From NCBI GenBank assembly GCA_900548675.1, contig URLJ01000001.1, positions 9,012-73,011 on the forward strand: a DNA stretch of 64,000 bases, written 5' to 3'. Both the position numbers and the translations under genes were made by a program. Within the stretch, counting starts at the first letter, position 1, and every line of letters starts with the position of its first letter. Under the pieces are notes generated by a model, which saw only the letters and a list, made by a program, of their open reading frames with translations, did not search any database and was not told the origin of the DNA. Origin of the DNA: an uncultured Mollicutes bacterium (GTDB taxonomy: Bacteria > Bacillota_I > Bacilli_A > ML615J-28 > CAG-313). This document shows positions 1 through 64,000 of this stretch, piece by piece.

Positions 1-83
1 AGTAGAAAAGATGAGATGGGAGTTGGTGGCCAACTTCTTGCCCCCTTTTGTCAACGTTTTCAGCAAATTTTTGCTTAAAATAC

Positions 84-116
84 TTGCATTTTCCTAGCTT
101 TTGGGTTTATTATTAT
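84..116 (+). promoter_or_regulatory. Possible sigma70-like promoter (TTGCAT -35, AT-rich -10); first copy of the repeated AAATACTTGCATTTT element
   Basis: aaatacttgcatttt recurs at 77-91 and 203-217; spacing to a -10 is imperfect. Confidence 0.3.
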
Positions 117-207
117 ATTGTAAATAAGAAAAGGAGAGAAAAAGAGTAGGAAATGGGCTTGACAATAGCCAAAATATAATTTTTCTACATAAAATAATCA
201 AAAATAC

Positions 208-237
208 TTGCATTTTTCCTCCAAAGTGTTATATAAT
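208..237 (+). promoter_or_regulatory. sigma70-like promoter upstream of the split tRNA-Met
   Basis: TTGCAT, then 17-18 nt, then TATAAT (tgttatataat); about 40 nt upstream of the tRNA 5' end. Confidence 0.55.
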
Positions 238-284
238 ATATATATAAATGAAAGAAAGAGAAGAAAAAATACAATATCGCGGGA

Positions 285-876
<592 letters not shown>

Positions 877-997
877 AACCTGGAGGTCAGAGGTTCGAGT
901 CCTCTCCCCGCAACCACTAGTAGTCCACAGCTACAATAAATAAATGTGCAGAGCTAGCGGATGGCATATGCAGTTTCATAGAAAATCCGCACTATAT

Positions 998-1073
998 TGG
1001 GTTGTAGCTCAGCTGGTAGAGCGTTCGGCTGTTAACCGAAATGTCCTGGGTTCGAGTCCCAGCTTCCCAGCCA
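998..1073 (+). tRNA. tRNA-Asn(GUU)
   Basis: D-arm tagctcagctggtagagc, anticodon loop ctGTTaa, T-arm ctgggttcgagtcccag, CCA encoded; the acceptor stem has two U-U mismatches, so the 5' end is uncertain. Confidence 0.7.
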
Positions 1074-1076
1074 TAT

Positions 1077-1151
1077 GCTTGCGTGGCGCAATGGTAGCGC
1101 AACTGACTTGTAATCAGTAGGTTGTCAGTTCAACTCTGACCGCAAGCTCCA
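1077..1151 (+). tRNA. tRNA-Thr(UGU)
   Basis: Perfect acceptor gcttgcg/cgcaagc, anticodon loop ctTGTaa, T-arm gtcagttcaactctgac, CCA encoded. Confidence 0.85.
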
Positions 1152-1157
1152 ATAAAT

Positions 1158-1186
1158 TTGACTTTAATTTGAATTTTTGTTATAAT
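1158..1186 (+). promoter_or_regulatory. sigma70 promoter (TTGACT-17-TATAAT)
   Basis: ttgact, then ttaatttgaatttttgt, then tataat. Confidence 0.6.
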
Positions 1187-1283
1187 ATTATTATAAAAGA
1201 TAAGAAAAATAACAAAAAAGTAGGCGAAACCCTCGTAAAAATACTATCTCCCTTCTTTTTTCTAAAAATAATTATCAAAAATG

Positions 1284-1312
1284 TTGACAAAAACTTAAAA
1301 TTATGATATAAT
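1284..1312 (+). promoter_or_regulatory. Consensus sigma70 promoter (TTGACA-17-TATAAT)
   Basis: ttgaca, then aaaacttaaaattatga, then tataat. Confidence 0.7.
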
Positions 1313-1439
1313 TATTATAGAAACAAAGAAAAAATAACTTAATTTCGATATAAACGGTTAAAAAATAACCGAATATATAAAAATAAAATAGGGTCACGAC
1401 CTTAGCGTGGTTAGCCGAAAGGCAGAAAGGTGGTCAATT

Positions 1440-1772
1440 ATGGCTGAAAAAATAACAAAAGCAATGAACGATGGAGCAGCAAGAGCAAATGCAGTAGAAG
1501 TATTAGGATTAGGAAACTATGCAAAAGTTTCAAACACAGAATACGCATTAACAGTTAAAGATTTAGAAGGAAATGACAAAGTAGTAGTAGTTAAATTAAC
1601 TGTTCCAAAAGCTCAATTAGGGATAGACGAAATGGTTTCTAACTATGAAGCTGAAAGAGCTGACGTAGAAGCTAGAAAAGCTGAAAGAGAAGCAGAAAGA
1701 GCAGCTAAAAGAGCTGACAAAGAAGCTAAGAAAGCAGCTAAAGCTACAAAAGTAGAAGACGTAGAATTTTAG
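1440..1772 (+). CDS. Hypothetical protein (Lys/Glu/Ala-rich C-terminus)
   Basis: ORF with RBS aaaggtgg 9 nt upstream of ATG 1440; the track ORF starts at 1407. Confidence 0.6.
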   Translation: MAEKITKAMNDGAARANAVEVLGLGNYAKVSNTEYALTVKDLEGNDKVVVVKLTVPKAQLGIDEMVSNYEAERADVEARKAEREAERAAKRADKEAKKAAKATKVEDVEF

Positions 1773-1817
1773 TCAAAGCTGGGCATAGACCCAGCTATTT
1801 TATTCTAAAAGGGAGGT

Positions 1818-2192
1818 ATGCAAATGACTGAAAGAGAAAAAACCAATCAAATGCGCGAAGCCGAAATAAAAAGAATAAAGAAGTTCTATGAGGGTGAGGG
1901 GTTTATGGTAGAACGCATTTTGTCACAAAACTCACCATCAAGTTTAATTTTATTTACTGAGGATAACGAAAAGAATGAAAGATATATAGAAGTTAAGTTT
2001 ATAGTTAAAAAAGCTGAATACGAACCTGACGAAGATATTGATGCTTTCAAAATGGAAGTACAAACTCGCGCCGTTAAGAAAGTAAAAGCTGAGCTAAACA
2101 AACTTAATAAGAAAGACCGCGCAATAGCTGAACAAAAAGCTGAAGAAAGAGTTAAAGAACTTATAGAACAATACACAAATGGAGAGGAATAA
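1818..2192 (+). CDS. Hypothetical protein
   Basis: ORF with RBS aaagggagg. Confidence 0.6.
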   Translation: MQMTEREKTNQMREAEIKRIKKFYEGEGFMVERILSQNSPSSLILFTEDNEKNERYIEVKFIVKKAEYEPDEDIDAFKMEVQTRAVKKVKAELNKLNKKDRAIAEQKAEERVKELIEQYTNGEE

Positions 2193-2207
2193 CCTCTCCG
2201 TTTTTTA
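2181..2207 (+). terminator. Rho-independent terminator
   Basis: ggagagg-aataa-cctctcc followed by tttttt. Confidence 0.7.
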
Positions 2208-2302
2208 TGGGATGTGAGTTTGTCTTTTTGACAAACCACCATCAAGTCAAAATTCTACCGGGATTATCTCACAAATTTGCACAAAAGTCAAGTGCAAACA
2301 TA

Positions 2303-2334
2303 ACAAAAAAAAGAGAAACACTTTCGTGTTTCTC
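2303..2334 (-). terminator. Rho-independent terminator for the minus-strand block
   Basis: On the minus strand: gagaaacac-gaaa-gtgtttctc followed by an 8-U run. Confidence 0.7.
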
Positions 2335-2511
2335 GTCTCCGACCTAGCCCCAGTTTGCATGCCACTGGTTTAAGGGGTCAATGGCGTCTGCAGCTACCAA
2401 CACCTTTATACTCTCCCAGCTAGGAACTGCCTAATTGTGAACGTACGTGCTTACAGCTCAAAGCCTTATAGCGCGAGACACTTTCGAGCAGCTAGATATA
2501 TTGAACAGCTG

Positions 2512-2691
2512 TTAAGCTGGCTCAAACAATTGAATTGCACCTACCCCTTGGTCATCTTCATATACAGTTGCATAAGGTTTCTTATCAAGTCCCAAATCAG
2601 CTGCGCTGTCGGCGCCGAAACCTTCCAAAATTCTATTTTGAACATTCAAAGCCAAGTCTGCGAAGTATATTTGTTTCACTTTAACTCCCAT
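2512..2691 (-). CDS. Small hypothetical protein (59 aa), not in the ORF track
   Basis: Minus-strand ORF MGVKVKQIYFADLALNVQ... with strong RBS gggagg; it explains the spurious plus-strand ORF 2437-2730. Confidence 0.5.
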   Translation of the reverse strand: MGVKVKQIYFADLALNVQNRILEGFGADSAADLGLDKKPYATVYEDDQGVGAIQLFEPA

Positions 2692-2859
2692 AGCAACCTC
2701 CCTTATTATTATTTTATTATTATAATATAATTATATAATAATTTTAGATAAAAGTCAAGTTTTATATTTATTAAAATTTAAAAGAAAAATAGTTGATTTT
2801 TATAAGTGAGTGGTGCGCAGCACAATTCTCCTTGTCTTTGCAACTACCTCTCAAACCCT

Positions 2860-3430
2860 TACCTAGCAAAATTTTATCCACCACAAAAAATAGTATTATT
2901 CTTATTATAGTTATTCGTATTATAATTATTTATATTGTAGTTATAGGTGTAGTAATAGGGGTTATTATTATATTAGTTACTATTACTACTATTATAATTG
3001 TTCTTATTATAATTATTGTTATAGTATCTTTATTAGTGTTATTATTAATAGTATTGGTATTGGTATTATTAGTAGTATTATTATTACTACTATTATTATA
3101 TTAAAACTACTACTACTATTATTTTTATTATAACTATTATTACTACTATATTTTTTATTACTATAATTATTTTTATAATATTATTACTATTACTATTTTA
3201 TTATAGTTACTACTACTATTATTATTCTTACTATAATAATTACTACTATTATAATTGTTAGTATAAGTATTATTACTACTACTATTTTTTATAATATTAT
3301 TCTTATTATAAAAATTACTACTATTATTATTTTTATTATTACTATTTAATAGTATTACTACTATTATATTTATTTATTATTGTATTATTTATTCGTATTA
3401 TATTTTATTATATAATAAATAATAATATAA
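2860..3430. repeat. About 570-bp low-complexity tract of degenerate (TTA/TAT/TAC/TAG)n trinucleotide repeats
   Basis: Almost only A/T with periodic C/G; the ORFs here are low-complexity artefacts. Confidence 0.8.
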
Positions 3431-3570
3431 AAGAATAACAATAAAAAGAATAATTTAGTTCTCTTTTTGTTTAAAATGTAATAAAGGAAGAGGAAAACTC
3501 AAAAATTTTTCGTCTCCCTCTAAAAAAATTTTTTCAAAAGTTGTCTGTTTGCGCGAAAACCATAGACGAA

Positions 3571-4242
3571 CTAATAACCGCTATGGTCGTTATCCCAATA
3601 TTCGTCACTACTTTCATATTCGTCTTCCCAGCTATCGCCGCACTCTTCTGAATATGAACCATAATCGAATAATCCTGAACCACTTGATAAGCCAAAATCA
3701 AATACTTTCATTTTATTGTCAATAACTCCATAGTTTCCTCCTCTGACATCACATAATGCAATTTGATAACGTTCGTCTAAAATTGGTCTTAATGCTTCCA
3801 ACTCTGTTTCCATATCAGACACTAAGGCTTCATGTGATTCACAATCCATTATGTCGTCTTCTGCCATTTCTTGTTCAATTACAATTACACCATTCTTATC
3901 AAAATAATAATCTTTAATTTCAGCTATACAATTTATTTCTAAACCTTCGCTCATAAGCTCTTGAAATGCGTTCCATACAATAAGCTCTATTGCAAATTGA
4001 CCAAGTGGCCATACAAGTTGTGGTACTTCGTCATAAATTGAATATAAGAAACCACTTATTTCTTCCATTGTATCTGGGAAAGAAGTTGCTATACCACCTA
4101 AATTTTCAACTAAATATCTTCCTCTTGGTACTTTATAAACTATTCCATCTTTTACATATGCTTCTTTGCTTGCGCCTTGACCTAAGTATGTTGCCCCACA
4201 TAAGATTTCATCTACACTTTTATTTATTTGTCTAATTTTCAT
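3571..4242 (-). CDS. Protein-kinase-like protein with an acidic C-terminal tail
   Basis: Gly-rich loop LGQGASKEAY with Lys (VYKV), catalytic-loop-like LCDVRGGN, and DFG motif (VFDFG). Confidence 0.5.
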   Translation of the reverse strand: MKIRQINKSVDEILCGATYLGQGASKEAYVKDGIVYKVPRGRYLVENLGGIATSFPDTMEEISGFLYSIYDEVPQLVWPLGQFAIELIVWNAFQELMSEGLEINCIAEIKDYYFDKNGVIVIEQEMAEDDIMDCESHEALVSDMETELEALRPILDERYQIALCDVRGGNYGVIDNKMKVFDFGLSSGSGLFDYGSYSEECGDSWEDEYESSDEYWDNDHSGY

Positions 4243-4276
4243 TAATAATCACAACCTTTCTTTTTTCTATAATATA

Positions 4277-4305
4277 ATTATAGCACAGTTTGAACTATAA
4301 GTCAA
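4277..4305 (-). promoter_or_regulatory. Conserved early promoter cassette (minus): TTGACT-17-TATAAT-TATATTATA
   Basis: Reverse complement reads ttgacttatagttcaaactgtgctataattatattatag. Confidence 0.7.
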
Positions 4306-4416
4306 CTGAAAACTTGGAAATAATTACTAGTTAGATTTTAAATAGTTGGCGCGAAAAGGTAACACATTTAATACGAGGGAAATAATCCCTTATTTTTTAA
4401 AATAGGAGGCTCTATA

Positions 4417-4509
4417 TGAACAGTGAAAAAGATAATAAACAAAATTCTCAAAAAGACAATCAAAACAATAGACAAAACGAGAAAGAGAATAATAAAAAAA
4501 ATAAGTAGA
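4417..4509 (+). CDS. Small basic low-complexity peptide (30 aa) on the plus strand inside the minus block
   Basis: ataggaggctctat-ATG gives MNSEKDNKQNSQKDNQNNRQNEKENNKKNK; a terminator follows. Confidence 0.35.
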
Positions 4510-4513
4510 GTAA

Positions 4514-4540
4514 AGAGGGCTCTGTAGCCCTCTCTTTTTA
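4514..4540 (+). terminator. Rho-independent terminator
   Basis: agagggc-tctgt-agccctct followed by ttttta. Confidence 0.6.
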
Positions 4541-5128
4541 AATTTCAACATTATAATCAATTTTAACTGTATTTGTTGGGACAACTAAAATTTGTCCTTT
4601 TTCTTTTGCATTTAATTCAATAATTTCGCCATATTCATGTCCCCATAACACATCTATCCAATTTGCTTTTCGTTGGCGTTTATCCATAATCTTTATTAAT
4701 TTTGGACTTTCTTCGTCCGTTTCTTTAATATAAATATTTTCACCTTGTATTGTCTGTAATTGTTTTCCATACTCAGTGTTAGCAAAAAATACATAATACA
4801 TTTCTTTCGTTGTTTCACTTGAGCCCGTTACAAAACCTGACCCCAATAGGAATGCGCCAGTTAAACTTGCATCTTCATATGTTTCAGTTTTAAATTCTAA
4901 ACCTGTAATTTCATATGCTGTTTCTTGAAATTCACTTTTAGTATCTTCACACGCATGATTTGCAATTGGCAATATAAGTAAGAATCCTGCTAACACTACG
5001 CATGCGCCCACAGCTATTTCCTCGTCCAACCAGTGAGCGATTAGTAAAGTAACAATGGTGACTACAATTATCATTATAATAAAATACAACATATTAAACC
5101 TCCTTATAAGTTTTATATAAACATTCAA
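4538..5128 (-). CDS. Hypothetical membrane protein
   Basis: N-terminal hydrophobic segments; the start may be the internal Met near 5092 to avoid overlap. Confidence 0.55.
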   Translation of the reverse strand: MNVYIKLIRRFNMLYFIIMIIVVTIVTLLIAHWLDEEIAVGACVVLAGFLLILPIANHACEDTKSEFQETAYEITGLEFKTETYEDASLTGAFLLGSGFVTGSSETTKEMYYVFFANTEYGKQLQTIQGENIYIKETDEESPKLIKIMDKRQRKANWIDVLWGHEYGEIIELNAKEKGQILVVPTNTVKIDYNVEI

Positions 5129-5783
5129 ATTTATTATTTAGAGGTATATCCAAATGCCAATGGCCAAAATACCATTTATCTATATTAACCATTTCATTTA
5201 TTGATTGAAGTCTACGTTGAGAATTGCTAATTTTAACTCCATTTATGTTTGAGAATACTGAAATTTGTGGAGTTATAGCAGCTGGACAATCATGTGATAG
5301 CATTATATCTATATGATTATTATCTCCTAAATTTCTTATAAAATGCCCTATATCAGTTGTAGTAATTTCTTCCTCTGGCCACCAACTAATTCCTTCTGTT
5401 CTATGCCATAAGTCTACCGAATTAGCTCCACCGCATACACCTATTCTTTTATTATTAATGTTATATACTTCACCTCTTAATAAGTGAATTACACCACTTG
5501 GTAATTTACCTGCGCGACCACCATTCCATTCAATAACCTCTTCTAATTCTCTAATTAAACGGAAATTTTCATGATTACCATCAACAAAAGCAACTGAAAA
5601 AGGTAAGTCTTCAATGATGCTAAAATTAAGTACAGTAGTTTTCTCATTCCAAATACAACCAAAATCACCTAAAACAATAACTAAATCATCTTTGGTAGCA
5701 TCTGGCAAATTGAAATTAAATAATCGTATTATATCACCGTGCAAATCACCTGTTATTATTATTCTATTTACTTTCTGTATCAT
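5094..5783 (-). CDS. Calcineurin-like metallophosphoesterase (Ser/Thr phosphatase family)
   Basis: Motifs GDLHG, GDFG, GNHE, and GHWH. Confidence 0.85.
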   Translation of the reverse strand: MIQKVNRIIITGDLHGDIIRLFNFNLPDATKDDLVIVLGDFGCIWNEKTTVLNFSIIEDLPFSVAFVDGNHENFRLIRELEEVIEWNGGRAGKLPSGVIHLLRGEVYNINNKRIGVCGGANSVDLWHRTEGISWWPEEEITTTDIGHFIRNLGDNNHIDIMLSHDCPAAITPQISVFSNINGVKISNSQRRLQSINEMVNIDKWYFGHWHLDIPLNNKFECLYKTYKEV

Positions 5784-6003
5784 AATTACCTCCTTTATCT
5801 TCTACTGCTTCCATTCTCAACATTAATGTTGTATCTTCTTCGTTTTCTTCTGTATCTAGTAAATGAACTGGAACTATATGTAATAGAACAGTGTCATACG
5901 CTTTTGTTTCACGTTCAGTTGTCATCACAACATCGCAATCTCCCACTTCTGCCAATATATCTGTTAATGCCTTAATCAAGTCGGTCAAACACATATTCTC
6001 CAC
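5764..6003 (-). CDS. Hypothetical acidic protein
   Basis: ORF. Confidence 0.45.
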   Translation of the reverse strand: MENMCLTDLIKALTDILAEVGDCDVVMTTERETKAYDTVLLHIVPVHLLDTEENEEDTTLMLRMEAVEDKGGNYDTESK

Positions 6004-6199
6004 GCTCCTTTAACTCTTGAAAATAATATTCTTCTCGCGCTAATTCATTTAATCTTTTTCTATCTGCCTCTGACTCTTCACGAACTTTCTCATTGAAATA
6101 ATCTCGTTTACCCACTCTTTCAAGTGACCTGTGTATTATTTCTGCTCGTTCTTGGTCTCTCATTTCTTTCCCAAAATCATAATAAATTACTTTACCCAT
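5972..6199 (-). CDS. Hypothetical protein
   Basis: ORF. Confidence 0.5.
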   Translation of the reverse strand: MGKVIYYDFGKEMRDQERAEIIHRSLERVGKRDYFNEKVREESEADRKRLNELAREEYYFQELKERGEYVFDRLD

Positions 6200-6228
6200 A
6201 AAACCACTCCCTTTTTTCTTATAATATA

Positions 6229-6257
6229 ATTATAACATAATTTGAATTTAAAGTCAA
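6229..6257 (-). promoter_or_regulatory. Conserved early promoter cassette (minus)
   Basis: ttgactttaaattcaaattatgt-tataat-tatattataag on the reverse complement. Confidence 0.7.
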
Positions 6258-6590
6258 ATTATAATTAAACTTAATCTCACAATAAAACTTATCTCTCAAA
6301 ATAAAATCGTAGTCAATTCACTAAAAATTTGAAGCAAATTCACTACGATTATTACTTTAATTTTGAAATGGATTTTGTAAAATATCAGGATTATTCCACA
6401 ACCCAGTTTGTAATATAAGGATTAGGATTAGAATTAAACCAGGCTCTATATTCATTACTTACAGCTGTACTTATATATACTGTCTTTTTATTATTTATAT
6501 TTATTGGAATATAATTATTAAAATTTATTTCTACGGGCGCGGACACTGTAGGAGTTGTTAATGTATCAGCGAGAGTGCTCGCGCCTTTAG

Positions 6591-7943
6591 TTAGTCCAAG
6601 TCTTCATCTTCATCTTCATCTGGTTGATGGCATTCTTGCCAACGTGGGCAATGCGCACAGTGGTCTTCATCAGCTTCCATTACTCCATGACTAGCTAAGT
6701 CCCAATCTACGTCTTCACATTCACAAGTATTATCTAATGAACACACTGGATGGTTTTCTATCCAAGTATCGCATTCTGCACAGTCTTCTTCGCAACAGCT
6801 ACAATCGCAATAATCATCAATGTATTCACACCAATATCTATCCTCGTAACAATTATGTTGAAAACCATATCCTAAATACTCTTTTCCTTCATCAGAACCT
6901 TCTATTGTTTCGCCACAACCACAAGCACACTTAAAAGAAGTGTTATATACATTAAAAGTTTCAGGCTCTGCATCAGATTGCATATATAAATTATGATTAT
7001 GATATTCTCCATAGCCATAGTAAATATCTCTATCTATAAAACTGCTATCGCTTTCTTTCCACATATTGCGAACACCCAAGTAATTGCTAATTTTTTCTTC
7101 TACGATTGCTCGCAATTGTTTTTCTAATACACTGTCATAGCATTTGCCTGGGTAGATTGAGTTGAAATGTACTGTTGTAAATTTAGGTGAAATAGCTATC
7201 CATTGACGCATTCTTTTATAACGAACATTTTTTAATTCATAATTATCATATAGATTAAGTTTGCCTTCATTATTCCATACATAAGTAATTAATGATGAAG
7301 TATCAAGTACGGCAGCCATACAACCATCTGCGTGAGAAGCTGAATTATCTGTTTCTAAACGATAACAAGATTCCCATTTATATGGATTTTCACTTGCCAA
7401 CATCATATCAACGGGGTCAATAGAAATAGTATGCATCGCTTCAACAGTATCATTTTCAAAAATGCGCCCTATTTCAGTTACTAATCCATCTGGCGCGTTT
7501 AGCATATGTTTGAAGAAACGAGTAAGTGAACTACCGCCTATCCTATAACCTGAAAATAATGTACTGATTGTATCTCTTATTTGCCAACTCAAATCTGATG
7601 ATTCTATTTTATTGTTTTTTAAATTTCTAAATTCTTCTAACCACAAAGCGTAAGCTGGATAACTTTTTTCTAAATTTCTAACTTCTGAAACAATATCGTC
7701 TCTACATTTTTTATAAGCAAATTTTACATCGCTTTTTAATTTATTATTTAACATTTTAAAAAATCTATATTTATTTTTAGCCCAAGTGTGTAAATAATCT
7801 TTTATTGTCCCATCATCAATTTCATTCATTTTTAAACCACTAAAAATAGAAATACATTTCGTAAAATCTGGAATATTAACCATTTTTAACATTGGTACAT
7901 ATTGTTCTTCTATATCATTAATTAAGTCTTTTGTCATTAACAT
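6591..7943 (-). CDS. Hypothetical protein with Cys-rich, acidic C-terminal region
   Basis: C-terminal CACGCG...CDCSCCEEDCAECD...CAHCP clusters; no recognisable family. Confidence 0.6.
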   Translation of the reverse strand: MLMTKDLINDIEEQYVPMLKMVNIPDFTKCISIFSGLKMNEIDDGTIKDYLHTWAKNKYRFFKMLNNKLKSDVKFAYKKCRDDIVSEVRNLEKSYPAYALWLEEFRNLKNNKIESSDLSWQIRDTISTLFSGYRIGGSSLTRFFKHMLNAPDGLVTEIGRIFENDTVEAMHTISIDPVDMMLASENPYKWESCYRLETDNSASHADGCMAAVLDTSSLITYVWNNEGKLNLYDNYELKNVRYKRMRQWIAISPKFTTVHFNSIYPGKCYDSVLEKQLRAIVEEKISNYLGVRNMWKESDSSFIDRDIYYGYGEYHNHNLYMQSDAEPETFNVYNTSFKCACGCGETIEGSDEGKEYLGYGFQHNCYEDRYWCEYIDDYCDCSCCEEDCAECDTWIENHPVCSLDNTCECEDVDWDLASHGVMEADEDHCAHCPRWQECHQPDEDEDEDLD

Positions 7944-7976
7944 AATAAATCACCCTTTCTTTTTCTTTATAATATA

Positions 7977-8005
7977 ATTATAGCATAATTTTTATATAAA
8001 GTCAA
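7977..8005 (-). promoter_or_regulatory. Conserved early promoter cassette (minus)
   Basis: ttgact-17-tataat-tatattataaag. Confidence 0.7.
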
Positions 8006-8031
8006 AAAAATAAAGAGAGTTGTTACTCTCT

Positions 8032-8475
8032 TTAAATTAATAAGTCATAATTTAATTTTCCTTCTGAATTGATTATATTATAATTTCTTAATATTGTAGT
8101 TACTTCTTCAGGAGATGTTAAATAAGAGCATAATATTTGTATATCTTCTAATATTTCATGGACTTTTTCTTGTCGTCTTTCAATACTTTTTTTTGCTTCA
8201 TTTAACAAATGTTGGGTTGTCTCCGTATAAATATGGTCTAACGTTGTCCAAACAGATAGACTATCAAAATTTTCTTTTGATAAAGTCATATCACCATTTT
8301 TCTCCAATTCGTTATTTACTCCTTTTAATTCATTAATAAATAAATTTTTTGCATTGTTAAGAGCTCGTTGAATTATATCTGATTCTTTAATAGCTTTTAA
8401 TTGTTTGTCAGCTTGTTCTACAATTTTTTCATTCATTTTTTCTTCGTAGTTTTCTAAAAAAATTTTTATATCCAT
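8032..8475 (-). CDS. Hypothetical protein
   Basis: ORF. Confidence 0.55.
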   Translation of the reverse strand: MDIKIFLENYEEKMNEKIVEQADKQLKAIKESDIIQRALNNAKNLFINELKGVNNELEKNGDMTLSKENFDSLSVWTTLDHIYTETTQHLLNEAKKSIERRQEKVHEILEDIQILCSYLTSPEEVTTILRNYNIINSEGKLNYDLLI

Positions 8476-8708
8476 TATTTACCTCTTTGTTTTTTATTTT
8501 TTAAAAAAAGTATTAAAATAAAAAGTATTATAATTACAGATATACCTAAACTTATAAAAGTTGGCATCCATACCATCCACCAAGACCAATTAATTAAATT
8601 GGTTAATTTTAAAACTATAAAAACAACTTGTAAAATTGTAAAAATGCCAGGATTATTTATTTGTATTTTATTTGTATCTAACCATTCTATATTATTATTT
8701 TTCTTCAT
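8475..8708 (-). CDS. Small membrane protein
   Basis: Two hydrophobic segments. Confidence 0.45.
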   Translation of the reverse strand: MKKNNNIEWLDTNKIQINNPGIFTILQVVFIVLKLTNLINWSWWMVWMPTFISLGISVIIILFILILFLKNKKQRGK

Positions 8709-9162
8709 TTTTAAATTCCTCCTTTGAAGGCATTTCTAATGAATACCCATAAGGCATTTCGCCTTTTGCTATTTTTATTAAATGCTCTTTTTCTTCTTCG
8801 TTTTCATAGGCATTATTTTCCAACATCTTTTCTGCTTGTGTTCTAATTACATTAAAAGCTGTTGGTGTTAATATGTTAGCAAAATAATGTTCCATACCTG
8901 GTTTTAACATTGCTGTAAAATCTATCATTCTCATAGGCATTTGAATTCCTGTTATATATCTTATTGCTCTCCATAAACTTATTCCATCAGTTGTATCAAA
9001 AGTTACATTTTTAGCTGCGTGAAAAGCTGCTGCCGCAATTAGACCTACTGTGTCGTCTGGGTCTAAATCTGCATCTCTAATTTCTCTTATTAAACCAGAT
9101 AATTCTTGTGGTCCATATATTTCATCTCTTATTTTTTGTGCCAACTCTAATTCTTTATCCAT
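8695..9162 (-). CDS. Hypothetical protein
   Basis: ORF. Confidence 0.55.
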   Translation of the reverse strand: MDKELELAQKIRDEIYGPQELSGLIREIRDADLDPDDTVGLIAAAAFHAAKNVTFDTTDGISLWRAIRYITGIQMPMRMIDFTAMLKPGMEHYFANILTPTAFNVIRTQAEKMLENNAYENEEEKEHLIKIAKGEMPYGYSLEMPSKEEFKNEEK

Positions 9163-9813
9163 CTAAACCTCCTTTATATAGTATTTTAATACTATTTTAT
9201 TATAATCTTCTATCCAATTCCAAACTTCTCTGCCATCTTCTGTTTTTAAATTGTCATAAAATCTATAACCATAGTAATCTCTACGTACTCTATCTGCTAC
9301 GTAATCAATTCCATACAATTTTAAATCTACAAGAATATAATCTATCATTGCACGAGTAACAAAATCCCAAATTGGATATTCTCCTGCACTTTCTCTGTTA
9401 TGTGCTTTATAATATTTATAAGGTTCGTCCCAGTTCCATTCAGAGCCTGCGCGTTTACCATAAACTTTTCCTGCACCAATCCAGTCAGCTATCATTTCAT
9501 ATACATATTGTCTTGGTATTCTGCAAGGTTTTGGATTTTGTTGGTTATCCCAATCCATCCAATACCATTGATGGTGTTTATTTTTTGCTTTGTGATGAAG
9601 CCATGCGGCTGAATAACCTTTTTCTTTCTTTTCTGCATCTATTGGTGAATAAGTACCTTGAAAATATCTTGCGCTTGGACCAAATTCAGTCCAAGAAAAT
9701 TTACTTAAATCGTGTACAATACCTTGCCAATATAAACCAAATTGAAAACAAACTTTTCCAACTTCTATTTTATGTTTAATTATTGTTTTTAAATGTTCAA
9801 AATATTTATTCAT
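9163..9813 (-). CDS. Hypothetical protein (Trp/Tyr-rich)
   Basis: ORF. Confidence 0.55.
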   Translation of the reverse strand: MNKYFEHLKTIIKHKIEVGKVCFQFGLYWQGIVHDLSKFSWTEFGPSARYFQGTYSPIDAEKKEKGYSAAWLHHKAKNKHHQWYWMDWDNQQNPKPCRIPRQYVYEMIADWIGAGKVYGKRAGSEWNWDEPYKYYKAHNRESAGEYPIWDFVTRAMIDYILVDLKLYGIDYVADRVRRDYYGYRFYDNLKTEDGREVWNWIEDYNKIVLKYYIKEV

Positions 9814-11080
9814 TAATTACCTCCTGTGCTTCTTCCATATCTGGCGCATCTGCGTTTTCTTTTATAATTCCTTCTAACACTTTAAAAGCAAATGATTTCT
9901 TTTTAAAAGCAGTAAAAACACTTTTATCTTCTAATCGAGCTACAACACCTTCGCTTACGTGAGTTTTTCCAATTGGGTCTTCTATATCTAACCATTTGTT
10001 TATTCTTTCATACATATCTTCTTGTGTTGTGAAAATAAATCTATCTAAATCCATTACTGTATTTAATCCCATTATTTCACATCTATGTTTTACAAGTGAC
10101 CAAGGATATTCAATGACTTCTCCATCCGGATTTGTCATTGTCATTCTGTAAACATACATTGCATTTTGTCCTTGCTCACAGCCATATGAGAAAGTAGTTT
10201 TAGCACCATATTTTTTAGTAAATTCTTTATCGTTCATTTTTTTATTATCAGCTATACCCATTATTGTTGTATTTTCGTTAGCCCAACCTACTATCTCGTA
10301 GTAAATTGTTTCACCTTTTAAAAGTCTTCCTTCTAATAAGCGATGATATTTTGCGCGAAAAGCATTGTCTCCATAAAATCCATCTTCGGCAAATTGAGTT
10401 AGCACAACTCTTCTAGTTCCTGTTACATATCTATAACGAGGAAATAATTTAAAAATAAATTGTTCAATTTTATTTTTACCAGCAGATGGCAAGTAAGCTG
10501 TTCTTCCAGAAGTTCCATGCATTTTTAAAGTTAAAGTAACTAAATCGCCAGGTTTAAATCTTTCAATATTGTAGTCAAGTTGTTCAGTATCTCTATGTTC
10601 TTCAAATAGTGGAAATTCATTTACTTTTCTTTTTTCTCTTTTAGTTTGCGCGCGAACCACGGATTTTTTACCTCTTGGTATATATTTTCTACAAATTTCT
10701 TGCCCGTCTAATACTGTAATTTGGTCTCCAAGTGATAAACTATTTACTACTTTTGTTCCAAGATAGTTTAAAGAACTTAATGGCATTACCAATCCATCTG
10801 AACGTTCGCCTCTTAGCTTAATTGCTTTTACATTTCTTTTATCTGGTTCTAAATAACCACCTATATTATTACCATTTTCATCTTTTTTCCTAACTAAATT
10901 ATTGGCTTCACAATATGACTCTGATAACTGTCCATCAGCTGGAAAATACAATACTATATCATCATCTTGTGAGTCTGCGCCAACAATTACTGTTGTATCA
11001 AATACATCTGCTAATACAAGTCTATCTGCATTAGGATGCTTTCTTACATTTTTTAATTTTGTTACATATCCACAATACAT
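9806..11080 (-). CDS. RNA ligase (Rnl2-like nucleotidyltransferase) fused to an N-terminal Trbp111/EMAP-II-like tRNA-binding OB domain
   Basis: N-terminus VRKHPNADRLVLADV...ERSDGLVMPLSSL is the tRNA-binding-domain signature. Motif I KMHGTSG (KxHG as in T4 Rnl2), motif III IYYEIVGW, motif IV EGVVARLED, motif V KKKSFAFKVLEG. Confidence 0.7.
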   Translation of the reverse strand: MYCGYVTKLKNVRKHPNADRLVLADVFDTTVIVGADSQDDDIVLYFPADGQLSESYCEANNLVRKKDENGNNIGGYLEPDKRNVKAIKLRGERSDGLVMPLSSLNYLGTKVVNSLSLGDQITVLDGQEICRKYIPRGKKSVVRAQTKREKRKVNEFPLFEEHRDTEQLDYNIERFKPGDLVTLTLKMHGTSGRTAYLPSAGKNKIEQFIFKLFPRYRYVTGTRRVVLTQFAEDGFYGDNAFRAKYHRLLEGRLLKGETIYYEIVGWANENTTIMGIADNKKMNDKEFTKKYGAKTTFSYGCEQGQNAMYVYRMTMTNPDGEVIEYPWSLVKHRCEIMGLNTVMDLDRFIFTTQEDMYERINKWLDIEDPIGKTHVSEGVVARLEDKSVFTAFKKKSFAFKVLEGIIKENADAPDMEEAQEVINE

Positions 11081-11093
11081 AATTTACTCCTTT

Positions 11094-11627
11094 CTAAAAT
11101 TCATAATTATAATATATTCTTAAATGAGTTTTATTTGTCATTAAATAATAATAATCTGTTTTATATCCATAACGTCTTAACAACTCTACTAAAAATTCTA
11201 AATTTATATAGCGTCCACCAAAATCAACTACTTCTTCATATTGGTCAGTTACAATTAATTTTAAACGATATTCTCTATGCTCTGTCGTTGCGATAAAATG
11301 CTCTTTCATTGCTTTAAAAAAACATTCTAATAATTGCTTATTATCGTTAAACCATTTATGGTATCTTTGCTCCCAAGCTTCGTTTTTTAACTCAGCATTT
11401 AACTGGAAATATTGTTTGATAACCTCTGCACTGACAAAAGTATCATCTTTAATTTGTTGTACTTTTCTAGTTAAATATTGTTCTCTTGTTTCGGCTGGTT
11501 CTTTATTGCATATTGCAGTTTCTGCTTTTATTTCTTTCTCAACTTGTTTTTTCCTTTTCTTTTTTAATCTAGACCAATTCAATTTTATCTCCCCTTTCAC
11601 TATCAAAAATTGTTTTCCACTTTTCAA
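11094..11627 (-). CDS. Hypothetical protein
   Basis: ORF. Confidence 0.5.
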   Translation of the reverse strand: MKSGKQFLIVKGEIKLNWSRLKKKRKKQVEKEIKAETAICNKEPAETREQYLTRKVQQIKDDTFVSAEVIKQYFQLNAELKNEAWEQRYHKWFNDNKQLLECFFKAMKEHFIATTEHREYRLKLIVTDQYEEVVDFGGRYINLEFLVELLRRYGYKTDYYYLMTNKTHLRIYYNYEF

Positions 11628-12624
11628 CTGATTGTTGATTTATTTTTTCAAAATCAAACTTCTTCGCGCGAGAAGCATACAATTTTTTATTATTATAAAT
11701 TCTATATGCACAAGAACGATATTTATTATAGTGTTTCATAGGAATAATAACTCCATTAATATCGTTTTCTACTTGTTCAAATGCAGCTGGAAAATCAGTA
11801 CAAATAATTGGCTTGCTTAAAATTTTTCCTTCGGTAATTGCAAGTCCCCAACTTTCATATTCACTTAATAAAGCCACATAATCCATTTGTTTTACATATG
11901 GAAATGGGTTCATTTGTTTTCCCAAAAACTCAATTTGAGAATATTTATCAAGCATCGCATGAATTTTATTTGTTTCTTCTGGGAAATACCCTTCACCAAT
12001 TATAAACCATTTAAAATCAATTCCCATTTTTATAAACTCATCGCACATTAATTTTACTCTATGCCAACCTTTTTCGTGACTAAGTCTAGCAACCGTACAA
12101 ATGTTTAAATCCTTTGCTAAATTTAATTGTGGTGTATCTAATTCAGCCTTTAATAAAATTTCTTCCGTATTTACGATATTATTAATAACATAACATCTTT
12201 CTAATATTTTATTAGTATAATAAAAACGAGGAATTGTTTTATCTGCAGCGTTACTAACACTAACTATTCTATCCATTTTTCTCATAAATGGTAGGTCATG
12301 AAAACGAGTTCCGTGTGGTGGTACCATAGCATGAGACCATAACACTTTTTGTTTTGCCCTTACAAAACTAATTCTATCTTCATATTCACGCCATAATGAA
12401 CAATATACTAGTGTATCACATTCAAACGGCGCCTGGTCTGTCATAATATTTCTTGCTATTCCGTATTTATTTAATTCTTTTGCTAAATCTAAATTGGCTA
12501 TACTTTTATAGAAAAAATATAAATCATAATCTTTATAAATTCTTTTTGCCAAATTTAAAATTGCCATCTCTACTCCACCAACATATATGTCTGGATAGTA
12601 AAATACAATTTTTTTCTTATTCAC
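11569..12624 (-). CDS. Glycosyltransferase family 1 (GT4-type)
   Basis: VARLSHEKG ... ESWGLAITEG motifs typical of the GT1 fold. Confidence 0.75.
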   Translation of the reverse strand: MNKKKIVFYYPDIYVGGVEMAILNLAKRIYKDYDLYFFYKSIANLDLAKELNKYGIARNIMTDQAPFECDTLVYCSLWREYEDRISFVRAKQKVLWSHAMVPPHGTRFHDLPFMRKMDRIVSVSNAADKTIPRFYYTNKILERCYVINNIVNTEEILLKAELDTPQLNLAKDLNICTVARLSHEKGWHRVKLMCDEFIKMGIDFKWFIIGEGYFPEETNKIHAMLDKYSQIEFLGKQMNPFPYVKQMDYVALLSEYESWGLAITEGKILSKPIICTDFPAAFEQVENDINGVIIPMKHYNKYRSCAYRIYNNKKLYASRAKKFDFEKINQQSVEKWKTIFDSERGDKIELV

Positions 12625-12841
12625 TTTCTTCCTCCATTAATGTATTATATGCTTCAACTAACCCATTTTGTTCATGAGTTGCTCGTTGTATATTTCTTTC
12701 AAAATATTCTTTATTTAAAGCTCCTGCTTCAAACAAATTATATAATTCTTTAAAAAATTTTATTTCTTTTCTTTTTAATTCAATTTTTTGATTTATTTTC
12801 TCCATATTTTCTCCTTTCTTTATAATATAATTATACACCAA
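12617..12841 (-). CDS. Hypothetical protein
   Basis: ORF. Confidence 0.5.
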   Translation of the reverse strand: MVYNYIIKKGENMEKINQKIELKRKEIKFFKELYNLFEAGALNKEYFERNIQRATHEQNGLVEAYNTLMEEESE

Positions 12842-12858
12842 TTTTTAGTTAAAGTCAA
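12830..12858 (-). promoter_or_regulatory. Conserved early promoter cassette (minus)
   Basis: ttgact-17-tataat-tatattataaag. Confidence 0.7.
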
Positions 12859-13002
12859 ATAAACAAAAAGAAACCCTCTGGTACAAACCAGAGGGTAATA
12901 TATGCTGGATTTTCTTTTATGTGAAAATCTAATATCCAGAGTTTTTTAGGCAGTTTGCTCCTATCTGCCACGGATTAGGCATATCTCTAACTCTAAACTT
13001 CG

Positions 13003-13075
13003 CCTAAGCCAGGACTCGAACCTGTATCTCTATATAAATAGCGCTCTAACCAATTAAGCTACATAAGCGAAGTGC
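13003..13075 (-). tRNA. tRNA-like gene, anticodon arm unresolved (possible degenerate tRNA)
   Basis: Minus-strand D-arm tagcttaattggttagagc and T-arm caggttcgagtcctgg; acceptor gcttatg/cttaggc extended by cttc/gaag; no clean anticodon stem found. Confidence 0.35.
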
Positions 13076-13143
13076 GTAAGTTTTGTTATCTTTGCTTACG
13101 CTAAGCGACTTTCACCGCATTTTTGGTTAGTGCAAATACAAAT

Positions 13144-13219
13144 TGGTCTTCGTGGTAAGAGTCGAACTTACAACCTCATGGTCCCAAACCACGCGGCTTA
13201 CCATCAAGCCTTCACGAAG
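13144..13219 (-). tRNA. tRNA-Pro(UGG)
   Basis: Acceptor cttcgtg/cacgaag, anticodon loop ttTGGga, T-arm gtaagttcgactcttac, CCA encoded. Confidence 0.8.
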
Positions 13220-13570
13220 ATAAAGGTTGGCAAACATTTTAATTATATTCAGGAGAGTTTGCCCAAACATAACTCCCTAAGTTTGGTAAGGTTTTTCTTA
13301 GCTGGAATATGAATGATAACCTTTAACATTCTTACCAGCATTGATAGCCCCAAACAGCTATCTTAGCCAAGGAGGTCTTCCCGAAGGATTACTCCCTAAG
13401 CTATGGTATAAGAAATAGCTTTAGCTGTCTCCGTTTGGTTTATCTAACAGCATATAGCCCAGGCTCACGGAATAAAACTATTTCATACTGGCAAAACAAC
13501 AGTAAGACTATGAATGCCTCTTTCACTCCTACTATTCTTACTTTATAGGCGGGCCATAGATTGTTGTTTC

Positions 13571-13646
13571 TGGTGGAACCCCAAGGAATCGAACCTTATC
13601 CTTCGGTTCTTCAGACCGACGCGCACACCAGTTACGCCAGAGTTCC
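13571..13646 (-). tRNA. tRNA-Phe(GAA)
   Basis: Acceptor ggaactc/gggttcc, anticodon loop ctGAAga, T-loop ttcgatt, CCA encoded. Confidence 0.8.
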
Positions 13647-13716
13647 ATAAACGGGGATGTCTGGAGCAGACAAATCATTAATCCCAGCTTTTCTTACAGC
13701 ACTCATAGTGCAGCCC

Positions 13717-14340
13717 CTAATCTAGATGATATCTTTGTTTCCAAGAAAGACTATTTTCTCTTGGAAAATTATAATGTTTCGCCACTAAATTGGTGAATTT
13801 TTCTGTTGGGTTTCGTTTTAAAACTTCTTGGAAAAAATAATAATCTTCTCCATGTTTCATATTTACATCATTTTTTAAACCCTTTATAAATTCAGTACGC
13901 ATTAATTTTACACTACCACAATAATTCACTTTAGTTTCTTGTGCTAAACGCCAGATAGTACCATCATTTATTCTTAAATCAAAATAAATTAAATCTTCCC
14001 CATTTGCATGCGCAATAACTTCTTCTATTGCTGATAAAAAATAATCGTCAGAACCTAATAAAACTATATATTCACCTTTAGCTTTTTCGTAACCAAGATT
14101 AACGGCATTAGAAACTCCTTGATTAATTTCTAAATTGCAATAATTAATTGCACAAATAAGATTATTATCATTAATGTATTCCAAAATTTTATTATGTGTA
14201 TTATCAGTTGAACCATCATTAACGATAATTACTTCTATGTCTTTTCTATTTGGAATGCTATACAATGCACGAAGAATTAAATTTTCTTGATTATATACTG
14301 GAACTATTACGGTTAATTTATAATTCATATGATACCTCAT
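13717..14340 (-). CDS. Glycosyltransferase family 2
   Basis: LTVIVPVYNQENLILRALYSI...IIVNDGSTDNT is the GT2 N-terminal signature. Confidence 0.8.
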   Translation of the reverse strand: MRYHMNYKLTVIVPVYNQENLILRALYSIPNRKDIEVIIVNDGSTDNTHNKILEYINDNNLICAINYCNLEINQGVSNAVNLGYEKAKGEYIVLLGSDDYFLSAIEEVIAHANGEDLIYFDLRINDGTIWRLAQETKVNYCGSVKLMRTEFIKGLKNDVNMKHGEDYYFFQEVLKRNPTEKFTNLVAKHYNFPRENSLSWKQRYHLD

Positions 14341-14600
14341 TTACCTTTATATATTCTATACCATTCATAGTAATCTGGCTCGCCTGGATAATTCCAAGCT
14401 TTATGAGAATGACAATATTCTTTCCAAGTTGAAGAAAAACTATAATCATAAATAAAATCCCAAGGCTCAACTAATTTGCGATAAGCCTTACCATTTGGTA
14501 TATCTTTTGTTTTTCTTACGACTTTATTACAATATCGTTTTCCCCATTTGCTACTATCTCTATCCTTACAAAAAGGATATTTTTTATAACTTCTACTCAT
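14337..14600 (-). CDS. Hypothetical protein
   Basis: ORF. Confidence 0.5.
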   Translation of the reverse strand: MSRSYKKYPFCKDRDSSKWGKRYCNKVVRKTKDIPNGKAYRKLVEPWDFIYDYSFSSTWKEYCHSHKAWNYPGEPDYYEWYRIYKGK

Positions 14601-14671
14601 AATTTACCTCCTATGAGGTTTTACCTCATTAGAAAGTAACTCTGTTCTTATTCATAAGACCAACTCCTTAT

Positions 14672-14923
14672 TTAATTAAATGGTATTAAATCAGAAGATA
14701 AAATAGTGCTATCAACTATTTTTAATGTACTGCACGTTGGGCATTGTACTTTTTTATTTAATCTTTTCGTATGCCACTGATTCATATATAAAGACGAATC
14801 AAAAGTAGTTTCTTCATCAATTTCTTCTATAATATCTTCTTTATCGTATTCAAAAATACAACCACATTTATAACAATTTAATCTATTACTTGGTTTAATA
14901 TATCCTTCTTTTATAACTTTCAT
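14672..14923 (-). CDS. Zinc-ribbon hypothetical protein
   Basis: CYKCGC ... CPTC cysteine pairs. Confidence 0.5.
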   Translation of the reverse strand: MKVIKEGYIKPSNRLNCYKCGCIFEYDKEDIIEEIDEETTFDSSLYMNQWHTKRLNKKVQCPTCSTLKIVDSTILSSDLIPFN

Positions 14924-15282
14924 ACAATTCCTTCTTTCTTATTAATTTGTTTTGGCTGGCGCGTTGCAGCGCCAGATAAGAGTTTATTACCACATACGGT
15001 CTAGTACTAACCTGCTATTGTCCCCGTTACGAGCGTAAGTTTTGGGTTGTTTATGGATTGCGGCAAGCCCTCTCGCCAGAGCCCTCTTATTCACCGCCTT
15101 TGAGTACTTTTACTTGCTATCTTACGACATTAGTATCCCATTACTAGATACCCGACTGATAGATACCATTTGGAGCTGACTTGGGTTTTTATCGGCGTCA
15201 ACAAGTCTGTAACCCCATAATCATAAAAAACAGTTTGGAAATAGCTTCAATCCACTTATTTTCTATTTAGCCGACAGTCTGC
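14924..15282 (-). other. GC-enriched ORF-free block of unknown function (candidate structured RNA)
   Basis: No ORF above 60 aa on either strand; local GC well above the window average; no tRNA resolvable. Confidence 0.3.
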
Positions 15283-15359
15283 TGGTAGCGACAGTTGGAC
15301 TCGAACCAACGACCTACTGGGTATGAACCAGTTGCACTAGCCAACTGTGCTATGTCGCT
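15283..15359 (-). tRNA. tRNA-Met(CAU) elongator-type (or Ile-lysidine type)
   Basis: Acceptor agcgaca/tgtcgct, anticodon loop ttCATac, T-arm gttggttcgagtccaac, CCA encoded. Confidence 0.8.
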
Positions 15360-15468
15360 ATATAGGTGGTGTTCGAGGATTTAAGTACTATTACCTCGTA
15401 TCGGCTCCCTCGCGCCGCACATTTGTTGGTCATTTATTATACGCGACAACTGTGAACTCTCGCGTAGC

Positions 15469-15543
15469 TGGCACCGGCGCTAAGACTCGAACTCAGACAA
15501 ACAGTTTTGGAGACTGTTGTGCTACCGATTACACTACACCGAT
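15469..15543 (-). tRNA. tRNA-Trp(CCA)
   Basis: Anticodon loop ctCCAaa, stem acagt/actgt, T-arm ctgagttcgagtcttag, CCA encoded; the acceptor has two G-U pairs. Confidence 0.7.
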
Positions 15544-15611
15544 ATAGACTACCAGGCTTAACTTATAATGCGCCAAACCTGTTTGCAACTTCCAATGCGC
15601 ATATAATTAAA

Positions 15612-15784
15612 CAGCTTTCTTCCAATTAAAACCGAAGGCGCGTTTGCCAGTATTAATAGAATTAACTATTAACATTTGAACTTTCCAGTCATCCATTTTT
15701 GTATCAATAGATGCAGAAGCCTCCTTAATTGAATTGAATTGTGCTATTTCTTTTTTATCTTTTACTTGTTTAATTTTTTCCATT
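15612..15784 (-). CDS. Small hypothetical protein (about 57 aa), not in the ORF track
   Basis: aaaggtggttatata-ATG gives MEKIKQVKDKKEIAQFNSIKEAS...; lies between tRNAs. Confidence 0.35.
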
Positions 15785-15808
15785 ATATAACCACCTTTCT
15801 AAATTGAT

Positions 15809-15884
15809 TGGAGCACGATGCGAGACTCGAACTCGCCCCATCTGCTTGGAAGGCAGGAATGCTAGCCACTGACACCAATCGTGC
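15809..15884 (-). tRNA. tRNA-Gly(UCC)
   Basis: Acceptor gcacgat/atcgtgc, anticodon loop ctTCCaa, T-arm gcgagttcgagtctcgc, CCA encoded. Confidence 0.75.
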
Positions 15885-15899
15885 AAATAAAGGTTAGTA

Positions 15900-16742
15900 C
15901 TTTTGATAAAGCAGACTGTACCAAACTGCTTTTGTAATAGCTATCGTTGAGAGCCTTTACCTTCCTGCATCTTCACTCAAAGGTGAGCCGCGTACACCAT
16001 CTCTCAATATTAAACAGGGTCTATTGTTCCACTATTACATCAATAATCTTACATATCTCAGTTTAGTTTGTACCTCGTTACTCTTTATGAATAAGTATTT
16101 TCATACTGGAAGATTACAGAATACTTCCAACTAACAGTTCAACTCTGTAAGATAATTCACCTATCTTCATCTGGGAATATTTACTGTTAGAGCCTAAGCC
16201 ACGACATTTTCAACCCAACTCCAACTCGTCTTGCAATTAGCAAGTTTGCCAGAGCGTCCGCTTAGCTTCACTTTCTCACGACTAAACTCATCTTGAAACC
16301 AGACCTCTAATATATTTCCACCGAATTTCACTTGGAGCCACTTCCAACTCCTTTGGTCTGTGCCTTACGCCGTTGATAGCGCATTCAGCCATAATGACTA
16401 TTGTTCTTGTACTTTTTTGAGCTACCCGATTTCCACCACGAGGAGGTAAGTACACTGGAAATCATATTTGGTTTGGTGGGGCGGCACTCCCACATCTCTT
16501 ATAAGCCCTAAATCTTACCTATAATGGATTTTAACCATTCCTCCACAGTTGCCCGGCTGTCACGGACTCGAACCGTTCGATATTAGGGTTGATAGCTGCC
16601 TTTCTATCCTCAAACCTGCAATAGGCCGTTGCTGGTTATAACTTTTTCGTATCGCCGACACTCTCTCGCTACAAGAGCCGCTTGCCTAAATTCACTATTA
16701 GGTCTGTTACAGACTGTTTCGCATTTCACCTATCGCTATGTA
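15900..16742 (-). other. About 840-bp GC-enriched ORF-free block; candidate structured ncRNA or degenerate tRNA region
   Basis: No ORF above 20 aa with an RBS on the minus strand; a T-loop-like ggttcgagtcc (reverse complement at 16565-16575) lacks a matching acceptor. Confidence 0.3.
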
Positions 16743-16955
16743 TTAAACAGAAAAATAACTAACTGAGCAATTAGGATATTCTGTTTTTAATTGATTAGTA
16801 CGTTCTTTTGCTATTGGCGCACTTTCTACATATTCACTATAAATTATTTTATAAGGAACATCAGAATTTATGCGTCCTCCTTCTGCTACTATTATTTTTT
16901 GTCTTATTTTCTTTTCTACTTTCTTTTCTACAACATTAGATTTTTTTACTGCCAT
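16743..16955 (-). CDS. Hypothetical protein
   Basis: ORF. Confidence 0.5.
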   Translation of the reverse strand: MAVKKSNVVEKKVEKKIRQKIIVAEGGRINSDVPYKIIYSEYVESAPIAKERTNQLKTEYPNCSVSYFSV

Positions 16956-16981
16956 ATTAAATACTTCCTTTCTTTTTATAT

Positions 16982-17326
16982 TTATTGTGGTATTTTCAAT
17001 TTTTTAATTACTTCAACTTTTGCTATAAATTTGCCAAGTTTAAAAGTTATTTTACCGTTATTTACTGTTAAAATTGTACCTTCTTTAAAGTTATTTATTA
17101 TATTTTGAATAATTTTATTTTTAAGACTATCGGTTGTAAGTAAATTATTGTCCTCTAACAAAGCTTTTGCTTCAGTAAATTTTATTTCATAAACTTTGTC
17201 ATTCACAGTAATTAAATTATAAATTCCATTACCTGTCATTGAGTATTTTCTTTGATAAGTATTAGGAAAATATTTTTTTAAAAACTCACCAAACTTATAA
17301 TCATATTCCCAAAAATATTCTATCAT
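16982..17326 (-). CDS. Hypothetical protein
   Basis: ORF. Confidence 0.55.
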   Translation of the reverse strand: MIEYFWEYDYKFGEFLKKYFPNTYQRKYSMTGNGIYNLITVNDKVYEIKFTEAKALLEDNNLLTTDSLKNKIIQNIINNFKEGTILTVNNGKITFKLGKFIAKVEVIKKLKIPQ

Positions 17327-17357
17327 TCAAATCACTTTCCTTTCTTTCTATAATATA

Positions 17358-17386
17358 ATTATACATTAATTTTTATAAAAAGTCAA
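17358..17386 (-). promoter_or_regulatory. Conserved early promoter cassette (minus)
   Basis: ttgact-17-tataat-tatattataga. Confidence 0.7.
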
Positions 17387-17389
17387 ATT

Positions 17390-17566
17390 TGCGAAACCTC
17401 ACATCACGCGGAGTGCCTTTCCTCTCAGCCACCGCCCAGTTTCCCAGGCAGGAAGGAGTCGAACCTTCGTCCGCAACTTGATAAAAGAAAGTATATACTT
17501 TTGCAACGTTTTAGAGTGTTGCTCCTCTGCGCTGGTATTATATATATTAAATATTATATAATCAAT
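17390..17566 (-). other. tRNA-like structured element downstream of the HNH gene; not resolvable as an intact tRNA
   Basis: T-arm gaaggttcgactccttc with a 3' acceptor-like ctgcctg but no complementary 5' strand; several hairpins (gcaac/gttgc, aaagtatatacttt). Confidence 0.3.
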
Positions 17567-18097
17567 TTAAATTAAAGCCCATTCTTCGTCTGTATACTGT
17601 TTTATTTCTGATTTTTTAGATGGTAATTTTTCTGAAATGCACCATTTTCTAATAGCATTATCACTAACTTCAAACATTTTTCCAATTAGTACAAAAGAAT
17701 TGTTTCTTATTAAATTTTTTAATTCTTCACGAGAAGGTCGATTTGCAACCTTTCTACGGTATAAACTACTACATTTAAAACATCTAATATTTTCAGAATT
17801 AATGATTGTCCCACAGTCGCAACATTTATTTGGCGGACTTATATAATAATCGTTTTCTTTTTCAAATTTTCCAGTTTGATGAAATCTAGTATGGTCTCCT
17901 TTTGTTTTAAAAACCATTAAATTAGAAGGATTATTATTGCTTCTATTTTCATCTATGTGATGAACTACTTCTTCCGAAGTTAAATTTCTACCAAGCATTT
18001 TTTCAGCAACTAAAATATGGTCATAAACACAACCAGAATTACCTATTGTTCTAGAATGATTAGGACACCAACTAGCATCATAGCCATTTATATTCAT
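17567..18097 (-). CDS. HNH homing endonuclease (HNH_3-type) embedded in the tRNA array
   Basis: EEVVHHIDENRSNNNPSNLMVF motif and C-terminal zinc-ribbon cysteines. Confidence 0.8.
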   Translation of the reverse strand: MNINGYDASWCPNHSRTIGNSGCVYDHILVAEKMLGRNLTSEEVVHHIDENRSNNNPSNLMVFKTKGDHTRFHQTGKFEKENDYYISPPNKCCDCGTIINSENIRCFKCSSLYRRKVANRPSREELKNLIRNNSFVLIGKMFEVSDNAIRKWCISEKLPSKKSEIKQYTDEEWALI

Positions 18098-18113
18098 TTT
18101 AATACCTCTTTTA

Positions 18114-18187
18114 TGGTGAGGATACCAAGAATCGGACTTGAGTCTATTGATTAAAAGTCAATTGCTTTACCACTAAGCTATATCCCC
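18114..18187 (-). tRNA. tRNA-Lys(UUU)
   Basis: Acceptor ggggata/tatcctc, D-arm tagcttagtggtaaagc, anticodon loop ctTTTaa; non-canonical T-loop tccgatt; CCA encoded. Confidence 0.75.
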
Positions 18188-18193
18188 ATTTAT

Positions 18194-18270
18194 TGGTGGA
18201 GAATGACGGACTCGAACCGTCCACCTTCTCGGTGCAAGCGAGATGTTCTAGCCAGATGAACTAATTCCCC
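18194..18270 (-). tRNA. tRNA-Ala(UGC)
   Basis: Acceptor ggggaat/attctcc, anticodon loop ctTGCac, T-arm gacggttcgagtccgtc, CCA encoded. Confidence 0.8.
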
Positions 18271-18394
18271 ATAGGCCCTCGTTTGTTTTGTTATCGCGTC
18301 TCTGCCAGTCAAACGAGCAAATATCTCACGCCTATTAAATTATAGGTAATTCTCAATTTATTATTCTATTTAACGCTCCTGAGAAAAGAGCACT

Positions 18395-18469
18395 TGGCGC
18401 CTCGACCGAGAATTGAACTCGGGTCTCCTGCGTGACAGGCAGGTGTCATGACCACTAAACTACCGAGAC
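18395..18469 (-). tRNA. tRNA-Asp(GUC)
   Basis: Anticodon stem cctgc/gcagg, loop ctGTCac, T-arm ccgagttcaattctcgg, CCA encoded. Confidence 0.75.
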
Positions 18470-18571
18470 ATTAATACAGTTTTGATGTAGACTGTAAACT
18501 ACCTCTATGTCCTTTAGATGTCGCATAGAGTGACCTCGAGATTGGAAAGACCTCTCTCATATAATGTTCCC

Positions 18572-18659
18572 TGGCGCGTACTCAAGGATTCGAACCTTGG
18601 AGCCGTTTCCGACTTCCAGTTTTCAAGACTGGCGCCTTCAGCCACTCGGCCAAGTACGC
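18572..18659 (-). tRNA. tRNA-Ser(UGA) with long variable arm
   Basis: Perfect acceptor gcgtact/agtacgc, anticodon loop ctTGAaa, long variable arm, T-arm caaggttcgaatccttg, CCA encoded. Confidence 0.8.
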
Positions 18660-18665
18660 ATATGT

Positions 18666-18740
18666 TGGTAGCCCGTACCAGAGTCGAACTGGTGACTCCA
18701 CCGTGAAAGGGTGGTGGCTTGACCACTTGCCCAACGGGCC
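18666..18740 (-). tRNA. tRNA-Glu(UUC)
   Basis: Acceptor ggcccgt/acgggct, anticodon stem ccacc/ggtgg, loop ctTTCac, T-arm accagttcgactctggt, CCA encoded. Confidence 0.75.
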
Positions 18741-18876
18741 ATATAAACTCTCACAGCCAGCTCTTTATATTCTATGTAAACATGACGACGAATTCTATTG
18801 AGCATCTTTAAGAGTTACCTCGCCGATTGTACCCACTGTGATAGGGAGGCTATAACTTATCGCTATTAACACTTAG

Positions 18877-18908
18877 CTTGGTGCGAACATACCAAGTACC
18901 TCTTTTTT
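18877..18908 (+). terminator. Plus-strand rho-independent terminator-like hairpin at the edge of the minus-strand tRNA cluster
   Basis: cttggt-gcgaacat-accaag followed by tacctcttttttta. Confidence 0.35.
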
Positions 18909-18920
18909 TAATCTATAATA

Positions 18921-18950
18921 ATTATACTATAATTTTAAATAAAAATCAAA
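18921..18950 (-). promoter_or_regulatory. Conserved early promoter cassette (minus; TTGATT variant)
   Basis: ttgatttttatttaaaattatag-tataat-tattatag. Confidence 0.6.
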
Positions 18951-19326
18951 TTTTTATTCCTTTATTTTCCAAATTTAATAAACATTCTGCTAAATAATCA
19001 TCATTATGCTCTTTATAAATCATTAATCCTCGTTGTGAAATATCTTTACCTAAAACAATAAATCTATTAACTTCTTCTTCGTTATATCGTTTGGATAATT
19101 GAGTACGCATCATTTTGGGATTTGGATTATATCCTCTTTGTCTCATTTCATTAAAAATTAAAATAGAATATGCCACTAAAAAACTTTCTGAATGATTAAA
19201 AACATAATTAACTACTGCGTGTTTTCTACCCCAGCCATTTCCTAATAAAGCTGCGCATTCTCTCCACTGTCCACATAATTGTTGTTGTGGTAATTTATGA
19301 ATTAAATTTTGATGCCATAATCTCAT
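18946..19326 (-). CDS. Hypothetical protein (MRLWHQ N-terminus; conserved Firmicute/phage family, function unknown)
   Basis: ORF. Confidence 0.5.
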   Translation of the reverse strand: MRLWHQNLIHKLPQQQLCGQWRECAALLGNGWGRKHAVVNYVFNHSESFLVAYSILIFNEMRQRGYNPNPKMMRTQLSKRYNEEEVNRFIVLGKDISQRGLMIYKEHNDDYLAECLLNLENKGIKI

Positions 19327-19356
19327 ATCACATCATTCCTTTCTAACTATAATATA

Positions 19357-19385
19357 ATTATACCATAGTTTGGAAAGAAAATCAA
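19357..19385 (-). promoter_or_regulatory. Conserved early promoter cassette (minus)
   Basis: ttgattttctttccaaactatgg-tataat-tatattatag. Confidence 0.6.
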
Positions 19386-19786
19386 ATTTCTTGAATTAAT
19401 TTTGCAACTTTTATTAATTTTTCATAATCTAATTGTTCTAATACTTTATAATCTTCTGCACTAGTTACTAATTTTAATTGGTCTAATAATGCTTTTTTAT
19501 GTGCGTTTCTAATTATTAATTGCAATTGAGCATGCGCTTTTATTGCTTCTTCTTTTTCTTTTTCAATTTGTTTGTTAGTTTTAACAATACATTCAACATT
19601 TTTTAACATAGTTTCATCATATCTAATATCTACGATATCAACTTGACTAACTCTTGCTAGCGCGAAGCCACTATTAGTATTAACAACTACAATATCGCCT
19701 ATTTCTACTCCGTCAAAATTATTATAAGTATATTCATTTCCGCTATAACTATCTTGGTAATTATTTTTAAATTGAACTTTTATCAT
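19382..19786 (-). CDS. Hypothetical protein
   Basis: ORF. Confidence 0.55.
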   Translation of the reverse strand: MIKVQFKNNYQDSYSGNEYTYNNFDGVEIGDIVVVNTNSGFALARVSQVDIVDIRYDETMLKNVECIVKTNKQIEKEKEEAIKAHAQLQLIIRNAHKKALLDQLKLVTSAEDYKVLEQLDYEKLIKVAKLIQEI

Positions 19787-19788
19787 AT

Positions 19789-20115
19789 TTATTCTCCTTT
19801 CTTTAATAATTTTTCAAAAATATGCGCGTTTTCTTCAATTAAATTACAAATATTATCTAACTGCTTTAAATAACCTTTTCCAATATTGCTTCTTAACAAT
19901 TCTGCACAAATTTCGGCGCAAATTTGTTCTTGAGAGTTTTTAAAATCAGCTGAATAAACTCTATGATAACTTACCGCGATTGGTATTTCACTTTCAAATA
20001 CGAATATAAGAATTTCGTTTTCACCAAAGACCAATTTAATATATCTATCATAATCGTCCTCCATTACATTATAATATATGTAATTAATCAAATCTTCTAA
20101 ATGGTCTACTTTCAT
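19789..20115 (-). CDS. Hypothetical protein
   Basis: ORF. Confidence 0.55.
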   Translation of the reverse strand: MKVDHLEDLINYIYYNVMEDDYDRYIKLVFGENEILIFVFESEIPIAVSYHRVYSADFKNSQEQICAEICAELLRSNIGKGYLKQLDNICNLIEENAHIFEKLLKKGE

Positions 20116-20117
20116 TC

Positions 20118-20429
20118 TTATTCCTCCCAGAATTCAATATTATCTATATGTTCTTTACACACCTTTGATATTTTTTGCACAAAATAAATAAAATTTGGAT
20201 TATATTCTACAACAATTAAACAAGGTTTAAAATCATCAAAGGTAGTTTGTAATACTCTACCTCCAAATTTTAAATTCCATTCTGCTAAAAAATCTATAAT
20301 GGTTCCATCACTTATACAAATATAATTTTCACTCCAATAATTATCATATTTTCTTCGTTTATTAAAAGAAACATATTGTTTCTTCATTGCTGGGTTTTTA
20401 ACTTTCTCTTTTATTCTCATATTTATCAA
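20118..20429 (-). CDS. Hypothetical protein
   Basis: ORF. Confidence 0.55.
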   Translation of the reverse strand: MINMRIKEKVKNPAMKKQYVSFNKRRKYDNYWSENYICISDGTIIDFLAEWNLKFGGRVLQTTFDDFKPCLIVVEYNPNFIYFVQKISKVCKEHIDNIEFWEE

Positions 20430-20441
20430 CTCTCTTTCTTA

Positions 20442-20519
20442 TGGTAGACGCAGAGAGACTCGAACTCCCGACCCACGCTTTAGAAGAGCGTTGCTCTAAT
20501 CCATCTGAGCTATGCGTCT
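20442..20519 (-). tRNA. tRNA-Arg(UCU)
   Basis: Perfect acceptor agacgca/tgcgtct, D-arm tagctcagatggattagagc, anticodon loop ctTCTaa, T-arm gggagttcgagtctctc, CCA encoded. Confidence 0.8.
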
Positions 20520-20639
20520 ATAAGTGGCAGCTACTCGGCGAAACTGCCTGCGGAATATTGTTAACACTTTTTATGTTAGAATTGGCTCCTAGAGCATATA
20601 TCCTACATTCCTTTTACCAACTTTGCAACCGAGTTCTTT

Positions 20640-20716
20640 TGGTACTCGATGATGGAATCGAACCATCGACCTCTGCGTTATCAGCACAGCGCTCTAACCG
20701 ACTGAGCTAATCGAGT
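20640..20716 (-). tRNA. tRNA-Ile(GAU)
   Basis: Perfect acceptor actcgat/atcgagt, D-arm tagctcagtcggttagagc, anticodon loop ctGATaa, T-arm gatggttcgattccatc, CCA encoded. Confidence 0.8.
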
Positions 20717-20719
20717 ATA

Positions 20720-20905
20720 TTATTGTTCAAAATCACCTTCGTAAAAAATTAAGCCTATTAACATTCCCAAAATTGAAGAAACTAATAATCCTCCTAAAAA
20801 ACTTGCTTGAAATGCCATCCAAGACATACTGATTGTACCTCCTGCAACACCTATAATTATTAAATAAAACCCAAGTTTTTTAAAAAATACCCTTGTCTTA
20901 CTCAT
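20720..20905 (-). CDS. Small membrane protein
   Basis: Two hydrophobic helices. Confidence 0.5.
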   Translation of the reverse strand: MSKTRVFFKKLGFYLIIIGVAGGTISMSWMAFQASFLGGLLVSSILGMLIGLIFYEGDFEQ

Positions 20906-20925
20906 TTCTTTCCTCCTATAATATA

Positions 20926-20954
20926 ATTATATAACAATTTTTATGTAAAATCAA
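20926..20954 (-). promoter_or_regulatory. Conserved early promoter cassette (minus)
   Basis: ttgattttacataaaaattgtta-tataat-tatattatagg. Confidence 0.6.
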
Positions 20955-21011
20955 CTTTATAAAAGGAATGCGCGAAAAGTAAGAAAATTATGCTTTCCGC
21001 GCCGTAGTCTA

Positions 21012-21218
21012 TTAATTTGTTAAATCTTTTACTGTGTTTTTTGTTGTGTCTATTGGATGTTCTACTGTTTGTTCAATTCCTCGCACGAAGCCTTTGTCAT
21101 CTTTTTTTACTATTTCGTAATTATTAACTAAGGTATAAGTTACACCTACTGTTAACATTATAGCTAGTATAATAAGAAGCCAATGCCACCAGTGCCAATG
21201 AAAATCTCTGTGTTCCAT
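21012..21218 (-). CDS. Small membrane protein (His/Trp-rich N-terminus)
   Basis: ORF with one transmembrane segment. Confidence 0.5.
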   Translation of the reverse strand: MEHRDFHWHWWHWLLIILAIMLTVGVTYTLVNNYEIVKKDDKGFVRGIEQTVEHPIDTTKNTVKDLTN

Positions 21219-21271
21219 AGCAAAACTCCTTTTATATATATTAAATCAAAAGAGGTTGCCCTCAATTGATT

Positions 21272-22789
21272 TTATAATCTAACAACATCATATATTGAAT
21301 CATTTAGTGTTTTTAACATTGTGTTATATGGGTCTTCATCCACCGCCATTAATACGCTTCTAAAAGCTGAAACAGATTGCCCACTTACCATTGCAATATT
21401 TTTTTGTTCGCATACTCCGTGATATACATCTTGTCTACTATCTACGTTCCAATATATTATTTTTGGAATAATATATCCGTGACGTTGAAATCTCATTGCA
21501 ATTTCATCCATTAGTTTGTTTTGTCTTGCAATTTCAGTATTTCCATACATTGATGAATAACGTGTTCCAGTTGCTCCATCAAATTCCATATCTGAAATTA
21601 TTACAATCGCTTTAGGCATATCTTCTTGTGTTAATTTGTTGTTAATAGCAGTTTGTAACACTAAATTAAACGCAGCTTCTATATTAGTATTGTCGACAAT
21701 TGCTGGAATGCTTCTAACTTTTTCAGCTAAATTTAAACCTTTTAACTCTACAAAATTTGGTTTTGATGAGAAAGTCATAAAATTATTATGCCAAGGTCCA
21801 TTATTTCTTTCAGCAAAGTAAATTGCTAATCCTATTGAAGTACAAATTGGTCTTCCACTCATTGAGCCAGAAGTGTCTGCCATTACTAATATATTGTTGT
21901 TTCCTTCAATATAATTTGGTAATGCTTTCCATTGTTCTTCAAGTACTTCATCCCATTTGTTAAAACTAAAATTACTGCTTCTCCAATTTTCTGACAATCC
22001 TGCGGCTTCCATTATATCATAAGGATATAATGTTTTTGCATTAATTTTTTCTTCTCCTGATTTTACTTTTTCAATGTACTCTTTAAATTTGATTAAATTA
22101 TGCTCTCCAAAAGCATTTCTATATTTTTTCATTGCCAATGAAGGTACTTCATTGTACACAATTTTATCCCATTCATTTTTGCTCATATTTCTTTCAACTA
22201 TATTAAGTTGTTTTCTTAATTTTGATAAAATTTGTCTATATTCTTTATATGAATAATGTAATTTTTTTGCAGTTAATTTACCTAATTTAGCGCTTTCGAT
22301 TGACACACCAGATGTTGACTTTAACCATTTTGCTAATAAACTAATTTGTTTACCTGCCTCAAGCGCAGCTAAATCAGCTTCCAATTGATTTTTTATAACA
22401 TCAAATGCTAAATCTTCCAATGGTGTTTTTACAAATTCATATAAATCATCCCATCTACCAAAAATAGGCACTAAATTAATATTTTTTGCCATAACTTCTT
22501 GATGATAGTTTGCTAAATATTTTATTAAAATACGAAATGTTCTTCTTTCTCCAAGTCCACCTCTAATATTTCTTGCATAAAATAACATTTTCATAGCTAA
22601 TAGTTGGTCTTCGGCAAAAGCTTTAATAAATTTCGTTTCAATTTCTTGTGAAGGTCTTGTTCTTAACGCACCAATTACTGCGAATAAATCTAATAAATCT
22701 GAATTTGTTGTTCTATATGCTATCGCTCCATTTTCTGTTAATGTTTCGTTTGTTTCATTTTTAATACTTTTTATAAAATTTTCACTCAT
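21272..22789 (-). CDS. von Willebrand factor A (vWA) domain protein with a long helical N-terminal region; possibly Ro60/TROVE-like
   Basis: MIDAS motif ILVMADTSGSMSG around residue 305, followed by IVIISDMEFDG; the N-terminal 300 aa are unassigned. Confidence 0.6.
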   Translation of the reverse strand: MSENFIKSIKNETNETLTENGAIAYRTTNSDLLDLFAVIGALRTRPSQEIETKFIKAFAEDQLLAMKMLFYARNIRGGLGERRTFRILIKYLANYHQEVMAKNINLVPIFGRWDDLYEFVKTPLEDLAFDVIKNQLEADLAALEAGKQISLLAKWLKSTSGVSIESAKLGKLTAKKLHYSYKEYRQILSKLRKQLNIVERNMSKNEWDKIVYNEVPSLAMKKYRNAFGEHNLIKFKEYIEKVKSGEEKINAKTLYPYDIMEAAGLSENWRSSNFSFNKWDEVLEEQWKALPNYIEGNNNILVMADTSGSMSGRPICTSIGLAIYFAERNNGPWHNNFMTFSSKPNFVELKGLNLAEKVRSIPAIVDNTNIEAAFNLVLQTAINNKLTQEDMPKAIVIISDMEFDGATGTRYSSMYGNTEIARQNKLMDEIAMRFQRHGYIIPKIIYWNVDSRQDVYHGVCEQKNIAMVSGQSVSAFRSVLMAVDEDPYNTMLKTLNDSIYDVVRL

Positions 22790-23379
22790 TTTAAACCTCC
22801 ATTTTCCTAAATAAAGACAAGGCGCTTATAACATTTCCTTTTGAGCAGGAAATTTAGGATTTGAACCTAAATAAACCAATAACGAATTTGCTGGATGCGC
22901 CTTTAAAACTAGGGACTGATATCATTTTTCGGACTACACGTCTGACTTAATATACAATAAATTGCTGGCTGTCCCTACAATATAATATTTTTAATTTAAC
23001 TCGTGTTTGAAAGATGTTCTTGGCATATTACTGGGGTCGCCTCAATCTTTCCTCCCACGACATTGTAAGCTTTTCGCATGGAGCGAAATACTTTCTAATT
23101 TGATGTTTTATCAAATTCCAAAATTACAAAAAATTGTAATACTGCTTTTACGCATTTGCTGTATGACCCCTTAGATTACTAAAAGTATGTGTAATTGTGT
23201 TCGATATTAACTTTGACACTTTGCTGGGCTCGTCTCTGTTAATATCTTGCACCTAATATGTTCTGGAGCTTACTCCTCGTAAGCATTGTTGGACAAACCA
23301 ACCTAATTTGTATCTAAAATACAAACTGTCTTTTTCAAGACGATTGCTGTGTGAGCCCTTATTTATTTTCTATAATATA
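22790..23379 (-). other. About 590-nt non-coding leader with a tRNA-like T-arm and mini-helix immediately upstream of the vWA gene (candidate Y-RNA-like or other ncRNA)
   Basis: Minus RNA uuuagguucaaauccuaaa (T-arm-like; reverse complement at 22852-22870), then uuuccugcucaaaaggaaa hairpin, then the RBS ggagg; no ORF above 30 aa. Confidence 0.3.
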
Positions 23380-23408
23380 ATTATAGCAGAAATTTTATTT
23401 AAAATCAA
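23380..23408 (-). promoter_or_regulatory. Conserved early promoter cassette (minus)
   Basis: ttgattttaaataaaatttctgc-tataat-tatattatag. Confidence 0.6.
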
Positions 23409-23518
23409 CTATTTAATTATAGATTTCCACTGTATAACCATAATGTTCTAATAATTGTTTCATATTAAAAACTCCTACTGGATTTGCGCTATGAATATAG
23501 ATTTTATTGCATTTAATA

Positions 23519-23728
23519 TTATTCTCCACTATTAGTTTTGCAATATCGTAACCAGTTTTTTCTTCGCCGTAAATCGTGGTCTAAATCTACAATATCAAAT
23601 CTATAAACTAATAAATTTTTAAGTGCTTGTTCATAATTACGAGCAATAGTTACTTTATTTATTTCTTCTTTCCAAATTTTTGGAAATCTTACATCATCAA
23701 CATATAGAATATTTTTCATAATTATCAC
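23519..23728 (-). CDS. Receiver (CheY-like) domain-like protein, N-terminal part; appears truncated by a frameshift at an A-run, with continuation in another frame down to about 23413
   Basis: N-terminus MKNILYVDD...FDIVDLDHDL; the adjacent frame encodes ...GYDIAKLIVENNIKCNKIYIHSANPVGVFNMKQLLEHYGYTVEIYN and ends at 23413-23415. Confidence 0.4.
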   Translation of the reverse strand: MIIMKNILYVDDVRFPKIWKEEINKVTIARNYEQALKNLLVYRFDIVDLDHDLRRRKNWLRYCKTNSGE

Positions 23729-23749
23729 TCACTTTCTTAATTTATAATA

Positions 23750-23779
23750 ATTATATTACAATTTTAACTTAAAATCAAA
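23750..23779 (-). promoter_or_regulatory. Conserved early promoter cassette (minus)
   Basis: ttgattttaagttaaaattgtaa-tataat-tattataaatt. Confidence 0.6.
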
Positions 23780-23786
23780 TTTTTAA

Positions 23787-23862
23787 TGGAGTCCTGTATT
23801 GGAATTGAACCAATGATAACGGTTTTGCAGACCGTCGCCTTAACCAACTTGGCTAACAGGAC
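23787..23862 (-). tRNA. tRNA-Cys(GCA)
   Basis: Perfect acceptor gtcctgt/acaggac, anticodon loop ctGCAaa, T-arm attggttcaattccaat, CCA encoded. Confidence 0.8.
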
Positions 23863-23865
23863 AAA

Positions 23866-23940
23866 TGGTGCGTCTACTAGGAGTCGAACCTAGAGCTCAG
23901 GGTTCGTAGCCCTGCATTTTATCCATTAAACTATAAACGC
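23866..23940 (-). tRNA. tRNA-Arg(ACG)
   Basis: Acceptor gcgttta/tagacgc, anticodon stem caggg/ccctg, loop ctACGaa, T-arm ctaggttcgactcctag, CCA encoded. Confidence 0.75.
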
Positions 23941-23943
23941 ATA

Positions 23944-24017
23944 TGGGGTAGACTGACGGTTACGCTCCGTCGTCTGGAGTGCCACAAACTCCCGTTCTAC
24001 TATTGAACTAAGCCTAC
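23944..24017 (-). tRNA. tRNA-His(GUG), with an atypical T-loop
   Basis: Acceptor gtaggct/agtctac, discriminator C, D-arm tagttcaatagtagaac, anticodon loop ttGTGgc; T-stem gacgg/ccgtc with unusual loop agcgtaa; CCA encoded. Confidence 0.55.
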
Positions 24018-24054
24018 ACCCAAACTCACTTTATAAGTGAGCAAAGGTCTAAAC

Positions 24055-24519
24055 TTAATACCATAAACAACTATAATATTCTATAAATAGTTGCATACCT
24101 TCTCTTTTAGCTTCTCTATCAATACCTTCATATCCTTCGCGCGGACCGGTTAAATCTATCTTAAAAGCCAAAATCATTTTATCTAAAATAGATAACCATT
24201 TATCGTGCGCAGCTTTATTAGCTTGTTCTCTTTCGTGGTCATTTTCCCAATTATATTTATTTGGTGTTAAACATCCTGGAGTACATAATGGGGCTATATA
24301 CTCTCTAAAATAACATAATTTAGAGTATATAAATAAACTTAAAGTATTGTCCAAACTAAAAAATTCATAATCACAAAAACCTTCTTTATCTTCTTTATTA
24401 CGACAATCTGCCGCAGCAACGTGGTCTAAATTTTCATCTTTTTCTAATTTTGGACTAAAAACTCCTGGCATATCATACCATTCAAAACCTAATTCTTTCA
24501 AATATTTATTTATTTTCAT
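24055..24519 (-). CDS. Hypothetical protein
   Basis: ORF. Confidence 0.55.
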   Translation of the reverse strand: MKINKYLKELGFEWYDMPGVFSPKLEKDENLDHVAAADCRNKEDKEGFCDYEFFSLDNTLSLFIYSKLCYFREYIAPLCTPGCLTPNKYNWENDHEREQANKAAHDKWLSILDKMILAFKIDLTGPREGYEGIDREAKREGMQLFIEYYSCLWY

Positions 24520-25640
24520 AATAATACTACCACCTTATCTATCGCGCGAGTTATAGCAGTATATAGCCATCTACGATATTCTTCTCCTTGAAGCCAACAA
24601 TCATCATAAACTAATACTTTATTAAATTGGGAACCTTGCGCCTTGTGAACTGTGATTGCATATCCAAAATCCATTTCAATAGACTTTTTAGGTAATACTT
24701 TCCCTCGTTTAGTGTATTCTATAAAAGGTTTTCCCTCTTTTAATAACTTGTGGTCTAATAATAATTCTCCAAAACTATCTTCTCCAATATTGAAAGTCGC
24801 ACGAATAGTATTTGTCATTTTAGTATTAATATTTGAAACCTGCCCTGTTAATCCATTAACCAAACATTCACCATTTAAAGATGCATAATCCCAATAATTT
24901 TTTATACAAATTAACTTATCATTTTCATTTAAGGTATCAGTAAATCCTAATAATTTTCTAATTTGATTATTTAAATTTTTACGAGTGTCATTCTTCGCAC
25001 ATAAAATTTGGTCAGCCCATAACAACATTCCTTCATTTAAATTAGATTTGTTATAAGTTTGAATATTTGTACCTTTTATACCAGTTTTTAAATTTTTGCC
25101 TTCACGCAATTGCATTGAATACTTTATAATATCATTGTCCAAAGCTTGGCGCATAACTTCTGTTAAAAAAATATGTGGTTTATTTAACAATCCATTATCG
25201 CTGTCTTTATCAATTGGCGGCAATTGAAATGGGTCTCCCAACGCTATTACATATCTATTATGTTTCATTAATAAATTCCATAATTTTTTTGGACACATTG
25301 AAATTTCGTCTACAATAATTAATTTTAGTTCTTCATCTAATTCTGGCTTTGGTCTATGCACAAAACCACCGTAACCATTTGGATAAGATTTATATAATAA
25401 CTTATGTAAAGTCATCGCGGCTTTACCTTGATTTTGCAAAACTAATGCAGCCTTACCTGTAAAAGAAGCGTATGCCACTTCGTCTTCTGCAAATCCAAAG
25501 GCGTCAACGATTGCATTAACTAAATAACTTTTCCCTGTTCCTGCATATCCTGCAATTACAGTATAAGGTTTACCTTCTTTATATCTTTGAAGACAAATTT
25601 CTAAACCTTCTTGTTGTTTTTTAGTTAAATTATAACCCAT
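24516..25640 (-). CDS. SF1 DNA helicase (Dda/RecD-like)
   Basis: Walker A GYAGTGKS, Walker B IIVDEISM, motif III GDPFQLPP, motif VI ITVHKAQGSQF. Confidence 0.85.
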   Translation of the reverse strand: MGYNLTKKQQEGLEICLQRYKEGKPYTVIAGYAGTGKSYLVNAIVDAFGFAEDEVAYASFTGKAALVLQNQGKAAMTLHKLLYKSYPNGYGGFVHRPKPELDEELKLIIVDEISMCPKKLWNLLMKHNRYVIALGDPFQLPPIDKDSDNGLLNKPHIFLTEVMRQALDNDIIKYSMQLREGKNLKTGIKGTNIQTYNKSNLNEGMLLWADQILCAKNDTRKNLNNQIRKLLGFTDTLNENDKLICIKNYWDYASLNGECLVNGLTGQVSNINTKMTNTIRATFNIGEDSFGELLLDHKLLKEGKPFIEYTKRGKVLPKKSIEMDFGYAITVHKAQGSQFNKVLVYDDCWLQGEEYRRWLYTAITRAIDKVVVLL

Positions 25641-25935
25641 ATTTTTCTTTCCTCCATAGCTCCCAAAAATCTGATTTAATTATAAAATCATTCATTTCTT
25701 CAAAAATTTTATGCATAAAGAAATCAGATTCTCCTCTTATCCATTCTCTAATTATTCTATTTCTATTAGGTTCTAATTCATCTATTAATTCATAAAGATA
25801 ATAACTTACACCATCTAATTGCGCTTTTTGGTATTGTCGTACCCAAAATCTATTCTCAAATACGTCTTCCTTTAATGACTTATTAAATTCTCTTACTTTT
25901 TTATTTACTTTTTTATCTGTTTTTGTTTTACTCAC
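25630..25935 (-). CDS. Hypothetical protein
   Basis: ORF. Confidence 0.5.
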   Translation of the reverse strand: MSKTKTDKKVNKKVREFNKSLKEDVFENRFWVRQYQKAQLDGVSYYLYELIDELEPNRNRIIREWIRGESDFFMHKIFEEMNDFIIKSDFWELWRKEKYGL

Positions 25936-26157
25936 TAATAATCACCAAACCATTCATTTATACTTTTTTCTGCAAAGCCCATTGCAGCTGCAAATTCTTT
26001 ACACATACAATAATAGCTTTCTAAACTCATTATTTGTCCATCGCTTTCTTCACCATACCAAACTTTTTCCATTTTGCAAGTTTCATTATAAGCATCTTGT
26101 CTAGTATTGTCAATTAATTGAAATCTCATTGTATTTTTATTTTTCTTTCCCATAATA
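25935..26157 (-). CDS. Hypothetical protein (start at the internal Met with RBS aaggag)
   Basis: The track ORF 25935-26255 overlaps 26158-26364; the RBS-supported start MGKKNKNTMRF at 26157 removes the overlap. Confidence 0.45.
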
Positions 26158-26364
26158 TTAATCTCCTTCTTTTTCCCAAATATGTTGCCCACGCACTTTA
26201 CCTCGTGGAACTTCACCTTTTTCAAACCATCCACAATCTTTTCGTCTATCTGCACATAAATAACAGCATCCTATTGCACAAGTGTTGTGAAAACCAACTA
26301 TATCTAAATCATAATAAAATTTACATTCTTCACATTTTGTATATTTTTCTTCTTCTTTTTCCAT
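26158..26364 (-). CDS. Small Cys-rich (zinc-binding) protein
   Basis: CEECKF ... CAIGCCYLCADRRKDCGWF. Confidence 0.5.
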   Translation of the reverse strand: MEKEEEKYTKCEECKFYYDLDIVGFHNTCAIGCCYLCADRRKDCGWFEKGEVPRGKVRGQHIWEKEGD

Positions 26365-26378
26365 ATTAATTACTCCTT

Positions 26379-26469
26379 TGGCGCGACGAGATGGATTCGA
26401 ACCATCGGTGGCCTTTCGACCACGCTTCCTTAGCAGGGAAGTGGTTTAAGCCAGCTCACCCATCGCCGC
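26379..26469 (-). tRNA. tRNA-Ser(GCU) with long variable arm
   Basis: Acceptor gcggcga/tcgtcgc, anticodon loop ctGCTaa, long variable arm, T-arm gatggttcgaatccatc, CCA encoded. Confidence 0.8.
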
Positions 26470-26471
26470 AT

Positions 26472-26705
26472 TTAATATTTTCCTTCTTGTTTCATTTTTA
26501 TTATCATATCTTCCAATTCATCTTGCGAATAATAATAATCTCTTAATTCAATATGATTGTGAGTATGTTCGCATTTAAAACAATAAAAATTTTTATAGTG
26601 TCCAAACTTTTTTTGTTTCGCTGTTTTTCTAAATATTGTATGAATTGTCCCACATCTTGGGCAATAAAGCTTAGTCTCTGTCGTGCTTTGTTTCATAATT
26701 ATCAA
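26472..26705 (-). CDS. Zinc-finger hypothetical protein
   Basis: CPRCG ... CFKCEH. Confidence 0.5.
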   Translation of the reverse strand: MIIMKQSTTETKLYCPRCGTIHTIFRKTAKQKKFGHYKNFYCFKCEHTHNHIELRDYYYSQDELEDMIIKMKQEGKY

Positions 26706-26731
26706 CTTCTTTCTTAATTTATTCTATAATA

Positions 26732-26760
26732 ATTATATTACAATTTTAACTTAAAGTCAA
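26732..26760 (-). promoter_or_regulatory. Conserved early promoter cassette (minus)
   Basis: ttgactttaagttaaaattgtaa-tataat-tattatagaat. Confidence 0.65.
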
Positions 26761-26852
26761 TTTTTTTAAATAAAAACAAGGCGCAATATCTAATACCCAA
26801 AATTAGTCGCTCGTAAAGGTCGAGCCAAGAGAATGCTGTATGCGCCTTTCTA

Positions 26853-27189
26853 TGGTGGAGGTAACGAGAATCGAACTCGTGTCCCATTATATTTAATAAT
26901 AAACTTCTACAAGTTTAGTTTATTTTCAATAAATTTTTAATTTTAAAATAAACAAAGTCAATTAAAAATTAGTTGTTAATAAAAATACTTCTACAACTAT
27001 TAAAATATTTTGTTCCGTTGTTCTTCCATTACGAAAGGAGGTGATACATATATTAAACTGTTCTAGTCAAAGACTAGGCAGCCATTAAAACTTCGTTTGC
27101 TCTTATTCTTTTTGAACTTTTAAAGTGTCCTGTTCACCACTACTTGCTTATTATTATTTCCTACAATAGTCGAAACCAAATATACCCCC
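26853..27189 (-). ncRNA. ssrA: tmRNA (SsrA-like), encoded tag peptide A-N-E-V-L-M-A-A
   Basis: 5' end GGGGGUAUAUUUGGUUUCGACUAUUGUAGG closely parallels E. coli GGGGCUGAUUCUGGAUUCGACGGGAUUUGCG. Resume codon GCA at 27098-27100, reading GCA AAC GAA GUU UUA AUG GCU GCC UAG (E. coli reads GCAAACGAC...) with a hairpin after the stop. 3' end is T-arm acgagttcgattctcgt, then acceptor tacctcc pairing with the 5' ggggguа, then ACCA. Confidence 0.7.
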
Positions 27190-27294
27190 ATATATATCAA
27201 CCTAATGGCACGAATCTGACCGCTTGGTCGGGTGTAGCATATATATCTTATAAAAGATTATACCTCTTATAATCCTCGTGCATTAGGTTATTAA

Positions 27295-27624
27295 CTATTT
27301 ATTTATTTTCTTTGCGGCTTTTTCTGCCTTTAATCTAGCTTTTTCTGCGCGTTCAGCATCTCTTTGCGCATTAGCTTCCAATTTTGTTAAATACTCGTGT
27401 CTAACTTCTTCTACATCAAACCTTTCTGGATTGTGTAAAGTTATATTTAAAGTTGCATAATAAGTTTCACCTTCATATTCTACCTCTATTAAACGACCTT
27501 TAACAACCGGCTCTGTCCCTATATGACTATTGGCAAAACCTTGTAATGAAACTCCGTATAAAAAGGCTCTTAATTCTGCTTCTTTTGCTTTACTTAATTT
27601 CTTTCCCATAATTTCTCCTTTCAT
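27295..27624 (-). CDS. Hypothetical protein
   Basis: ORF. Confidence 0.5.
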   Translation of the reverse strand: MKGEIMGKKLSKAKEAELRAFLYGVSLQGFANSHIGTEPVVKGRLIEVEYEGETYYATLNITLHNPERFDVEEVRHEYLTKLEANAQRDAERAEKARLKAEKAAKKINK

Positions 27625-27649
27625 ACTTATATTATATCAAAATTTTTCC

Positions 27650-28213
27650 TTAATTACAACTTTTTAAATTCCAATCTTCTGCCCAACAAATGTTTTCATG
27701 AACATACTTATCTTTGTAAATTTCTTCAATCTCTGCAAGTGTAACAGGTTCATAATTAACACATTCTACACTTACACAGTACATATTTTTATGTCTTACA
27801 TATTTATTATGAATATGTCCATAAATCATTTTCGCGCCATAATACATACCTGCATAATCGATAATTGGATAATGAGAAAGTATAATTTGCTGTTTATCCT
27901 CATTTACTTGAAGATAATCACATACTTTTTCAAAACACTCATCAAAATCGCGCTGACCAGCATACTTATCGTGATTCCCTTTAATTAAAATTTTCTTTCC
28001 ATTTAATTGTTTCAAAATTTTAATTGCGTCTTGTTTACTCATTTTAAAACAAAAATCACCTAAAATATATACTGTATCTTCGTTTGTTACTTTATTATTC
28101 CATTTTTCAATTAATTGTTTATTCATATCTTCTGTATTTTCAAAAGGTCTATTACAAATTTGAATAATACGTTCATGACCAAAATGCGGGTCTGCTATAA
28201 AAAAGTTAGCCAT
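27650..28213 (-). CDS. Calcineurin-like metallophosphoesterase
   Basis: Motifs ADPHFGH, ILGDF, GNHD, and GHIHN. Confidence 0.85.
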   Translation of the reverse strand: MANFFIADPHFGHERIIQICNRPFENTEDMNKQLIEKWNNKVTNEDTVYILGDFCFKMSKQDAIKILKQLNGKKILIKGNHDKYAGQRDFDECFEKVCDYLQVNEDKQQIILSHYPIIDYAGMYYGAKMIYGHIHNKYVRHKNMYCVSVECVNYEPVTLAEIEEIYKDKYVHENICWAEDWNLKSCN

Positions 28214-28228
28214 AATATTTGCTCCTTT

Positions 28229-28489
28229 CTATTTTAATCCTAATCGAATTAAACTATCGTTTAAAAAATCAAAAATTGCAAATTTAAATTTTGGAGTTTC
28301 TTCTTGTAAATTACCATCTAGTTTAATTCCAATAGCTTCATCGCCATAATTATCTTCTACTCCTACAAATGTTAATGAAGGATACATTACACTCCACCAA
28401 CATTCAACAGTTTTTTGTGAATTATAAAAATGTGCAATTAAAATTACAATTAATAAAATAATTAAACTTATAATTATTTTTTTCATCAC
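28229..28489 (-). CDS. Small secreted/membrane protein
   Basis: N-terminal hydrophobic segment. Confidence 0.45.
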   Translation of the reverse strand: MMKKIIISLIILLIVILIAHFYNSQKTVECWWSVMYPSLTFVGVEDNYGDEAIGIKLDGNLQEETPKFKFAIFDFLNDSLIRLGLK

Positions 28490-28514
28490 AAACCTCCTTT
28501 TAACTCACAAAGGT

Positions 28515-29033
28515 TTACAAATCCAAATCTAATTCATCTAATTCTTCTTCCATTTGTTTTTTCCATTCTCTTTTAACCTGAGTACGATTAAATTTCTGCT
28601 TTCGTTGTTCCTTCTGTCTCTGTAATTCTTCGTATTGCTCCTTTGTTGTATTTTCAGCTTTTATTATAATACAATCATCAGCTGAAGTCAAATTTGGAAA
28701 AGTTACTTGTCCACTATCTTGAACTTCACCCTTCCCATTCATCACAAGAAAATTAATTTTCCAAGCTCTTATTTCATCATTTAAAGCAGCTTGTTCTTTT
28801 GGTGGTAAACTGTGTAACCATTTATGATTACCCCAAGCAAGATTTGCCCCATTTTCAACTGAGGCATCTCCACCGTGTTCTTTTTTTCTTAAATGATGAT
28901 ATGTAATCTGTTTATCTATCGTCTTCGCGCCAGCAATTGAGCGAATTCCCATTCGTTCTATAAAGCAACCTTTTCCATAAATTCGCTCTAAAGCTTGTCT
29001 AGCTTTTTTATTACTTTTGCTCACGGCAACCAC
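28515..29033 (-). CDS. Putative HNH-family nuclease
   Basis: YHHLRKKEHGG...NGANL...NHKWLH arrangement resembles the His-Me finger. Confidence 0.45.
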   Translation of the reverse strand: MVAVSKSNKKARQALERIYGKGCFIERMGIRSIAGAKTIDKQITYHHLRKKEHGGDASVENGANLAWGNHKWLHSLPPKEQAALNDEIRAWKINFLVMNGKGEVQDSGQVTFPNLTSADDCIIIKAENTTKEQYEELQRQKEQRKQKFNRTQVKREWKKQMEEELDELDLDL

Positions 29034-29035
29034 TC

Positions 29036-30328
29036 CTAACTATATAATGGGTGTTTTTTACATAATTGTGCTACTTCTTCCTTTAATAAAATTTTTTGAT
29101 TTTCATCCATATCATTTGTAGTTAATACAATTGAAATAATACGAGCAATTTCTTTCATATCGGCTGTGTTAAAACCTCTTGTTGTTACAGCTGCTGTTCC
29201 TATTCTTATACCACTTGTAACCATTGGTCTTTCTGGGTCATTTGGAACTGCATTTTTGTTTAGTGTAATATTAATTTCTTCTAAACGATTTTGAGCTTCT
29301 ATTCCAGTAATTCCAACGTTTCTTAAATCTATTAATAATAAATGATTATCTGTTCCACCTGTAATTAGATTAAAACCTCTTTCTTTTAATTCATTTGCTA
29401 AAGTATAACAATTGTCCACTATTCTTTTTTGATAATCAATAAATTCAGGTTTTAATGCCTCTGCAAAGCATACTGCTTTTGCAGCAATAATGTGTTCAAG
29501 CGGTCCACCTTGAGTACCTGGAAATACAGCACTATCAATTTTTTTACCATATTCTTCTTTACATAAAATAATTCCACCACGAGGTCCTCTTAATGTTTTA
29601 TGAGTTGTAGAAGTAACTACATCTGCATAAGGAATTGGGCTTTGATGTAATCCTGCTGCAACTAATCCTGCAATATGAGCCATATCTACCATAAAAATTG
29701 GTTTTTCAAAAAATTCGTCATCTTCCACAGCTTTATTAATCATATCTCTCATTTTTGCAAAATCAATTTCTCTTGGATACGCACTAGCACCTGCAATAAT
29801 TAATTTAGGTCTGCTCATACGCATCATATCATCAAAATTTTCATAATCTATATAACCTTTCTCATCTGTTCTATATTCTACAATATTATAAATTTTCCCA
29901 CTTTGATTTACAGGTGAACCGTGTGATAGATGTGCGCCGTTTTGTAAGCTCATTGTAAGTATAGTATCTCCTGGTTTTAGAAAAGCTTGATAAACCGCTA
30001 AGTTAGCTTGTGCACCTGAATGAGGTTGAACATTTGCATATTCAGCTCCAAACAATTTCTTTAATCTATCAATTGCTAACTGTTCTATATTATCTACAAA
30101 TTTACATCCACCATAATATCTTCGACCTGGGTATCCTTCAGCATACTTATTTGTTAAATAACTTCCCATTGCTTCCATAACAGCTGGACTAACAAAATTT
30201 TCTGAGGCTATCAATTCTATATTAGTTTGTTGGCGTTCTTTTTCTGCCATTATATTAGCATAGACTTCAGGGTCTTGCATTAATAAATTATAAAATTCTG
30301 TCATTTTCTTCCTCCAATTTTCTATCAA
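29036..30328 (-). CDS. glyA: Serine hydroxymethyltransferase
   Basis: [37 protein letters not shown] and PLP-lysine region [15 protein letters not shown]. Confidence 0.95.
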
Positions 30329-30435
30329 GTTCTAATAGATGGGCGTAAACCTCTGATACACATTCTTTACAGTCTTCTATCTCACCGCGCTTGGGACAGA
30401 ACATTTTTATACAAATTCTACAACAATGTGTCATA
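30288..30435 (-). CDS. Small zinc-ribbon protein (start at MTHCC with RBS ggagg)
   Basis: ggaggttaat-ATG; CCRIC...CPKRG...CKEC; the track ORF extends to 30494. Confidence 0.45.
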
Positions 30436-30466
30436 TTAACCTCCATCTTAAACATTCTTATAATAA

Positions 30467-30495
30467 GTATAATAAAATTCGCGCGAAAAGTCAAA
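30467..30495 (-). promoter_or_regulatory. Promoter for the minus-strand block (TTGACT-17-TATACT)
   Basis: Reverse complement ttgacttttcgcgcgaattttat-tatact; includes the ttcgcgcgaa palindrome. Confidence 0.55.
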
Positions 30496-30606
30496 CTTTG
30501 TTTTACTATCTAGAAATTTGACTTTTAAAAACAATTATGATATTTATACGTGCGCGCACGCGCATTATTATAAAAGGAAGAAAACTTACTTTGCGCGCGA
30601 GTGACA
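30479..30606. promoter_or_regulatory. Divergent control region with three CGCGCG-core palindromes (candidate operators)
   Basis: ttcgcgcgaa (30479-30488), gtgcgcgcac within acgtgcgcgcacgcgcat (30551-30568), and ttgcgcgcgag (30591-30601), in an otherwise AT-rich intergenic region. Confidence 0.4.
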
Positions 30607-30615
30607 AATAAAGAC

Positions 30616-30644
30616 TTGAAAAAAGAAAAAATCTGTGTTATACT
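30616..30644 (+). promoter_or_regulatory. Promoter for the plus-strand module (TTGAAA-17-TGTGTTATACT, extended -10)
   Basis: ttgaaa, then aaagaaaaaatctgtgt, then tatact. Confidence 0.55.
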
Positions 30645-30672
30645 ATTTATATATAAATGGAGGTTATAAATT

Positions 30673-31293
30673 ATGAAGAATGTAAAAGAAACATTGGATT
30701 ATATTTATTTATGTATTTTTAAATATTATCAAAAAAGTCAGTTAGAAGTTTTAGCAATGGAGTATAATCACACTAAATCAGATAGATTATTATTAGAAAT
30801 AATTAAACAACATAAAGATAGTTTTAAAAATATTGTTTTTTATAGTGCTGTGCCTGAATATGAACAAGAATGTAATAATATTATAGGTAATGATGATATT
30901 ATTAAAGTTACTAATTTTAATTTTGATAAATTTTTTAAAAGGCATTATAATATATCTTCAAAAAATCAACTATATTGCGATAGTTTTTTAAAGCATATTT
31001 ATCTTAATGATTTATATCCCTTATATAATTATACCAATAAAGAAATCGAAGAAATGCTTAAATTTTATAATATTAATATGGACGAATTAAAAGAAGAGCA
31101 ATATGGTTTAACCATTGAAGAATTAGTACATTTAGAAAACTATTTATATTATTACGATAAATTTGAAAAAAGTTTAAACAATAAAGAAGAAAATGCTATA
31201 AAAGTATTTAATTTTATTAAACAGCAAAAAGCATTAAAAACAAAATTTGTCCCATCTTTATTACAAATGCAAGAAACCGAAAATCTTTTATAA
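30673..31293 (+). CDS. Hypothetical protein
   Basis: ORF with RBS aatggagg. Confidence 0.6.
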   Translation: MKNVKETLDYIYLCIFKYYQKSQLEVLAMEYNHTKSDRLLLEIIKQHKDSFKNIVFYSAVPEYEQECNNIIGNDDIIKVTNFNFDKFFKRHYNISSKNQLYCDSFLKHIYLNDLYPLYNYTNKEIEEMLKFYNINMDELKEEQYGLTIEELVHLENYLYYYDKFEKSLNNKEENAIKVFNFIKQQKALKTKFVPSLLQMQETENLL

Positions 31294-31354
31294 AAAACTT
31301 GTAAGTTCCGCCAATAAAAAATACATCTAATAATAGAAAGGACTAAAATATTTA

Positions 31355-32062
31355 TTGGAGGTGATTTACCTAATGGACAGCGTAGCTGCAACAATATCAA
31401 CAATTATTGAATCTGGAATTATGGTTGTCATTTGTGGAGTTGTTATCTATCTTTTAACAAAGTACTTTTCCGCTATGATAGAAACAAAAGGAAAACACCC
31501 ACATACCGAAAAAGTTGCAGAAACAAATGCAGTGGAATTTGGTTCTGTTTCGGCATTAAAAGAATTACATTCTTTTTTCCCTAAAATGGAAGGTATTTTA
31601 GAGTTAAAAATACCAACTTTAACAATAGGTGGACCAGTGCGAACAGACATATTCAAAGATATTTTAAGAATTTTTTATGAGACGGCAATTAGAGTAATAA
31701 AAGATAGTTTAGATAGACCTTTAACAGACAAAAACTTTCTTTCTGAAAATAAAGAAACAATTAATAAACTAATAGAAACAGCAAAAGTAAAAATGATAGA
31801 AGCTGAAATTCCAACAGTTGCAATTTACAAATTTTTAGATTGGAGTACAAAACGCTATGATTATGTAATGTCTACATTAAGCGATATTGATTCTTGTAAT
31901 GCATTTGCTTCAATAGTAGAGAAAGAATATGCTGCTTTAAATTTATATCAAAGTACTTTTTATTTCTTTTTAATTGACGCAGAAAAAACTTTAAAATACT
32001 TAAATGGCGATTTAACTGGTGCAATTTACAAAGGGCGCGAAGTTGAATCATTACACAATTAA
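31355..32062 (+). CDS. Hypothetical protein with N-terminal transmembrane helix
   Basis: ORF. Confidence 0.55.
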   Translation: MEVIYLMDSVAATISTIIESGIMVVICGVVIYLLTKYFSAMIETKGKHPHTEKVAETNAVEFGSVSALKELHSFFPKMEGILELKIPTLTIGGPVRTDIFKDILRIFYETAIRVIKDSLDRPLTDKNFLSENKETINKLIETAKVKMIEAEIPTVAIYKFLDWSTKRYDYVMSTLSDIDSCNAFASIVEKEYAALNLYQSTFYFFLIDAEKTLKYLNGDLTGAIYKGREVESLHN

Positions 32063-32114
32063 TTAAACATTCAAATAAAAGTAGTTCTATTTATACAAAT
32101 AAATGGAGGTATTT

Positions 32115-33074
32115 ATGAAATCAAATGGAGACTATCCCGTCCGTAAGATAATATTAATTATTATTTTTATCTTAATGGTATTGGGGGCATACGTTAGTTT
32201 AATGTTTAATATTTTTAAACCTTATTATGAGGTATATGTAGGAGATAAATTTATAGGTTATTATAGTTCCCGCGCGGAATACGATGCAGAATATATAAAA
32301 GCTATAGATTGCTCAAATGAAGAATATGAAACAACAAAATACTTAGCAGCTGAACCAAGGTTTGAGCGAGTTTTTGTAAAAACTAAACGTATAAAACAAG
32401 TTGACAATCAAATGTTAATAACAGATAATTTACAAACAGATTATACTGTTTATGGCATAATTGTTAATAATGAAGAAAAAATGTATGTAAAGACAAAAGA
32501 AGAAGCAGAAGAAGTAGTTAATAGTTTTAAAGATAGAGTCAAGGACTCAACAGATATACAAATTAATTCATTAGTTACGCAAGATTTAAGTATATTACAA
32601 CTAGACGAAACAAAAGAAAATATATGTAATCAAATTGTTAGAGATAATTTGAAAGTCACTTCAAGAGGCGGAATTGTACGTGAAATAAATACAGGCTTAT
32701 ATGATTTTGCTTGGCCTACAACATCACATTTAATTACAGCTTATTATGCACAATCAGGACAATATTGGTCTAATGGACATCAAGGAATAGATATTGGTAT
32801 TCCTACTGGAACAGAAGTTATGGCATCTGAAAGTGGAAATGTAGTTACAAGTGGTTGGTCAAATAGTTATGGTTGGTATATAGTAATCAATCACGGTAAT
32901 AATATTACTACACTTTACGCGCATAATAGTCAATTATTAGTTAAAGTAGGAGATTACGTAGAACAAGGCACTGTTATAGCTAAATCTGGTTCAACAGGAA
33001 AATCAACCGGACCACATTTACATTTTGAAATAAAAATTAATGGTGTCACACAAAATCCTTTAAGCTTTTTATAA
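32115..33074 (+). CDS. M23 (LytM-type) peptidase with N-terminal transmembrane anchor
   Basis: GHQGIDIG ... HLHFE zinc-metallopeptidase motifs at the C-terminus; start chosen at ATG 32115 after the RBS ggagg. Confidence 0.85.
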   Translation: MKSNGDYPVRKIILIIIFILMVLGAYVSLMFNIFKPYYEVYVGDKFIGYYSSRAEYDAEYIKAIDCSNEEYETTKYLAAEPRFERVFVKTKRIKQVDNQMLITDNLQTDYTVYGIIVNNEEKMYVKTKEEAEEVVNSFKDRVKDSTDIQINSLVTQDLSILQLDETKENICNQIVRDNLKVTSRGGIVREINTGLYDFAWPTTSHLITAYYAQSGQYWSNGHQGIDIGIPTGTEVMASESGNVVTSGWSNSYGWYIVINHGNNITTLYAHNSQLLVKVGDYVEQGTVIAKSGSTGKSTGPHLHFEIKINGVTQNPLSFL

Positions 33075-33084
33075 GGAGTTTTAT

Positions 33085-33237
33085 ATGTTTGTATATGAAT
33101 TTTTTAAGAAAAAAATGTTTATGCACAAACGTAACAAAGAAGTAGAACTAACAGAAGTAGATTTATTAAGAATGTTTAAAGAAGAAGTATCAAATGAAAT
33201 TAGTGTAAAAATAAAAAATAAAGAAGAGAAGCAATAG
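33085..33237 (+). CDS. Small hypothetical protein (50 aa), not in the track
   Basis: aaggag RBS, MFVYEFFKKKMFMHKRNKEVELTEVDLLRMFKEEVSNEISVKIKNKEEKQ; a terminator follows. Confidence 0.4.
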   Translation: MFVYEFFKKKMFMHKRNKEVELTEVDLLRMFKEEVSNEISVKIKNKEEKQ

Positions 33238-33253
33238 CTCCTCTTCTTTTTTT
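33223..33253 (+). terminator. Rho-independent terminator
   Basis: gaagag ... ctcttc followed by ttttttt. Confidence 0.55.
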
Positions 33254-33267
33254 ATAGGAGGAATATT

Positions 33268-33456
33268 ATGAAAGACAAATTAGGAAAGAGTATTGCTATC
33301 CTTATTGCCTTATTAATCGTTTTAGTTATTAACTTAATCGTTAATATTTCCCACTTAGCAAATTATGAGGCGCAAAAAGCATCTGGAAATGCGAGATGGC
33401 AACAAGTTGAAGAGCGACTTGTAGAAATGGAAGACAAAATAGAAAATTTAAAATAG
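33268..33456 (+). CDS. Small membrane protein, possible holin
   Basis: Single transmembrane segment IAILIALLIVLVINLIV plus charged C-terminus; lies next to the M23 peptidase. Confidence 0.3.
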   Translation: MKDKLGKSIAILIALLIVLVINLIVNISHLANYEAQKASGNARWQQVEERLVEMEDKIENLK

Positions 33457-33465
33457 GAGGTTAAA

Positions 33466-33822
33466 ATGAAAAAATTAGATATTGTAATTCCTAAATGTGA
33501 TTATATAAGTTTACCTTTTATTTATAAATTAAATGGAGAAGTCTGTCAACTTAAAGAGACAGACTTAATTTATTTTAGTGTAAAAAGAAATTTATTAGAA
33601 GAAGAATATTTAATACAAAAAAGTTTAAATGATGGTATTGTTTATAATAGCGAAGCAGAAAAATATTTTATAGAGATAAATTATGAAGATACTGTTAATT
33701 TAAATATGAATGATATTTATTTATATGATTTGGTAATTTATTATGACGGTAATAAACCAAGTCAAAAATTATATGGAACTTTTCAAATTGGACCAAAAGT
33801 TACTTTAAACGAGGTGGTTTAA
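33466..33822 (+). CDS. Hypothetical protein
   Basis: ORF. Confidence 0.55.
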   Translation: MKKLDIVIPKCDYISLPFIYKLNGEVCQLKETDLIYFSVKRNLLEEEYLIQKSLNDGIVYNSEAEKYFIEINYEDTVNLNMNDIYLYDLVIYYDGNKPSQKLYGTFQIGPKVTLNEVV

Positions 33823-35016
33823 TTGAAAGATGAAATAATTATTGAAGATTTTGTTGATAACGGTGTAATTGAGTTAGAAGAAAGAATGCATATGCCAGTT
33901 TTAGAAAATTTAACAATAATACCAAGCACAAAAGAACAGCGTTTTAAGTCTAAAAAAGATGGATTTAATGAAGTAGTTGTTGAAGGAGTGGAGGGCGACG
34001 AGCTAACAATTATACCTACAACAGAAGAACAAATTAACGAAGGATTGTTTGATAAAGTTATTGTAAAAAAAGTTACATCAGATATAGATAAAAATATAAG
34101 ACCAGAGATAATTAGAGAAAACGAAGAAATTTTAGGAGTAGTTGGTAGTTATAAAGGAATAGATACTAGTGATGCTACAGTTACAGCAGATGATATTTTA
34201 AAAGGAAAAACTGCCTATGCCAATAATGAACAAATAACAGGAACAATTGAAGAATACGATGGAACATATACTGGGGATGCAAGTTCTATAGGTGAATTAG
34301 AAAAAAGCTTCATCAGTTCTATTGATGATAGTTTAGGAGCAAATACAACTAAACTACCAGATAGTTTAACTTCGATTGGTCAATATGCTTTTTATAATTG
34401 TACAAATTTAGCATTAACAAAATTACCCGAAGGGATAACTTCAATTGGTGAATATGCATTTCAAAGTTGTCCGAATTTAGCTTTAACTAAATTACCAGAT
34501 AGTTTGACTTATATTGGAAGAGATGCTTTTCATAATTGTACTAATTTAGTATTGACAGAATTACCTGATGGATTAACGATAATAGATACTGCTGTTTTTC
34601 AAGGTTGTACAAATTTAGCATTAACAAAATTACCCGAAGGTTTAACAAACTTGCGAACTAATGCCTTTTTAAATTGTACGAATTTAGCAATAACAGAAAT
34701 ACCTGAAAAAATTACAACATTTAGTAGTAGTGTTTTTCAAGGTTGTGCATCTTTATCAGAAATAACTTGTAAAGGAATGATTAGTTCATTTTCCTCAACT
34801 CTTTTTAAAGATTGTACTAATTTAGTGAAATTAGTGTTACCAAATATAACCAAAGTTCCAAGTTTACAAAATACATCTGTTTTTACAGGTACTCCAATAG
34901 CAAATGGTACAGGTTATATATACGTACCAGATAATTTTGTAGAAGATTTTAAAGTAGCAACAAATTGGAGTACATATTCAAATCAAATAAAACCTATAAG
35001 TGAATTGGAGGGATAG
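33823..35016 (+). CDS. BspA-type leucine-rich-repeat protein
   Basis: Tandem ~23-aa repeats NCTNLALTKLPEGITSIGEYAFQ; TTG start after the RBS gaggtgg. Confidence 0.75.
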   Translation: MKDEIIIEDFVDNGVIELEERMHMPVLENLTIIPSTKEQRFKSKKDGFNEVVVEGVEGDELTIIPTTEEQINEGLFDKVIVKKVTSDIDKNIRPEIIRENEEILGVVGSYKGIDTSDATVTADDILKGKTAYANNEQITGTIEEYDGTYTGDASSIGELEKSFISSIDDSLGANTTKLPDSLTSIGQYAFYNCTNLALTKLPEGITSIGEYAFQSCPNLALTKLPDSLTYIGRDAFHNCTNLVLTELPDGLTIIDTAVFQGCTNLALTKLPEGLTNLRTNAFLNCTNLAITEIPEKITTFSSSVFQGCASLSEITCKGMISSFSSTLFKDCTNLVKLVLPNITKVPSLQNTSVFTGTPIANGTGYIYVPDNFVEDFKVATNWSTYSNQIKPISELEG

Positions 35017-35017
35017 T

Positions 35018-36451
35018 ATGGATATATATTTAAACAACAAAGAACCAGTAACACTTCAAACAGCTAATAAGTATTGCAAAGAAGATATTAATGTAAAAAT
35101 AGAAGCAGAAAAATTAAATGTAATACCTTCAGAAGAAACACAAAATTTTGAAGGATTATATGATGAAATAAATATAGATAAAATACCAGAAGAATATATA
35201 ATACCTGAAGGAACAATAGATATAACAGAAAATGGAGAAGTAGATGTAAAAAACTACGATAGTGCAAAAGTTAATATCAAAGCTACTGTTACATCTGTTC
35301 AATCAAAAGGTGTAGATTTTATAGATTATGATGGAAGAATTTTATATTCTTATACAGTAAAAGAAGCACAAGCTTTAACAGAATTACCAGAACTACCAAC
35401 TCGTAAAGGATTAATATGTCAAGGTTGGAATTGGAGTTTAGAAGATATAAAAGAATTAGGCAGAGATGTAATAGTCGGGGCAATGTATATAACTGATGAT
35501 GGTAAAACAAGATTATATATAGAAATTTCAAATGACGGAAGAATGGATGTTCCAATAATGTTTCAACAAACAGTAGCAAATGGTGTAGAAATTGATTGGG
35601 GAGATGGAAGTAGTATTCAAACTGTTGCTAGTACAAGTGTACAAGTGACTCATACATATAGCAATGTCGGTAATTACGTTATTTCATTAAATCCATTAGG
35701 TAATTGTGAATTGAAATTAGGGTTGGCAAATAGTTCTTATACAATTATGGGAACTCAAAGCTATAATAATAGAGCATATCAAAGTATGTTAAAAAGTGTA
35801 GAATTTGGAAAGAATGTTAAGACTATAAATCCTTATGCATTCACGTATTGTTTTTCTTTATCATCATTATCTATTCCGAATACTGTAATTACAATAGGAA
35901 GATATGCATTTGCTAGATGTTATTCGCTTTTTTCATTAGTAGTTCCTAACGGTGTAACAAAAATGGATGAATATACTTTTCAATTATGTAATTCTTTAGA
36001 TTCAATTTCTATTCCTAATAGTGTAACTCAAATATTATCGAATTGTTTTACAAATTGTTATTCATTATATAAAATACATTTACCAAATAAAATAAATACT
36101 ATCGGTACTCAAGCATTCAATTCATGCTTTTCGTTGTCTGGAGTATATTTACCAGATTCGTTAAGTACTATACCATACACATGCTTTCATTCTGATGAGT
36201 CTATGTCAAAAGTAGTTTTTTCAAATAGTATAAATAAAATACAATCTGAATCACTTAGAAATTGTTATTCTATGTCTGTTTATGATTTTTCAAAAGCTAT
36301 AACAATACCTACGTTGGAAAGTTGGACAGCAATAACTACAAGAACCGATACCAAAATTATAGTACCAGATGTATTATATGATTCCTGGATAGCAGCAACA
36401 AATTGGACAAGTTTAGCTGAATTTATAGTTAAAGCAAGTGAGGTGATATAA
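35018..36451 (+). CDS. BspA-type leucine-rich-repeat protein (paralogue)
   Basis: Repeats ...IPNTVITIGRYAFARCYSL..., ...IPNSVTQILSNCFTNCYSL... Confidence 0.75.
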   Translation: MDIYLNNKEPVTLQTANKYCKEDINVKIEAEKLNVIPSEETQNFEGLYDEINIDKIPEEYIIPEGTIDITENGEVDVKNYDSAKVNIKATVTSVQSKGVDFIDYDGRILYSYTVKEAQALTELPELPTRKGLICQGWNWSLEDIKELGRDVIVGAMYITDDGKTRLYIEISNDGRMDVPIMFQQTVANGVEIDWGDGSSIQTVASTSVQVTHTYSNVGNYVISLNPLGNCELKLGLANSSYTIMGTQSYNNRAYQSMLKSVEFGKNVKTINPYAFTYCFSLSSLSIPNTVITIGRYAFARCYSLFSLVVPNGVTKMDEYTFQLCNSLDSISIPNSVTQILSNCFTNCYSLYKIHLPNKINTIGTQAFNSCFSLSGVYLPDSLSTIPYTCFHSDESMSKVVFSNSINKIQSESLRNCYSMSVYDFSKAITIPTLESWTAITTRTDTKIIVPDVLYDSWIAATNWTSLAEFIVKASEVI

Positions 36452-36658
36452 ATGATAATAAAAGAATTTTATATAAAAAGAGAAGATGGAGTTAATCTAT
36501 ATAGAACATATTCTAATAAAAATTTTAAGATAAAACAAGTTGAAACAGGAATAATATATGATGAAGCAGTAGATATAGAAACTGCAAATTATACTTATGA
36601 AGAAACCAATGAAAAAATTGAAAGAGAAGAAGAGGGAAAAGAAGAGCAGATTATTTAA
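36452..36658 (+). CDS. Hypothetical protein
   Basis: ORF. Confidence 0.5.
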   Translation: MIIKEFYIKREDGVNLYRTYSNKNFKIKQVETGIIYDEAVDIETANYTYEETNEKIEREEEGKEEQII

Positions 36659-36661
36659 TTT

Positions 36662-36687
36662 GAGGGCCGAAAGGCCCTCTTTTTTTA
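36662..36687 (+). terminator. Rho-independent terminator
   Basis: gagggcc-gaaa-ggccctc followed by tttttttt. Confidence 0.8.
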
Positions 36688-36688
36688 T

Positions 36689-36717
36689 TTGACTTTTTTC
36701 TAATTTTTTGTTATACT
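36689..36717 (+). promoter_or_regulatory. sigma70 promoter (TTGACT-17-TATACT)
   Basis: ttgact, then tttttctaattttttgt, then tatact. Confidence 0.6.
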
Positions 36718-36742
36718 AAAGAAAAGAATTGGAGGAGATTAA

Positions 36743-37237
36743 ATGAAAATTAAATTATATACAGATGGTGGTTGTAGAGGAAATGGTAATGATGCAAATG
36801 CACCAGCTGGTATTGGATGTGTATTATTAATACCAGATGAACAACCTATTTATTGCAAAGAAAAACTAAAATTTAAACCAAATACTAACAATAAAGCTGA
36901 AATTTATGCAATGATAAGAGGTTTTAGTTTAATTAGACAATATTGTTCAAGTTGGCTTACAGAAAAATTTGCGAAAGATGATTTAATTATTTATAGTGAT
37001 TCAGCTTATACAATTAATGGAATAACAAATTGGATTAATGGTTGGCGCGCAAACGGTTGGATGACAGCATCAAAAACACCAGTTAAAAACAAAGAATTAT
37101 GGCAAACGTTAGATAGCGAAATAGAAGATTTAAAACAATATTTTAATATTCAATTTGAAAAAGTAAAAGGTCATGCAGGAGACCAATGGAATGAAAAATG
37201 TGATGAATTAGCAAATTCTGCAATGGATGGAGTGTAG
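36743..37237 (+). CDS. rnhA: Ribonuclease H (RNase HI family)
   Basis: YTDGGCRGNG ... EIYAM ... IYSDSAY ... GHAGDQWNEKCDELA catalytic motifs. Confidence 0.85.
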   Translation: MKIKLYTDGGCRGNGNDANAPAGIGCVLLIPDEQPIYCKEKLKFKPNTNNKAEIYAMIRGFSLIRQYCSSWLTEKFAKDDLIIYSDSAYTINGITNWINGWRANGWMTASKTPVKNKELWQTLDSEIEDLKQYFNIQFEKVKGHAGDQWNEKCDELANSAMDGV

Positions 37238-37245
37238 GAGGATAA

Positions 37246-37713
37246 ATGGCAATAAAAGAATGTATAATATGTGGAGCAATTATGAAAGACGTGCGTTCTG
37301 ATAGAAAATATTGTTCGCAAAAATGTAAAAATTCGGCAGCGTGGAAGAATAAAAATAAATCAAGAGTAAAAATATGTGAATATTGTGGAAAAGAATTTGA
37401 ACCATTAAAATATGGTACCACTCGCAATTATTGTTTTGAATGTGTACCTGAAACTTTTAAAAGTGGTAGCCAACTAAGAAGAAAATTTAAAGAATGGGCT
37501 TTACAATACAAAGGCGGTCAATGTGAAAATTGTGGATATAATAAATGTTCTAGTGCTTTAGACTTTCATCATAAAGACAAAGCTCAAAAAGATTTTTCTA
37601 TAAGTGATAGAAATCTTACATTGCATTGGAGTGAAATAAAAAAAGAATTAGATAAATGTTCTTTATTGTGCGCAAATTGCCATAGAGAAGAACATGCAAA
37701 GGGGGAATTATAA
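37246..37713 (+). CDS. Zinc-finger / HNH-like nuclease
   Basis: Multiple CxxC pairs and C-terminal DFHHKD...CANCHREEH. Confidence 0.45.
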   Translation: MAIKECIICGAIMKDVRSDRKYCSQKCKNSAAWKNKNKSRVKICEYCGKEFEPLKYGTTRNYCFECVPETFKSGSQLRRKFKEWALQYKGGQCENCGYNKCSSALDFHHKDKAQKDFSISDRNLTLHWSEIKKELDKCSLLCANCHREEHAKGEL

Positions 37714-37716
37714 TTT

Positions 37717-38662
37717 ATGCCAGAATTAATTTTAGTAGTTGGTTTACCTCGGCAGTGGTAAATCAACTTGGGTAAGAAATAATTTTTTATATGATAGATT
37801 ATACAGAGGCGGAATAACTATGTTGTCTTCTGATGACGTTAGAAAACAATTATTTAAAGATGAAAATGACCAAACTCATAACGAAGAAGTTTTTCAATAT
37901 ATTAAAGATACAGCAGTTTCAAAATTAGAATTAGGCCATAAAGTAATTATAGATGCAACTAATTTAACTCGTAAATCAAGAAAAGCAATTACAGATTATG
38001 TTGAACAAAAAATTAGCGGTTTTTATGATTTTGGTTATATTCGTTTTGTTGTAATTGCTACTCCTTATTTTAAATGTTTAGAAAATAATAGAAAAAGAAG
38101 TAGACAAGTACCAGAAGAAGTAATTACAAGAATGTATAAATATTTTGAATTTCCAACTTATATGGAGACTGTTCATAAAATTGATATAGTTTATCCTTTT
38201 AAAATTGATAAAGAGCTATATGGAGCAAATCCAGCTTACAAAATTTTAGAAGATTATCCACATGAAACACCTTATCATAAAATGACAGTTGGACATCATA
38301 TGGAAGAAACATATAATGTAATGAAAGTAATGTCTAATAATAGAGTTATGTTAAGTGCGGCAGAATTACATGATATCGGCAAACCATTTTGTAAACAATA
38401 TATTGAAGAAGAAAATGGTACTAAACGCGCGAGATTTTTAAATCACGCAAATGTAGGAAGTTACGAAGCTATGTTTTATGCAAAACAAAGAAAATTTACA
38501 GCAGAAGAAACATATGAGCTTTGTAATTTAATTCAATTTCATATGCGCCCTTATGATTTAGAAGATAATGATAAAAGTATTTTAAAATTAAAAAACACAA
38601 TAGGAGAAAAATTATATTATAAATTATTAATGTTGAATATTGCAGATAAGGAGGGGCACTAA
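37717..38662 (+). pseudogene. P-loop kinase + HD-domain phosphohydrolase (polynucleotide-kinase/phosphatase-like); reading frame broken inside the Walker A motif
   Basis: ATG 37717 gives MPELILVVGLP then a stop; the next frame continues (TTG 37739) ...GSGKSTWVRNNF...; a single extra C in cctcggcagtgg separates GLP from GSGKST. C-terminal HD motifs HHMEETYNVMKV and AAELHDIGKPF. Confidence 0.55.
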
Positions 38663-38844
38663 TGGAAATTATTAAACACGGAAACACAATGATAAATGCA
38701 AAATGTTTGCGCTGCGGTTGTGAATTTCGTTTTTCTAAAAGTGAAGAAAAACATACTTATATAAGCAATCCTTTTGATTATCAAATGTTTGATTCTTATT
38801 ATTATATTAATTGCCCTGAATGCGGAGCAGAAATTAGACCATAA
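38662..38844 (+). CDS. Zinc-ribbon hypothetical protein
   Basis: CLRCGC ... CPECG. Confidence 0.5.
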   Translation: MEIIKHGNTMINAKCLRCGCEFRFSKSEEKHTYISNPFDYQMFDSYYYINCPECGAEIRP

Positions 38845-38855
38845 AGGAGAAAAAA

Positions 38856-39139
38856 TGAGTAATTTAGTTTATTATAAAGATAATATATTAAGCAAAATAC
38901 AAGAAATTAAAGATTTAGAAGCAATGGAAGATTGGATAAGACAATTTTGTTTAGACGAACAAAATGTAAAATTATCTATTGGTTTTCTTTCTCCGAAATT
39001 AAAAATTTCTAAATATACCTTATTAAATTTAATAGAAGAAAGAAAAGATTATAATCAAACAATGATAGATAAATATTTAAAATTAAGTTTTAAAGAAAAA
39101 CAGGAGGTAAAAGATGGAATTAACGAAAAGTCAAATTAA
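38856..39139 (+). CDS. Hypothetical protein (start MSNLVYYKD after the RBS aaaggag)
   Basis: The track ORF starts at 38774; the RBS supports 38856. Confidence 0.5.
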
Positions 39140-40028
39140 ATTGCGTAAAGCAGTTACTGAAAGTTTCGCCGCAGTTGAGAAATTAGGTTATACAGTTTTG
39201 TTTGTTGGAAATTATGGTTCACATAATTACAATTTAGAAGTAAACAACAGTTTTTATCAGTCTGATATAGATACAAAAGCAATTATTTTACCAACTCTTG
39301 ATGAGTTAATTTCTAATCGAGCACCTGTTTCTACAACAATTGAAACAAAATATGGTCAATGTGATATTAAAGATATTAGAGTGTTTATGCAAACTTTGAT
39401 TAAAGCTAATATTCAATTTTTAGAACTGTTGCGTGCGAATGCAGTAATGGTTAATCAAAAATACTATGATGATTTCAAATGGTTTATTGAACATTTGGAA
39501 GAATTAATTAAAGGTTCTCAACCTCAACTATTAAAATCGGTTTATGGAATGTCAATGGAAAAGAAAAAAGCACTGTGTCATCCATATCCAACAACTAAAT
39601 GGAAAATTGACCAATGGGGTTATGATGGAAAACAATTACATCATATTTTAAGATTAAAAGATTTTATTGCAAATTATTTTTATAACGGGCAAAATTTTCA
39701 AGATGCTATTAGATATAATAAAGATAGCGCTCAATATGCAATATTAATGGATGCTAAATTAAATCGCTATAGCCTAACACAAGCTAAAGAAATGGCAGAT
39801 TTTTATTGTCATACTATCAAAGAGTGGATTGATGAATTATTATTAACCACTATTGAGAATAAAGAAATTAAACAACAATATTTAGATAAAGCAAATGAAG
39901 TAATTAAAAAAGCTGTTATAGACAGTATAAAAAAGGAGGAAGCTAATGAAAATAATAGGGATAGCTGGCCACGCAGAGTGTGGCAAAACTACTTTGTCAA
40001 ATTTTATCAAAGCCGCACTAGAACGTAG
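39114..40028 (+). CDS. Nucleotidyltransferase-fold (Pol-beta superfamily) protein
   Basis: VGNYGSHNYNLEVNNSFYQSDID is a GS...DxD nucleotidyltransferase signature; the C-terminal 27 codons overlap the next gene. Confidence 0.5.
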   Translation: MELTKSQIKLRKAVTESFAAVEKLGYTVLFVGNYGSHNYNLEVNNSFYQSDIDTKAIILPTLDELISNRAPVSTTIETKYGQCDIKDIRVFMQTLIKANIQFLELLRANAVMVNQKYYDDFKWFIEHLEELIKGSQPQLLKSVYGMSMEKKKALCHPYPTTKWKIDQWGYDGKQLHHILRLKDFIANYFYNGQNFQDAIRYNKDSAQYAILMDAKLNRYSLTQAKEMADFYCHTIKEWIDELLLTTIENKEIKQQYLDKANEVIKKAVIDSIKKEEANENNRDSWPRRVWQNYFVKFYQSRTRT

Positions 40029-40497
40029 ACATTATAGAGTTTTAATGATTAATTATGCAGACTTTGTTAAATTTATAGCAACAAAGTATTATAATTGGGA
40101 TGGAATAAAAGACGAAAAAGGACGCGCATTACTTCAACATATTGGAACAGAACAAGGAAGAGAAAATGTAGATGAAAATATATGGGTTGATATGGTTATC
40201 AATGTTATTAAAGTTGCTAAACACGATTATGACATTGCAATTATAGCTGACTGTCGTTTTCCAAATGAATTTGATAGATGGGCGGAAGAAGGATACGATA
40301 TAATGAAAATTAAAATTGAAAGAGATGGACATCAAAATCATTTAACAGAAGAACAAAGACAACACCCAAGTGAAACAGCATTAGATAATTATACAGAAGG
40401 TATAATTACAATAAAAAATTTAGCGAGCTTAGATGACTTAGACCAACTAGCGGAAGATTTTATTAATTGTCATTTTGAAAACGGTTTTAAAAATTGA
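39946..40497 (+). CDS. Deoxynucleoside monophosphate kinase (T4 gp1-like P-loop kinase)
   Basis: P-loop GIAGHAECGKTT, LQHIGTEQGREN, IADCRFPNEFDRWAEEG; layout similar to T4 dNMP kinase. Confidence 0.6.
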   Translation: MKIIGIAGHAECGKTTLSNFIKAALERRHYRVLMINYADFVKFIATKYYNWDGIKDEKGRALLQHIGTEQGRENVDENIWVDMVINVIKVAKHDYDIAIIADCRFPNEFDRWAEEGYDIMKIKIERDGHQNHLTEEQRQHPSETALDNYTEGIITIKNLASLDDLDQLAEDFINCHFENGFKN

Positions 40498-40552
40498 CTT
40501 TCAGAAGAAATTATAGTATAATTATATTATAAACAATGAAAGGAGATTTAAA

Positions 40553-41671
40553 ATGGATATAAATTTATTTGATTTAAAACCAGAAAAAATATATGGATTA
40601 AAAGCAAATGAAGATTTGAAACAAGAAAAAATTAACAGATGTGTTGAATCTGGGAATTATGTTGCAAGTCTTAAAAAAGATGGACAATATCATAGATATG
40701 TAAATTACGAAGGTGAAATTAAAATGCAAACAAGAGGTACAAGCGTAAAAACTGGAACTTATGGAGAAGTACAGGAAAAAGTACCTCACATTATGGAATT
40801 TTTAGATAGAGTAGTCCCAAAAAACTCTTTATTAGTTGGTGAACTTTATAGACCAGGTTGGACAACAAATGAAGTTGGAAGCATTTTAAGATGTTTACCA
40901 GCTAAAGCTATTTCAAGACAAAAAGAAACTCCATTAATTTTTTATATTCACGATGTTTGGTATTGGAACGGAGAAAACTTTATGATAAAAACAAAAGAAG
41001 AGAGAAATAAAAAATTAATCGAAATTAGAGATGAAATAACTCATAATGAAGGCATGATTGATTATATTGAATTTGCAAGTTATGTAGATACTGTTAAAGA
41101 AATAAAAGAATTAATTGATTATGCATTTGACAACGACGAAGAAGGAGTTGTTTTAACTCTTAAAAATTCTATTGTAAATCCTGGCGCGAAAACTGCTTGG
41201 AAAACACTAAAAATTAAAAAAGAATTACAAGATGATGCAGATGTCTTTATGACGGGAAAATATAAAAATCCTGAGAAATTTTATATGGGCAAAGAAATTT
41301 ACAATTGGGAATATTGGATGAATGAAAAAACAGGAGAGTTTTTATTAGGAAAACATTATAAAGATTATTTAGATGGTGCTACAATTGTAGCAGTAACTAA
41401 ACCTTTCTTTTATGGTTGGCCAGGCTCTGTTGAAATTGCAGTTTTAGATGAAAATAATCAAAGAGTTCCAATCGGTTGGATTTCAGGATTAACAGATGAG
41501 CTAAAAGAAGATTTCATTCAAAACAACAATCAATATATTGATAGAGTTTGTAGAGTTCAAGCAATGGAAACAACAGAAGATTTTAAACTTCGTCATGCAA
41601 AGTTTATGGGATTTAGAGACGATATTACAATTGAAGATTGTACTTTTGATAAAATTTTTAAAAGGAGTTAA
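40553..41671 (+). CDS. ATP-dependent ligase (KxDG nucleotidyltransferase; probably DNA ligase)
   Basis: Motif I LKKDGQY, motif IV EGVVLTLK, motif V KTLKIKK. Confidence 0.6.
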   Translation: MDINLFDLKPEKIYGLKANEDLKQEKINRCVESGNYVASLKKDGQYHRYVNYEGEIKMQTRGTSVKTGTYGEVQEKVPHIMEFLDRVVPKNSLLVGELYRPGWTTNEVGSILRCLPAKAISRQKETPLIFYIHDVWYWNGENFMIKTKEERNKKLIEIRDEITHNEGMIDYIEFASYVDTVKEIKELIDYAFDNDEEGVVLTLKNSIVNPGAKTAWKTLKIKKELQDDADVFMTGKYKNPEKFYMGKEIYNWEYWMNEKTGEFLLGKHYKDYLDGATIVAVTKPFFYGWPGSVEIAVLDENNQRVPIGWISGLTDELKEDFIQNNNQYIDRVCRVQAMETTEDFKLRHAKFMGFRDDITIEDCTFDKIFKRS

Positions 41672-41673
41672 TT

Positions 41674-41889
41674 ATGTTTGGTGTCGAAAAAGAAAAGAAA
41701 ATGAAGTATATTGGGTCAAATGAAAAAACAGAATTAAAAAATGGTGAAATTTATCCAGTTGTAATAGAACATCACTTTTTTTCAAAACGATTAACAGCTT
41801 GGATTTTTTTACCTCAAACAGAACAAGTAATAACAAGACTTTACAAAAATAGATATTATTTAAGTTTAAATTGGAGAGGAGAAGAATAA
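41674..41889 (+). CDS. Hypothetical protein
   Basis: ORF. Confidence 0.5.
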   Translation: MFGVEKEKKMKYIGSNEKTELKNGEIYPVVIEHHFFSKRLTAWIFLPQTEQVITRLYKNRYYLSLNWRGEE

Positions 41890-42062
41890 TGGGCGTAAAA
41901 TATAAAATTAGTAAAAAAATGTATGAATGCATTAGAGACCAAGATTTTGGAGATACAAAAAATAAAAAGAGAAATAAACCGTTAAACAAAAAAGAAATTT
42001 TAGCTTATATGAACCAACATTTTGGTTTAAAAGAAGAAATAGTTGATATTAGTATAATATAA
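41889..42062 (+). CDS. Small hypothetical protein (start MGVKYKISKK)
   Basis: RBS ggagaggag. Confidence 0.45.
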   Translation: MGVKYKISKKMYECIRDQDFGDTKNKKRNKPLNKKEILAYMNQHFGLKEEIVDISII

Positions 42063-42099
42063 TGAACTGGCGCGAAGCTGGTTCTTTTTTATTTAAAAC

Positions 42100-42128
42100 T
42101 TGATTTTATGTGAAAATTTTGTTATACT
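42100..42128 (+). promoter_or_regulatory. sigma70 promoter (TTGATT-17-TATACT, TG-extended)
   Basis: ttgatt, then ttatgtgaaaattttgt, then tatact. Confidence 0.55.
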
Positions 42129-42159
42129 TATTATAGTTTAAATAGAATGGAGGAATAAA

Positions 42160-44013
42160 ATGGCTACAAATTATGGTATTAACGATATAGAAACATTGTC
42201 ATTTAGAGATGGAATTAGGAAAAGAATAGCAATGTATTTAGGAAGTGCTGATATGCAAGGTGTTTATAATGCTATTCAAGAAATTATCTCTAACTCAATT
42301 GACGAATTTTATATGGGGTACGGAAAAGAAATAGAAATTTCATTAGATGGGAATACAGTAACTGTAAACGATTATGCCAGAGGCGTTCCTTTTGGGGTAA
42401 AAGATGATGGAAGCAATGTTCTTGTAGACATTTATTCTAAGCCTCATACTGGCGGAAAATTTAATGATAAAGTTTATAATTCTGTTGCAGGTCTTAATGG
42501 AATTGGAGCAAAAGCAACTTGTTTAAGTTCAAAAAAATTTAAAGTCGTTTCTTATAGAGATGGAATATGTGCAACAGCAGTTTTTGAAGAAGGAAATTTA
42601 ATTTCTTATAAAGAAGAGAAAAACGCGCGAAAAACTAACGGAACAACAGTTAAATTCATACCAGATGAGCAAGTTTTTAACTTAGAACCAATTGAAATTG
42701 AGTTTGAAAAATTATGTAATACTTGTAAAAACTTATCTTATTTAACAAAAGGCTTAACTTTTAAATTAGAAAATTGCAAAACTGGTAAAAAAGTAAGTTA
42801 TTGCGCGAAAAACGGATTATTAGATTTAATAGATGACAAGGCAACAGATGTAATTCACGACCATCCTTTTTATTATCAATTAAAAGATGGGCAAAACGAA
42901 GTAGAAATTGCTTTACAATGGACAAAAGGAAAAGAAAAAATTTATGTTTTTACAAATGGTTTGGAAAACATCGAAGGTGGAACAAGTTTAACTGGTTTAA
43001 AAACAGCTATAACTCGTAACTTAAATAAAGAATTTAAAAAGAATTTTAGTGGAGAGATGGCGCGAACAGGATTGGTTGCAGCAATTTCTTGTAAAACACC
43101 AAATCCTTCTTTTGCAAATCAAACAAAAACAAAAATTAACAATCCAGAATTAAGACAATTAGCCGATAGAGCGTTTAGTGATTATTTTAGAATTTATGTA
43201 AAACAATATGCGCAAGACGCAGAAGCAATAAAAGAATTTTTATCTAAAGAAGAGAAAGCTGAAGAAGCCGCAGATAGAGCAAGAGCAGCAGTAATAAATG
43301 CACAAGCAAAAATAGCTAATTCAAGAAGTAAGAAAACTGTAATGCCAGAAAAATTAAAAGATGCTGAATTTTTAGGAGATAATTCTATGTTATTAATTGT
43401 AGAAGGAAATTCAGCTATGGCAGGTTTAGCAACTGGTAGAGATACAGAAAAATATGGTTTATTAGCAATTCGTGGTAAAATTCGTAATTTATTATCTTGT
43501 CCACTTGAAGAAGGATTAGAAAATGAAGAAGTACAATCAATTTTAACAGCTCTTGGCTGTGGAATTTTAGATAAATACGATAGTAAGAAATTAAGATACG
43601 GCAAAGTTGGTATAGCAGTTGACGCTGACGACGATGGTTGTCATATTGCTTGTCTAATTATGAGTCTGTTTAAAGCTTTAATGCCAGAATTTATTGAAGA
43701 AGGTAGATTATGTTGGCTAAAAGCACCATTATATAAAGTACAAAAAGGAAAAACAAATCATTATTTTTATGACGATGAAGAATTAATAGCTAGTGGAATT
43801 AAAGGTGAGCAAACTAGATATAAAGGACTTGGTGAAATGGGAGCAATGGATGTAAAAGAAAGTATGTTTAGTTCTGCAAATCAAAGAGTAGAAGTTTTAA
43901 TTCCAGATGACAATAGTTTCTTCCGTTTAGAAGAGCTAATGGGTCCACGAGTAGAACCTCGTAAAGAGTTTGTGTTCTCTGGTGCTATTGATTTTAGTAA
44001 AATTGTTGATTAA
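42160..44013 (+). CDS. Type IIA DNA topoisomerase ATPase subunit (GyrB/ParE / T4 gp39-like)
   Basis: GHKL ATPase N-terminus and Toprim EGNSAMAG ... DADDDG. Confidence 0.9.
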   Translation: MATNYGINDIETLSFRDGIRKRIAMYLGSADMQGVYNAIQEIISNSIDEFYMGYGKEIEISLDGNTVTVNDYARGVPFGVKDDGSNVLVDIYSKPHTGGKFNDKVYNSVAGLNGIGAKATCLSSKKFKVVSYRDGICATAVFEEGNLISYKEEKNARKTNGTTVKFIPDEQVFNLEPIEIEFEKLCNTCKNLSYLTKGLTFKLENCKTGKKVSYCAKNGLLDLIDDKATDVIHDHPFYYQLKDGQNEVEIALQWTKGKEKIYVFTNGLENIEGGTSLTGLKTAITRNLNKEFKKNFSGEMARTGLVAAISCKTPNPSFANQTKTKINNPELRQLADRAFSDYFRIYVKQYAQDAEAIKEFLSKEEKAEEAADRARAAVINAQAKIANSRSKKTVMPEKLKDAEFLGDNSMLLIVEGNSAMAGLATGRDTEKYGLLAIRGKIRNLLSCPLEEGLENEEVQSILTALGCGILDKYDSKKLRYGKVGIAVDADDDGCHIACLIMSLFKALMPEFIEEGRLCWLKAPLYKVQKGKTNHYFYDDEELIASGIKGEQTRYKGLGEMGAMDVKESMFSSANQRVEVLIPDDNSFFRLEELMGPRVEPRKEFVFSGAIDFSKIVD

Positions 44014-44014
44014 A

Positions 44015-44043
44015 AAGTTGATTTTTAGTTAGATTTTTATTAT
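44015..44043 (+). promoter_or_regulatory. sigma70 promoter (TTGATT-17-TATAAT)
   Basis: ttgatt, then tttagttagatttttat, then tataat. Confidence 0.55.
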
Positions 44044-44076
44044 AATTATTATAGAAAATAAATAAAGGAGAAACAA

Positions 44077-46470
44077 ATGGGCGAATTAAAGAAAGTTAAT
44101 TTAACAAAAACATTAGAAAATAACTTTGCTAGATACGCAGGTATGGTTATACAAGACAGGGCAATTGTTGACGTTCGTGACGGTTTAAAACCGGCAGCAA
44201 GACAATTAGCTTATGCACAATATATAGACAAATTGACTTATGATAAACCTTTTAAGAAAGCTACAAAATCGGTAGCCTCAGGTATGTCTCATTTTTATGT
44301 TCACGGTGATGCAAGTGCTTACTCAACTCTTATAAGAATGGGTAAACCATTTGCAATGCGTTATCCTCTTGAAGCAGTTCAAGGTTCTTATGGTAATCAA
44401 ATGGAAAACGATAACGAAGCAGCGTCAAGATATGTAGAAATGAAATTATCTGAATTAGGTACTCATTTATTTAACTCTATTGAAAAAAATACAATTGATA
44501 AAGAGGACTGGCGCGAAAACTATGACGGAACTGAAAAGTATCCAGCTGTTTTGCCTTCAATTGGATTTTACAATTTAGTTCAAGGTTCAACAGGTATAGG
44601 TGTTGCATTAGCAAGCTCTATTCCACAATTTAATTTGAGAGAAATGAATTCTGCTTTAATTAAATTATTGTGGAATAAAGATATTCCTTTTGAAGAAATT
44701 TATTGCGCACCAGACTTTTGTACAGGTGCTACAATAATCAATGGAGAAGAAATTAAAGAGTCAATCAAAAATGGTGTTGGTTCTTCAATTAAATTAAGAG
44801 CAAAAATTGAAAATGATTATCAAAATAGCCAATTAATTGTAACTGAATTGCCTTATGGAGTTTATACAAATACAATTTGTAAACAATTAACAGAAGCTAT
44901 GGAAGAAAATCCTAGTTGCGGAATTGTAAAATTCCTTGACTTAACGGGAACTACACCTTTAATTAAAATTACACTAGAAAAAGGAGCAAACTTTGCAAAA
45001 GTAAAAGAATTTTTATATAAAAATACTTCACTTCAATCTTATTTTAGTGTAAATATGGTTATGTTAAAAGATGGTAAAGTACCACAAATCTTTGGTTTAA
45101 AAGAGGCAATGGTAGAATATCTTGAACATAGCAAAAAAGTTTTGAGAAATCAAATTCAATTTGATTTAGAAAAAGCAAAAGCAAGATTAGAAATTGTAGA
45201 AGGTTATTTAAAAGCTTTGTCTATTATTGATGAAATCGTTGCTTTAATAAAAGCGCAAACAAGTTCAGCAGCAGCTTGTATAGCTCTTATGAATACCTAT
45301 GGTTTTTCAGAAAGACAAGCAAAAGCTATATTAGATTTAAAACTTAATCGTTTAGTTAATATGGAAATTGCTAAAATTCAAGAAGAAAAACGAACTTTAG
45401 AAAGTAAAATAGAGCATTATAATTTGTTATTAACAAATGAAAAAGAATTCTTAACAGTAATTGAGAATAACTTATTAGAAGTAAGTAAAAAATATGGGGA
45501 CGATAGAAGAACAATTATTGATAATGTTAGTGAAGAAGCTCCTATTGTAGAAGAAAAAGCAATTATAGCTTATATTTCAAAAAGAGGCGCAATAATCGCG
45601 CGAGAAATAGGTGAATTATCAGTACAAAAAAGAAATACTGTTGGCTCAAAAATTAAATTTGCAGATAAAAATGATTATATTTGGAAAACAATTGCAGGAA
45701 AAACTACAGAACAAATTTTAATTTTTACTAATTTAGGTAAAAGTTATAATGTTCAATTGTCTGAATTGCCATTAAATGAAGAAACTTACATTAATCAATT
45801 ATTAACTTTAAAAAATGGTGAATTCGTAACTAATATTCTTTCTTATGATAATGCTAAAAAATATCAATATGTAATTTTTGCAACAAAAAATGGCACAGTT
45901 AAAAAGACAGAAATGAAAGAATATTTAAATGGTGCGCGAAAAACAGGCTTAGTTGCATTAAAAGTGCGCGAAGATGATGTGTTAATTAGTACACAACTAA
46001 TAGAAAACGATACTGATAAAGTATTTTTAGCAACCAAAAAAGGAAATTGTTTATTATTAGAACACAATGATTTTTCTGCAACTGGTAGAAATACTATTGG
46101 AGTAAAAGGAATTAATTTATCAGAAGGCGACGAATTAATAACTATGCAAATTGTATCAAACGATACAAAAGAAATATTATCTATAACAGCAAAAGGATAT
46201 GGAAAACGTACTCCAATTGAAGAATTTAGTATTGCTAATCGCGCAACAAAAGGTAATGTGATTTGTAAATACAAAGAAGACAATGACTTTTTAGCAAGTG
46301 CATTATTAGTTTCACATAAAAATAAAACAATAATTGTTAATTCAAAATTATCATCATTAAAATTAGATATTAGTACAATTCCAGTACAAGGTAGAGCAAC
46401 TATCGGAGTGCAAATGATAAAAATGGGAAGTACAAATTTAATTAAAGATGCAATTTTATTTGAAAGTTAA
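44077..46470 (+). CDS. Type IIA DNA topoisomerase subunit A (GyrA/ParC / T4 gp52-like)
   Basis: RDGLKPAARQ and catalytic-Tyr region; C-terminal beta-pinwheel repeats. Confidence 0.9.
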   Translation: MGELKKVNLTKTLENNFARYAGMVIQDRAIVDVRDGLKPAARQLAYAQYIDKLTYDKPFKKATKSVASGMSHFYVHGDASAYSTLIRMGKPFAMRYPLEAVQGSYGNQMENDNEAASRYVEMKLSELGTHLFNSIEKNTIDKEDWRENYDGTEKYPAVLPSIGFYNLVQGSTGIGVALASSIPQFNLREMNSALIKLLWNKDIPFEEIYCAPDFCTGATIINGEEIKESIKNGVGSSIKLRAKIENDYQNSQLIVTELPYGVYTNTICKQLTEAMEENPSCGIVKFLDLTGTTPLIKITLEKGANFAKVKEFLYKNTSLQSYFSVNMVMLKDGKVPQIFGLKEAMVEYLEHSKKVLRNQIQFDLEKAKARLEIVEGYLKALSIIDEIVALIKAQTSSAAACIALMNTYGFSERQAKAILDLKLNRLVNMEIAKIQEEKRTLESKIEHYNLLLTNEKEFLTVIENNLLEVSKKYGDDRRTIIDNVSEEAPIVEEKAIIAYISKRGAIIAREIGELSVQKRNTVGSKIKFADKNDYIWKTIAGKTTEQILIFTNLGKSYNVQLSELPLNEETYINQLLTLKNGEFVTNILSYDNAKKYQYVIFATKNGTVKKTEMKEYLNGARKTGLVALKVREDDVLISTQLIENDTDKVFLATKKGNCLLLEHNDFSATGRNTIGVKGINLSEGDELITMQIVSNDTKEILSITAKGYGKRTPIEEFSIANRATKGNVICKYKEDNDFLASALLVSHKNKTIIVNSKLSSLKLDISTIPVQGRATIGVQMIKMGSTNLIKDAILFES

Positions 46471-46488
46471 AAAGATACTAAAAAATAT

Positions 46489-46517
46489 TTGATTTTTAGA
46501 AAGATTTTTGGTATAAT
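46489..46517 (+). promoter_or_regulatory. sigma70 promoter (TTGATT-17-TATAAT)
   Basis: ttgatt, then tttagaaagatttttgg, then tataat. Confidence 0.55.
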
Positions 46518-46606
46518 AATATTATAGAAAATGAGATGAGAAAATCCCCTCTCACTTCAATTTCAAATTAAATAAATTAAATTAAATTATATGGAGGAAA
46601 ATTAAA

Positions 46607-46897
46607 ATGACAGAAAATTCAAGAAAAGTATTAGAAACATTAAAAGCTCATTATGCAGAGGGAAAACAATGGGAAACAGCTGAATTAGCAGCTGAAGCAG
46701 GAGTATCTTCTCCTACAGTTACAGGTGCTGTAACAGGTATGTGCAAAAAAGGATTTGCTGAAAGAATACCAGCTATGAAAGAAATCAAAATAGTTAAAGA
46801 TGGTGTTGAAGAAGTTAAAGAAAAAGAAATCAAATACATCAAATTAACAGAAGCTGGATACAACTTTGACCCAGATGCAGCTGTAGAAAGCAAATAA
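46607..46897 (+). CDS. Hypothetical protein
   Basis: RBS atggagg. Confidence 0.55.
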   Translation: MTENSRKVLETLKAHYAEGKQWETAELAAEAGVSSPTVTGAVTGMCKKGFAERIPAMKEIKIVKDGVEEVKEKEIKYIKLTEAGYNFDPDAAVESK

Positions 46898-46921
46898 TTT
46901 AATTATAATATAATTCCAAAT

Positions 46922-46962
46922 AAGGGATTTTGAATAGAATAAAACTCAAAATCCCTTTAAAT
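46922..46962 (+). terminator. Terminator-like hairpin
   Basis: aagggattttga ... tcaaaatccctt followed by ttaaatatt. Confidence 0.4.
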
Positions 46963-47031
46963 ATTATAAATTAATAAGTGTAAATAAGTAAATTAAAGAA
47001 AAGAAATTAAAAGTAAAGTGGAGGAAAATTA

Positions 47032-47910
47032 ATGAAACAAGGTTTAAATCAAGTTAATATTGAAGGAATTGTATCAGAAATTAATTTAAGAGAAATTGAT
47101 AAAACACAAGAACAAGGCAAAAAATATGTTGCAGGAAACATGGTTGTTCAAGTAACAGATAACGACGGTAAAGTTAATTTTATACCAGTAGATTTTATTT
47201 CAGCTAACATCAAAAAAGATGGAACAGAAAATAAAAATTACGCTAGATTAATGCAATTAAAAGATTTTAATAGTATAGCTAGTGCAGGTATAGATGCCGC
47301 TACAAAAGTTCAAATTAGAAATGCAAGTTTAACAGAAAGTTTATTCTTACCAGCTAATGGAACAGAAGTATTGTCTGCAATGAAAATTAATAGCAATTTC
47401 TTTACAAAAGTAAATGATGCAAATTATACACCTCGTTCAACATTCTCATTAAACGCTTTCATTTTATCAATGGAAGATGAAATAAGAAATGATGAACCAA
47501 CTGGTAGATTAATAATTCAAGCTGCCGTTGTAGGTTATGCAGACAAAGTAGAAATTTTTAAACTAATAGCTGAAAAACAATCTTATATTGATTTTATCAG
47601 AGCTAACTGGAAAGTAGGGGATACAGTTAACGTTGGTGGAAATGTTAGATTTACAGAAGAAACTGTACAAGTAGAACAAGAAGTAGGTTTCGGAGAAGCT
47701 GAAGTTAAAAACTTCACAAAAAGAACAAAAGAATTAATAATCACAAGAGGTTCAACAGGACCTGTTAGTGAAGAAGAAGCTTATTCTGAAGAAGATATTA
47801 AAAAAGCATTATTAGCTAGAAAAGCTAGAATGGAAGAAGTTAAGAAAAAAGCACAAAGTAATACTACAAATACTGTAAACGCCGTAAGTTCAGGAAGTTT
47901 TGACTTTTAG
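47032..47910 (+). CDS. Hypothetical protein, possibly ssDNA-binding (SSB-like)
   Basis: C-terminal ...SGSFDF tail resembles SSB acidic tips; sits in the replication module. Confidence 0.3.
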   Translation: MKQGLNQVNIEGIVSEINLREIDKTQEQGKKYVAGNMVVQVTDNDGKVNFIPVDFISANIKKDGTENKNYARLMQLKDFNSIASAGIDAATKVQIRNASLTESLFLPANGTEVLSAMKINSNFFTKVNDANYTPRSTFSLNAFILSMEDEIRNDEPTGRLIIQAAVVGYADKVEIFKLIAEKQSYIDFIRANWKVGDTVNVGGNVRFTEETVQVEQEVGFGEAEVKNFTKRTKELIITRGSTGPVSEEEAYSEEDIKKALLARKARMEEVKKKAQSNTTNTVNAVSSGSFDF

Positions 47911-47935
47911 TCAAGACTTCTAACGGAGGTATGGT

Positions 47936-48916
47936 ATGATAGATTTATTAAATTTAGAACCTGTAAAAGTTAATAAAGATTTAAAAGGAAAATTTATAAT
48001 GATTTATGGGCAACCAAAAGTTGGTAAAACAACTTTAGCTGCACAATTTCCTAAAAACTTATTATTAGCATTTGAACCAGGTTATAATGCGTTAAATAAT
48101 GCTATGGTACAACCAATTACTCGTTGGGCAGAATTTTTAACCGTTATCAATCAGTTGGCGCGCCCAGAAGTAAAAGAAAAGTTCCATACTATTACAATTG
48201 ATACTTGCGATATTGCATGGGATTATTGTGAAAAATATATTTGTGCTTCTAACCCAAAAGAAAACGGAGACACTCCAAAGAATTTAGCAGAAATTCCATG
48301 GGGTAAAGGATACGACTTATGTAAAAAAGCTTATGATGATGCTTTTAGAAAAATAGCAATGCTAGGTTATGGTTTAGTTTTCATATCTCACGAACAAATG
48401 AGAAATGTTAAAACTGAAAAAGGAGAGGAATATCAAAAGATAATGCCTACTTTACCAGATAGACCAAAACTAATTGTTAATAGATTAGTAGATATAATTG
48501 CTTATTTAAGAGAGTCAATTGAAGACAATAAAAGATATATTTATACAAGAGGAAACGAAAGATTTGAGGCTGGTTCACGTTTCCCATATTTACCAGCTAA
48601 GATAGAAATGTCTTACGAAAGCCTAGTAGATGAATTATATAAAGCTATTGAAAAACAAGCTGAAGTAGATAAAACAGAACTAGGAGAAAAGAGTGAAAAT
48701 GGTTTCTTTAAAGCTGATAGAGACTTTGGAGAAACAATTAATGAGGCAAAGGAAGTGTTTAAAAAGCTTTTAGAGAAAGACAAAGAAAAATATGCTGTTG
48801 AAATGAACAACATAATTTTACAAATATTTGGGAAACCAATAAAAATATCTGAAGCTACTCCAGAACAACAAGAACTTGTTGAACAAGTAATTGAAGAATG
48901 GAAAACACTATTATAA
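47936..48916 (+). CDS. RecA-fold ATPase of the phage AAA_24 / Sak4-like family
   Basis: IYGQPKVGKTTLA Walker A with typical AAA_24 layout. Confidence 0.65.
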   Translation: MIDLLNLEPVKVNKDLKGKFIMIYGQPKVGKTTLAAQFPKNLLLAFEPGYNALNNAMVQPITRWAEFLTVINQLARPEVKEKFHTITIDTCDIAWDYCEKYICASNPKENGDTPKNLAEIPWGKGYDLCKKAYDDAFRKIAMLGYGLVFISHEQMRNVKTEKGEEYQKIMPTLPDRPKLIVNRLVDIIAYLRESIEDNKRYIYTRGNERFEAGSRFPYLPAKIEMSYESLVDELYKAIEKQAEVDKTELGEKSENGFFKADRDFGETINEAKEVFKKLLEKDKEKYAVEMNNIILQIFGKPIKISEATPEQQELVEQVIEEWKTLL

Positions 48917-48920
48917 ATTT

Positions 48921-48948
48921 GAGTAGACTTTAAGTCTACTCTTTTTTA
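48921..48948 (+). terminator. Rho-independent terminator
   Basis: gagtagact-ttaa-gtctactc followed by ttttttat. Confidence 0.8.
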
Positions 48949-48977
48949 TTTGACATTTGACAAAAATTGTGATATAA
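48949..48977 (+). promoter_or_regulatory. sigma70 promoter (TTGACA-17-TATAAT)
   Basis: ttgaca, then tttgacaaaaattgtga, then tataat. Confidence 0.6.
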
Positions 48978-49008
48978 TTATATTAGATAATAATAGAATG
49001 GAGGAAAT

Positions 49009-49494
49009 ATGAAAGTTAAATGTGCCTTTTGTAAAAGCGATACAAACAAAGTAGAAAAAGCAGATGCTATAAGAATTGATGAAAAAAACTTTCATCCAGA
49101 ATGCGCGAAAAAGTATTCAGACAGAAAAGAATTATATGACACAATTTGTCGTATTTTTAATTTAAAGAAGCCAGGACCTAAAAATATACGTTTTGCAGAA
49201 AGATTCGTAGAAGAAGGTATGACTTATTCTGGAATTAACGGAACATTAATTTATTTTTATGAAATTAAAAAACATAGTAAAAATAAAGCCAATGAAGGAA
49301 TTGGTATAGTGCCTTGGGTTTATGAAGAAGCTTCAAAATATTTTAAGGAAAGAAAAATGAGTGAGCAAAGAATTTTAGAAGGAATTGAAAAGAATAAAGG
49401 GCAAGAAACAGAAATTAGATATGTAGAAGTAAAAAAACAAACTGGACCAACAATACAGGTTCAAACTTATAATGATGAAGAATTTGAATGGTAA
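49009..49494 (+). CDS. Hypothetical protein with N-terminal zinc finger
   Basis: CAFCKS ... HPEC. Confidence 0.5.
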   Translation: MKVKCAFCKSDTNKVEKADAIRIDEKNFHPECAKKYSDRKELYDTICRIFNLKKPGPKNIRFAERFVEEGMTYSGINGTLIYFYEIKKHSKNKANEGIGIVPWVYEEASKYFKERKMSEQRILEGIEKNKGQETEIRYVEVKKQTGPTIQVQTYNDEEFEW

Positions 49495-49506
49495 GGAAGT
49501 GATACT

Positions 49507-51141
49507 TTGGCAAGCTTAAGCGATAAAAATGCAATGATGCAGATTTTAGGTTGTTTAATGAAAAATCCGATGTTGCTTGTAGAAAGTAAATATATTCTAA
49601 CCAAAAATGATTTTGATTTACCATTAGCTAAAAATATCTTTTTAGCGGTTTCTAACTTATTTGCAAATTATAAAATGGATACAGTTTCTATTGTTGATAT
49701 TGACAATTATTTTCAACAAGTTGAAAGTCGTTATGAAAATTTTAAAAAACAAAATGGTTTACAATATTTAAATGATTGTATAGCAATTAGCAATTTAAAT
49801 AGTTTTGATTATTATTATGACCGTTTGAAAAAATTAAGTGCTCTTCGCGCGCTTAAAGCAGATGGTTTTGATATTAAGAAAATTTATAACGAAAATGAAA
49901 TTGATTTGGTTAAAGAAAAAAAGCAACAAGAAAAATTAGACAATATGAGTTTGCAAGAAATTTTTGATAGTTTCTTAGAAAATTTAAATGATTTACAATA
50001 TGATTATATTTGCAAAGACGATAGTGAAGAAGGTTTAATTTCAGTTGGTACAGACGCATTGTTTGAAGAACTACAAAAAAATCCTGAAATTGGAATTCCA
50101 CTTCAAGGTAAAATTTATAACACAATTGTAAGAGGAGCCAGATTAAAAAAATATTATTTAATTAGTGGAGCATCTGGAACGGGAAAAACTAGACAAATGG
50201 TTGGTCATGCATGTACAATTGCATTTCCAGAAAGATACGATATTAGAAGTAACAAATGGACTGTAACTGGACAAGGAGAAAAGATTTTATTTTTTGCAAC
50301 TGAAATGGAAAAAGAAGAAATACAAACTATGATTATGGCGCATTTGTCAGGAATAAATGAAGATAAAATTTTAAATAATTTTTATGAAAGTCCAGAAGAA
50401 AAACAGCGCGTTTATGAAGCAATTGAAGTAATGAAACATTATGAAGACAATTTTATTTTTGTTAGAGTAGGAGACCCATCAATTGGACAAATAAAAACTT
50501 TAATTAGAAAAGAAGTTTTAAAATATGGTATTCAATATGTATTTTATGATTATATTTTCAGTAGTCCTGGTTTATTAGGAGAATATAAAGATTTAAATTT
50601 AAGAGAAGATGTTATACTTATGATGACAAGTATTGCATTAAAAGATTTAGCAAATGAACTTAATATTTTTATGATGAGTGGTACTCAACTAAATGATAAA
50701 TGGAAAGATTGGAAAGGCATTCGCGACTATAATTTAATTCGTGGTTCTAAAGCCATTTGTGATAAAATAGATGTTGGTGGTATTAGTTTACCAATTAATC
50801 AAGATGAAGAAGAAATTATAAAAACAATTGTAAATAGTAAAGGTTGTGGAATGCCAACTCAAGTGCAAGATATTTATAAAGTTCGTAGAGGAAAATATAA
50901 TCGTATTAGAATTTGGAGTAGAGTAGATTTAGGAACTTGTAGAACAGAAGATTTATTTTTAACAGACCAAAATAACGTAGAAATTCCAATTGTAATCAAT
51001 GAAACGTTATTCAAAGATGAAATGGGAAGTATAATTAATCAGAAAAATTTAGTTTCTGATAGAAAGGAAGAAACTCAAGAAATTAAAGAATTAAAAGAAC
51101 GAACAGTTGAGAAAGAATTAACTTGGGCAGATTTGATTTAA
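49507..51141 (+). CDS. Replicative DNA helicase (DnaB-like)
   Basis: DnaB N-terminal domain (MQILGCLMKNPMLL); Walker A LISGASGTGKT; RecA-like C-terminal domain. Confidence 0.85.
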   Translation: MASLSDKNAMMQILGCLMKNPMLLVESKYILTKNDFDLPLAKNIFLAVSNLFANYKMDTVSIVDIDNYFQQVESRYENFKKQNGLQYLNDCIAISNLNSFDYYYDRLKKLSALRALKADGFDIKKIYNENEIDLVKEKKQQEKLDNMSLQEIFDSFLENLNDLQYDYICKDDSEEGLISVGTDALFEELQKNPEIGIPLQGKIYNTIVRGARLKKYYLISGASGTGKTRQMVGHACTIAFPERYDIRSNKWTVTGQGEKILFFATEMEKEEIQTMIMAHLSGINEDKILNNFYESPEEKQRVYEAIEVMKHYEDNFIFVRVGDPSIGQIKTLIRKEVLKYGIQYVFYDYIFSSPGLLGEYKDLNLREDVILMMTSIALKDLANELNIFMMSGTQLNDKWKDWKGIRDYNLIRGSKAICDKIDVGGISLPINQDEEEIIKTIVNSKGCGMPTQVQDIYKVRRGKYNRIRIWSRVDLGTCRTEDLFLTDQNNVEIPIVINETLFKDEMGSIINQKNLVSDRKEETQEIKELKERTVEKELTWADLI

Positions 51142-51142
51142 T

Positions 51143-52228
51143 ATGAAAATAAATTTACAAGAATTAAGAGAAAATTTAACAGAAGAGCATATAATATTAA
51201 TTCTCAATAAACTTGGCGCGGAAAGGTATGATAACCGAGAAGATGTGATTATCTTTCCTACAATTTGTCATAATGCTAGAGAAACAGAAGCCTCAATGAA
51301 ACTATATTATTATAAAGATAGTCATATGTTTCATTGTTATACAGAGTGTAATGAAAATTTTGATATTTTTGATTTAATAAAGAGAGTGCGCGAAGTTAAT
51401 CATGAGGAATATAATTTTTATAATACTATATACTCAATTGCCGACTTAGTTCAGTACAACATTTTTGATGTCACCTCTAATGAAAACTACATTAGTATTA
51501 TAGACAAATTTAAAAAAGACAGCGATGAAATAAATTTAATTGAGTATGATAAAATTGTTTTAGATGTATTTCGTTGGAAGCCAGTTGCAGAATGGCTAGA
51601 TGAAGGCATTAGCGAAACAGCGATGAAAAAATTTAATATTTTATATTATGATTATCGCCATAGAATTGTCATTCCTCATTATGATATTGATGGAAGATTA
51701 GTTGGTATTAGAGGAAGAGCGCTAGACCCGATTGAGGCAGAATTATATGGAAAATATGCACCTTTAAAAGTAGAAAATGTTTTATATCGTCATCCGTTAT
51801 CGTTTAATTTATATGGAATTTACGAAAATAAAAAAGATATAATACAATATAAAACAGCCATTATTTTTGAAGGAGAAAAATCAGTATTAAAATTTGGTGA
51901 TTTGTATAATTATAATATAGCTGTAGCTAGCTGTGGAAGTAATTTAAATTTAAAACAAGTTGAATTATTAGTAAAAGAATTGGGAGTAGAAAATATTATA
52001 ATTGCATACGACAAAGAATTTGATAGTTTTGCATCAGTTGAAGCAGAAAATTATTATGACAAATTAACAAAATTATGCCAAAAATATATTAATTATTGTA
52101 ATTTTTATTTCTTATTTGACTTTAATAAATTATTGGATTTAAAAGATAGTCCAATAGATAAAGGAAAAGAAGTTTTTGAGAAATTAATGAAAGGTAAGGT
52201 ACAGGTGAGAGCAAATAATGATTTATAA
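51143..52228 (+). CDS. DNA primase (zinc-ribbon + Toprim)
   Basis: CHNARETEASMKLYYYKDSHMFHCYTEC zinc-binding region; Toprim IFEGEKSV ... D. Confidence 0.7.
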   Translation: MKINLQELRENLTEEHIILILNKLGAERYDNREDVIIFPTICHNARETEASMKLYYYKDSHMFHCYTECNENFDIFDLIKRVREVNHEEYNFYNTIYSIADLVQYNIFDVTSNENYISIIDKFKKDSDEINLIEYDKIVLDVFRWKPVAEWLDEGISETAMKKFNILYYDYRHRIVIPHYDIDGRLVGIRGRALDPIEAELYGKYAPLKVENVLYRHPLSFNLYGIYENKKDIIQYKTAIIFEGEKSVLKFGDLYNYNIAVASCGSNLNLKQVELLVKELGVENIIIAYDKEFDSFASVEAENYYDKLTKLCQKYINYCNFYFLFDFNKLLDLKDSPIDKGKEVFEKLMKGKVQVRANNDL

Positions 52229-53933
52229 ACAAAAAAATAATATAGAAGCAACAGAACATTTTTTAGAAGATTTTTTAAAAGAAAGGAATATTAAAGATTT
52301 ACAAACATTTTTACATCCAACTGCAAATGAATTGCATGATTTTATGTTATTAGATAATATAGTAACAGCTGCACATTGTTTATTAAATCACATTGATAAA
52401 GAAAGCAAGATTTTTATTCAATTAGACAGCGATTGTGATGGTTTTACTTCAGCAGCAATTATTTATTTATATATTAAAAAATTAAAATCTTCAGTAGATA
52501 TATGTTGGCGCGTTCACGATGGAAAACAACACGGTTTAATTGTAGATACTATTCCATCAGATGTTCAATTAGTAATCGCGCCAGATTCAAGTTCTAATGA
52601 TTATGAACAACATAAAATATTAAAAGAGCGAGGAATAGATGTCATTGTACTTGACCACCACATGAGTGATGAAGGCTATAGTAAAAACGCAATAGTAGTC
52701 AATAATCAATTATCAGAAAATTATCCAAATAAAAGCCTATGCGGAGCAGGCGTCACTTATAAATTTTGTTGTTGCATAGACCATATTTTAGGAACTAACT
52801 ATGCAAATGAATTTATAGATTTGGCTGCAGTTGGTATGATAGGCGATATGATGGAACTTTGTGATTTAGAAACGAGATATATTGTAAACGAAGGTTTAAC
52901 TCATATCACTAATTTTGGTATTCAATCAATGGTGGAAAGACAAGCATTTTCAATGGGAAATAAAATTACTCCAATTGGTATAGCATTTTATATAGTACCA
53001 TTAATAAATGCATTAATTAGAGTTGGGACAAATGAAGAAAAAAGAACTTTATTCAAAGCATTGGTAAATCCATTGCAATTATTACCAAGTACGAAAAGAG
53101 GTCATAAAGAAGGAGATACTGAAACAGCTTGCGCGCAAGCAGTAAGAGTTTGTACAAATGCTAAAAATAGACAAGATAGAAGTAAATTAAAAGCATATGA
53201 ACAATTAGATATAAAAGTGCAAAAATTAGGATTGGACCAACATAAAATAATTATTGTTGAAGTAGAAGACGGAGAAGAGTTTGATAACACTTTAACAGGA
53301 TTAGTTGCTATGCAACTTGTAACTAAATATAAAAAGCCCGTTTGTGTAGTAAGAGAAAATTCAGACGGATATTTAAGAGGAAGTGCGCGTGGAGTAAGTC
53401 ATGGACCAATTCCAGATTTAAGACAATTTTTTATGGATAGTGAATATTTTGAATATGCAGTAGGGCATCCTAACGCACACGGAGTATCAATTTATAAAGA
53501 TAAATTAAATTATTTCTTAAAATATGCAGATGAACAATTAAAAGATGTAGACTTCAATGAAAACGTTTATGAGGTAGACTTAGTTATAGATGGAGAAAAT
53601 CCAAATCTAAATAATATTATTTTAGATTTAGGTAATTTAAGTGAAATATGGGGACAAGGAATGGAAGAACCGTTAATTGCAATTGAAAATTTACATTTAA
53701 ATAGTAAAAATATTCAATTAATAGGTGGAGACAAAACTACCGTTAAGTTTGTAATTAATGGAGTAACTTACATTAAATTTAAAGACCAAAATCTAATAGA
53801 TAAATTATTAGCAAATAACACAATGAATATTACTATTTTAGGAAGAGCTAATATAAATGAATGGATGGGTAATTGTACACCACAAATTATTATAGAAAAT
53901 TATGAAATAACTGATACAACATATGAATTTTAG
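52218..53933 (+). CDS. DHH-family phosphoesterase (RecJ-like)
   Basis: QLDSDCDGFTSAAI and VLDHHMSD DHH motifs. Confidence 0.75.
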   Translation: MIYKQKNNIEATEHFLEDFLKERNIKDLQTFLHPTANELHDFMLLDNIVTAAHCLLNHIDKESKIFIQLDSDCDGFTSAAIIYLYIKKLKSSVDICWRVHDGKQHGLIVDTIPSDVQLVIAPDSSSNDYEQHKILKERGIDVIVLDHHMSDEGYSKNAIVVNNQLSENYPNKSLCGAGVTYKFCCCIDHILGTNYANEFIDLAAVGMIGDMMELCDLETRYIVNEGLTHITNFGIQSMVERQAFSMGNKITPIGIAFYIVPLINALIRVGTNEEKRTLFKALVNPLQLLPSTKRGHKEGDTETACAQAVRVCTNAKNRQDRSKLKAYEQLDIKVQKLGLDQHKIIIVEVEDGEEFDNTLTGLVAMQLVTKYKKPVCVVRENSDGYLRGSARGVSHGPIPDLRQFFMDSEYFEYAVGHPNAHGVSIYKDKLNYFLKYADEQLKDVDFNENVYEVDLVIDGENPNLNNIILDLGNLSEIWGQGMEEPLIAIENLHLNSKNIQLIGGDKTTVKFVINGVTYIKFKDQNLIDKLLANNTMNITILGRANINEWMGNCTPQIIIENYEITDTTYEF

Positions 53934-53941
53934 GAGGTTTT

Positions 53942-54514
53942 ATGAAAAAAATTATAATAAGAATTTTAATTTTAACATTACTAATATCAGCAAGTATTTC
54001 TGCATTATATATACACAAACAACAATTGCAAACAGTTGAAACAGACACAAGAATTTTTTATGAAAATCAACTAGAAGAAAAGAATAATCAAATCAATACA
54101 CTTGAAACAGAAAAAATTGCATTAAATCAACAAATTACTGATTTGAATAATACAATTACAGAGCTAAAAACTAAAAAAACAATTACTTCACGCTCAACTT
54201 CAGAAACGCGCGAAGTAGCTACAACAGATAAATGGATTTGGGCAAATGTTAGCGCTTATTGCGCGTGTATGCAATGTTGTGGAAAAACAAATGGAATAAC
54301 TGCATCTGGTACACAAGCAACAGCAAACAGAACAATTGCAGCATCTTCAGTATACCCCTTTGGAACAAAAATCGAAATTGAAGGAATGGGGATATATACA
54401 GTTGAAGATAGAGGTGGAGCAATTACTGGCAATAAAATAGATATATACTTTGATAGCCATCAAGAAGCGCTACAATTTGGTAGACGTAATTTACAAATAA
54501 AAGTAGTTGAATAA
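53942..54514 (+). CDS. 3D-domain protein (MltA-like cell-wall-binding/lytic domain) with transmembrane segment and coiled coil
   Basis: NVSAYCACMQCCGKTNGITASG ... EDRGGAITGNKIDIYFDS. Confidence 0.75.
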   Translation: MKKIIIRILILTLLISASISALYIHKQQLQTVETDTRIFYENQLEEKNNQINTLETEKIALNQQITDLNNTITELKTKKTITSRSTSETREVATTDKWIWANVSAYCACMQCCGKTNGITASGTQATANRTIAASSVYPFGTKIEIEGMGIYTVEDRGGAITGNKIDIYFDSHQEALQFGRRNLQIKVVE

Positions 54515-54545
54515 AAATAAAAATTATGGTATAATTATATTATAA
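54515..54545 (+). promoter_or_regulatory. Extended -10 promoter (TGGTATAAT) with the conserved TATATTATAA downstream box
   Basis: aaattatggtataattatattataatt. Confidence 0.45.
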
Positions 54546-54567
54546 TTAAAGAAAAGGAGGATTTTAA

Positions 54568-57500
54568 GTGAGTTATAGTTCATTACATGTGCATAGTGAT
54601 TATAGTAATATTCGTATGTTAGACTCAATTAATCAATTACCTTTGTTATTCGACAGAGCTAAAGAATTAGGATTAACAGGAATGGCAATTACAGACCACG
54701 AAAGTTTGTCTGGACATATAAAAGCAATGCAATTATTGTCTTCTTTGCGTGAAAAAGCCAAGACGGAGGAAGATAAAAAATATTGGAATGATTTTAAATT
54801 AGTTTTAGGAAATGAAATTTATTTAACAAGAAATGATTTAACTAAAGATAATTATATTAAAGGACAAGATAAATATTTCCACTTTATTTTATTGGCAAAA
54901 GATGCAGAAGGACATAAACAATTAAGAGAATTAAGCTCTCGCGCATGGTCTCATTCTTTTAGACAATTTATTGAAAGAGTGCCAACTTATTATAGAGATA
55001 TTGAAGAAATAATTGGTGCAAATCCAGGACATGTAATTGGCAGTACAGCCTGTTTAGGTTCTAAATTTGCAAATTTAATTAGAGAATATTTAGATAATAA
55101 TCATTCAAAAGAAATTGTGAAAAGAATTGATAATTTTGTTCAATGGTGTCAAACTCAATTTGGAAAAGATAATTTTTATATTGAATTACAGTCTTCTGAA
55201 AGTGATGACCAAAATATTTATAACGAATGTGCATTAGCTTATGCAAAAGCTAGAGGATTAAAAGTAATTATTACAACAGACGCGCATTATATTAAAAAAG
55301 AAGATAGACCTTTACATAAAGCATATTTAAATGCAGGTGAAGGTGATAGAGAAACAGACGCGTTTTATTCAGGAACTTATTTGCAAAGTGTAGAAGATAT
55401 TAAAGGTTATATGAAAAATATTAATTCAAATGATATTGACTGGATGTTAGATAATACAAATGAAATTGCAAATAAAATTGAAGAATATAGTTTATACCAT
55501 AAAGAAATAGTGCCAAAAATAAAATTGGAAAAAGAATTTAATTGTAATCCAATTATTTATGAAAGCGCGCGAAAAAGAGACTATATTTCAAAGTTTATAA
55601 ATTCTGAAAGTGAGCAAGATAAATATTATATAAATGGAATTTTAAATGGTTTAGAAAAGAAAATTTCTCAAGATAAATGGGAAATATATATAGACCAAAT
55701 AAATAAAGAAGTTGCAGAAGTTTGGGAAATTACTCAGAAAATAGGTAATGACTTATCTTCATATTTTAACACAATGGCAAAAGTTGTGGATATTATGTGG
55801 AACGAAGGAGATAGTTTAGTTGGAGTTTCAAGAGGTTCAGCAGGTGGATTTGTAAGTAATTATTTATTGGGAATAACTCAAATGGACCCAATTAAATATG
55901 GAATTGAAAATATGTATTGGAGATTTATTCATAGAGATAGACCTGAATTACCTGATGTTGATACAGATTTTCAAGCTTCAAAAAGACCAAAAGTTACAGC
56001 AGCTCTTAAACAATATTTTGAAAGTATTGGTGGAGAAGTTTATAATATAGCAACATTTGGAACAGAAACTGCAAAAGCTGCATTGCAAACTGCAGCAAGA
56101 GGATTAGGCTATGATAGTGATTTAGGTTTGTATGTTTCATCTTTAGTTCCAATTGATAGAGGTAAAGTAAGAACGTTACAACAATGTTATTATGGAGACG
56201 AAGAAAAAGATTTTGCACCAATTCCACAATTTGTAACAACAATGAATCAATATCAAGATATTTGGGAAGTTGCGCAAAAAGTAGAAGGAACAATATGTCG
56301 TAGAGGACTTCATGCATGTGGGATGTTAATTGTTAATGAAGATTTTTGTGAACATAATGCAATTATGAAAGCTCCAAACGGCACTTTATGTAGTCAATTT
56401 GAATTACACGATAGTGAATTTATGGGTGGAGTTAAATTTGATGCGTTAACAACCGATGCGCTAGATAGAATTAGAACTTGTTTAGACTTGCTTTTAAAAT
56501 ATGGTTATATTGAATGGGAAGAAAATTTAAAAGAAACTTACAACAAATATGTTGGTTTAGAAAATTTAGATTATGAAACAGAGAAAATGTGGAATGAAAT
56601 TGGTGAAAATAAAATTAGTAATTTATTTCAATATGATACTCCGGTTGGTTTGGCAACTGCAAAACAAGTTAAACCTAAAAACACAATGGAATTAGCCATT
56701 GCAAATTCATTAATGAGACTTATGGCGGATGAAAGTGGAGTTATGCCTTCAGAAACTTTTACAAGATATAAAAATAATATTGATTTATGGTATGCTGAAA
56801 TGCATAGATATAGTTTATCAGATGAAGAAATCAAGATAATGGAAAAGCATTTATTGGCTAACTCTGGTGTTTGCGAAAGTCAAGAAGGAATAATGATGAT
56901 TTCAATGGATGAACACATAAGTAATTTTAGTGTTAAAGAGGCAAATAAATTAAGAAAAACAATTGCTAAAAAGAAATTAGCTGAAATAGATAGTATGCAT
57001 GAAATGTTTATGCAGAAAGGGCGCGAAGCTGGTGCGTCAGATAATTTATTAAACTATGTATGGAATGTTCAAGTTAAAAGACAGTTAGGATATTCATTCT
57101 CTGTATTACACTCTTTTGGTTATTCATTAATAGCTGTGCAAGAAATGAATTTAGCATATCATTATCCAACAATTTTTTGGAATTGTGCAAATTTAATTGT
57201 AGACAGCGCAGGAATTGATGAAAATGATGAATTTGTTAATTTAATAGATGATTTTGACCCAGCGACTGAAAACACAGAAGAAACTGAAGAAGAAAATGAT
57301 GACGACGAAGAAATGACTAAAGAAGAGAAGGAAGAAATTAAAAAACAAAATAAAACTGTTAACTATGGTAAAATAGCATCGGCCATTGGAAAAATGATGG
57401 CACTTGGGATAAATGTTGAATTACCAGATATAAATAAATCAGAATTTACTTTTACTCCTGATTTAGATACAAATTCTATTATTTTTGGAATAAAAGGAAT

Positions 57501-58563
57501 TAATAGAATTAATAATGATTTAGCAAAAGCTATTATAGATAACAGACCATTTAATAGTTTACAAGATTTTTTAAATAGAGTTAAAACAAATAAGGTATCG
57601 GCAATTAATTTAATTAAGTCTGGCTGTTTTGATAAGTTAGAAAAACGACCAAGAGAAGAAATTATGAAAGATTATATAGACCAAATTAGCGATAAAAAAC
57701 AAAAATTAACTTTACAAAATATGGCTATGTTAATTAGAGAAAATTGCGTTCCCGAAGAATATAAAACAGAAGTTCATATTTATAATTTTAATAAATATTT
57801 AAAGAACTTTAAAAAAGATATTTATTATATGCTAGATGAACGCGCGTTTAACTTTTATGAAAAAATGTTTGATATGGATTTAGTATCTCAAGATGAGCAA
57901 GGTAATTTTAGAATAAGACAAAATGAATGGGATAAGATTTATAAAAAACAAATGATGGGAATAAAAGAAGAATTAAAAGCAAATCCAGCAATTTTAAATA
58001 ATTTAAATCAAAAATTATTTGATGCAATGTGGAATAAATATGCAGAAGGAACTATTAGTAAATGGGAAATGGATAGCGTATGTTTTTATTATCACGCGCA
58101 TGAACTTGCCAATATTGATAGAGATAGATATTTAATTGAAGATTATACTGATTTAGCTGAAGAGCCAGTTATAGAAAAAATATGGACGACAAAAGATGGA
58201 AAAGAAATTCCTATTTTTAAATTAACTAGAATTTGCGGTACTGTTATTGATAAAAATAAAACAAAAAATATCGTAACTTTATTAACAAATGACGGAGTTG
58301 TAAATTTAAAAATATATAGAGCTCAATTTAGTAAATATGATAAACAAATTTCTGTTAAAGATGAAGTAACTGGAAAGAAAACAATTATAGAACGTTCTTG
58401 GTTTAAAAGAGGAAATAAATTAATGGTTGTAGGAATTAGACGTGGAGATAATTTCGTACCAAAAATGTATAAAAATAATCCTTATTTTACTTATCCAATT
58501 GAATTAATTACAAATATTAATGAAGATGGAGAAGTAGAAGTAGCAGGTGACAGAGCAGGATGA
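54568..58563 (+). CDS. DNA polymerase III alpha subunit (PolC/DnaE-type, PHP domain)
   Basis: PHP motif LHVHSDYSNIRMLDS ... GMAITDHESL; 1331 aa; GTG start. Confidence 0.9.
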   Translation: MSYSSLHVHSDYSNIRMLDSINQLPLLFDRAKELGLTGMAITDHESLSGHIKAMQLLSSLREKAKTEEDKKYWNDFKLVLGNEIYLTRNDLTKDNYIKGQDKYFHFILLAKDAEGHKQLRELSSRAWSHSFRQFIERVPTYYRDIEEIIGANPGHVIGSTACLGSKFANLIREYLDNNHSKEIVKRIDNFVQWCQTQFGKDNFYIELQSSESDDQNIYNECALAYAKARGLKVIITTDAHYIKKEDRPLHKAYLNAGEGDRETDAFYSGTYLQSVEDIKGYMKNINSNDIDWMLDNTNEIANKIEEYSLYHKEIVPKIKLEKEFNCNPIIYESARKRDYISKFINSESEQDKYYINGILNGLEKKISQDKWEIYIDQINKEVAEVWEITQKIGNDLSSYFNTMAKVVDIMWNEGDSLVGVSRGSAGGFVSNYLLGITQMDPIKYGIENMYWRFIHRDRPELPDVDTDFQASKRPKVTAALKQYFESIGGEVYNIATFGTETAKAALQTAARGLGYDSDLGLYVSSLVPIDRGKVRTLQQCYYGDEEKDFAPIPQFVTTMNQYQDIWEVAQKVEGTICRRGLHACGMLIVNEDFCEHNAIMKAPNGTLCSQFELHDSEFMGGVKFDALTTDALDRIRTCLDLLLKYGYIEWEENLKETYNKYVGLENLDYETEKMWNEIGENKISNLFQYDTPVGLATAKQVKPKNTMELAIANSLMRLMADESGVMPSETFTRYKNNIDLWYAEMHRYSLSDEEIKIMEKHLLANSGVCESQEGIMMISMDEHISNFSVKEANKLRKTIAKKKLAEIDSMHEMFMQKGREAGASDNLLNYVWNVQVKRQLGYSFSVLHSFGYSLIAVQEMNLAYHYPTIFWNCANLIVDSAGIDENDEFVNLIDDFDPATENTEETEEENDDDEEMTKEEKEEIKKQNKTVNYGKIASAIGKMMALGINVELPDINKSEFTFTPDLDTNSIIFGIKGINRINNDLAKAIIDNRPFNSLQDFLNRVKTNKVSAINLIKSGCFDKLEKRPREEIMKDYIDQISDKKQKLTLQNMAMLIRENCVPEEYKTEVHIYNFNKYLKNFKKDIYYMLDERAFNFYEKMFDMDLVSQDEQGNFRIRQNEWDKIYKKQMMGIKEELKANPAILNNLNQKLFDAMWNKYAEGTISKWEMDSVCFYYHAHELANIDRDRYLIEDYTDLAEEPVIEKIWTTKDGKEIPIFKLTRICGTVIDKNKTKNIVTLLTNDGVVNLKIYRAQFSKYDKQISVKDEVTGKKTIIERSWFKRGNKLMVVGIRRGDNFVPKMYKNNPYFTYPIELITNINEDGEVEVAGDRAG

Positions 58564-59609
58564 GAATAGGAATTATAGATTGTGATTTAGTAGAAAATCC
58601 AGATTTATCGTTGTACAATGTTGAAGCGCTTAAAATTATAAAATATTATGAGAAGAATGGACACGAAGCGTGTGTTCTTCTTCCTGGCGCAAACGTATTT
58701 GAATATGATAAATTAATTATTTGTGGGCAAATGACTAATAAATTTTATTCAATTATGCATACTGACAAACATCCTAATAAAGAATATATTGGTCCAGCTT
58801 TTAATAATTTACAGTATATTCCAATTGGTATTAACGAAGTTGATTTTGAAGAAGTCGATACTAAACCATATGATACATTGATACAAGTGCAGCGTAGTAA
58901 AACTAAAAAAGATATTACTAAATCAGCTGAAAAAGAAAGATGGTTACGTTTGTTTCCTACTCAGCAATCAGTTAGTCTAAAAACAATTTTAACTGGTGAA
59001 ACTTTTAGATTGGTAGATAATTATTTATTTGATAAAGATAATTGGGAAGAGGTTTTAAAAACAATGAGTATTTATCCTCGTTATTTTAAATTTGTTATGC
59101 CTCAAATTATTAAAACTCAACAAGACTTTGATAACTTTATAAAAATAAAATCTTATAATTTTATTAAATTAAATTGCGCGATTACCATAGAAAATATAGA
59201 TAATTTTCGCGCGTTTTGCGAACAAAACAAAGATTTATTAAATATATATAAAGAATGTATTTATTATACTATTGGATATAGTGCATCAAACAATTACACA
59301 GAAGAATTTTATTTACAAGAATTAAATAATGTTTTTAAAAAAATAGAAATATTAAACGATTTAGGAATAGAAGTTGTGCGCAAAGGATTTTACATTAGAA
59401 ACAGTAATTTTATTTTTACACATTCAATATTTTTAGCCTTATCTAGTTTTATACGAACAGAATGGAATAATGAACATAATTTTAAAGAGGCGTTTACAAA
59501 AACAGTTCGTATTAGAGAAGTAGCCTTACAACGTTTTTATCGTTTCTTAAATCGTAATCAACAATATTATTTCTTATTTAATAAAAAATTCAAAAGGAGG
59601 AATCTATAG
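58560..59609 (+). CDS. Hypothetical protein
   Basis: ORF translationally coupled to the polymerase gene. Confidence 0.55.
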   Translation: MRIGIIDCDLVENPDLSLYNVEALKIIKYYEKNGHEACVLLPGANVFEYDKLIICGQMTNKFYSIMHTDKHPNKEYIGPAFNNLQYIPIGINEVDFEEVDTKPYDTLIQVQRSKTKKDITKSAEKERWLRLFPTQQSVSLKTILTGETFRLVDNYLFDKDNWEEVLKTMSIYPRYFKFVMPQIIKTQQDFDNFIKIKSYNFIKLNCAITIENIDNFRAFCEQNKDLLNIYKECIYYTIGYSASNNYTEEFYLQELNNVFKKIEILNDLGIEVVRKGFYIRNSNFIFTHSIFLALSSFIRTEWNNEHNFKEAFTKTVRIREVALQRFYRFLNRNQQYYFLFNKKFKRRNL

Positions 59610-59613
59610 AACT

Positions 59614-59829
59614 ATGTTAGAAAATGATTATGACCTTGTACGACAATCATTAGAGAAAATAGGGCACACACATTCCTTTGAAGACACCGAAGGGTTTTTA
59701 AGTCCTTACAGGCAAAAGATGAAACGAGCACAACAAAAATGTACTCATATGTGGTCTAATGATACTGATGCAGTTTATGAAGGGCCACACGGAATTAGAA
59801 TTTGCGCCATTTGCAAAAAGAGATTTTAA
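59614..59829 (+). CDS. Small zinc-binding hypothetical protein
   Basis: CTHMW ... CAICKK. Confidence 0.45.
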   Translation: MLENDYDLVRQSLEKIGHTHSFEDTEGFLSPYRQKMKRAQQKCTHMWSNDTDAVYEGPHGIRICAICKKRF

Positions 59830-59841
59830 GGAGGTATTATT

Positions 59842-60075
59842 ATGGAAGAAATGAACGACAAAGAAATTTGTAACTTTGTAAAAGCTGCAATTGAAACCTT
59901 AGAAGAAAAAAAGAAAAATGAAGTAATGAAAGCGGTAGGTCAATTTGTTTATAATCCTGCAATTGGAGAAATTAATAAACAAATTGCTAATTTTCAAAAC
60001 AAGTGTAAACATATAAACATAGATGGCAAAGGACAATGTGTTTATTGTAAAAAACAAATTGAATCAATAAGATAG
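59842..60075 (+). CDS. Small zinc-binding hypothetical protein
   Basis: CKH ... CVYCKK. Confidence 0.45.
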   Translation: MEEMNDKEICNFVKAAIETLEEKKKNEVMKAVGQFVYNPAIGEINKQIANFQNKCKHINIDGKGQCVYCKKQIESIR

Positions 60076-60083
60076 GAGGTAAT

Positions 60084-62261
60084 ATGATAGTTGTAAAAAG
60101 ACACGGTGGAGAAGAAAAGTTTAATAAGGATAAAATTATTAAAGCGGTTTTATCAGCTTTTCAAGATGTAGATAAAGAAATTACAGAAGAAGCACAAAAC
60201 ATAGCACAAAAAATTGGTGACGCAGTTGAACAACATAAGAGAAAGAAAATGACAGTTGAAGAAATACAAGATTTTGTAGAGGATAAATTAATGAAGAGTA
60301 GCAGAAAAGATGTTGCTCAAACATATATTAGATATCGTTTTTTACACAAATTAGCTCGTGACGAATATAAAGAATTAATGAATGCCGTGGGTGATAAATT
60401 AACTTGTAAAAATATTGAAAACCAAAATGCAAATGTCGACGAGCATTCGTTTGGTGGAAGAATTGGCGCGGCTTGCGACTATCTTATGAAAGAATATGCA
60501 TTAAATTATTGTATGAGTCCATTATCAAGACAAAATCATTTAAATAACGAAATTTATATTCACGATTTGAATGCATATGCAGTTGGAGAACATAATTGTC
60601 TTTCTATTCCATTAGATAAATTATTAGCTACAGGGTTTAATACTAGACAAATTGATGTTAGACCTGCACAATCTATTAATACAGCATTTCAATTAGTTGC
60701 TGTAATATTTCAAATTCAATCTCTTCAACAATTTGGTGGAGTTAGTGCAACGCATTTAGATTGGACTATGGTTCCATATGTAAGAAAATCTTTTAATAAA
60801 CACTTTAGAGAAGGATTAAAATATGTTGAAGAAAGAGAAGACCAAATTGAAGTGTATAGAAATGTTAAAGCAGAAGAAATCAGTATTGAAGATAATTGGT
60901 ATAAAGATTTTCCAAAAGCATATAAGTATGCAATGGATATGACAATAAAAGAAACACATCAAGCAGTTGAAGGAATGTATCATAATTTAAATACATTACA
61001 AAGCAGAAGTGGAAATCAATTGCCATTTAGTTCTGTAAATTACGGAACTTGTACTTTACCAGAGGGTAGAATGGTTATAAAAGCATTATTAGAGGTATCA
61101 ATTGAAGGATTAGGTAAACTTCATAGAACATCTATTTTCCCTTGCAGTATTTTCCAATTAGGCAAAGGAATTAATCGTCAACCAGGAGACCCTAATTATG
61201 ATTTATTTCAATTAGCATTAAAATCAACTTCATTAAGGTTATATCCTAATTATGCTAATATAGATTGGTCAGGAAATACTGGATATGACATTAGTGACCC
61301 TAAAACTTATTTTAGCACAATGGGATGTAGAACTGCAAATGGAATGGATATTAATGGTATGGAACAAACAAAAGACGGTAGAGGAAACATTTGTCCAGTA
61401 ACAATTATTATGCCTACATTAGCTATGAAAGCTGACAGAGACGTAGAAAAATTTATGAAATTATTAGATAAAAAAATTGGTGAAGCAAAAGATATGTTGC
61501 TTGAAAGATTTGAATATATTTGTTCTCAAGATGCAAATTCAGCTAAGTTTATGTATGAAAATGGTACAATGGAAGGTTATGTACCAGAAGAAGGTATAAG
61601 AAGCGCGCTAAAGCATGGTACAATTGTTATAGGACAATTAGGTTTAGCAGAAACTCTTGAATTATTAATTGGTGAAAATCATACACATGAAAAAGGTATG
61701 GAATTAGCTAAAAGAATTGAACAATTATTTAAAGACAGATGCGCAGAATTTAAGAAAAAATACAAATTAAATTTTGGTGTATATTATACTCCAGCTGAAA
61801 ATTTGTGTTATACAGCGTTACAGAAATTTAGAAAACAATATGGTATAATAGAAAAAGTGTCTGATAGAGAATTCTTTACAAATAGTATGCATGTACCAGT
61901 TTGGGAAAAAGTAAATGCTTTTGAAAAAATTGATATTGAAAGTGAATTAACTGGATATTCTAGTGCAGGATGTATTACTTATATTGAATTAGAATCTTCC
62001 GTTAAAAATAATTTAGAAAGTTTAGAAGCAGTTGTAAATTATGCAATGGATAAAGACATTCCATATTTTGCTTTAAATGTACCAAATGATTGTTGTATGA
62101 CTTGCGGTTATACTGAAGAATTAGATGAAACTTGTCCAATTTGCGGAGGAACTGAAATTCAAAGATTAAGAAGAGTAACTGGCTATTTAACAGGAGATTA
62201 CAAAACTGCTTTTAACGCAGGAAAACAACAAGAAGTGGAAATGAGAGTAAAACATATATAA
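60084..62261 (+). CDS. nrdD: Anaerobic ribonucleoside-triphosphate reductase (class III)
   Basis: ATP-cone N-terminus; glycyl-radical motif RVTGYLTG; C-terminal CxxC...CxxC zinc site. Confidence 0.95.
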   Translation: MIVVKRHGGEEKFNKDKIIKAVLSAFQDVDKEITEEAQNIAQKIGDAVEQHKRKKMTVEEIQDFVEDKLMKSSRKDVAQTYIRYRFLHKLARDEYKELMNAVGDKLTCKNIENQNANVDEHSFGGRIGAACDYLMKEYALNYCMSPLSRQNHLNNEIYIHDLNAYAVGEHNCLSIPLDKLLATGFNTRQIDVRPAQSINTAFQLVAVIFQIQSLQQFGGVSATHLDWTMVPYVRKSFNKHFREGLKYVEEREDQIEVYRNVKAEEISIEDNWYKDFPKAYKYAMDMTIKETHQAVEGMYHNLNTLQSRSGNQLPFSSVNYGTCTLPEGRMVIKALLEVSIEGLGKLHRTSIFPCSIFQLGKGINRQPGDPNYDLFQLALKSTSLRLYPNYANIDWSGNTGYDISDPKTYFSTMGCRTANGMDINGMEQTKDGRGNICPVTIIMPTLAMKADRDVEKFMKLLDKKIGEAKDMLLERFEYICSQDANSAKFMYENGTMEGYVPEEGIRSALKHGTIVIGQLGLAETLELLIGENHTHEKGMELAKRIEQLFKDRCAEFKKKYKLNFGVYYTPAENLCYTALQKFRKQYGIIEKVSDREFFTNSMHVPVWEKVNAFEKIDIESELTGYSSAGCITYIELESSVKNNLESLEAVVNYAMDKDIPYFALNVPNDCCMTCGYTEELDETCPICGGTEIQRLRRVTGYLTGDYKTAFNAGKQQEVEMRVKHI

Positions 62262-62271
62262 AGGAGTATTA

Positions 62272-62790
62272 ATGAATTACGTAAAAATTATTGAAAGAGA
62301 TTTTGGGAATGGTCCTGGAGTTCGCGTGAGTCTTTTTGTTAGTGGTTGTAGCAATCATTGTAAAGGTTGCTTCAACCAAGAGGCCTGGAACCCTAATTAT
62401 GGACAACCTTTTACAGATGAAACAATAAAAGAAATATTAGAATTAGTTGACCATCCATCGTGTTCAGGTTTAAGTATCCTTGGCGGCGACCCTATGGAAA
62501 GTTATAATTTACAAGGTATTGAAAAATTAATTATTGCATTTCGTCGTAGATTTGGATTTGAAAAAACAATTTGGTTGTGGACTGGACGCATTTTAGAAGA
62601 AATGATGAATGACTATTGGAGAATAAATATTCTTCGCGCGATTGATGTGTTAGTTGATGGGCCGTTTAAATTAAAAGAAAAGGATTTAAGATTAACATTT
62701 AGAGGTTCAAAAAATCAACGTATCATTGATATGCAAGCTACACAAACATTTAATCAATTAATATTGGTTGAGAAATATATGGATAGTTGA
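62272..62790 (+). CDS. nrdG: Anaerobic RNR activating protein (radical SAM)
   Basis: CSNHCKGC radical-SAM cluster motif. Confidence 0.9.
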   Translation: MNYVKIIERDFGNGPGVRVSLFVSGCSNHCKGCFNQEAWNPNYGQPFTDETIKEILELVDHPSCSGLSILGGDPMESYNLQGIEKLIIAFRRRFGFEKTIWLWTGRILEEMMNDYWRINILRAIDVLVDGPFKLKEKDLRLTFRGSKNQRIIDMQATQTFNQLILVEKYMDS

Positions 62791-62799
62791 TTTTAAATC

Positions 62800-62830
62800 A
62801 AAATTGTAGTATAATTATATTATAAGAAAA
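62800..62830 (+). promoter_or_regulatory. Extended -10 promoter (TGTAGTATAAT) with TATATTATAAG box
   Basis: aaattgtagtataattatattataag. Confidence 0.45.
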
Positions 62831-62857
62831 ATATAAAGAGGAGTTGAAAGGAGTAAT

Positions 62858-63664
62858 ATGGAGTACAAAACAATTAGAAATTTATGTATTGCCGGAGTAG
62901 CGGGAATAATTCTTTTAATAGTTTTATTTAGTTCTATCGCTACAATACCAACAGGATTTGTTGGAGTAAAAACAAGATTTGGAAAGGTTCAAGAAACAAT
63001 GATTAATGAAGGGTTTAATTTAAAAGCGCCTTTTATTGAAAAAATAGTTAAAATCGATTGTAGAACTCAAAAAATTGATTACACAATGGAAGCTAGTTCA
63101 AGAGATTTACAAAAGGTTAGTAATTTAAAAATTTCAGTTAATTACAATGTTTCAAAAGATAGTGCAAATCAATTGTATAAAAACGTAGGTGTAGATTATA
63201 AAACTATCGTTTTAGAACCAGCAATTTACGAAGCTATTAAATCAACAATAGCAAACTATACAGCAGAAGAATTAATTACAAAAAGAGATGAGGTTTCGGC
63301 ATTGGCGCTTGAAGCATTATACAATAGAGTGCACGACAAAGGAATTTACATAACTGCATTAAGTATAGCAGACTTATCTTTTTCAGCAGAATTCGATGCA
63401 GCTATTGAAGCAAAACAAATCGTTGAACAGCAAACAAAACAAGCTGAATACGAATTAGAAAAAGCTAAAATTGAAAACGAAAAAGCAATTGAAAATGCAA
63501 AGGCTGAAGCAGAAGTAATGAGACAACAAAATGCACAAATTACAGAACAAACTTTAAGATTAAAAGAATTAGAGATTCAACAAGCATTCATTGAAAAATG
63601 GAATGGACAATTAAGTACATATTCAATGGGAAATTCAGTACCATTTATTAATATAGGAGATTAA
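62858..63664 (+). CDS. SPFH/band-7 (prohibitin/HflK-like) membrane protein
   Basis: N-terminal transmembrane segment and SPFH core (GFVGVKTRFGKVQ...), coiled-coil C-terminus. Confidence 0.8.
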   Translation: MEYKTIRNLCIAGVAGIILLIVLFSSIATIPTGFVGVKTRFGKVQETMINEGFNLKAPFIEKIVKIDCRTQKIDYTMEASSRDLQKVSNLKISVNYNVSKDSANQLYKNVGVDYKTIVLEPAIYEAIKSTIANYTAEELITKRDEVSALALEALYNRVHDKGIYITALSIADLSFSAEFDAAIEAKQIVEQQTKQAEYELEKAKIENEKAIENAKAEAEVMRQQNAQITEQTLRLKELEIQQAFIEKWNGQLSTYSMGNSVPFINIGD

Positions 63665-63674
63665 GGAGGATTAT

Positions 63675-63980
63675 ATGTTACAAACTAATTTAGAACCATA
63701 TACAACCACAAGTGCTACTGCATATGAACCATACACTCTTACATTACATCATTCAGGTGTAAATCTTCTTAAAACTAAATCAATGCCAGAAATAACACAA
63801 GTAATTTTTCAAAAAGATTTAACAATAGTTGTGTGGGCAGATAAAGAAAGAACAATAGTAAAATGTTCTGAAGAAGATTTTGATAAAGAAAAAGGTCTAG
63901 CAATGGCAATTGCAAAAAGATTTATGGAAAGAAATAAATTTAAAAAATTATTGGATACTGCTGTTATTCAAGATAAATAG
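63675..63980 (+). CDS. Hypothetical protein
   Basis: ORF with RBS aaggagg. Confidence 0.55.
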   Translation: MLQTNLEPYTTTSATAYEPYTLTLHHSGVNLLKTKSMPEITQVIFQKDLTIVVWADKERTIVKCSEEDFDKEKGLAMAIAKRFMERNKFKKLLDTAVIQDK

Positions 63981-64000
63981 GAGGAACTATGGCAAAACAA

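Follow-up and report, generated by a model that had tools for sequence, protein, structure and literature searches.

ATP-dependent RNA ligases of the Rnl5 family were described between 2004 and 2015, and crystal structures have been solved. Their defining architecture, as seen in DraRnl of Deinococcus and NgrRnl of Naegleria, is an N-terminal OB domain followed by a nucleotidyltransferase (NTase) domain without a C-terminal domain. Biochemically, the family is recognized by Mn-dependent sealing of 3'-OH/5'-PO4 nicks, for which RNA is needed on the 3'-OH strand, and by an N domain that is needed for adenylylation. In NgrRnl and DraRnl, adenylylation is promoted by the OB domain, which contacts the ATP gamma-phosphate/PPi leaving group; the characterised members seal nicked duplexes whose 3'-OH strand is RNA (PMC7261155, PMC4408790). 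Phage homologs are already on record (PMC1807946, PMC4408790). The physiological role of the family has been described as uncharted, the sole genetic phenotype being that of DraRnl in DNA repair after irradiation (PMC5397189).

RNA repair can follow a heal-and-seal logic: broken ends are first healed by a 5'-kinase together with a 2',3'-phosphoesterase, and an ATP-dependent ligase then joins them. T4 Pnkp with Rnl1, directed against PrrC, and the bacterial and phage Pnkp-Hen1, HD-Pnk and RlaP-associated ligase cassettes share this logic with the pathway proposed here for a locus whose relatives also carry the genes in clusters. An RNA-repair strategy of large phages has been described that consists of ligase, Pnk, HD/calcineurin phosphoesterase, RlaP and many tRNAs, and HD/calcineurin phosphoesterases and RlaP were already noted there as alternatives (PMC7824862). 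RlaP acts on damaged RNA 3' ends (PMC12776372). For the closest Bacillus phages, ligase, polynucleotide kinase and nucleotidyltransferase have been annotated and read as a T4-like, anti-PrrC counter to anticodon nucleases (PMC9703825). The original prediction for our locus had pointed to an undescribed module, a claim that these two publications (PMC9703825, PMC7824862) overturn: architecture, family, OB-fold resemblance and anti-ribonuclease interpretation are all already published. PMC7824862 and PMC12776372 suggest that the exact Rnl5-RlaP-PnkHD cassette, too, had probably been described before.

The ligase gene and its family

We analysed a stretch of 64,000 nucleotides of phage DNA (hereafter the window), whose host is probably an animal-gut Firmicute. 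In a GyrB search, cultured phages reached at most 35% identity, so that none qualifies as a close relative. The features discussed are listed in table 1. The predicted ligase reading frame is present, with every listed motif in place, namely VRKHPNADRLVLADV (aa 12-26), ERSDGLVMP (aa 92-100), KMHGTSG (aa 186-192), IYYEIVGW (aa 259-266), EGVVARLED (aa 377-385) and KKK (aa 393-395). At least 7,988 homologs at E<=1e-5, 2,365 clusters (50% identity) at E<=1e-3 and a full-length match to PHROG 968 'RNA ligase' (E=1.9e-69) show that the gene is real, and phage records in GenBank routinely label it 'RNA ligase'. Scans for promoters and terminators near the gene gave nothing better than shuffled sequence, and repeats in the region 8400-12800 were AT-rich chance matches.

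Table 1. Positions of the ligase gene, its domains and other features of the window.
Feature	Position	Strand	Remarks
Rnl5-family ATP-dependent RNA ligase gene	9806..11080	-	424 aa, ATG start, stop codon 9806-9808
N-terminal OB domain, aa 1-135	10676..11080	-	Rnl5 signature N domain, tRNA_bind-like fold; KLRGERSDG aa 88-96; K132 invariant
Basic low-confidence linker, aa 136-170 (RGKKSVVRAQTKREKRKV...)	10571..10675	-	terminates in conserved EHxDTxQL; pLDDT <50
Nucleotidyltransferase (adenylyltransferase) domain, aa 171-402	9875..10570	-	PF09414 RNA_ligase in homologs
Short acidic C-terminal tail, aa 403-424	9809..9874	-	pLDDT <50
DUF5662 gene	9163..9813	-	translationally coupled to ligase: 8-nt overlap, AGGAGG 7 nt 5' of DUF5662 ATG
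P-loop (AAA_33) polynucleotide-kinase-like + HD phosphohydrolase gene, candidate end-healing partner	37718..38662	+	Pfam AAA_33 E=9e-20, HD E=2.4e-5
RlaP-like Pol-beta-family nucleotidyltransferase, 304 aa, candidate 3'-end restoring partner	39114..40028	+	PHROG 388 nucleotidyltransferase E=5e-11
Calcineurin-like metallophosphoesterase, PHROG 1649, possible 2',3'-phosphoesterase partner	5094..5783	-	Pfam Metallophos E=1.6e-7; PHROG E=4.5e-32
Calcineurin-like metallophosphoesterase, PHROG 547, possible 2',3'-phosphoesterase partner	27650..28213	-	Pfam Metallophos, Metallophos_2 E~1e-7; PHROG E=8.5e-52
tRNA gene block, 17 tRNAs (Rfam, this strand), and tmRNA (26853-27189)	13001..27189	-	ARAGORN, Rfam
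Two further tRNAs	998-1151	+	
Separate ATP-dependent DNA ligase	40553-41671		

In an alignment of 45 homologs, the residues of motif I (K186-M-H-G, with K186), III (E262), IIIa (Y311), IV (E377-G, with E377) and V (K393/K395) as well as R223 are invariant (45/45), and H188 is conserved in 43. Conservation extends into the linker (H162 in 43/45, D164 in 35/45, Q167 in 37/45) and into the acidic tail, where D414, E416 and E417 are kept in 41-42 of 45. A single-sequence phmmer search of the ligase against the PDB returned nothing relevant, and profiles were therefore required for this comparison. With the 45-homolog profile, NgrRnl (E=8e-10) was the only significant solved-structure match spanning both ligase domains, followed by the PheRS-beta OB domain (0.02) and T4 Rnl2 (0.23). 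Foldseek likewise aligned the ligase with NgrRnl over its full length, and Rnl5 exemplars were nearer to it than any other ligase family. The position of the OB domain upstream of the NTase is seen in a confident OB model (aa 1-133) and in the alignment with the NgrRnl N domain by both profile and Foldseek; the NTase domain model is of moderate quality (mean pLDDT 69). Furthermore, PF21189 matches the ligase at aa 6-101 and scores above cutoff in homologs, K186 aligns to the K170 nucleophile of NgrRnl in the profile, and motif I has the form T-x-K-x-H-G, which is that of the essential residues T163, K165, H167 and G168 of DraRnl (PMC1807946).

The ligase had been predicted to be of the Rnl2 type, which we reject on its reversed architecture and the relative scores. 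Rnl2 enzymes (T4 Rnl2, REL1) have an N-terminal NTase followed by an all-helical C-terminal domain and no N-terminal OB domain, whereas here an OB domain stands in front of the NTase. The chain ends just 29 aa after motif V, and aa 403-424 are predicted to be disordered, so that the C-terminal domain is absent and the protein is not Rnl2-type. In Foldseek, T4 Rnl2 and the kinetoplastid RNA-editing ligases matched 8 orders of magnitude more weakly than NgrRnl.

With DraRnl and NgrRnl the ligase shares the order of an N-terminal OB domain and a C-terminal NTase without C-terminal appendage, motifs III, IV and V, and the OB lysine contacting the ATP gamma-phosphate. It differs from them in length (424 vs ~340 aa), the surplus of ~85 aa being spread over linker and NTase, and in motif spacing (76 vs 57 aa between motifs I and III, 115 vs 85 between III and IV, and a tail of 29 vs ~13), and unlike the Rnl5 exemplars it has a conserved acidic C-terminal tail. 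Identity to NgrRnl is ~15%. Of the NgrRnl ATP contacts, K121 corresponds to K132 (45/45 homologs) and D53 to D49 (39/45), while R149 aligns to Q167 and R4 is without counterpart, so some ATP contacts differ from NgrRnl; in NgrRnl itself these contacts are functionally redundant (PMC7261155). The match to TIGR02306 (RNA_lig_DRB0094; E=1.7e-14) covers aa 8-199 only and scores 53.5 bits against a cutoff of 151.15, which makes the protein a member of a divergent subfamily and not an equivalog by NCBI's criterion. It falls within a longer (~420-430 aa) Rnl5 subfamily with abundant members among phages that infect Firmicutes and Actinobacteria. The large Bacillus siphoviruses Kirov, vB_BcoS-136, PBC2 and Thrax1/3 encode ligases of the same architecture (PHROG 968; PF21189 + PF09414) with 47-50% identity over the full length.

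Candidate partners in the window and in related phages

The P-loop kinase with HD domain and the two phosphoesterases expected from the original prediction are present according to Pfam, although the kinase-HD gene starts at 37718 and not at 37717 and is frameshifted. DNA alignment shows a 1-nt insertion (an extra C) in the Walker A codons at ~37750, followed by a premature TAA at 37762-37764; AAA_33 and HD were located at 37739-38662. An intact ortholog of 314 aa (P0271) has 99% identity. The window kinase-HD also shows 30% identity over its full length (E=5e-35) to the Kirov 'polynucleotide kinase', which is encoded adjacent to the Kirov ligase. Its domain order is kinase then HD, and in Runella HD-Pnk the order is the opposite. 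The RlaP-like NTase has no Pfam match itself, and its profile found no solved structure by sequence; 11 of 16 homologs (28-38% identity) match PF10127 RlaP (best E=4.4e-7), and the G-S...D-x-D Pol-beta motif is invariant. The many tRNAs and the tmRNA that had been predicted were also recovered, with 18 tRNAs in the whole window by ARAGORN and 19 by Rfam. The protein of the DUF5662 gene is possibly a divergent HD-fold hydrolase, and the linkage of this gene to the ligase is specific to the lineage of the window.

Linkage was counted over 50 non-redundant related phage lineages. A scan of viral contigs with a narrow alignment had given 9 loci only and was rerun with the 45-sequence alignment. 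A P-loop kinase, usually HD-fused, lies within 3 kb of the ligase in 32 of the 50 lineages and a kinase homolog within 10 kb in 37, without exception on the strand of the ligase; in 43 lineages the 10-kb neighbourhood contains a kinase, a phosphoesterase or both. By a rough estimate for a 100-kb genome, chance would place a kinase within 3 kb in ~6% of cases, compared with the 64% observed. An RlaP-type NTase often lies between ligase and kinase-HD, and ligase, RlaP-like NTase and kinase-HD are contiguous in four loci (L023, L038, L073, L088). Homologs of the PHROG 1649 phosphoesterase occur within 10 kb of the ligase in 15 of 50 lineages, commonly 0.5-2.7 kb upstream. Those of the PHROG 547 phosphoesterase are located directly upstream of the ligase in one group (L061) and directly after a kinase-only ORF in six loci (L045, L068, L080, L086, L090, L092). 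In the annotations of Kirov and vB_BcoS-136, 'RNA ligase' is followed immediately by 'polynucleotide kinase'. The linkage is not universal, since a distant Vibrio phage homolog of the ligase has no annotated kinase nearby. In most related phages, homologs of the kinase-HD and of the two phosphoesterases sit in physical clusters with ligase homologs, and a functional partnership of all three with the ligase is credible.

In the window itself this cassette is dispersed. The partners lie 4-28 kb from the ligase, some on the opposite strand, with ligase and kinase-HD ~27 kb apart on opposite strands. Bacillus siphoviruses have ligase and kinase side by side and pair the ligase with a homolog of the window kinase-HD and a nucleotidyltransferase, published as a T4-like counter to anticodon nucleases (PMC9703825), whereas in the window DUF5662 comes next after the ligase, with the kinase distant and frameshifted. 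The NTase of Kirov, a shorter and distinct protein, was not retrieved by phmmer with the window NTase. The notion of a dispersed RNA-repair toolkit, as originally proposed, receives real support from the kinase linkage, the RlaP-type NTase between ligase and kinase and the ligase-flanking phosphoesterase homologs of related lineages, and weakened by the Walker A frameshift of the window kinase-HD.

With partners this far away and the kinase P-loop frameshifted, the pathway as a whole may be non-functional in this genome. Intact orthologs with 99% identity lack the extra base in the Walker A codons, and the cassette, contiguous in relatives, is here split over ~28 kb and two strands. Both observations could even mean that the repair pathway is decaying and that the ligase is a retained remnant without a working kinase and with little or no current function. 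We regard such decay as very improbable: the ligase ORF is uninterrupted and retains every catalytic residue, its orthologs at 78-91% identity are intact too, and the same holds for the HD domain, the two phosphoesterases and the RlaP-like NTase. The kinase frameshift could be an assembly error, and host kinases or a nuclease that produces 5'-phosphates could bypass the kinase.

The surroundings of these genes also bear on a role in DNA metabolism. The window kinase-HD adjoins RNase H, a dNMP-kinase-like gene, DNA ligase and gyrase, and in Thrax, Kirov and BcoS-136 the ligase gene sits in the replication/nucleotide-metabolism arm near DNA ligase (PMC9703825). Rnl5 enzymes tolerate DNA on the 5'-phosphate and template strands, and loss of DraRnl, whose ligase activity is required, delays genome reassembly after irradiation (PMC5397189). 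The ligase might accordingly serve phage DNA replication or repair by sealing nicks with RNA on the 3'-OH side, such as ribonucleotide patches or primer remnants. This appears unlikely to us, as the phage already encodes an ATP-dependent DNA ligase and RNase H, and the ligase is linked much more tightly to repair partners than to any replication gene. Moreover, those conserved partners (kinase-HD/phosphoesterases, RlaP NTase) are of the kinds that heal RNase-type ends, and characterised RlaP members act on RNA only (PMC12776372).

The OB domain and the role of the ligase

The N-terminal domain had been predicted to be a tRNA-binding OB fold that physically targets the ligase to tRNA. The fold itself is present: the first ~135 aa adopt the OB fold of the Trbp111/CsaA/EMAP-II/MetRS-C/PheRS-B2 type. 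The curated threshold of PF01588 (tRNA_bind) was, however, missed (15.3 vs 27 bits, aa 83-103 only). Compared with PF01588 domains (Trbp111, CsaA, EMAP-II/p43, Arc1p, the MetRS C-terminal domain and PheRS beta B2), the Rnl5 OB domain has the same fold but is fused upstream of a ligase, and its catalytic part in adenylylation has been demonstrated. On the strength of the fold it could be a true tRNA-binding module (Trbp111/CsaA/EMAP-II-like) guiding the ligase to broken tRNAs. The protein would then repair tRNA specifically and would resemble in function T4 Rnl1, whose C domain specifies tRNA. We consider this unlikely. Targeting to tRNA finds no support in the characterised members, where the domain acts in adenylylation, for which it is needed, and is dispensable, even inhibitory, for step 3, and where RNA 3'-OH specificity is a property of the NTase domain (PMC4408790, PMC7261155, PMC1807946). 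These three papers contain no report of tRNA binding by any Rnl5 N domain. K132, the equivalent of the ATP-contacting K121, is invariant in all 45 aligned homologs, and the known Rnl5 substrates are nicked duplexes, not tRNA specifically. Fold likeness alone is no proof of tRNA binding, as CsaA and PheRS B2 have the same fold and other roles.

Taken together, the protein is probably an ATP-dependent RNA ligase of the Rnl5 family that performs the sealing step of a phage RNA-repair pathway. By analogy with the family, K186 of motif I would attack ATP to form ligase-AMP, with the N-terminal OB domain closing over the active site and K132 and D49 orienting the pyrophosphate leaving group. After transfer of the AMP to an RNA end with a 5'-phosphate, the break would be sealed by attack from the 3'-OH of an RNA strand that a duplex or stem keeps in place. 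The place of the ligase as sealer is suggested by the conserved gene neighbourhood in relatives; for the window phage we infer this pathway context from them. The P-loop polynucleotide kinase-HD would heal the ends by converting 5'-OH to 5'-P and by removing 2',3'-cyclic or 3'-phosphate, the calcineurin-type phosphoesterases may contribute healing steps, and the RlaP-type nucleotidyltransferase might restore a lost 3' nucleotide. Compared with T4, the sealing enzyme is of the Rnl5 and not the Rnl1 type, and the phosphatase would be of the HD and/or calcineurin type, not the T4 DxDxT type. Most plausibly, such a pathway would undo the damage that ribonuclease defences of the host inflict when they cut tRNA or other structured RNAs of translation.

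The quantified linkage to kinase-HD, RlaP-type NTase and calcineurin phosphoesterases argues that phage Rnl5 enzymes are the sealers of an RNA heal-and-seal pathway. It also yields a defined set of proteins for reconstitution, which is a useful but incremental advance. It is conceivable, if doubtful, that the OB domain and basic linker of the long phage subfamily both aid adenylylation and bind tRNA, and that the ligase/RlaP/Pnk-HD cassette is a tRNA-dedicated counter-defence against anticodon nucleases. If true, an Rnl5 ligase would for the first time have a physiological substrate assigned to it, and the tRNA-binding fold of the Rnl5 signature domain would be explained.

An Rnl5-family RNA ligase

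Judging from its sequence, the ligase reading frame is a real gene, because its whole length matches PHROG 968 "RNA ligase" (E=1.9e-69) and it has thousands of homologs, at least 7,988 at E≤1e-5 in a collection of 5.8 billion proteins (2,365 clusters at 50% identity; 88% identity for the closest among the matches listed). The peptides quoted in the original prediction were all present where expected, namely VRKHPNADRLVLADV (aa 12-26), ERSDGLVMP (aa 92-100), KMHGTSG (aa 186-192), IYYEIVGW (aa 259-266), EGVVARLED (aa 377-385) and KKK (aa 393-395). NCBIfam gave a single match, TIGR02306 RNA_lig_DRB0094 (E=1.7e-14, aa 8-199 only, below the equivalog cutoff), the family of Deinococcus radiodurans DraRnl. 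Pfam returned a weak match to PF21189 "PHA02142 OB-fold domain", which occurs in most homologs, and PF09414 RNA_ligase is additionally found in many. Among all PDB sequences, NgrRnl of Naegleria gruberi (5COT) was the best match to a profile built from 45 diverse homologs (E=8e-10, with the alignment extending through the OB domain as far as the lysine of motif I); PheRS beta, through its OB region (E~0.02), and T4 Rnl2 (E=0.23) came next. The predicted fusion of an OB domain to an RNA ligase is thus borne out, but not its assignment to the Rnl2 type: the architecture read from the sequence is that defining the Rnl5 family, with an OB module at the N terminus, a nucleotidyltransferase domain C-terminal to it and no further C-terminal appendage (PMC1807946, PMC4408790, PMC7261155). 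The essential DraRnl residues T163, K165, H167 and G168 (PMC1807946) are matched by T184-x-K186-x-H188-G189 in motif I, and all 45 family members compared share K186, R223, E262, Y311, E377, K393 and K395; the enzyme looks catalytically competent.

Features specific to this ligase are modest. It scores below the TIGR02306 cutoff and belongs to a long subfamily, NgrRnl being ~85 aa shorter and lacking the acidic C-terminal tail (aa 403-424), in which E403, D414, E416 and E417 are kept in 41-42 of 45 homologs and which may be a protein-interaction tip. Translational coupling links the gene to a DUF5662 gene, whose ATG lies within AATGAATAA, with AGGAGG 7 nt before it. This gene order is lineage-specific; glycosyltransferase, small ORF, ligase and DUF5662 follow each other throughout the 78%-identity lineage (L003-L006). 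Many homologs of 590-810 aa (P0127, P0139, P0126, P0144) carry inteins at or just after motif I (KxHGTS), corresponding to about aa 185-205 of the window ligase, which has none; both full inteins, which include a LAGLIDADG endonuclease, and mini-inteins occur.

Role of the OB domain

The OB-fold resemblance of the N domain is not new, since for that of DraRnl homology to the PheRS B2 OB fold had already been put forward (PMC1807946). Deletion of the Rnl5 N domain abolishes adenylylation and overall nick sealing with retention of step 3, and in the NgrRnl Michaelis complex the OB residues R4, D53 and K121 contact the ATP gamma-phosphate and a metal and thereby set the orientation of the pyrophosphate leaving group (PMC4408790, PMC7261155). 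In HMM alignments (PDB chain index equals residue number + 1), K121 corresponds to K132, invariant in 45/45 homologs, D53 to D49 (39/45) and R149 to Q167; R4 had no counterpart in the ligase. Targeting of the ligase to tRNA by its OB domain is a possibility, in our view an unlikely one to which the evidence does not point, because the function demonstrated for this domain in Rnl5 enzymes is catalytic (PMC4408790, PMC7261155) and the gamma-phosphate-contacting residue K132 is kept. The claim of more than 18 tRNAs and a tmRNA agrees with our searches: ARAGORN found 18 tRNAs and Rfam 19, and the tmRNA is present.

Putative healing enzymes in the window and in relatives

Features of the window.
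Feature	Position	Strand	Remarks
5094-type metallophosphoesterase	5094-5783	-	
RNA ligase	9806-11080	-	424 codons
Acidic tail of ligase	9809-9874	-	aa 403-424
177-aa protein	11094-11627	-	No family match; directly upstream of ligase, with glycosyltransferase
Group-1 glycosyltransferase	11569-12624	-	Upstream of ligase
Extra tRNA-like gene	13001-13068	-	Rfam 42.5 bits; absent from ARAGORN output; makes 19 tRNAs
'Skipping-rope' sRNA motif RF02924	16468-16618	-	Rfam 45.7 bits, gathering score 36.7; inside tRNA gene block
27650-type metallophosphoesterase	27650-28213	-	
RNase H	36743-37237	+	Replication block
HNH endonuclease	37246-37713		Between RNase H and kinase-HD
Kinase-HD	37718-38662	+	Frame broken
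RlaP-like nucleotidyltransferase	39114-40028	+	304 aa, Pol-beta type, G-S...D-I-D motif; beside kinase-HD
dNMP-kinase-like	39946-40497	+	Replication block
ATP-dependent DNA ligase	40553-41671	+	Replication block; separate from Rnl5 enzyme; motif I KKDGQ
Gyrase B	42160-44013	+	Replication block

The window does encode the kinase-HD, in which an AAA_33 P-loop kinase is joined to an HD domain, and the two calcineurin-type metallophosphoesterases of the original prediction. Their grouping with the ligase into an RNA-repair toolkit appears well supported by the neighbourhoods in relatives, although in the window the set is dispersed, with the phosphoesterases at 5.1 and 27.6 kb, the ligase at 9.8 kb and, on the opposite strand, the kinase-HD and nucleotidyltransferase genes at 37.7-40.0 kb. 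With the window proteins as queries we searched the six-frame ORFs of 92 loci surrounding ligase homologs, which collapsed to 50 lineages at ≥90% ligase identity. A kinase homolog lay within 10 kb of the ligase in 37/50 lineages and within 3 kb in 32/50, on the same strand every time, and was a full-length kinase-HD in 26 of the lineages with a nearby kinase; 43/50 had one or more homologs of the kinase or the metallophosphoesterases within 10 kb. Three arrangements recurred: ligase, (nucleotidyltransferase), kinase-HD; 5094-type phosphoesterase, 27650-type phosphoesterase, ligase; and a ligase whose next gene is a kinase-only ORF, immediately adjoined by a 27650-type phosphoesterase gene, an arrangement reminiscent of a split Pnkp. 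In the Bacillus phages Kirov and vB_BcoS-136 an annotated "RNA ligase" is directly followed by a "polynucleotide kinase" that is a full-length homolog of the window kinase-HD (30% identity, E=5e-35). A polynucleotide kinase also lies 3.5 kb upstream of a homolog from a mycobacteriophage, and near a distant Vibrio phage homolog none was annotated.

Homologs of the nucleotidyltransferase occur in 37 loci, typically flanked by the ligase and kinase-HD genes. The window copy had no direct Pfam match; 11/16 homologs match RlaP (PF10127), the RNA-ligase-associated Pol-beta nucleotidyltransferase, and the protein seems to represent a divergent subfamily of RlaP. Enzymes of the RlaP type extend damaged RNA 3' ends by one or two nucleotides (PMC12776372). 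In the window the nucleotidyltransferase and kinase-HD genes lie within the replication block with RNase H, the dNMP-kinase-like protein, the DNA ligase and gyrase B, and with this separate ligase the phage does not rely on its Rnl5 enzyme to seal nicks in DNA.

The kinase-HD frame of the window is broken by a one-base insertion in the Walker A codons (CCA GGC to CCT C GGC). Intact 99%-identical orthologs (P0271, 314 aa, 12 contigs) read GGA TTA CCA GGC AGC GGT AAA (GLPGSGK), where the window has GGT TTA CCT C GGC AGT GGT AAA and reaches a TAA stop after 15 codons (37718-37764). The lesion lies ~30 nt downstream of the HNH endonuclease gene, which is absent from the relatives with intact orthologs that we compared, and within kinase-HD substitutions are concentrated in the initial ~45 nt, beyond which the sequences are identical. 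This looks like the footprint of a homing-endonuclease invasion, and the lesion may be a real inactivation tied to it; it may also be an assembly error. Decay of the repair pathway in this genome seems very improbable to us. In loci L008, L009 and L014 the kinase-HD gene downstream of ligase homologs is likewise split into two ORFs after ~60-73 codons, or truncated; repeated disruption in several related phage/prophage contigs may reflect recurrent gene damage or recurrent sequencing problems.

Source and proposed function

The window probably derives from a large phage of animal-gut Firmicutes, because the nearest ligase genes (78-91% identity) lie on contigs binned with sheep-colon Bacilli and uncultured Clostridium MAGs, and it is AT-rich (about 29-30% GC), with no close cultured relative found. 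The module can no longer be called undescribed, since Rnl5 homologs were listed in 2007-2015 from Aeromonas, Caulobacter, Mycobacterium and Sinorhizobium phages (PMC1807946, PMC4408790), and a jumbo-phage survey found that tRNA-rich phages pair ATP-dependent RNA ligases with polynucleotide kinases, HAD/calcineurin/HD phosphoesterases and RlaP (PMC7824862). A phage collection held 373 records with a ligase homolog, nearly all annotated "RNA ligase" among the matches listed.

DraRnl acts in DNA repair after irradiation (PMC5397189), and a similar role here is doubtful, because the separate ATP-dependent DNA ligase and RNase H argue against the Rnl5 enzyme as the phage's DNA ligase. What sequence comparison establishes for the ligase is its family membership, its intact catalytic motifs and, in relatives, its conserved linkage to healing enzymes. 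By analogy with the family, K186 would be adenylylated with the aid of the OB domain, AMP would pass to a 5'-phosphate end, and the 3'-OH of an RNA strand kept in place by a duplex or stem would attack and seal the break. From the genomic context, RlaP would restore a missing nucleotide, and the targets may be structured RNAs of translation that host ribonuclease defences have cleaved.

Follow-up and report, generated by a model that had tools for sequence, protein, structure and literature searches.

The window, that is, the whole 64,000-nucleotide stretch of DNA that was analysed, comes from an AT-rich (~30% GC) phage of roughly 118 kb; MAG labels and the style of its promoters and ribosome-binding sites suggest a host in Bacillota. 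ARAGORN and Rfam (at the gathering score) agree on 16 minus-strand tRNA genes within 13144-26469, with Rfam scores of 42.8-71.3 bits (E 1e-5 to 1e-13) and CCA encoded at the 3' end of 16/16. These genes are listed below with the other tRNA-related features; unless marked otherwise, each was identified from ARAGORN, Rfam and the sequence.

278..916, plus strand: split tRNA-fMet (CAU), exons about 278-315 and 877-916 (sequence)
998..1073, plus strand: tRNA-Asn
1077..1151, plus strand: tRNA-Thr
13001..13068, minus strand: tRNA-like element (Rfam tRNA, 42.5 bits; no ARAGORN call)
13144..13219, minus strand: tRNA-Pro (UGG), CCA encoded (Rfam 42.8 bits)
13571..13646, minus strand: tRNA-Phe (GAA), CCA encoded
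15283..15359, minus strand: tRNA with CAU anticodon, CCA encoded
15469..15543, minus strand: tRNA-Trp (CCA anticodon)
15809..15884, minus strand: tRNA-Gly (UCC)
18114..18187, minus strand: tRNA-Lys (UUU), T loop UCCGAUU (Rfam 71 bits)
18194..18270, minus strand: tRNA-Ala (UGC)
18395..18469, minus strand: tRNA-Asp (GUC)
18572..18659, minus strand: tRNA-Ser (UGA), class II
18666..18740, minus strand: tRNA-Glu (UUC)
20442..20519, minus strand: tRNA-Arg (UCU)
20640..20716, minus strand: tRNA-Ile (GAU)
23787..23862, minus strand: tRNA-Cys (GCA)
23866..23940, minus strand: tRNA-Arg (ACG)
23944..24017, minus strand: tRNA-His (GUG), T loop AGCGUAA (Rfam 48.4 bits)
26379..26469, minus strand: tRNA-Ser (GCU), class II
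26853..27189, minus strand: tmRNA, tag ANEVLMAA, CCA encoded (ARAGORN; Rfam RF00023, 99.1 bits)

The array is not due to chance, given E <= 1e-5 for every tRNA and synteny across more than 10 related phage contigs. An earlier note, made from the letters alone, had described a large, near-complete phage tRNA set with encoded CCA, and had proposed ARAGORN as a check; that program, when run, called 16 minus-strand tRNAs in 13144-26469 and, together with Rfam, upheld the description. The odd T loops were also as the note gave them (TCCGATT in Lys, AGCGTAA in His). Its count of 17 minus-strand tRNAs held for the 16 canonical genes; the seventeenth, at 13001-13068, was found by Rfam only. This element retains acceptor, D and T arms, has an anticodon arm that is ~5 nt short, lacks CCA, and is embedded in a conserved terminal RNA module of greater length (about 12900-13143). 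Its acceptor stem covaries in relatives L001 and L019, and relative L006 carries a version without any anticodon arm. The three plus-strand tRNAs that had been named (fMet, Asn, Thr) all exist, but fMet is split by an intron. The tmRNA, which is syntenic in relatives, lies just beyond the range covered by the earlier note and was missed there. The tRNA with the CAU anticodon is either elongator Met or lysidine-type Ile, the latter identity being possible because 35% of the Ile codons are ATA.

The tRNAs for Leu, Val, Gln and Tyr had been suspected to hide in the GC-rich blocks between the tRNA genes. This proved incorrect: neither ARAGORN, including runs with introns allowed, nor Rfam at E<=5 called a tRNA in these blocks. 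In the closest relative (L032, 99.8% identical to window positions 274-3000), tRNAs for Leu-UAG, Leu-UAA, Tyr, Gln and Val lie directly upstream of fMet in the plus-strand cluster. Under standard wobble, 66% of the codons in 44 ORFs of the window can be read by the 18 intact tRNAs that ARAGORN called there; most of the rest is made up of Leu, Val, Gln and Tyr codons (22%). In every box that is served, the most frequent codon is readable by a window tRNA, directly by the U34 tRNAs and through G34-U wobble in the two-codon boxes and Ile. The anticodons match, box by box, the A/U-ending codons preferred by the phage, a comparison made on phage codons only. The most likely role of the tRNA set is to make phage translation independent of the host tRNA pool, which could act through codon matching, through survival of host shut-off or through survival of tRNA-targeting defences. 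In itself such an array is ordinary, and it is the RNA cargo lying among the tRNA genes that makes the island of interest:

12873..12896, minus strand: intrinsic terminator, 10-bp stem then T run
14953..15173, minus strand: 'E RNA', conserved structured RNA, ~220 nt (nhmmer, 37 loci)
16041..16403, minus strand: 'BIG RNA', conserved multi-domain structured RNA, ~365 nt (covariation)
16407..16463, minus strand: HDV-like (theta-type, minimal P4) self-cleaving ribozyme candidate (weak Rfam match and covariation)
16468..16618, minus strand: skipping-rope RNA (RF02924; Rfam 45.7 bits, gathering score 36.7)
16621..16742, minus strand: module H1, conserved, ~120 nt (22 loci)
17386..17532, minus strand: YrlA-like tRNA mimic, 'block I RNA' (covariation, 14 distinct sequences)
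18741..18900, minus strand: conserved structured leader RNA, between a predicted promoter (18921-18949) and tRNA-Glu
22814..23360, minus strand: four tandem RNA modules (23171-23360, 22976-23172, 22902-22977, 22814-22903; shared stem and motif)

The GC-rich blocks are conserved structured RNAs other than tRNAs, among them a ribozyme-like element fused to a ~365-nt RNA without a curated family. Their conservation equals or exceeds that of coding DNA, and they covary in non-tRNA folds. They might instead be read as decayed or unusual tRNA genes that include Leu, Val, Gln and Tyr, with the element beside the HNH gene as a fragment of endonuclease rearrangement; T-arm-like GGTTCGAnTCC hairpins do occur in several blocks (the skipping-rope insert, block I and module 4), and Rfam does call the truncated element at 13001-13068. 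That interpretation is already largely refuted and must be considered very improbable, given the absence of ARAGORN and Rfam calls at the settings above, the non-tRNA covariation and conservation, the location of the four missing tRNAs elsewhere in relatives, and a block I that is unchanged in relatives without the endonuclease gene.

Compensatory changes occur in 15-18 of the 24-29 consensus pairs of the 'E RNA', which lies between tRNA-Met and the following ORF; the 37 nhmmer loci of this RNA take in the distant relatives L011, L013 and L015, and it had no Rfam match. The leader RNA shows 89% mean column identity to L001 over a 223-column alignment, against ~71% for neighbouring coding DNA, and has compensatory changes in 8/32 consensus pairs. 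The skipping-rope RNA contains a 73-nt insert with a T-arm-like GGTTCGAGTCC and has 38 consensus pairs (11/38 with compensatory changes). Module H1, upstream of it here and elsewhere in the array in L013 and L014, covaries modestly (4/27 pairs).

The predicted cleavage site of the ribozyme candidate is 5' of G16463, 4 nt past the skipping-rope 3' end. Its Rfam match (HDV-F-prausnitzii, 24.4 bits) is under the gathering score of 44. Among 20 sequence variants there are 15 different P1 and 11 different P2 helices, all paired, while L3 is fixed as UCCWCGU, the P1.1 CC/GG is invariant and J4/2 holds a conserved C, assigned as the catalytic C by position only. If the candidate cleaves, as its sequence suggests, this one junction would be cut by a built-in HDV-like ribozyme in place of the RNase P route; the skipping-rope RNA would be freed with a 2',3'-cyclic phosphate end, and the ribozyme would stay joined to the 5' end of the ~365-nt RNA.

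This 'BIG RNA', fused 3' to the ribozyme candidate, has a long-range closing helix and no Rfam match even at E<=10, distant variants included. In an alignment of 31 sequences, 56 of its 81 pairs show compensatory changes, and 97.2% of cells are paired, against 82.6% in shuffled and 33-44% in slid controls. Same-strand tRNA genes flank it in 19/20 extra contigs, the sole exception being L048, a 1.5-kb contig without any tRNA. Its position just upstream of same-strand tRNAs could mean that it acts in cis on the downstream tRNA-Gly, as a leader or as a processing scaffold, and the two short ORFs (45 and 55 codons) that overlap it in the window could indicate a short coding region. Either appears unlikely: the downstream tRNA varies by contig (Gly, Tyr, Lys, Ala or Trp), the helix substitutions are compensatory, the indel lengths are not multiples of three, a long-range helix closes the RNA, and the 5' ribozyme points to a defined, released RNA.

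Two HNH genes were found in the window:

383-784, plus strand: HNH ORF in the fMet group I intron (HNH_3, E 2e-17)
17567..18097, minus strand: free-standing HNH homing-endonuclease gene (Pfam HNH_3, E 6e-11)

Several HNH endonucleases had been reported among the minus-strand tRNAs; there is only one, at 17567-18097, inserted between tRNA-Lys and the block I RNA and carrying a predicted promoter (17537-17565) downstream of it. The gene is missing in L001, L006 and L019, where tRNA-Lys directly adjoins the downstream RNA; L017 and L024 have an unrelated 290-aa ORF at the same site, and elsewhere in the array HNH, GIY-YIG or PDDEXK_5 genes are present in further relatives. A group I intron of ~561 nt (about 316-876; Intron_gpI 40.8 bits, E 6e-9, under the gathering score of 50) interrupts the plus-strand fMet gene in its anticodon loop; intron-less alleles occur in L027-L029, and the intron cassette recurs in other contexts in L030 and L031. 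These insertion polymorphisms bear out the proposed homing-endonuclease traffic through tRNA loci, and the endonuclease genes, one free-standing and one intronic, would be secondary parasites of the RNA island. The accompanying proposal that 17390-17566 is a tRNA-like remnant of this traffic fails, as the element is present and covarying in endonuclease-free relatives, where the block I RNA starts right after a tRNA CCA.

The block I RNA comprises, in order, an H-type pseudoknot, a hairpin, a long stem (S1), a T arm, an acceptor-like stem capped by a GAAA loop, a D arm and an extra hairpin. Across 14 distinct sequences, pairing is 100% in the T arm (5/5 pairs) and in the acceptor-like stem (7/7), and both covary, as do the extra hairpin and pseudoknot stem b. 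The D stem, S1 and pseudoknot stem a were identified by visual inspection only and scored poorly in the automatic alignment. With its complete, permuted series of arms and a further hairpin at the position of the anticodon arm, block I could also be a circularly permuted tRNA gene matured to a functional tRNA. We regard this as highly unlikely: a loop of 4-16 nt caps the acceptor-like stem, without discriminator or CCA, the loop at the anticodon position has 5-8 nt and no conserved triplet, and the layout is shared by YrlA-type mimics. To our knowledge, bacteria also lack a splicing and ligation pathway for permuted tRNAs.

Three protein genes would belong, with the block I mimic, to a linked RNA-surveillance and repair kit:

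9806..11080, minus strand: RNA ligase, DRB0094-like (phrog_968, E 2e-69)
21272..22789, minus strand: Ro60-like RNA-binding protein, DUF2828 + DUF7788/vWA (Pfam; AlphaFold fold matches)
23405..23728, minus strand: cREC_REC, cyclic-phosphate-processing receiver domain gene (repaired translation, PF20274, E 2e-22)

The AlphaFold model of the second protein (pLDDT 82.5) shows a Ro60-like fold: the eight top-ranked fold matches in the PDB all belong to Ro60/TROVE, one of them being a Thermus phage Ro60 (E 1e-6, TM about 0.5). The protein has no sequence-level PDB match and is not a sequence-level TROVE member. Directly upstream of its gene, on the same strand, lie the four tandem modules, each closed by a GGGNNC/GNNCCC stem and carrying a 5' motif, AYACAGCAA; in module 4, where 6/17 pairs have compensatory changes, a T-arm-like hairpin covaries. 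The Ro60-like protein may pair with neighbouring RNAs, and the modules are candidate Y-RNA-like partners. The cREC_REC gene is intact in L019 and frameshifted in this strain, with the same truncation in the independent assemblies L003 and L004; because of the frameshift, the cREC part of the repair kit may be inactive here. The RNA ligase gene, just downstream of the RNA island, also matches TIGR02306 (E 2e-14, under that model's cut-off).

Taken together, these features probably represent an RNA island, expressed early by an uncultivated gut phage, that combines tRNAs, structured RNAs and an RNA surveillance/repair kit. About nine strong predicted sigma-70-type promoters (TTGAYT-N17-TATAAT) would drive polycistronic minus-strand transcripts, with predicted boundaries, that mix small ORFs, the 16 CCA-encoding tRNAs, the tmRNA and no fewer than five further conserved structured RNAs; the terminator at 12873-12896 would close the longest predicted tRNA/ncRNA unit. 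Host RNase P and 3'-end trimming enzymes presumably release the tRNAs. The kit would consist of the Ro60-like protein with its four Y-RNA-like modules, the YrlA-like mimic, the cREC gene and the RNA ligase.

It is conceivable, and we hold it as a tentative alternative, that the array serves mainly in counter-defence, replacing host tRNAs lost to anticodon nucleases or phage-induced shut-off, while the RNA ligase, cREC, Ro60-like protein and RNA mimics repair damaged tRNAs or act as decoys. The tRNAs co-occur with an RNA ligase, a cyclic-phosphate receiver domain, a metallophosphatase and a Ro60-like protein; tRNA mimics that could serve as decoys are present, the atypical Lys and His T loops might evade host factors, and the near-complete set exceeds the needs of codon bias alone. 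However, the anticodons mirror the phage's commonest codons, as the classical codon-supplement model also predicts, there is no known host defence nuclease in this case, and this strain carries a broken cREC gene. Neither role excludes the other.

The arm order of the block I RNA is that of bacterial YrlA Y RNAs, in which the T arm is followed by the acceptor-like stem and the D arm (PMC4201824); the mimic does not conserve the motif by which YrlA binds Rsr, GNCGAAN0-1G. The published theta-ribozyme arrangement is defined there as within 5 nt, and a DRB0094-type ligase is reported to be 140-fold enriched in phages with theta ribozymes (PMC10879173). In L051 and L053, the same ribozyme as in the window starts 5-7 nt after the CCA of tRNA-Ser, close to that arrangement (PMC10879173).

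Sixteen minus-strand tRNA genes lie between 13144 and 26469, where ARAGORN and Rfam (at gathering thresholds) concur: Pro, Phe, Met-CAU, Trp, Gly, Lys, Ala, Asp, Ser-UGA, Glu, Arg-UCU, Ile, Cys, Arg-ACG, His and Ser-GCU. CCA is encoded at the 3' end of all 16. A gene was accepted as a tRNA if it formed a cloverleaf at or above the gathering score of the Rfam tRNA model (RF00005, 29 bits) with a 7-nt anticodon loop; the 16 genes and the intact plus-strand Asn and Thr tRNAs scored 42.8-72.7 bits, and all were called by ARAGORN. An earlier note, made from the sequence alone, had listed the same minus-strand genes with coordinates that agree within 1-2 nt, as well as Asn and Thr, and the odd T loops that it described for Lys (TCCGATT) and His (AGCGTAA) are indeed present. 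The GC content of the window is ~30%, and a strand switch occurs near 30.5 kb. The tmRNA, which lies 380 nt outside the range covered by that note, had been overlooked:

26853-27189: tmRNA, 99.1 bits over the full-length RF00023 model, tag ANEVLMAA*

The tmRNA was identified by its tRNA-like domain and tag reading frame, together with a score above the RF00023 gathering score of 47. The 5' flanks of nearly all tRNAs, the tmRNA and the G1 of the ribozyme described below read ...(A/T)TAT (e.g., ccaaatat|GATTTCC at the ribozyme), which may be a common processing signal or leader.

A seventeenth minus-strand tRNA had also been proposed. The segment at 13001-13068 (minus strand) does score 42.5 bits with the Rfam tRNA model, but it is not called by ARAGORN, has an anticodon arm ~5 nt too short and is without CCA. 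Its acceptor stem contains a conserved U-U mismatch. The stem nevertheless covaries in two relatives, and the segment is best classed as tRNA-like, maintained but probably no tRNA. Annotation of islands of this kind should not treat tRNA-like hairpins as pseudogenes. The element is enclosed by a longer conserved module (12900-13143, minus strand), with a covarying hairpin (GCGTAAG...CTTACGC) upstream of it and a conserved stretch, GAGAGTTAGAGATATGCCTAAYCCGTGGCA, downstream that is common to four of the relative contigs from metagenome and genome collections (L006, L008, L017 and L024; L001-L053 denote such contigs). In the L006 version, the tRNA-like part is entirely without an anticodon arm.

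The anticodons fit the phage-preferred codon in each box served, directly or via G-U wobble, and across 44 ORFs of the window standard wobble lets the tRNAs decode 66% of codons, the unread ones being mostly those of Leu, Val, Gln and Tyr. From this match and coverage it was concluded that the tRNA set would act as a functional, codon-matched translation supplement. Its selective value may lie either in codon compensation or in resistance to tRNA depletion by host defences. TGA serves as stop in 6 of the 44 ORFs, stop-codon usage is ordinary, and the codon and stop usage of these ORFs gave no sign of stop-codon recoding in the window phage. Two distant relatives carry a tRNA with a UCA anticodon, which would read the stop UGA (L013 13219-13294 and L015 17852-17947), and in both the serine hydroxymethyltransferase (SHMT) gene is called as two ORFs; together these features suggest TGA recoding in these two phages.

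According to the earlier note, the tRNAs for Leu, Val, Gln and Tyr might lie in unresolved GC-rich blocks of the island, where no tool calls a tRNA. In L032, which has 99.8% identity to window positions 274-3000, Leu-UAG, Leu-UAA, Tyr, Gln and Val lie directly upstream of tRNA-fMet; the four 'missing' amino acids are thus probably served from the plus-strand cluster in this phage lineage, on evidence that comes from L032 and not from the window strain. Window positions 1-273 are unrelated to the L032 sequence upstream of fMet although L032 is otherwise 99.8% identical, which places a recombination breakpoint precisely where the tRNA-fMet cassette begins on its 5' side. Positions 1-273 (plus strand) contain two or three sequences that resemble promoters. 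The fMet gene itself is present on the plus strand as the earlier note had it, but it is split:

278-916, plus strand: tRNA-fMet, split by a probable group I intron in the anticodon loop (exon 1 end ~315, exon 2 from 877)

Exon 1 ends ...GGGCTCATA (about 315) and exon 2 restarts ACCTGGAGG... (877). The intron (~561 nt) holds an HNH ORF at 383-784 (HNH_3, E 2e-17) and a group I core scoring 40.8 bits (E 6e-9), under the RF00028 gathering score of 50; its splice-site nucleotides are ambiguous, with no obvious terminal G. An intron-less fMet allele is found in L027-L029, and L029, a contig with 100% identity to window positions 877-2000, has it as an exact, uninterrupted gene. L030 and L031 carry the cassette of exons and intron at 97% identity, in genomic surroundings that are unrelated. 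With introns allowed, ARAGORN reported a 'tRNA-Pyl' at 278-916, which is in fact this split fMet gene, its anticodon wrongly placed.

By Megablast, none of 50,697 deposited phage records showed DNA similarity to the island, and IMG/VR contained one relative only, reached three ways. A 114-aa island ORF (16982-17326) had 117 homologues in metagenomes, and the contigs fetched through it belong to a phage family of ~115-127 kb, mostly from human gut samples, in which the tmRNA, tRNAs and small genes keep the same order. The relatives differ in their endonucleases, with HNH, GIY-YIG and PDDEXK_5 ORFs at varied positions in the array. The HNH gene at 17567-18097 (HNH_3, E 6e-11) is missing from L001, L006 and L019, where nothing separates the tRNA-Lys CCA from the RNA downstream. 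This empty site and the variation in endonuclease genes between relatives support the earlier suggestion of endonuclease traffic through the tRNA locus, and the genes at 17567-18097 and 383-784, each with an HNH domain and a presence/absence polymorphism at a fixed site, are probable homing endonucleases. In L017 and L024, an unrelated 290-aa ORF occupies the HNH site after tRNA-Lys. The HNH cassette and the cassette of the 290-aa ORF both end TTGATTATATAAT...TATATATAATACCA (17537-17566 in the window, minus strand; about 9754-9790 in L017 and L024), an end that restores a promoter and CCA before the downstream RNA.

Rather than tRNA genes, the GC-rich blocks contain conserved non-tRNA RNAs. 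Most are conserved in relatives at least as well as the neighbouring coding DNA, and ~3 kb of the 'intergenic' sequence of the island is conserved, covarying RNA:

14953-15173, minus strand: ~220-nt RNA
16041-16403, minus strand: ~365-nt RNA, fused 3' of the ribozyme, with a long-range closing helix
16407-16463, minus strand: candidate HDV-like (theta-type) ribozyme, starting 4 nt after the skipping-rope RNA
16468-16618, minus strand: skipping-rope RNA (RF02924)
17386-17532, minus strand: block I RNA, a tRNA mimic
22814-23360, upstream of the ORF at 21272-22789: N modules 1-4, tandem RNA modules with a common closing stem and an AYACAGCAA motif

The ~220-nt RNA has 24-29 pairs, 15-18 of them compensatory, and is conserved in the most distant relatives too. 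The skipping-rope RNA scores 45.7 bits against a gathering score of 36.7 (model positions 1-80); it keeps both conserved hairpins, and 73 nt that include a T-arm-like hairpin are inserted into the central one. Conservation with weaker or no covariation was found for H1 (16621-16742), the leader before tRNA-Glu and blocks J, K, F, M and C. A 351-nt non-coding block in the tRNA-Phe/tRNA-Pro spacer (13220-13570, minus strand) has an unusually stable fold (z = -3.7 relative to shuffled sequences); only L003-L005, which are near-identical contigs, have the whole of it, and parts recur in L006, L019 and L024-L025.

The consensus fold of the ~365-nt RNA, from an alignment of 31 sequences, comprises 81 pairs, 56 of which show compensatory changes. 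Paired cells amount to 97.2%, against 82.6% in shuffled alignments (0/500 reach the observed value) and 33-44% with slid partners. A conserved 20-mer pulled 26 further contigs from genome and metagenome collections, and the RNA is present in 20 of them. It is flanked by tRNAs on the same strand in 19 of these 20, the exception (L048) being a 1.5-kb fragment without a tRNA, and the flanking tRNAs differ in identity between contigs. Rfam gave no match for 15880-16750 at E<=10, and five divergent homologues likewise had none at E<=1. RNase P RNA, 6S RNA, group II introns and OLE were rejected as its identity because Rfam showed no signal for them at E<=10; the conserved RNase P motifs are also lacking. 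The same searches yielded no covariance-model match to ROOL or GOLLD, which by context are its nearest analogues.

The candidate ribozyme scores 24.4 bits with the Rfam model of the F. prausnitzii HDV-like ribozyme (RF02682) and so fails the gathering score of 44; its relatives score 23-27 bits. The assignment draws instead on the alignment, in which 28 homologues provide 20 distinct versions with 15 P1, 11 P2 and 2 P3 helices, all fully paired, and in which the P1 and P3 columns covary. All 20 variants parse as a nested double pseudoknot in the order P1-P2-P3-P3'-P1'-P1.1-(P4)-P2', with a parser anchored on L3. The L3 sequence UCCWCGU, GG after P1' (P1.1 CC/GG) and a C before (A/U)AA are found in 28 of 28 sequences, and P4 is minimal; the C, in J4/2, would be the catalytic C, an assignment by position. 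Immediately ahead of the conserved C, the L4 segment of the window copy and of all its aligned homologues consists of four self-complementary nucleotides (AGCU, AAUU, CGCG or CAUG); as a 4-mer is unable to form a hairpin, this hints at intermolecular pairing. Every full-length ribozyme copy recovered is fused to the ~365-nt RNA, and in L051 and L053 it begins 5-7 nt downstream of the CCA of tRNA-Ser. A search of the window for further HDV-like ribozymes through the L3 motif, with one mismatch allowed, found only the 16436 site besides a match at 29574, which is a coding-sequence coincidence within the SHMT gene.

Self-cleavage 5' of G1 would release a skipping-rope RNA that ends in a cyclic phosphate, and would leave the large RNA with a 5'-OH and a ribozyme cap. 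Such apparent release and capping of a large structured RNA is a candidate natural role of HDV-like ribozymes beyond the trimming of tRNA 3' ends. Four protein-coding genes in and around the island were also assigned to families:

9806-11080, minus strand: RNA ligase, just downstream of the island (phrog_968, E 2e-69; DRB0094-like, E 2e-14)
23405-23728, minus strand: cREC_REC (cyclic-phosphate-processing receiver domain) gene, upstream of the DUF2828 gene, with a +1 frameshift
27650-28213, minus strand: metallophosphoesterase, flanking the island
29036-30328, minus strand: SHMT, flanking the island

The cREC_REC gene has the same truncation in the independent assemblies L003 and L004, and is intact (101 aa) in L019. 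Family searches with the remaining small island ORFs returned no informative families.

The block I RNA had been regarded as a tRNA-like remnant (17390-17566) beside the HNH gene. That view does not hold, as 17386-17532 is a structured RNA with 14 distinct versions and covarying arms. All five T-arm pairs are kept, with the loop UUCGAMY, as are all seven pairs of a loop-closed, acceptor-like stem; both helices are 100% paired with compensatory changes, and an extra hairpin and one 5' pseudoknot stem also covary. Three elements were read by eye only: the D stem (GCN/NGC, loop AGRGG), the long stem S1 that brings the two ends together, and the other pseudoknot stem (stem a). Automatic MAFFT alignment puts all three out of register, and their pair counts were excluded. 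The order of T arm, loop-closed acceptor stem and D arm is that of the tRNA-like domain of the YrlA Y RNA (Chen et al. 2014, PMC4201824). The Rsr-binding motif GNCGAAN0-1G, which lies in the terminal helix near the Y RNA 5' end (PMC4201824), is not conserved across the 14 block I sequences, and block I has no Y-RNA-type Rfam match at E<=5.

The N modules lie beside a candidate protein partner:

21272-22789: DUF2828 + DUF7788/vWA protein (Pfam; VWA_2 weak)

An AlphaFold model of this protein, built with 30 homologues, has a pLDDT of 82.5, and its eight best PDB fold matches are all Ro60/TROVE proteins aligned over the full length, including a Thermus phage Ro60 (E ~1e-6, TM ~0.5). Together with a DTSGSM motif in the sequence, these matches to the model point to the HEAT-repeat ring and vWA/MIDAS domain of Ro60. 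At the sequence level TROVE membership was not seen, since Pfam reports only DUF2828/DUF7788 and there is no PDB sequence match at E<=1. Among deposited phage records, 710 encode DUF2828 homologues, and T5-like, Listeria, Staphylococcus and mycobacterial phages are represented; a literature search on DUF2828 found nothing relevant. In the last N module a T-arm-like hairpin covaries. An ARAGORN 'tRNA-Stop' at 22845-23104 (introns allowed) is an artefact that joins N-module hairpins. Most plausibly, the Ro60-like protein, the N modules and the YrlA-like mimic would form a Y-RNA-type ribonucleoprotein. The locus would link DUF2828 to Ro60/Y-RNA biology and gives concrete candidate RNA partners for DUF2828 proteins. 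A similar Ro/Y-RNA proposal, without proof, has been made for a Listeria phage (PMC12282133).

About nine near-consensus promoters directed along the minus strand (TTGAYT-N17-TATAAT, often followed by TATATTATAG) and one strong terminator (12873-12896) that ends the longest unit imply that tRNAs, non-coding RNAs and small genes would be transcribed together and early. Expression, cleavage, binding and function of the island RNAs and proteins are throughout inferred from sequence. A joint reading, to which slightly less than an even chance is given, is that the ~365-nt RNA and its fused 5' HDV-like ribozyme represent an unnamed class of large phage non-coding RNA, self-cleaved from tRNA-array transcripts and acting in trans while the translation or RNA-repair machinery of the host is taken over, and that alongside it the DUF2828 protein and the YrlA-style mimic make up a Ro60-like/Y-RNA-like system. 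If this were true, the 'tRNA islands' of gut phages would be multi-RNA organelle kits and not codon supplements. In the usual annotation of a phage tRNA cluster, everything between the tRNAs is 'intergenic', which here includes the ~3 kb of conserved RNA.

Each component has precedents by itself: tRNA arrays with homing endonucleases, tmRNAs, theta ribozymes and Ro/Y-RNA loci are all known from phages. As judged against curated families, in which neither RNA had a match, what is new is their co-occurrence, together with a ~365-nt RNA capped by a ribozyme and a tRNA mimic linked to DUF2828; the two RNAs may be among the anonymous candidates in large published catalogues of phage RNAs (PMC10690425, PMC8040213).

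The island resembles several known systems, and differs from each. The ~365-nt RNA is like ROOL and GOLLD (Weinberg et al. 2017, PMC5737381; cryo-EM, PMC12286853) in being a large, multi-junction structured RNA of phages or prophages that is typically tRNA-adjacent; unlike them, it carries a fused 5' HDV-like ribozyme, and it is shorter than the 581-nt ROOL. GOLLD, at ~800 nt, is longer still. The ~365-nt RNA is a compact candidate for the question of what large tRNA-adjacent phage RNAs do, and its smaller size, its 31 sequences and its solid secondary structure make it ready for cryo-EM or genetics.

Clusters of tRNAs with interspersed homing endonucleases are known from phages T4 and T5, mycobacteriophages of cluster C (Bxz1) and Bacillus phage Tsamsa, and in cluster C a tmRNA and a Ro-like protein accompany the tRNAs. 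The island shares with these clusters its many early-region tRNAs amid small ORFs and HNH or GIY-YIG genes; it departs from them in that all of its tRNAs have encoded CCA and its spacers are dense with conserved non-tRNA RNAs. Group I introns are known in bacterial tRNA anticodon loops, such as those of cyanobacterial tRNA-fMet and tRNA-Leu. The fMet intron is like them in its anticodon-loop position, its core match (E 6e-9) and the existence of an intron-less allele, and unlike them in being phage-borne, in holding an HNH ORF and in its sub-gathering score.

Gut phages carry theta ribozymes, a minimal HDV-like type, beside their tRNAs; only 4.5% of the associated tRNAs encode CCA, and a DRB0094-class RNA ligase is reported to be 140-fold enriched in the phages that bear them (Kienbeck et al. 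2024, PMC10879173). The candidate ribozyme agrees with these in its architecture, its occurrence in gut Caudoviricetes, its minimal P4, its location on the tRNA strand, the DRB0094-like ligase in the genome and, in L051 and L053, its start shortly past a tRNA 3' end. In contrast to theta ribozymes, the window copy follows the skipping-rope RNA and not a tRNA, has the ~365-nt RNA fused 3' and has neighbouring tRNAs with encoded CCA, in a phage with no sign of stop-codon recoding. Published skipping-rope RNAs terminate in a Rho-independent terminator (Weinberg et al. 2017, PMC5737381), whereas the window copy is followed by the candidate ribozyme and has the added 73-nt insert.

Finally, the locus is like those of YrlA and Ro60 (Rsr) in that the mimic has the YrlA arm order, with the RNA ends exiting via another stem, and lies on the same strand as, and within ~4-6 kb of, the gene with the predicted Ro60 fold, which has several tandem RNAs upstream. 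It is unlike them in that the protein is DUF2828 and not a sequence-level TROVE member, in that the modules beside its gene share AYACAGCAA in place of GNCGAAN0-1G, and in that the mimic has an additional 5' pseudoknot and an extra hairpin.

Follow-up and report, generated by a model that had tools for sequence, protein, structure and literature searches.

Large folded phage RNAs of the ROOL (RF03087) and GOLLD (RF01998) type, which cluster in tRNA islands, are among the main unexplained objects of bacterial RNA biology. ROOL is about 590 nt long and GOLLD more than 800 nt; both are multi-helix noncoding RNAs of phage tRNA arrays, and their defining structural property is oligomerisation into a homo-oligomeric cage. 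RNA ends can also be made by self-cleavage or by tRNA-processing enzymes, as in glmS and in excision by RNase P. Minimal HDV-like ribozymes of the drz/theta class lack P4, and members of 56 nt cleave in vitro; in phages, theta ribozymes serve in the 3'-end maturation of tRNAs (Kienbeck et al. 2024, PMC10879173). The same study counted theta ribozymes as tRNA-associated when they cut no more than 5 nt to either side of a tRNA end, reported a 140-fold enrichment of DRB0094-family RNA ligase in theta-ribozyme phages, and reported 526 theta-type ribozymes as "isolated" in non-coding DNA. In the motif description of Weinberg et al. (2017, PMC5737381), skipping-rope RNAs have a Rho-independent terminator at the 3' end and an associated DUF3800-related protein domain nearby.

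The locus described here lies in a window of 64,000 nt (the whole stretch of DNA that was analysed) and consists of two blocks between tRNAs and small ORFs, with all RNA parts of both blocks on the minus strand:

14924-15282: block 1, from the start codon of ORF 14672-14923 (minus strand) to tRNA-Met 15283-15359 (minus strand)
15900-16742: block 2, from tRNA-Gly 15809-15884 (minus strand) to the stop codon of ORF 16743-16955 (minus strand)

An earlier note on this DNA had described the blocks as ORF-free, GC-richer than their surroundings and apparently constrained, and these points are confirmed. The coordinates were exact, the longest ORF in either block has 55 aa, and the GC content is 0.421 in block 1 and 0.419 in block 2, compared with 0.21–0.30 in seven flanking ORFs and 0.299 in the whole window. 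The cores are 79–99% identical across at least 13 distinct relatives among gut-phage contigs, and the neighbouring genes are less conserved. The relatives comprise about 30 partial loci, with parts of their genomes examined. In isolate phage genomes, a distant BLAST of 14600-17000 and a megablast of 1-25000 returned tRNA matches only and found no cultured relative, and two 20-mers derived from the core matched only the L027 contig in IMG/VR.

Conserved blocks in a phage rich in tRNAs, a kind that sometimes uses alternative genetic codes, might be decayed or recoded protein genes, or might act at the DNA level, as an origin or packaging site for instance. However, no reading frame is kept open across the relatives, the variable columns show no third-codon-position bias (27/23/20), and GC lies 12–20 points above that of coding DNA. 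The compensatory changes, and the many G·U pairs that never vary, are in addition specific to a minus-strand RNA, and we give this reading almost no credence. The thermodynamic stability of the blocks is not unusual compared with shuffled sequence (MFE z-scores of −0.12 and +0.67), so the evidence for structure is covariation, not folding energy. On covariation, the earlier proposal of structured RNAs is strongly supported: the blocks are constrained structured RNAs, neither junk nor genes.

Along block 2, segA is followed by a skipping-rope RNA, an HDV-like ribozyme, a fused large domain and a poorly conserved tail, and then by tRNA-Gly. The features, all on the minus strand, are:

16622-16735: segA, a closed structured module of ~114 nt with the closing helix AUAGG/CCUAU
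16468-16618: skipping-rope RNA (RF02924) with three stems at a junction; its variable middle arm (the "rope") has an insertion of 73 nt
16562-16576: T-arm-like hairpin ACGG-UUCGAGU-CCGU in this variable arm, as read from the sequence
16407-16463: predicted minimal HDV-like self-cleaving ribozyme without P4, 57 nt
16041-16403: large structured domain (~365 nt, about 18 helices), fused to the ribozyme
16403-16391 with 16052-16041: long-range closing helix of the large domain
15885-16040: tail of 156 nt, lineage-specific, that separates the large RNA from tRNA-Gly
15809-15884: tRNA-Gly(UCC)

The Rfam scan that the earlier note had called for placed the skipping-rope match over its gathering score and left the large domain, segA and the block 1 RNA as three RNA modules without a match at E≤10. 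The candidate of a new phage ncRNA from that note fits at least these three modules, but part of block 2 is a skipping-rope RNA and a minimal HDV-like ribozyme.

Across 17 sequences, drawn from no fewer than 13 different contigs, the large domain keeps 79–99% identity. RNAalifold predicted 113 pairs in it, 49 of them compensatory. For the ribozyme and domain together, 118 pairs were scored, and they were paired in 98.9% of cells over the 17 sequences. The alignment with related phages, also proposed in the earlier note, revealed covariation in this large RNA as well as in block 1 (see below): 53 of the 118 pairs had changed on both sides, compared with 27.6±2.7 in shuffles (0/500) and 7–13 in slid controls; the kinship of the sequences (79–99% identity) means that the shuffle controls somewhat overstate significance, which the slid-partner controls partly answer. 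Many G·U pairs are invariant and possible only in a minus-strand RNA, and the runs UCAACG, UGAAA, AUAUAUUAGA, GGUUG and GAGUUG are invariant and unpaired. The domain carries no coding signal, and a search of 50,697 phage records gave no match to it.

The large RNA is kept where its neighbours are not. In L051 and L052 it is 79–80% identical to that of the window, with 0/8 tested flanking proteins shared, and in L053 it is 80% identical while the ORF114 protein is only 50% identical; this argues for selection on the RNA. It lies between tRNAs at every locus examined. In L051, L052, L043 and L049 it is flanked by two tRNAs and ends 7–45 nt ahead of the next one. The 156-nt tail is common only to L056 (99%) and L055 (82%), and in the other relatives the next tRNA follows 7–50 nt beyond the closing helix.

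The setting is that of ROOL, and a strongly diverged ROOL or GOLLD was considered. More distant relatives that share ORF114 (L028–L035) carry ROOL in their tRNA arrays (~300 bits) and lack the RNA described here, which is likewise large and multi-helical. The ROOL score in these relatives indicates that the model is sensitive in this phage group. Even so, the ROOL and GOLLD models gave no match in 14600-17600 at E≤10 with permissive filters. An HMM built from the relatives' ROOL copies found no match in the window, the reverse search was likewise empty, and the two HMMs match disjoint sets of loci. The RNA here is also smaller, at 423 nt, and has a predicted self-cleaving ribozyme as its 5' module. 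That the RNA is a diverged ROOL or GOLLD is therefore very improbable on these data. The analogy that we propose rests instead on the genomic niche, on size class and on the two RNAs being mutually exclusive (among ~30 partial loci), and not on homology or a shared property. Oligomerisation defines ROOL and GOLLD, whereas the present RNA is known from its sequence and offers as a hint the palindrome in L4 of the ribozyme.

The 57 nt at the head of the large RNA can be drawn as a nested double pseudoknot with all four helices (P1, P2, P3 and P1.1) and with cleavage at the 5' end of P1. Its parts, all on the minus strand, are:

16463-16457 with 16434-16428: P1
16453-16448 with 16414-16409: P2
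16447-16445 with 16437-16435: P3
16443-16442 with 16427-16426: P1.1
UCCUCGU: L3
16423-16420: L4 palindrome AGCU
16419: putative catalytic C, first position of J4/2
U16464/G16463: predicted cleavage site

RF02682 aligned to it over its full length with 24.4 bits, below the gathering score of 44, and its 16-nt P4 was deleted down to 2 nt; RF01787 (drz-agam-1) scored 11.1 bits against a threshold of 37, with P2 and P3 aligned in the same layout. The fold was thus picked up independently by both models. None of the HDV families RF02682, RF01787 and RF00094 reached its gathering threshold; Rfam has no model for P4-less HDV-like ribozymes. C16419 aligns to the C of GCUAAG in RF02682 and may be the catalytic residue.

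P1 is built from at least six different sequences among the relatives and P2 from five, and pairing is kept in each. By formal count, changes on both sides were found in 5/7 pairs of P1 and 6/6 pairs of P2; MAFFT misplaced gaps in P1 and in helix Hb of block 1, and these were scored with anchored scripts plus an alignment-based counter. P3, L3, P1.1 and the putative catalytic C are invariant in the 17 sequences save for one U-to-A change in L3 of L043, so covariation neither supports nor contradicts P3 and P1.1. In all lineages the L4 tetranucleotide reads as a palindrome, and where it differs it has become another palindrome (AGCU, CGCG, AAUU, CAUG); no contiguous complementary partner for it was found within the RNA.

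Compared with theta and minimal HDV-like ribozymes of the drz-Mtgn type (PMC10879173), the element shares the nested double pseudoknot, the size of about 56–57 nt without P4, the cytosine that opens J4/2, the location in tRNA regions of gut Caudoviricetes, and a cleavage site, here predicted, just 3' of a structured RNA. The phage also codes for an RNA ligase that resembles the DRB0094 family (TIGR02306, E 1.7e-14). This likeness is one of a fold drawn from the sequence, not of the published descriptor, and cleavage activity is predicted. It differs in that the ribozyme is fused on its 3' side to the ~365-nt structured domain in 17/17 sequences, in that its upstream partner is mostly not a tRNA, and in that L4 is always palindromic.

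Because theta ribozymes mature phage tRNA 3' ends (PMC10879173), the ribozyme could instead be a stand-alone device of this type for 3' maturation of the upstream RNA, with the ~365 nt downstream being an unrelated RNA or leader. The predicted cut lies 9 nt past a tRNA-Ser in L051 and 4 nt past the skipping-rope RNA in the window, and skipping-rope RNAs normally require a terminator to form their 3' end. However, the upstream neighbour varies: it is a skipping-rope RNA in the window, L044, L037 and L053, a plain hairpin in L027 and an AT-rich spacer in L049, and both conserved skipping-rope hairpins are missing from L027 and L043. At no locus does the predicted site fall within ±5 nt of a tRNA 3' end, L051 being the closest. 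The downstream domain, in contrast, follows in every ribozyme sequence (17/17) after a fixed 5-nt linker. Since this domain is constant, the upstream neighbour variable, and conservation among relatives begins 2–3 nt upstream of the predicted cut, we assign the ribozyme to the downstream RNA. A purely stand-alone device appears doubtful to us. Maturing an upstream 3' end and heading a downstream RNA are compatible, and the explanation that we favour holds both.

The skipping-rope RNA upstream of the ribozyme scored 45.7 bits, where 36.7 is the gathering score, and covers model positions 1–80 of 80, and matches of 58–66 bits were found at the equivalent place in L044, L037, L038 and L042. As in the motif description (PMC5737381), two similar conserved hairpins surround a variable middle arm in a phage/Firmicutes context. 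It departs from the motif in two respects. An HDV-like ribozyme starts 4 nt downstream in place of the usual terminator, and no Rho-independent terminator is present at the 3' end. The cargo of the variable arm differs among relatives, being a T-arm-bearing element of 73–90 nt, the ~110-nt segA or a short hairpin. An adjacent DUF3800-like gene was not seen at the locus, and the flanking ORFs (70, 114 and 58 aa) had no Pfam or PHROG match. A pattern scan gave 16 other skipping-rope loci, unrelated and without similarity to the window flanks; the ribozyme L3 motif occurs in only 1/16 of them, on the opposite strand, so the two elements are not generally linked.

The segA module is 93% identical in L055, 88% in L053 and 82% in L027. 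Its closing helix covaries in 4/4 sequences (GAUAGG/CCUAU, AAUAGG/CCUAUU, CCUAAG/CUUAGG and GGUGAG/CUCACC), and in L053 the module is placed within the skipping-rope RNA as its variable arm.

The T-loop-like sequence GGTTCGAGTCC that the earlier note had picked out is real and belongs to the hairpin 16576-16562 (minus strand) in the rope. The hairpin is kept in L055 and L027, and the rope of L037 contains a comparable one, UUGG-UUCAAUC-CCAG. The hairpin lies in a tRNA array, and one suggestion, named in part in the earlier note, is that software has missed tRNA genes of an unusual make in these blocks, be they intron-containing, split or circularly permuted; GOLLD RNAs are known to embed tRNAs (PMC12990946), and an odd tRNA- or tmRNA-like fragment lies nearby at 17390-17566. 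This suggestion is largely refuted. ARAGORN and the Rfam tRNA model were empty in both blocks even at E≤10, the hairpin itself included. The T-arm falls within the variable arm, and the skipping-rope match around it is full-length. No cloverleaf appears in the covariation-backed fold of either the large RNA or the block 1 RNA (215–423 nt). Nor did the blocks resolve into ordinary tRNAs, the outcome that the earlier note had set against its own proposal, as no tRNA was called inside them. We hold unusual tRNA genes to be highly improbable.

Block 1 contains a second, separate structured RNA, with the following features on the minus strand:

14956-15171: block 1 RNA, ~215 nt, pseudoknotted, ending in the hairpin 14975-14956
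15172-15282: poorly conserved spacer from tRNA-Met to the RNA core, alignable only with L056 and L055

The RNA is 77–98% identical in L056, L054, L048, L042, L038, L037, L036, L055, L043 and L044, and some relatives have an optional insertion of roughly 35–65 nt. The helices that covary are the long-range and pseudoknot helices: Hc (AGUACU/AGUACU, GGUACU/AGUACC, GGCAUU/AAUGCC), Hd (AUAAGAG/CUCUUAU, AUAAGAA/UUCUUAU, AUAAAAG/CUUUUAU) and Hb (GGUAUC/GAUACU, GCCUAA/UUAGG). Changes on both sides were found in 21 of 50 pairs, compared with 8.7±2.0 in shuffles (0/500) and 1–5 in slid controls.

The earlier note had also named ORF-less group I introns, and group I or II introns, or another kind of self-splicing insertion in the array, would suit a phage of this group: a group I intron is present in the array of L034 (10588-10786, 52.4 bits), and homing endonuclease genes (HNH, GIY-YIG) lie nearby. 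The scan that detected the L034 intron gave no Intron_gpI (RF00028) or group II match in the blocks at E≤10. No split host gene surrounds the blocks; their neighbours are complete tRNAs and ORFs that differ between relatives, and the sole catalytic motif found is HDV-like, which cleaves without splicing. The chance that the blocks are introns is accordingly very slight.

Two further sites on the minus strand bear on how the array may be expressed:

17358-17386: promoter-like site TTGACT-17-TATAAT upstream of ORF 16982-17326, a consensus match only
12861-12896: intrinsic terminator at the distal end of the array, read from the sequence as ACCCUCUGG-UUUGUA-CCAGAGGGU and then a run of U

The promoter-like site matches 11/12 consensus positions and is a candidate for the start of the transcript carrying both blocks; the same element, of ~50 nt, is repeated several times in the relatives' arrays. 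The terminator is strong and is conserved in L043 and L027, and no minus-strand terminator-like site was found from 17600 to 14500.

These features suggest the following sequence of events, in which both blocks would be RNA genes within the minus-strand tRNA array. One long precursor with tRNAs and small ORFs would probably run from the promoter near 17386-17358 to the terminator at 12896-12861. The block 2 part would fold as successive modules, with the ribozyme joined to the ~365-nt domain by the 5-nt linker. Self-cleavage at U16464/G16463 would detach the upstream RNA. The 3' end of the skipping-rope RNA would thereby be defined and carry a 2',3'-cyclic phosphate instead of the motif's usual terminator, and the ~423-nt downstream RNA would begin with a 5'-OH enclosed by the ribozyme fold. 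In cutting at the next tRNA for 5' processing of tRNA-Gly, RNase P would trim the 3' side of the ~423-nt RNA. The released RNA may then act during infection as a stable, tightly folded ncRNA and fill the ROOL/GOLLD niche of phage tRNA islands with an unrelated sequence, and downstream of tRNA-Met block 1 would supply another RNA, pseudoknotted, ~215 nt long and independent of the first. The sequences themselves show the conservation, the covarying secondary structures, the HDV-like architecture, the layout of the locus and the lack of a coding signal. What we infer is co-transcription, self-cleavage, trimming by RNase P, stability of the RNA and any function, and we consider the explanation as a whole probable. 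As in glmS, other ribozyme-defined ends and tRNA-flanked RNase P excision, the ends proposed here would come from self-cleavage (5'-OH) and tRNA-processing enzymes, not from a promoter and terminator. The difference is that the ribozyme here would stay on a non-coding product, and ligand control is not implied.

The locus adds three RNA modules without Rfam matches to the phage repertoire, with solid comparative support, and the ribozyme predicted to be built into one of them gives a precise prediction of its 5' end. Some of the 526 "isolated" theta-type ribozymes (PMC10879173) could plausibly have a comparable role and may head structured RNAs rather than mature tRNAs. For the skipping-rope RNA, we propose a 3' end set by a ribozyme rather than a terminator, alongside a variable arm with exchangeable cargo. 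Related phages with either ROOL or this RNA offer a natural comparison for roles during infection. Since L4 is always palindromic, it would allow a 4-bp intermolecular duplex, and a dimer or a larger complex might then be the working form of the RNA, as for ROOL and GOLLD. That the 423-nt RNA represents a new class of large phage RNA, matured wholly by RNA catalysts (its own ribozyme for the 5' end, RNase P for the 3' end) and self-associating, is a tentative idea that we think possible but rather unlikely. In a wider and likewise tentative form of this idea, an HDV-like ribozyme, a structured RNA and a tRNA may make up a general cassette in the tRNA arrays of gut phages.

Some minor observations were made alongside. 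A gene with DUF2828 and DUF7788 (21272-22789) had prompted the idea of a Y RNA/Ro system. This amounted only to co-occurrence within one phage family, the YrlA match (20.5 bits) lay elsewhere in the window, and the idea was dropped. The left end of the window (1-3600) was scanned for further RNAs and yielded two tRNAs and nothing else. Finally, the ROOL-bearing relative L028 contains, at 8311-8659, an unrelated example of an HDV-like ribozyme, a structured RNA and a tRNA arranged as a cassette.

The two GC-rich blocks without ORFs in the tRNA array form a chain of structured RNAs, of which two belong to known families and three match no Rfam family. The window is AT-rich phage DNA (29.9% GC), with 17 tRNAs and a tmRNA in a long minus-strand array. 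Both blocks fit exactly between annotated features, and block 2 contains five successive minus-strand parts.

Features of the region (window positions)
14924-15282, block 1, between the start of the ORF at 14672-14923(-) and tRNA-Met
15171-14956 (-), conserved part of the block 1 RNA, 40-110 nt past a tRNA in all relatives
15900-16742, block 2, between tRNA-Gly and the stop codon of the ORF at 16743-16955(-)
16735-16622 (-), segA, closed module of about 114 nt
16618-16468 (-), skipping-rope RNA, RF02924, full-length match, 45.7 bits
16463-16407 (-), HDV-like ribozyme, four nt past skipping-rope
16420-16423 (-), ribozyme L4 tetranucleotide, replacing P4
16403-16041 (-), large domain, roughly 18 helices, with several unpaired runs invariant
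16040-15885 (-), tail, 156 nt, only in the window's closest relatives, followed by tRNA-Gly
12861-12896 (-), strong intrinsic terminator at the distal array end, 9-bp GC-rich stem and U run, conserved in L027 and L043
9806-11080 (-), RNA ligase-like protein, 424 aa

As the earlier note had described, the blocks are GC-rich (0.42 compared with 0.21-0.30 in seven flanking ORFs) and carry no protein genes: the longest internal ORF is 55 aa and no frame is open across relatives. Codon periodicity is also absent at variable positions (27/23/20 by codon position). The T-loop-like GGTTCGAGTCC is present at 16576-16562(-), and the T-arm-like hairpin belongs to a 73-nt insertion in the middle arm of skipping-rope. 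The suspected tRNA oddity gave way to the chain of structured RNAs. Among the proposed candidates, a new phage ncRNA holds for three modules, and tRNAs and group I introns were dropped. Unusual thermodynamic stability, if implied, was not seen (MFE z-scores -0.12 and +0.67). Comparison with Rfam placed two modules in known families and left three without a match, and comparison with relatives revealed compensatory changes in segA, the ribozyme, the large domain and the block 1 RNA.

No isolate phage resembling the region was found. Relatives were traced in public assemblies through an invariant 26-nt pattern and two neighbouring proteins, of 70 and 114 aa, and they fall into three groups. The first consists of near-identical contigs (L017-L026, L056). 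The second is a graded series with RNA identity of 79-93% (L027/L036, L037-L044, L048-L055, L057), whose sources are human gut, sheep colon and MAGs with the label Bacilli or Clostridium. The third (L028-L035) is more distant and has only the 114-aa protein in common, at 40-46% identity. L055 and L056 are two contigs of one sheep-colon MAG, 'Bacilli bacterium RGIG5418', and carry two variants of the phage region, with large RNAs 93% and 99% identical to that of the window, respectively. This suggests two related phages binned together, or mis-binning; as a pointer to the host, the MAG is a weak hint.

The HDV-like ribozyme consists of P1 (GAUUUCC/GGAAAUC), P2 (GUACUU/AAGUAC), P3 (ACC/GGU), L3 (UCCUCGU), P1.1 (CC/GG) and an A-rich J4/2 with cytosine 16419 at its start, and it lacks P4. 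The Rfam model of the F. prausnitzii HDV ribozyme aligned end to end with P4 deleted, at 24.4 bits (cut-off 44), and the drz-agam-1 model aligned P2 and P3, so the window ribozyme lies under the score thresholds of the Rfam HDV families. In every structural feature that can be tested, its architecture and size are those of the P4-less minimal HDV-like class. The theta ribozymes of gut phages, members of this class, have a length of 56 nt and in vitro activity (PMC10879173). Across 17 sequences, P1 occurs as GAUUUCC/GGAAAUC, GACUUC/GAAGUC, GGCUUC/GAAGUC, GACCUU/AAGGUC, AGAAUAC/GUAUUCU, GAAGUUC/GAACUUC and GAAACAC/GUGUUUU, and P2 as GUACUU/AAGUAC, GUACUAU/AUAGUAC, GUACCU/AGGUAC, GAUAUUC/GAAUAUC and GUAACUA/UAGUUAC. 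In a formal count, 5 of the 7 pairs in P1 and all 6 in P2 changed on both sides. The window copy is farther from any tRNA end than the ±5 nt that defines tRNA-associated theta ribozymes. Kienbeck et al. reported "isolated" theta ribozymes in non-coding DNA and gave no explanation for them (PMC10879173); the window copy may correspond to these.

The L4 tetranucleotide is palindromic in 17/17 sequences: AGCU in 13, CGCG in L052, AAUU in L049 and L050, and CAUG in L051, the other palindromes being reached by three separate double changes. No other contiguous complementary segment was found within the RNA. Within a single strand, a 4-nt palindrome has no way of self-pairing. The simplest reading is a contact between two molecules, and L4 may be a dimerisation site, a prediction from a small sample of sequences.

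The large domain follows the ribozyme after a 5-nt linker and is closed by a long-range helix of 12 bp (16403-16391 with 16052-16041). RNAalifold predicted 113 pairs, and compensatory changes occur in 49. In a pair count of 118 pairs, ribozyme included, 98.9% of cells were paired, compared with 88.9% in shuffles and 34-43% with slid partners. Both sides had changed in 53 pairs, compared with 27.6±2.7 in shuffles (0/500 reached 53) and 7-13 with slid partners. The many invariant G·U pairs assign the structure to the minus-strand RNA. The large domain had no Rfam match at E≤10.

Among relatives, the conserved stretch runs from 2-3 nt before the predicted cut to the closing helix. This unit of ribozyme and domain is constant and its surroundings are variable; it is preceded by skipping-rope in most loci, by a plain hairpin in L027 and by an AT-rich spacer in L049. 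Its place in the array is one of three: it lies after ORF70, or is flanked by tRNA-Asp and tRNA-Ala or by tRNA-Ser and tRNA-Lys. In L051, it begins 9 nt past tRNA-Ser(GCU) and stops 7 nt short of tRNA-Lys. L051 and L052 share 0/8 tested flanking proteins with the window, yet their RNA is 79-80% identical. The unit is kept while flanks and positions change, and the ribozyme thus belongs to the downstream RNA. In these sequence comparisons, the unit of ribozyme and domain behaves like a cassette, with strong purifying selection acting on it. An architecture of ribozyme, structured RNA and tRNA was not described in the literature searched. L028 (8311-8659) shares this layout with the window, but its sequence is unrelated: a different HDV-like ribozyme with a full P4 hairpin (RF02682, 24.5 bits) directly follows a promoter-like TTGATATAAT, and then come about 265 nt of GC-rich sequence without an Rfam match and a tRNA. 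The same ribozyme type occurs in L029-L035, at CCTCCNCGNGG sites.

The skipping-rope match exceeds the RF02924 gathering score of 36.7; the copies in relatives score 58-66 bits and carry other cargo or a short arm. Published skipping-rope RNAs are closed by a Rho-independent terminator (PMC5737381), whereas the window copy has none (minus strand, 17600-14500) and is a new family member with a changed 3'-end strategy. The segA closing helix covaries in 4/4 available versions. SegA is free-standing in the window, L055 and L027; in L053 (8385-8185(-), compared with 16735-16468 of the window), it forms the variable arm of skipping-rope rather than lying upstream of it, so segA is an independent, movable module. 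L027 retains the cargo hairpin without the two conserved hairpins of skipping-rope, and the motif is entirely absent from L043. RNA cargo thus seems to be exchangeable, with the "rope" as its docking site.

The block 1 RNA has nested helices and two covarying long-range helices that form pseudoknots. The first occurs as AGUACU/AGUACU, GGUACU/AGUACC and GGCAUU/AAUGCC, and the second as AUAAGAG/CUCUUAU, AUAAGAA/UUCUUAU and AUAAAAG/CUUUUAU. Both sides had changed in 21 pairs, compared with 8.7±2.0 in shuffles (0/500) and 1-5 in slid controls; the paired fraction of 86% was lowered by MAFFT misaligning a terminal hairpin. The small ORF after this RNA differs between relatives, which argues against a gene-specific leader. 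The block 1 RNA had no Rfam match. None of the three modules without a family (segA, large domain, block 1 RNA) is a tRNA, group I intron, ROOL or GOLLD; no match was found in Rfam 15 and no description in the literature searched. The Rfam group I intron model is sensitive in this phage group, since it detected an intron in the tRNA array of L034 (10588-10786, 52.4 bits).

With the observed folds, conservation, HDV-like architecture and layout, the following processing is proposed. The array would be one transcription unit, from the promoter-like site at 17386-17358 (11/12 consensus positions, the element being repeated in relatives' arrays) to the intrinsic terminator at 12896-12861; no minus-strand terminator was found between 17600 and 14500. 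The ribozyme would cut between U16464 and G16463, so that skipping-rope would end in a 2',3'-cyclic phosphate and a 423-nt RNA (ribozyme and large domain) would begin with a 5'-OH folded into P1. The 3' side would be trimmed by RNase P, cutting at the tRNA that follows. Handling of such ends by the phage would fit its RNA ligase-like protein, which resembles the DRB0094 family (TIGR02306, E 1.7e-14, below the family cut-off; PHA02142 OB-fold domain), since this family of RNA ligases is reported to be 140-fold enriched in theta-ribozyme phages (PMC10879173). Two metallophosphoesterases (5094-5783 and 27650-28213) could also act on RNA ends.

In the weakest step, the released RNA would be a stable non-coding RNA in the niche of ROOL and GOLLD, large RNAs of phage tRNA islands; the basis is this niche and mutual exclusivity in partial loci. 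The arrays of L028-L035 contain ROOL (285-302 bits) and lack the 423-nt RNA, and HMMs of the two RNAs matched disjoint sets of loci. ROOL directly follows a tRNA-Trp homologue in L028-L035 (e.g., L028 15262-15853), and three of these arrays contain RAGATH-33 RNA (e.g., L028 12982-13106); neither was found in the window or its closer relatives.

A 505-aa protein with DUF2828 and DUF7788 (21272-22789(-)) is conserved in every close relative, encoded a few kb upstream of these RNAs; it was considered as their possible RNA-binding partner, and no evidence for this was found. Beside an HNH endonuclease gene, a GC-rich piece (17390-17566(-)) has a T arm, a 3' acceptor-like strand (GAAGGUUCGACUCCUUCCUGCCUGG) and a hairpin with CUCUAAA in its loop, and matches the tmRNA 3' part weakly (E 0.065). 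L027, L055 and L056 share this piece, which has a promoter-like site ahead (17565-17537) and is probably the "split tRNA" of the earlier note. About 88 nt of non-coding sequence (13404-13491(-)) has no Rfam match and may form a further small structured RNA; it is shared at 93% identity with L038, L042 and L048, in each of which it comes directly after a tRNA. At 13001-13068(-), the Rfam tRNA model scored 42.5 bits and ARAGORN called no gene. The first 3.5 kb of the window is plus-strand, with GC above the remainder; at 210-315(+), with a weak S774 sRNA match and no tRNA called, 37-44 nt are shared without mismatch with tRNA-Met genes from unrelated phages. The window start may mark the boundary of a module or the remnant of an attachment site.
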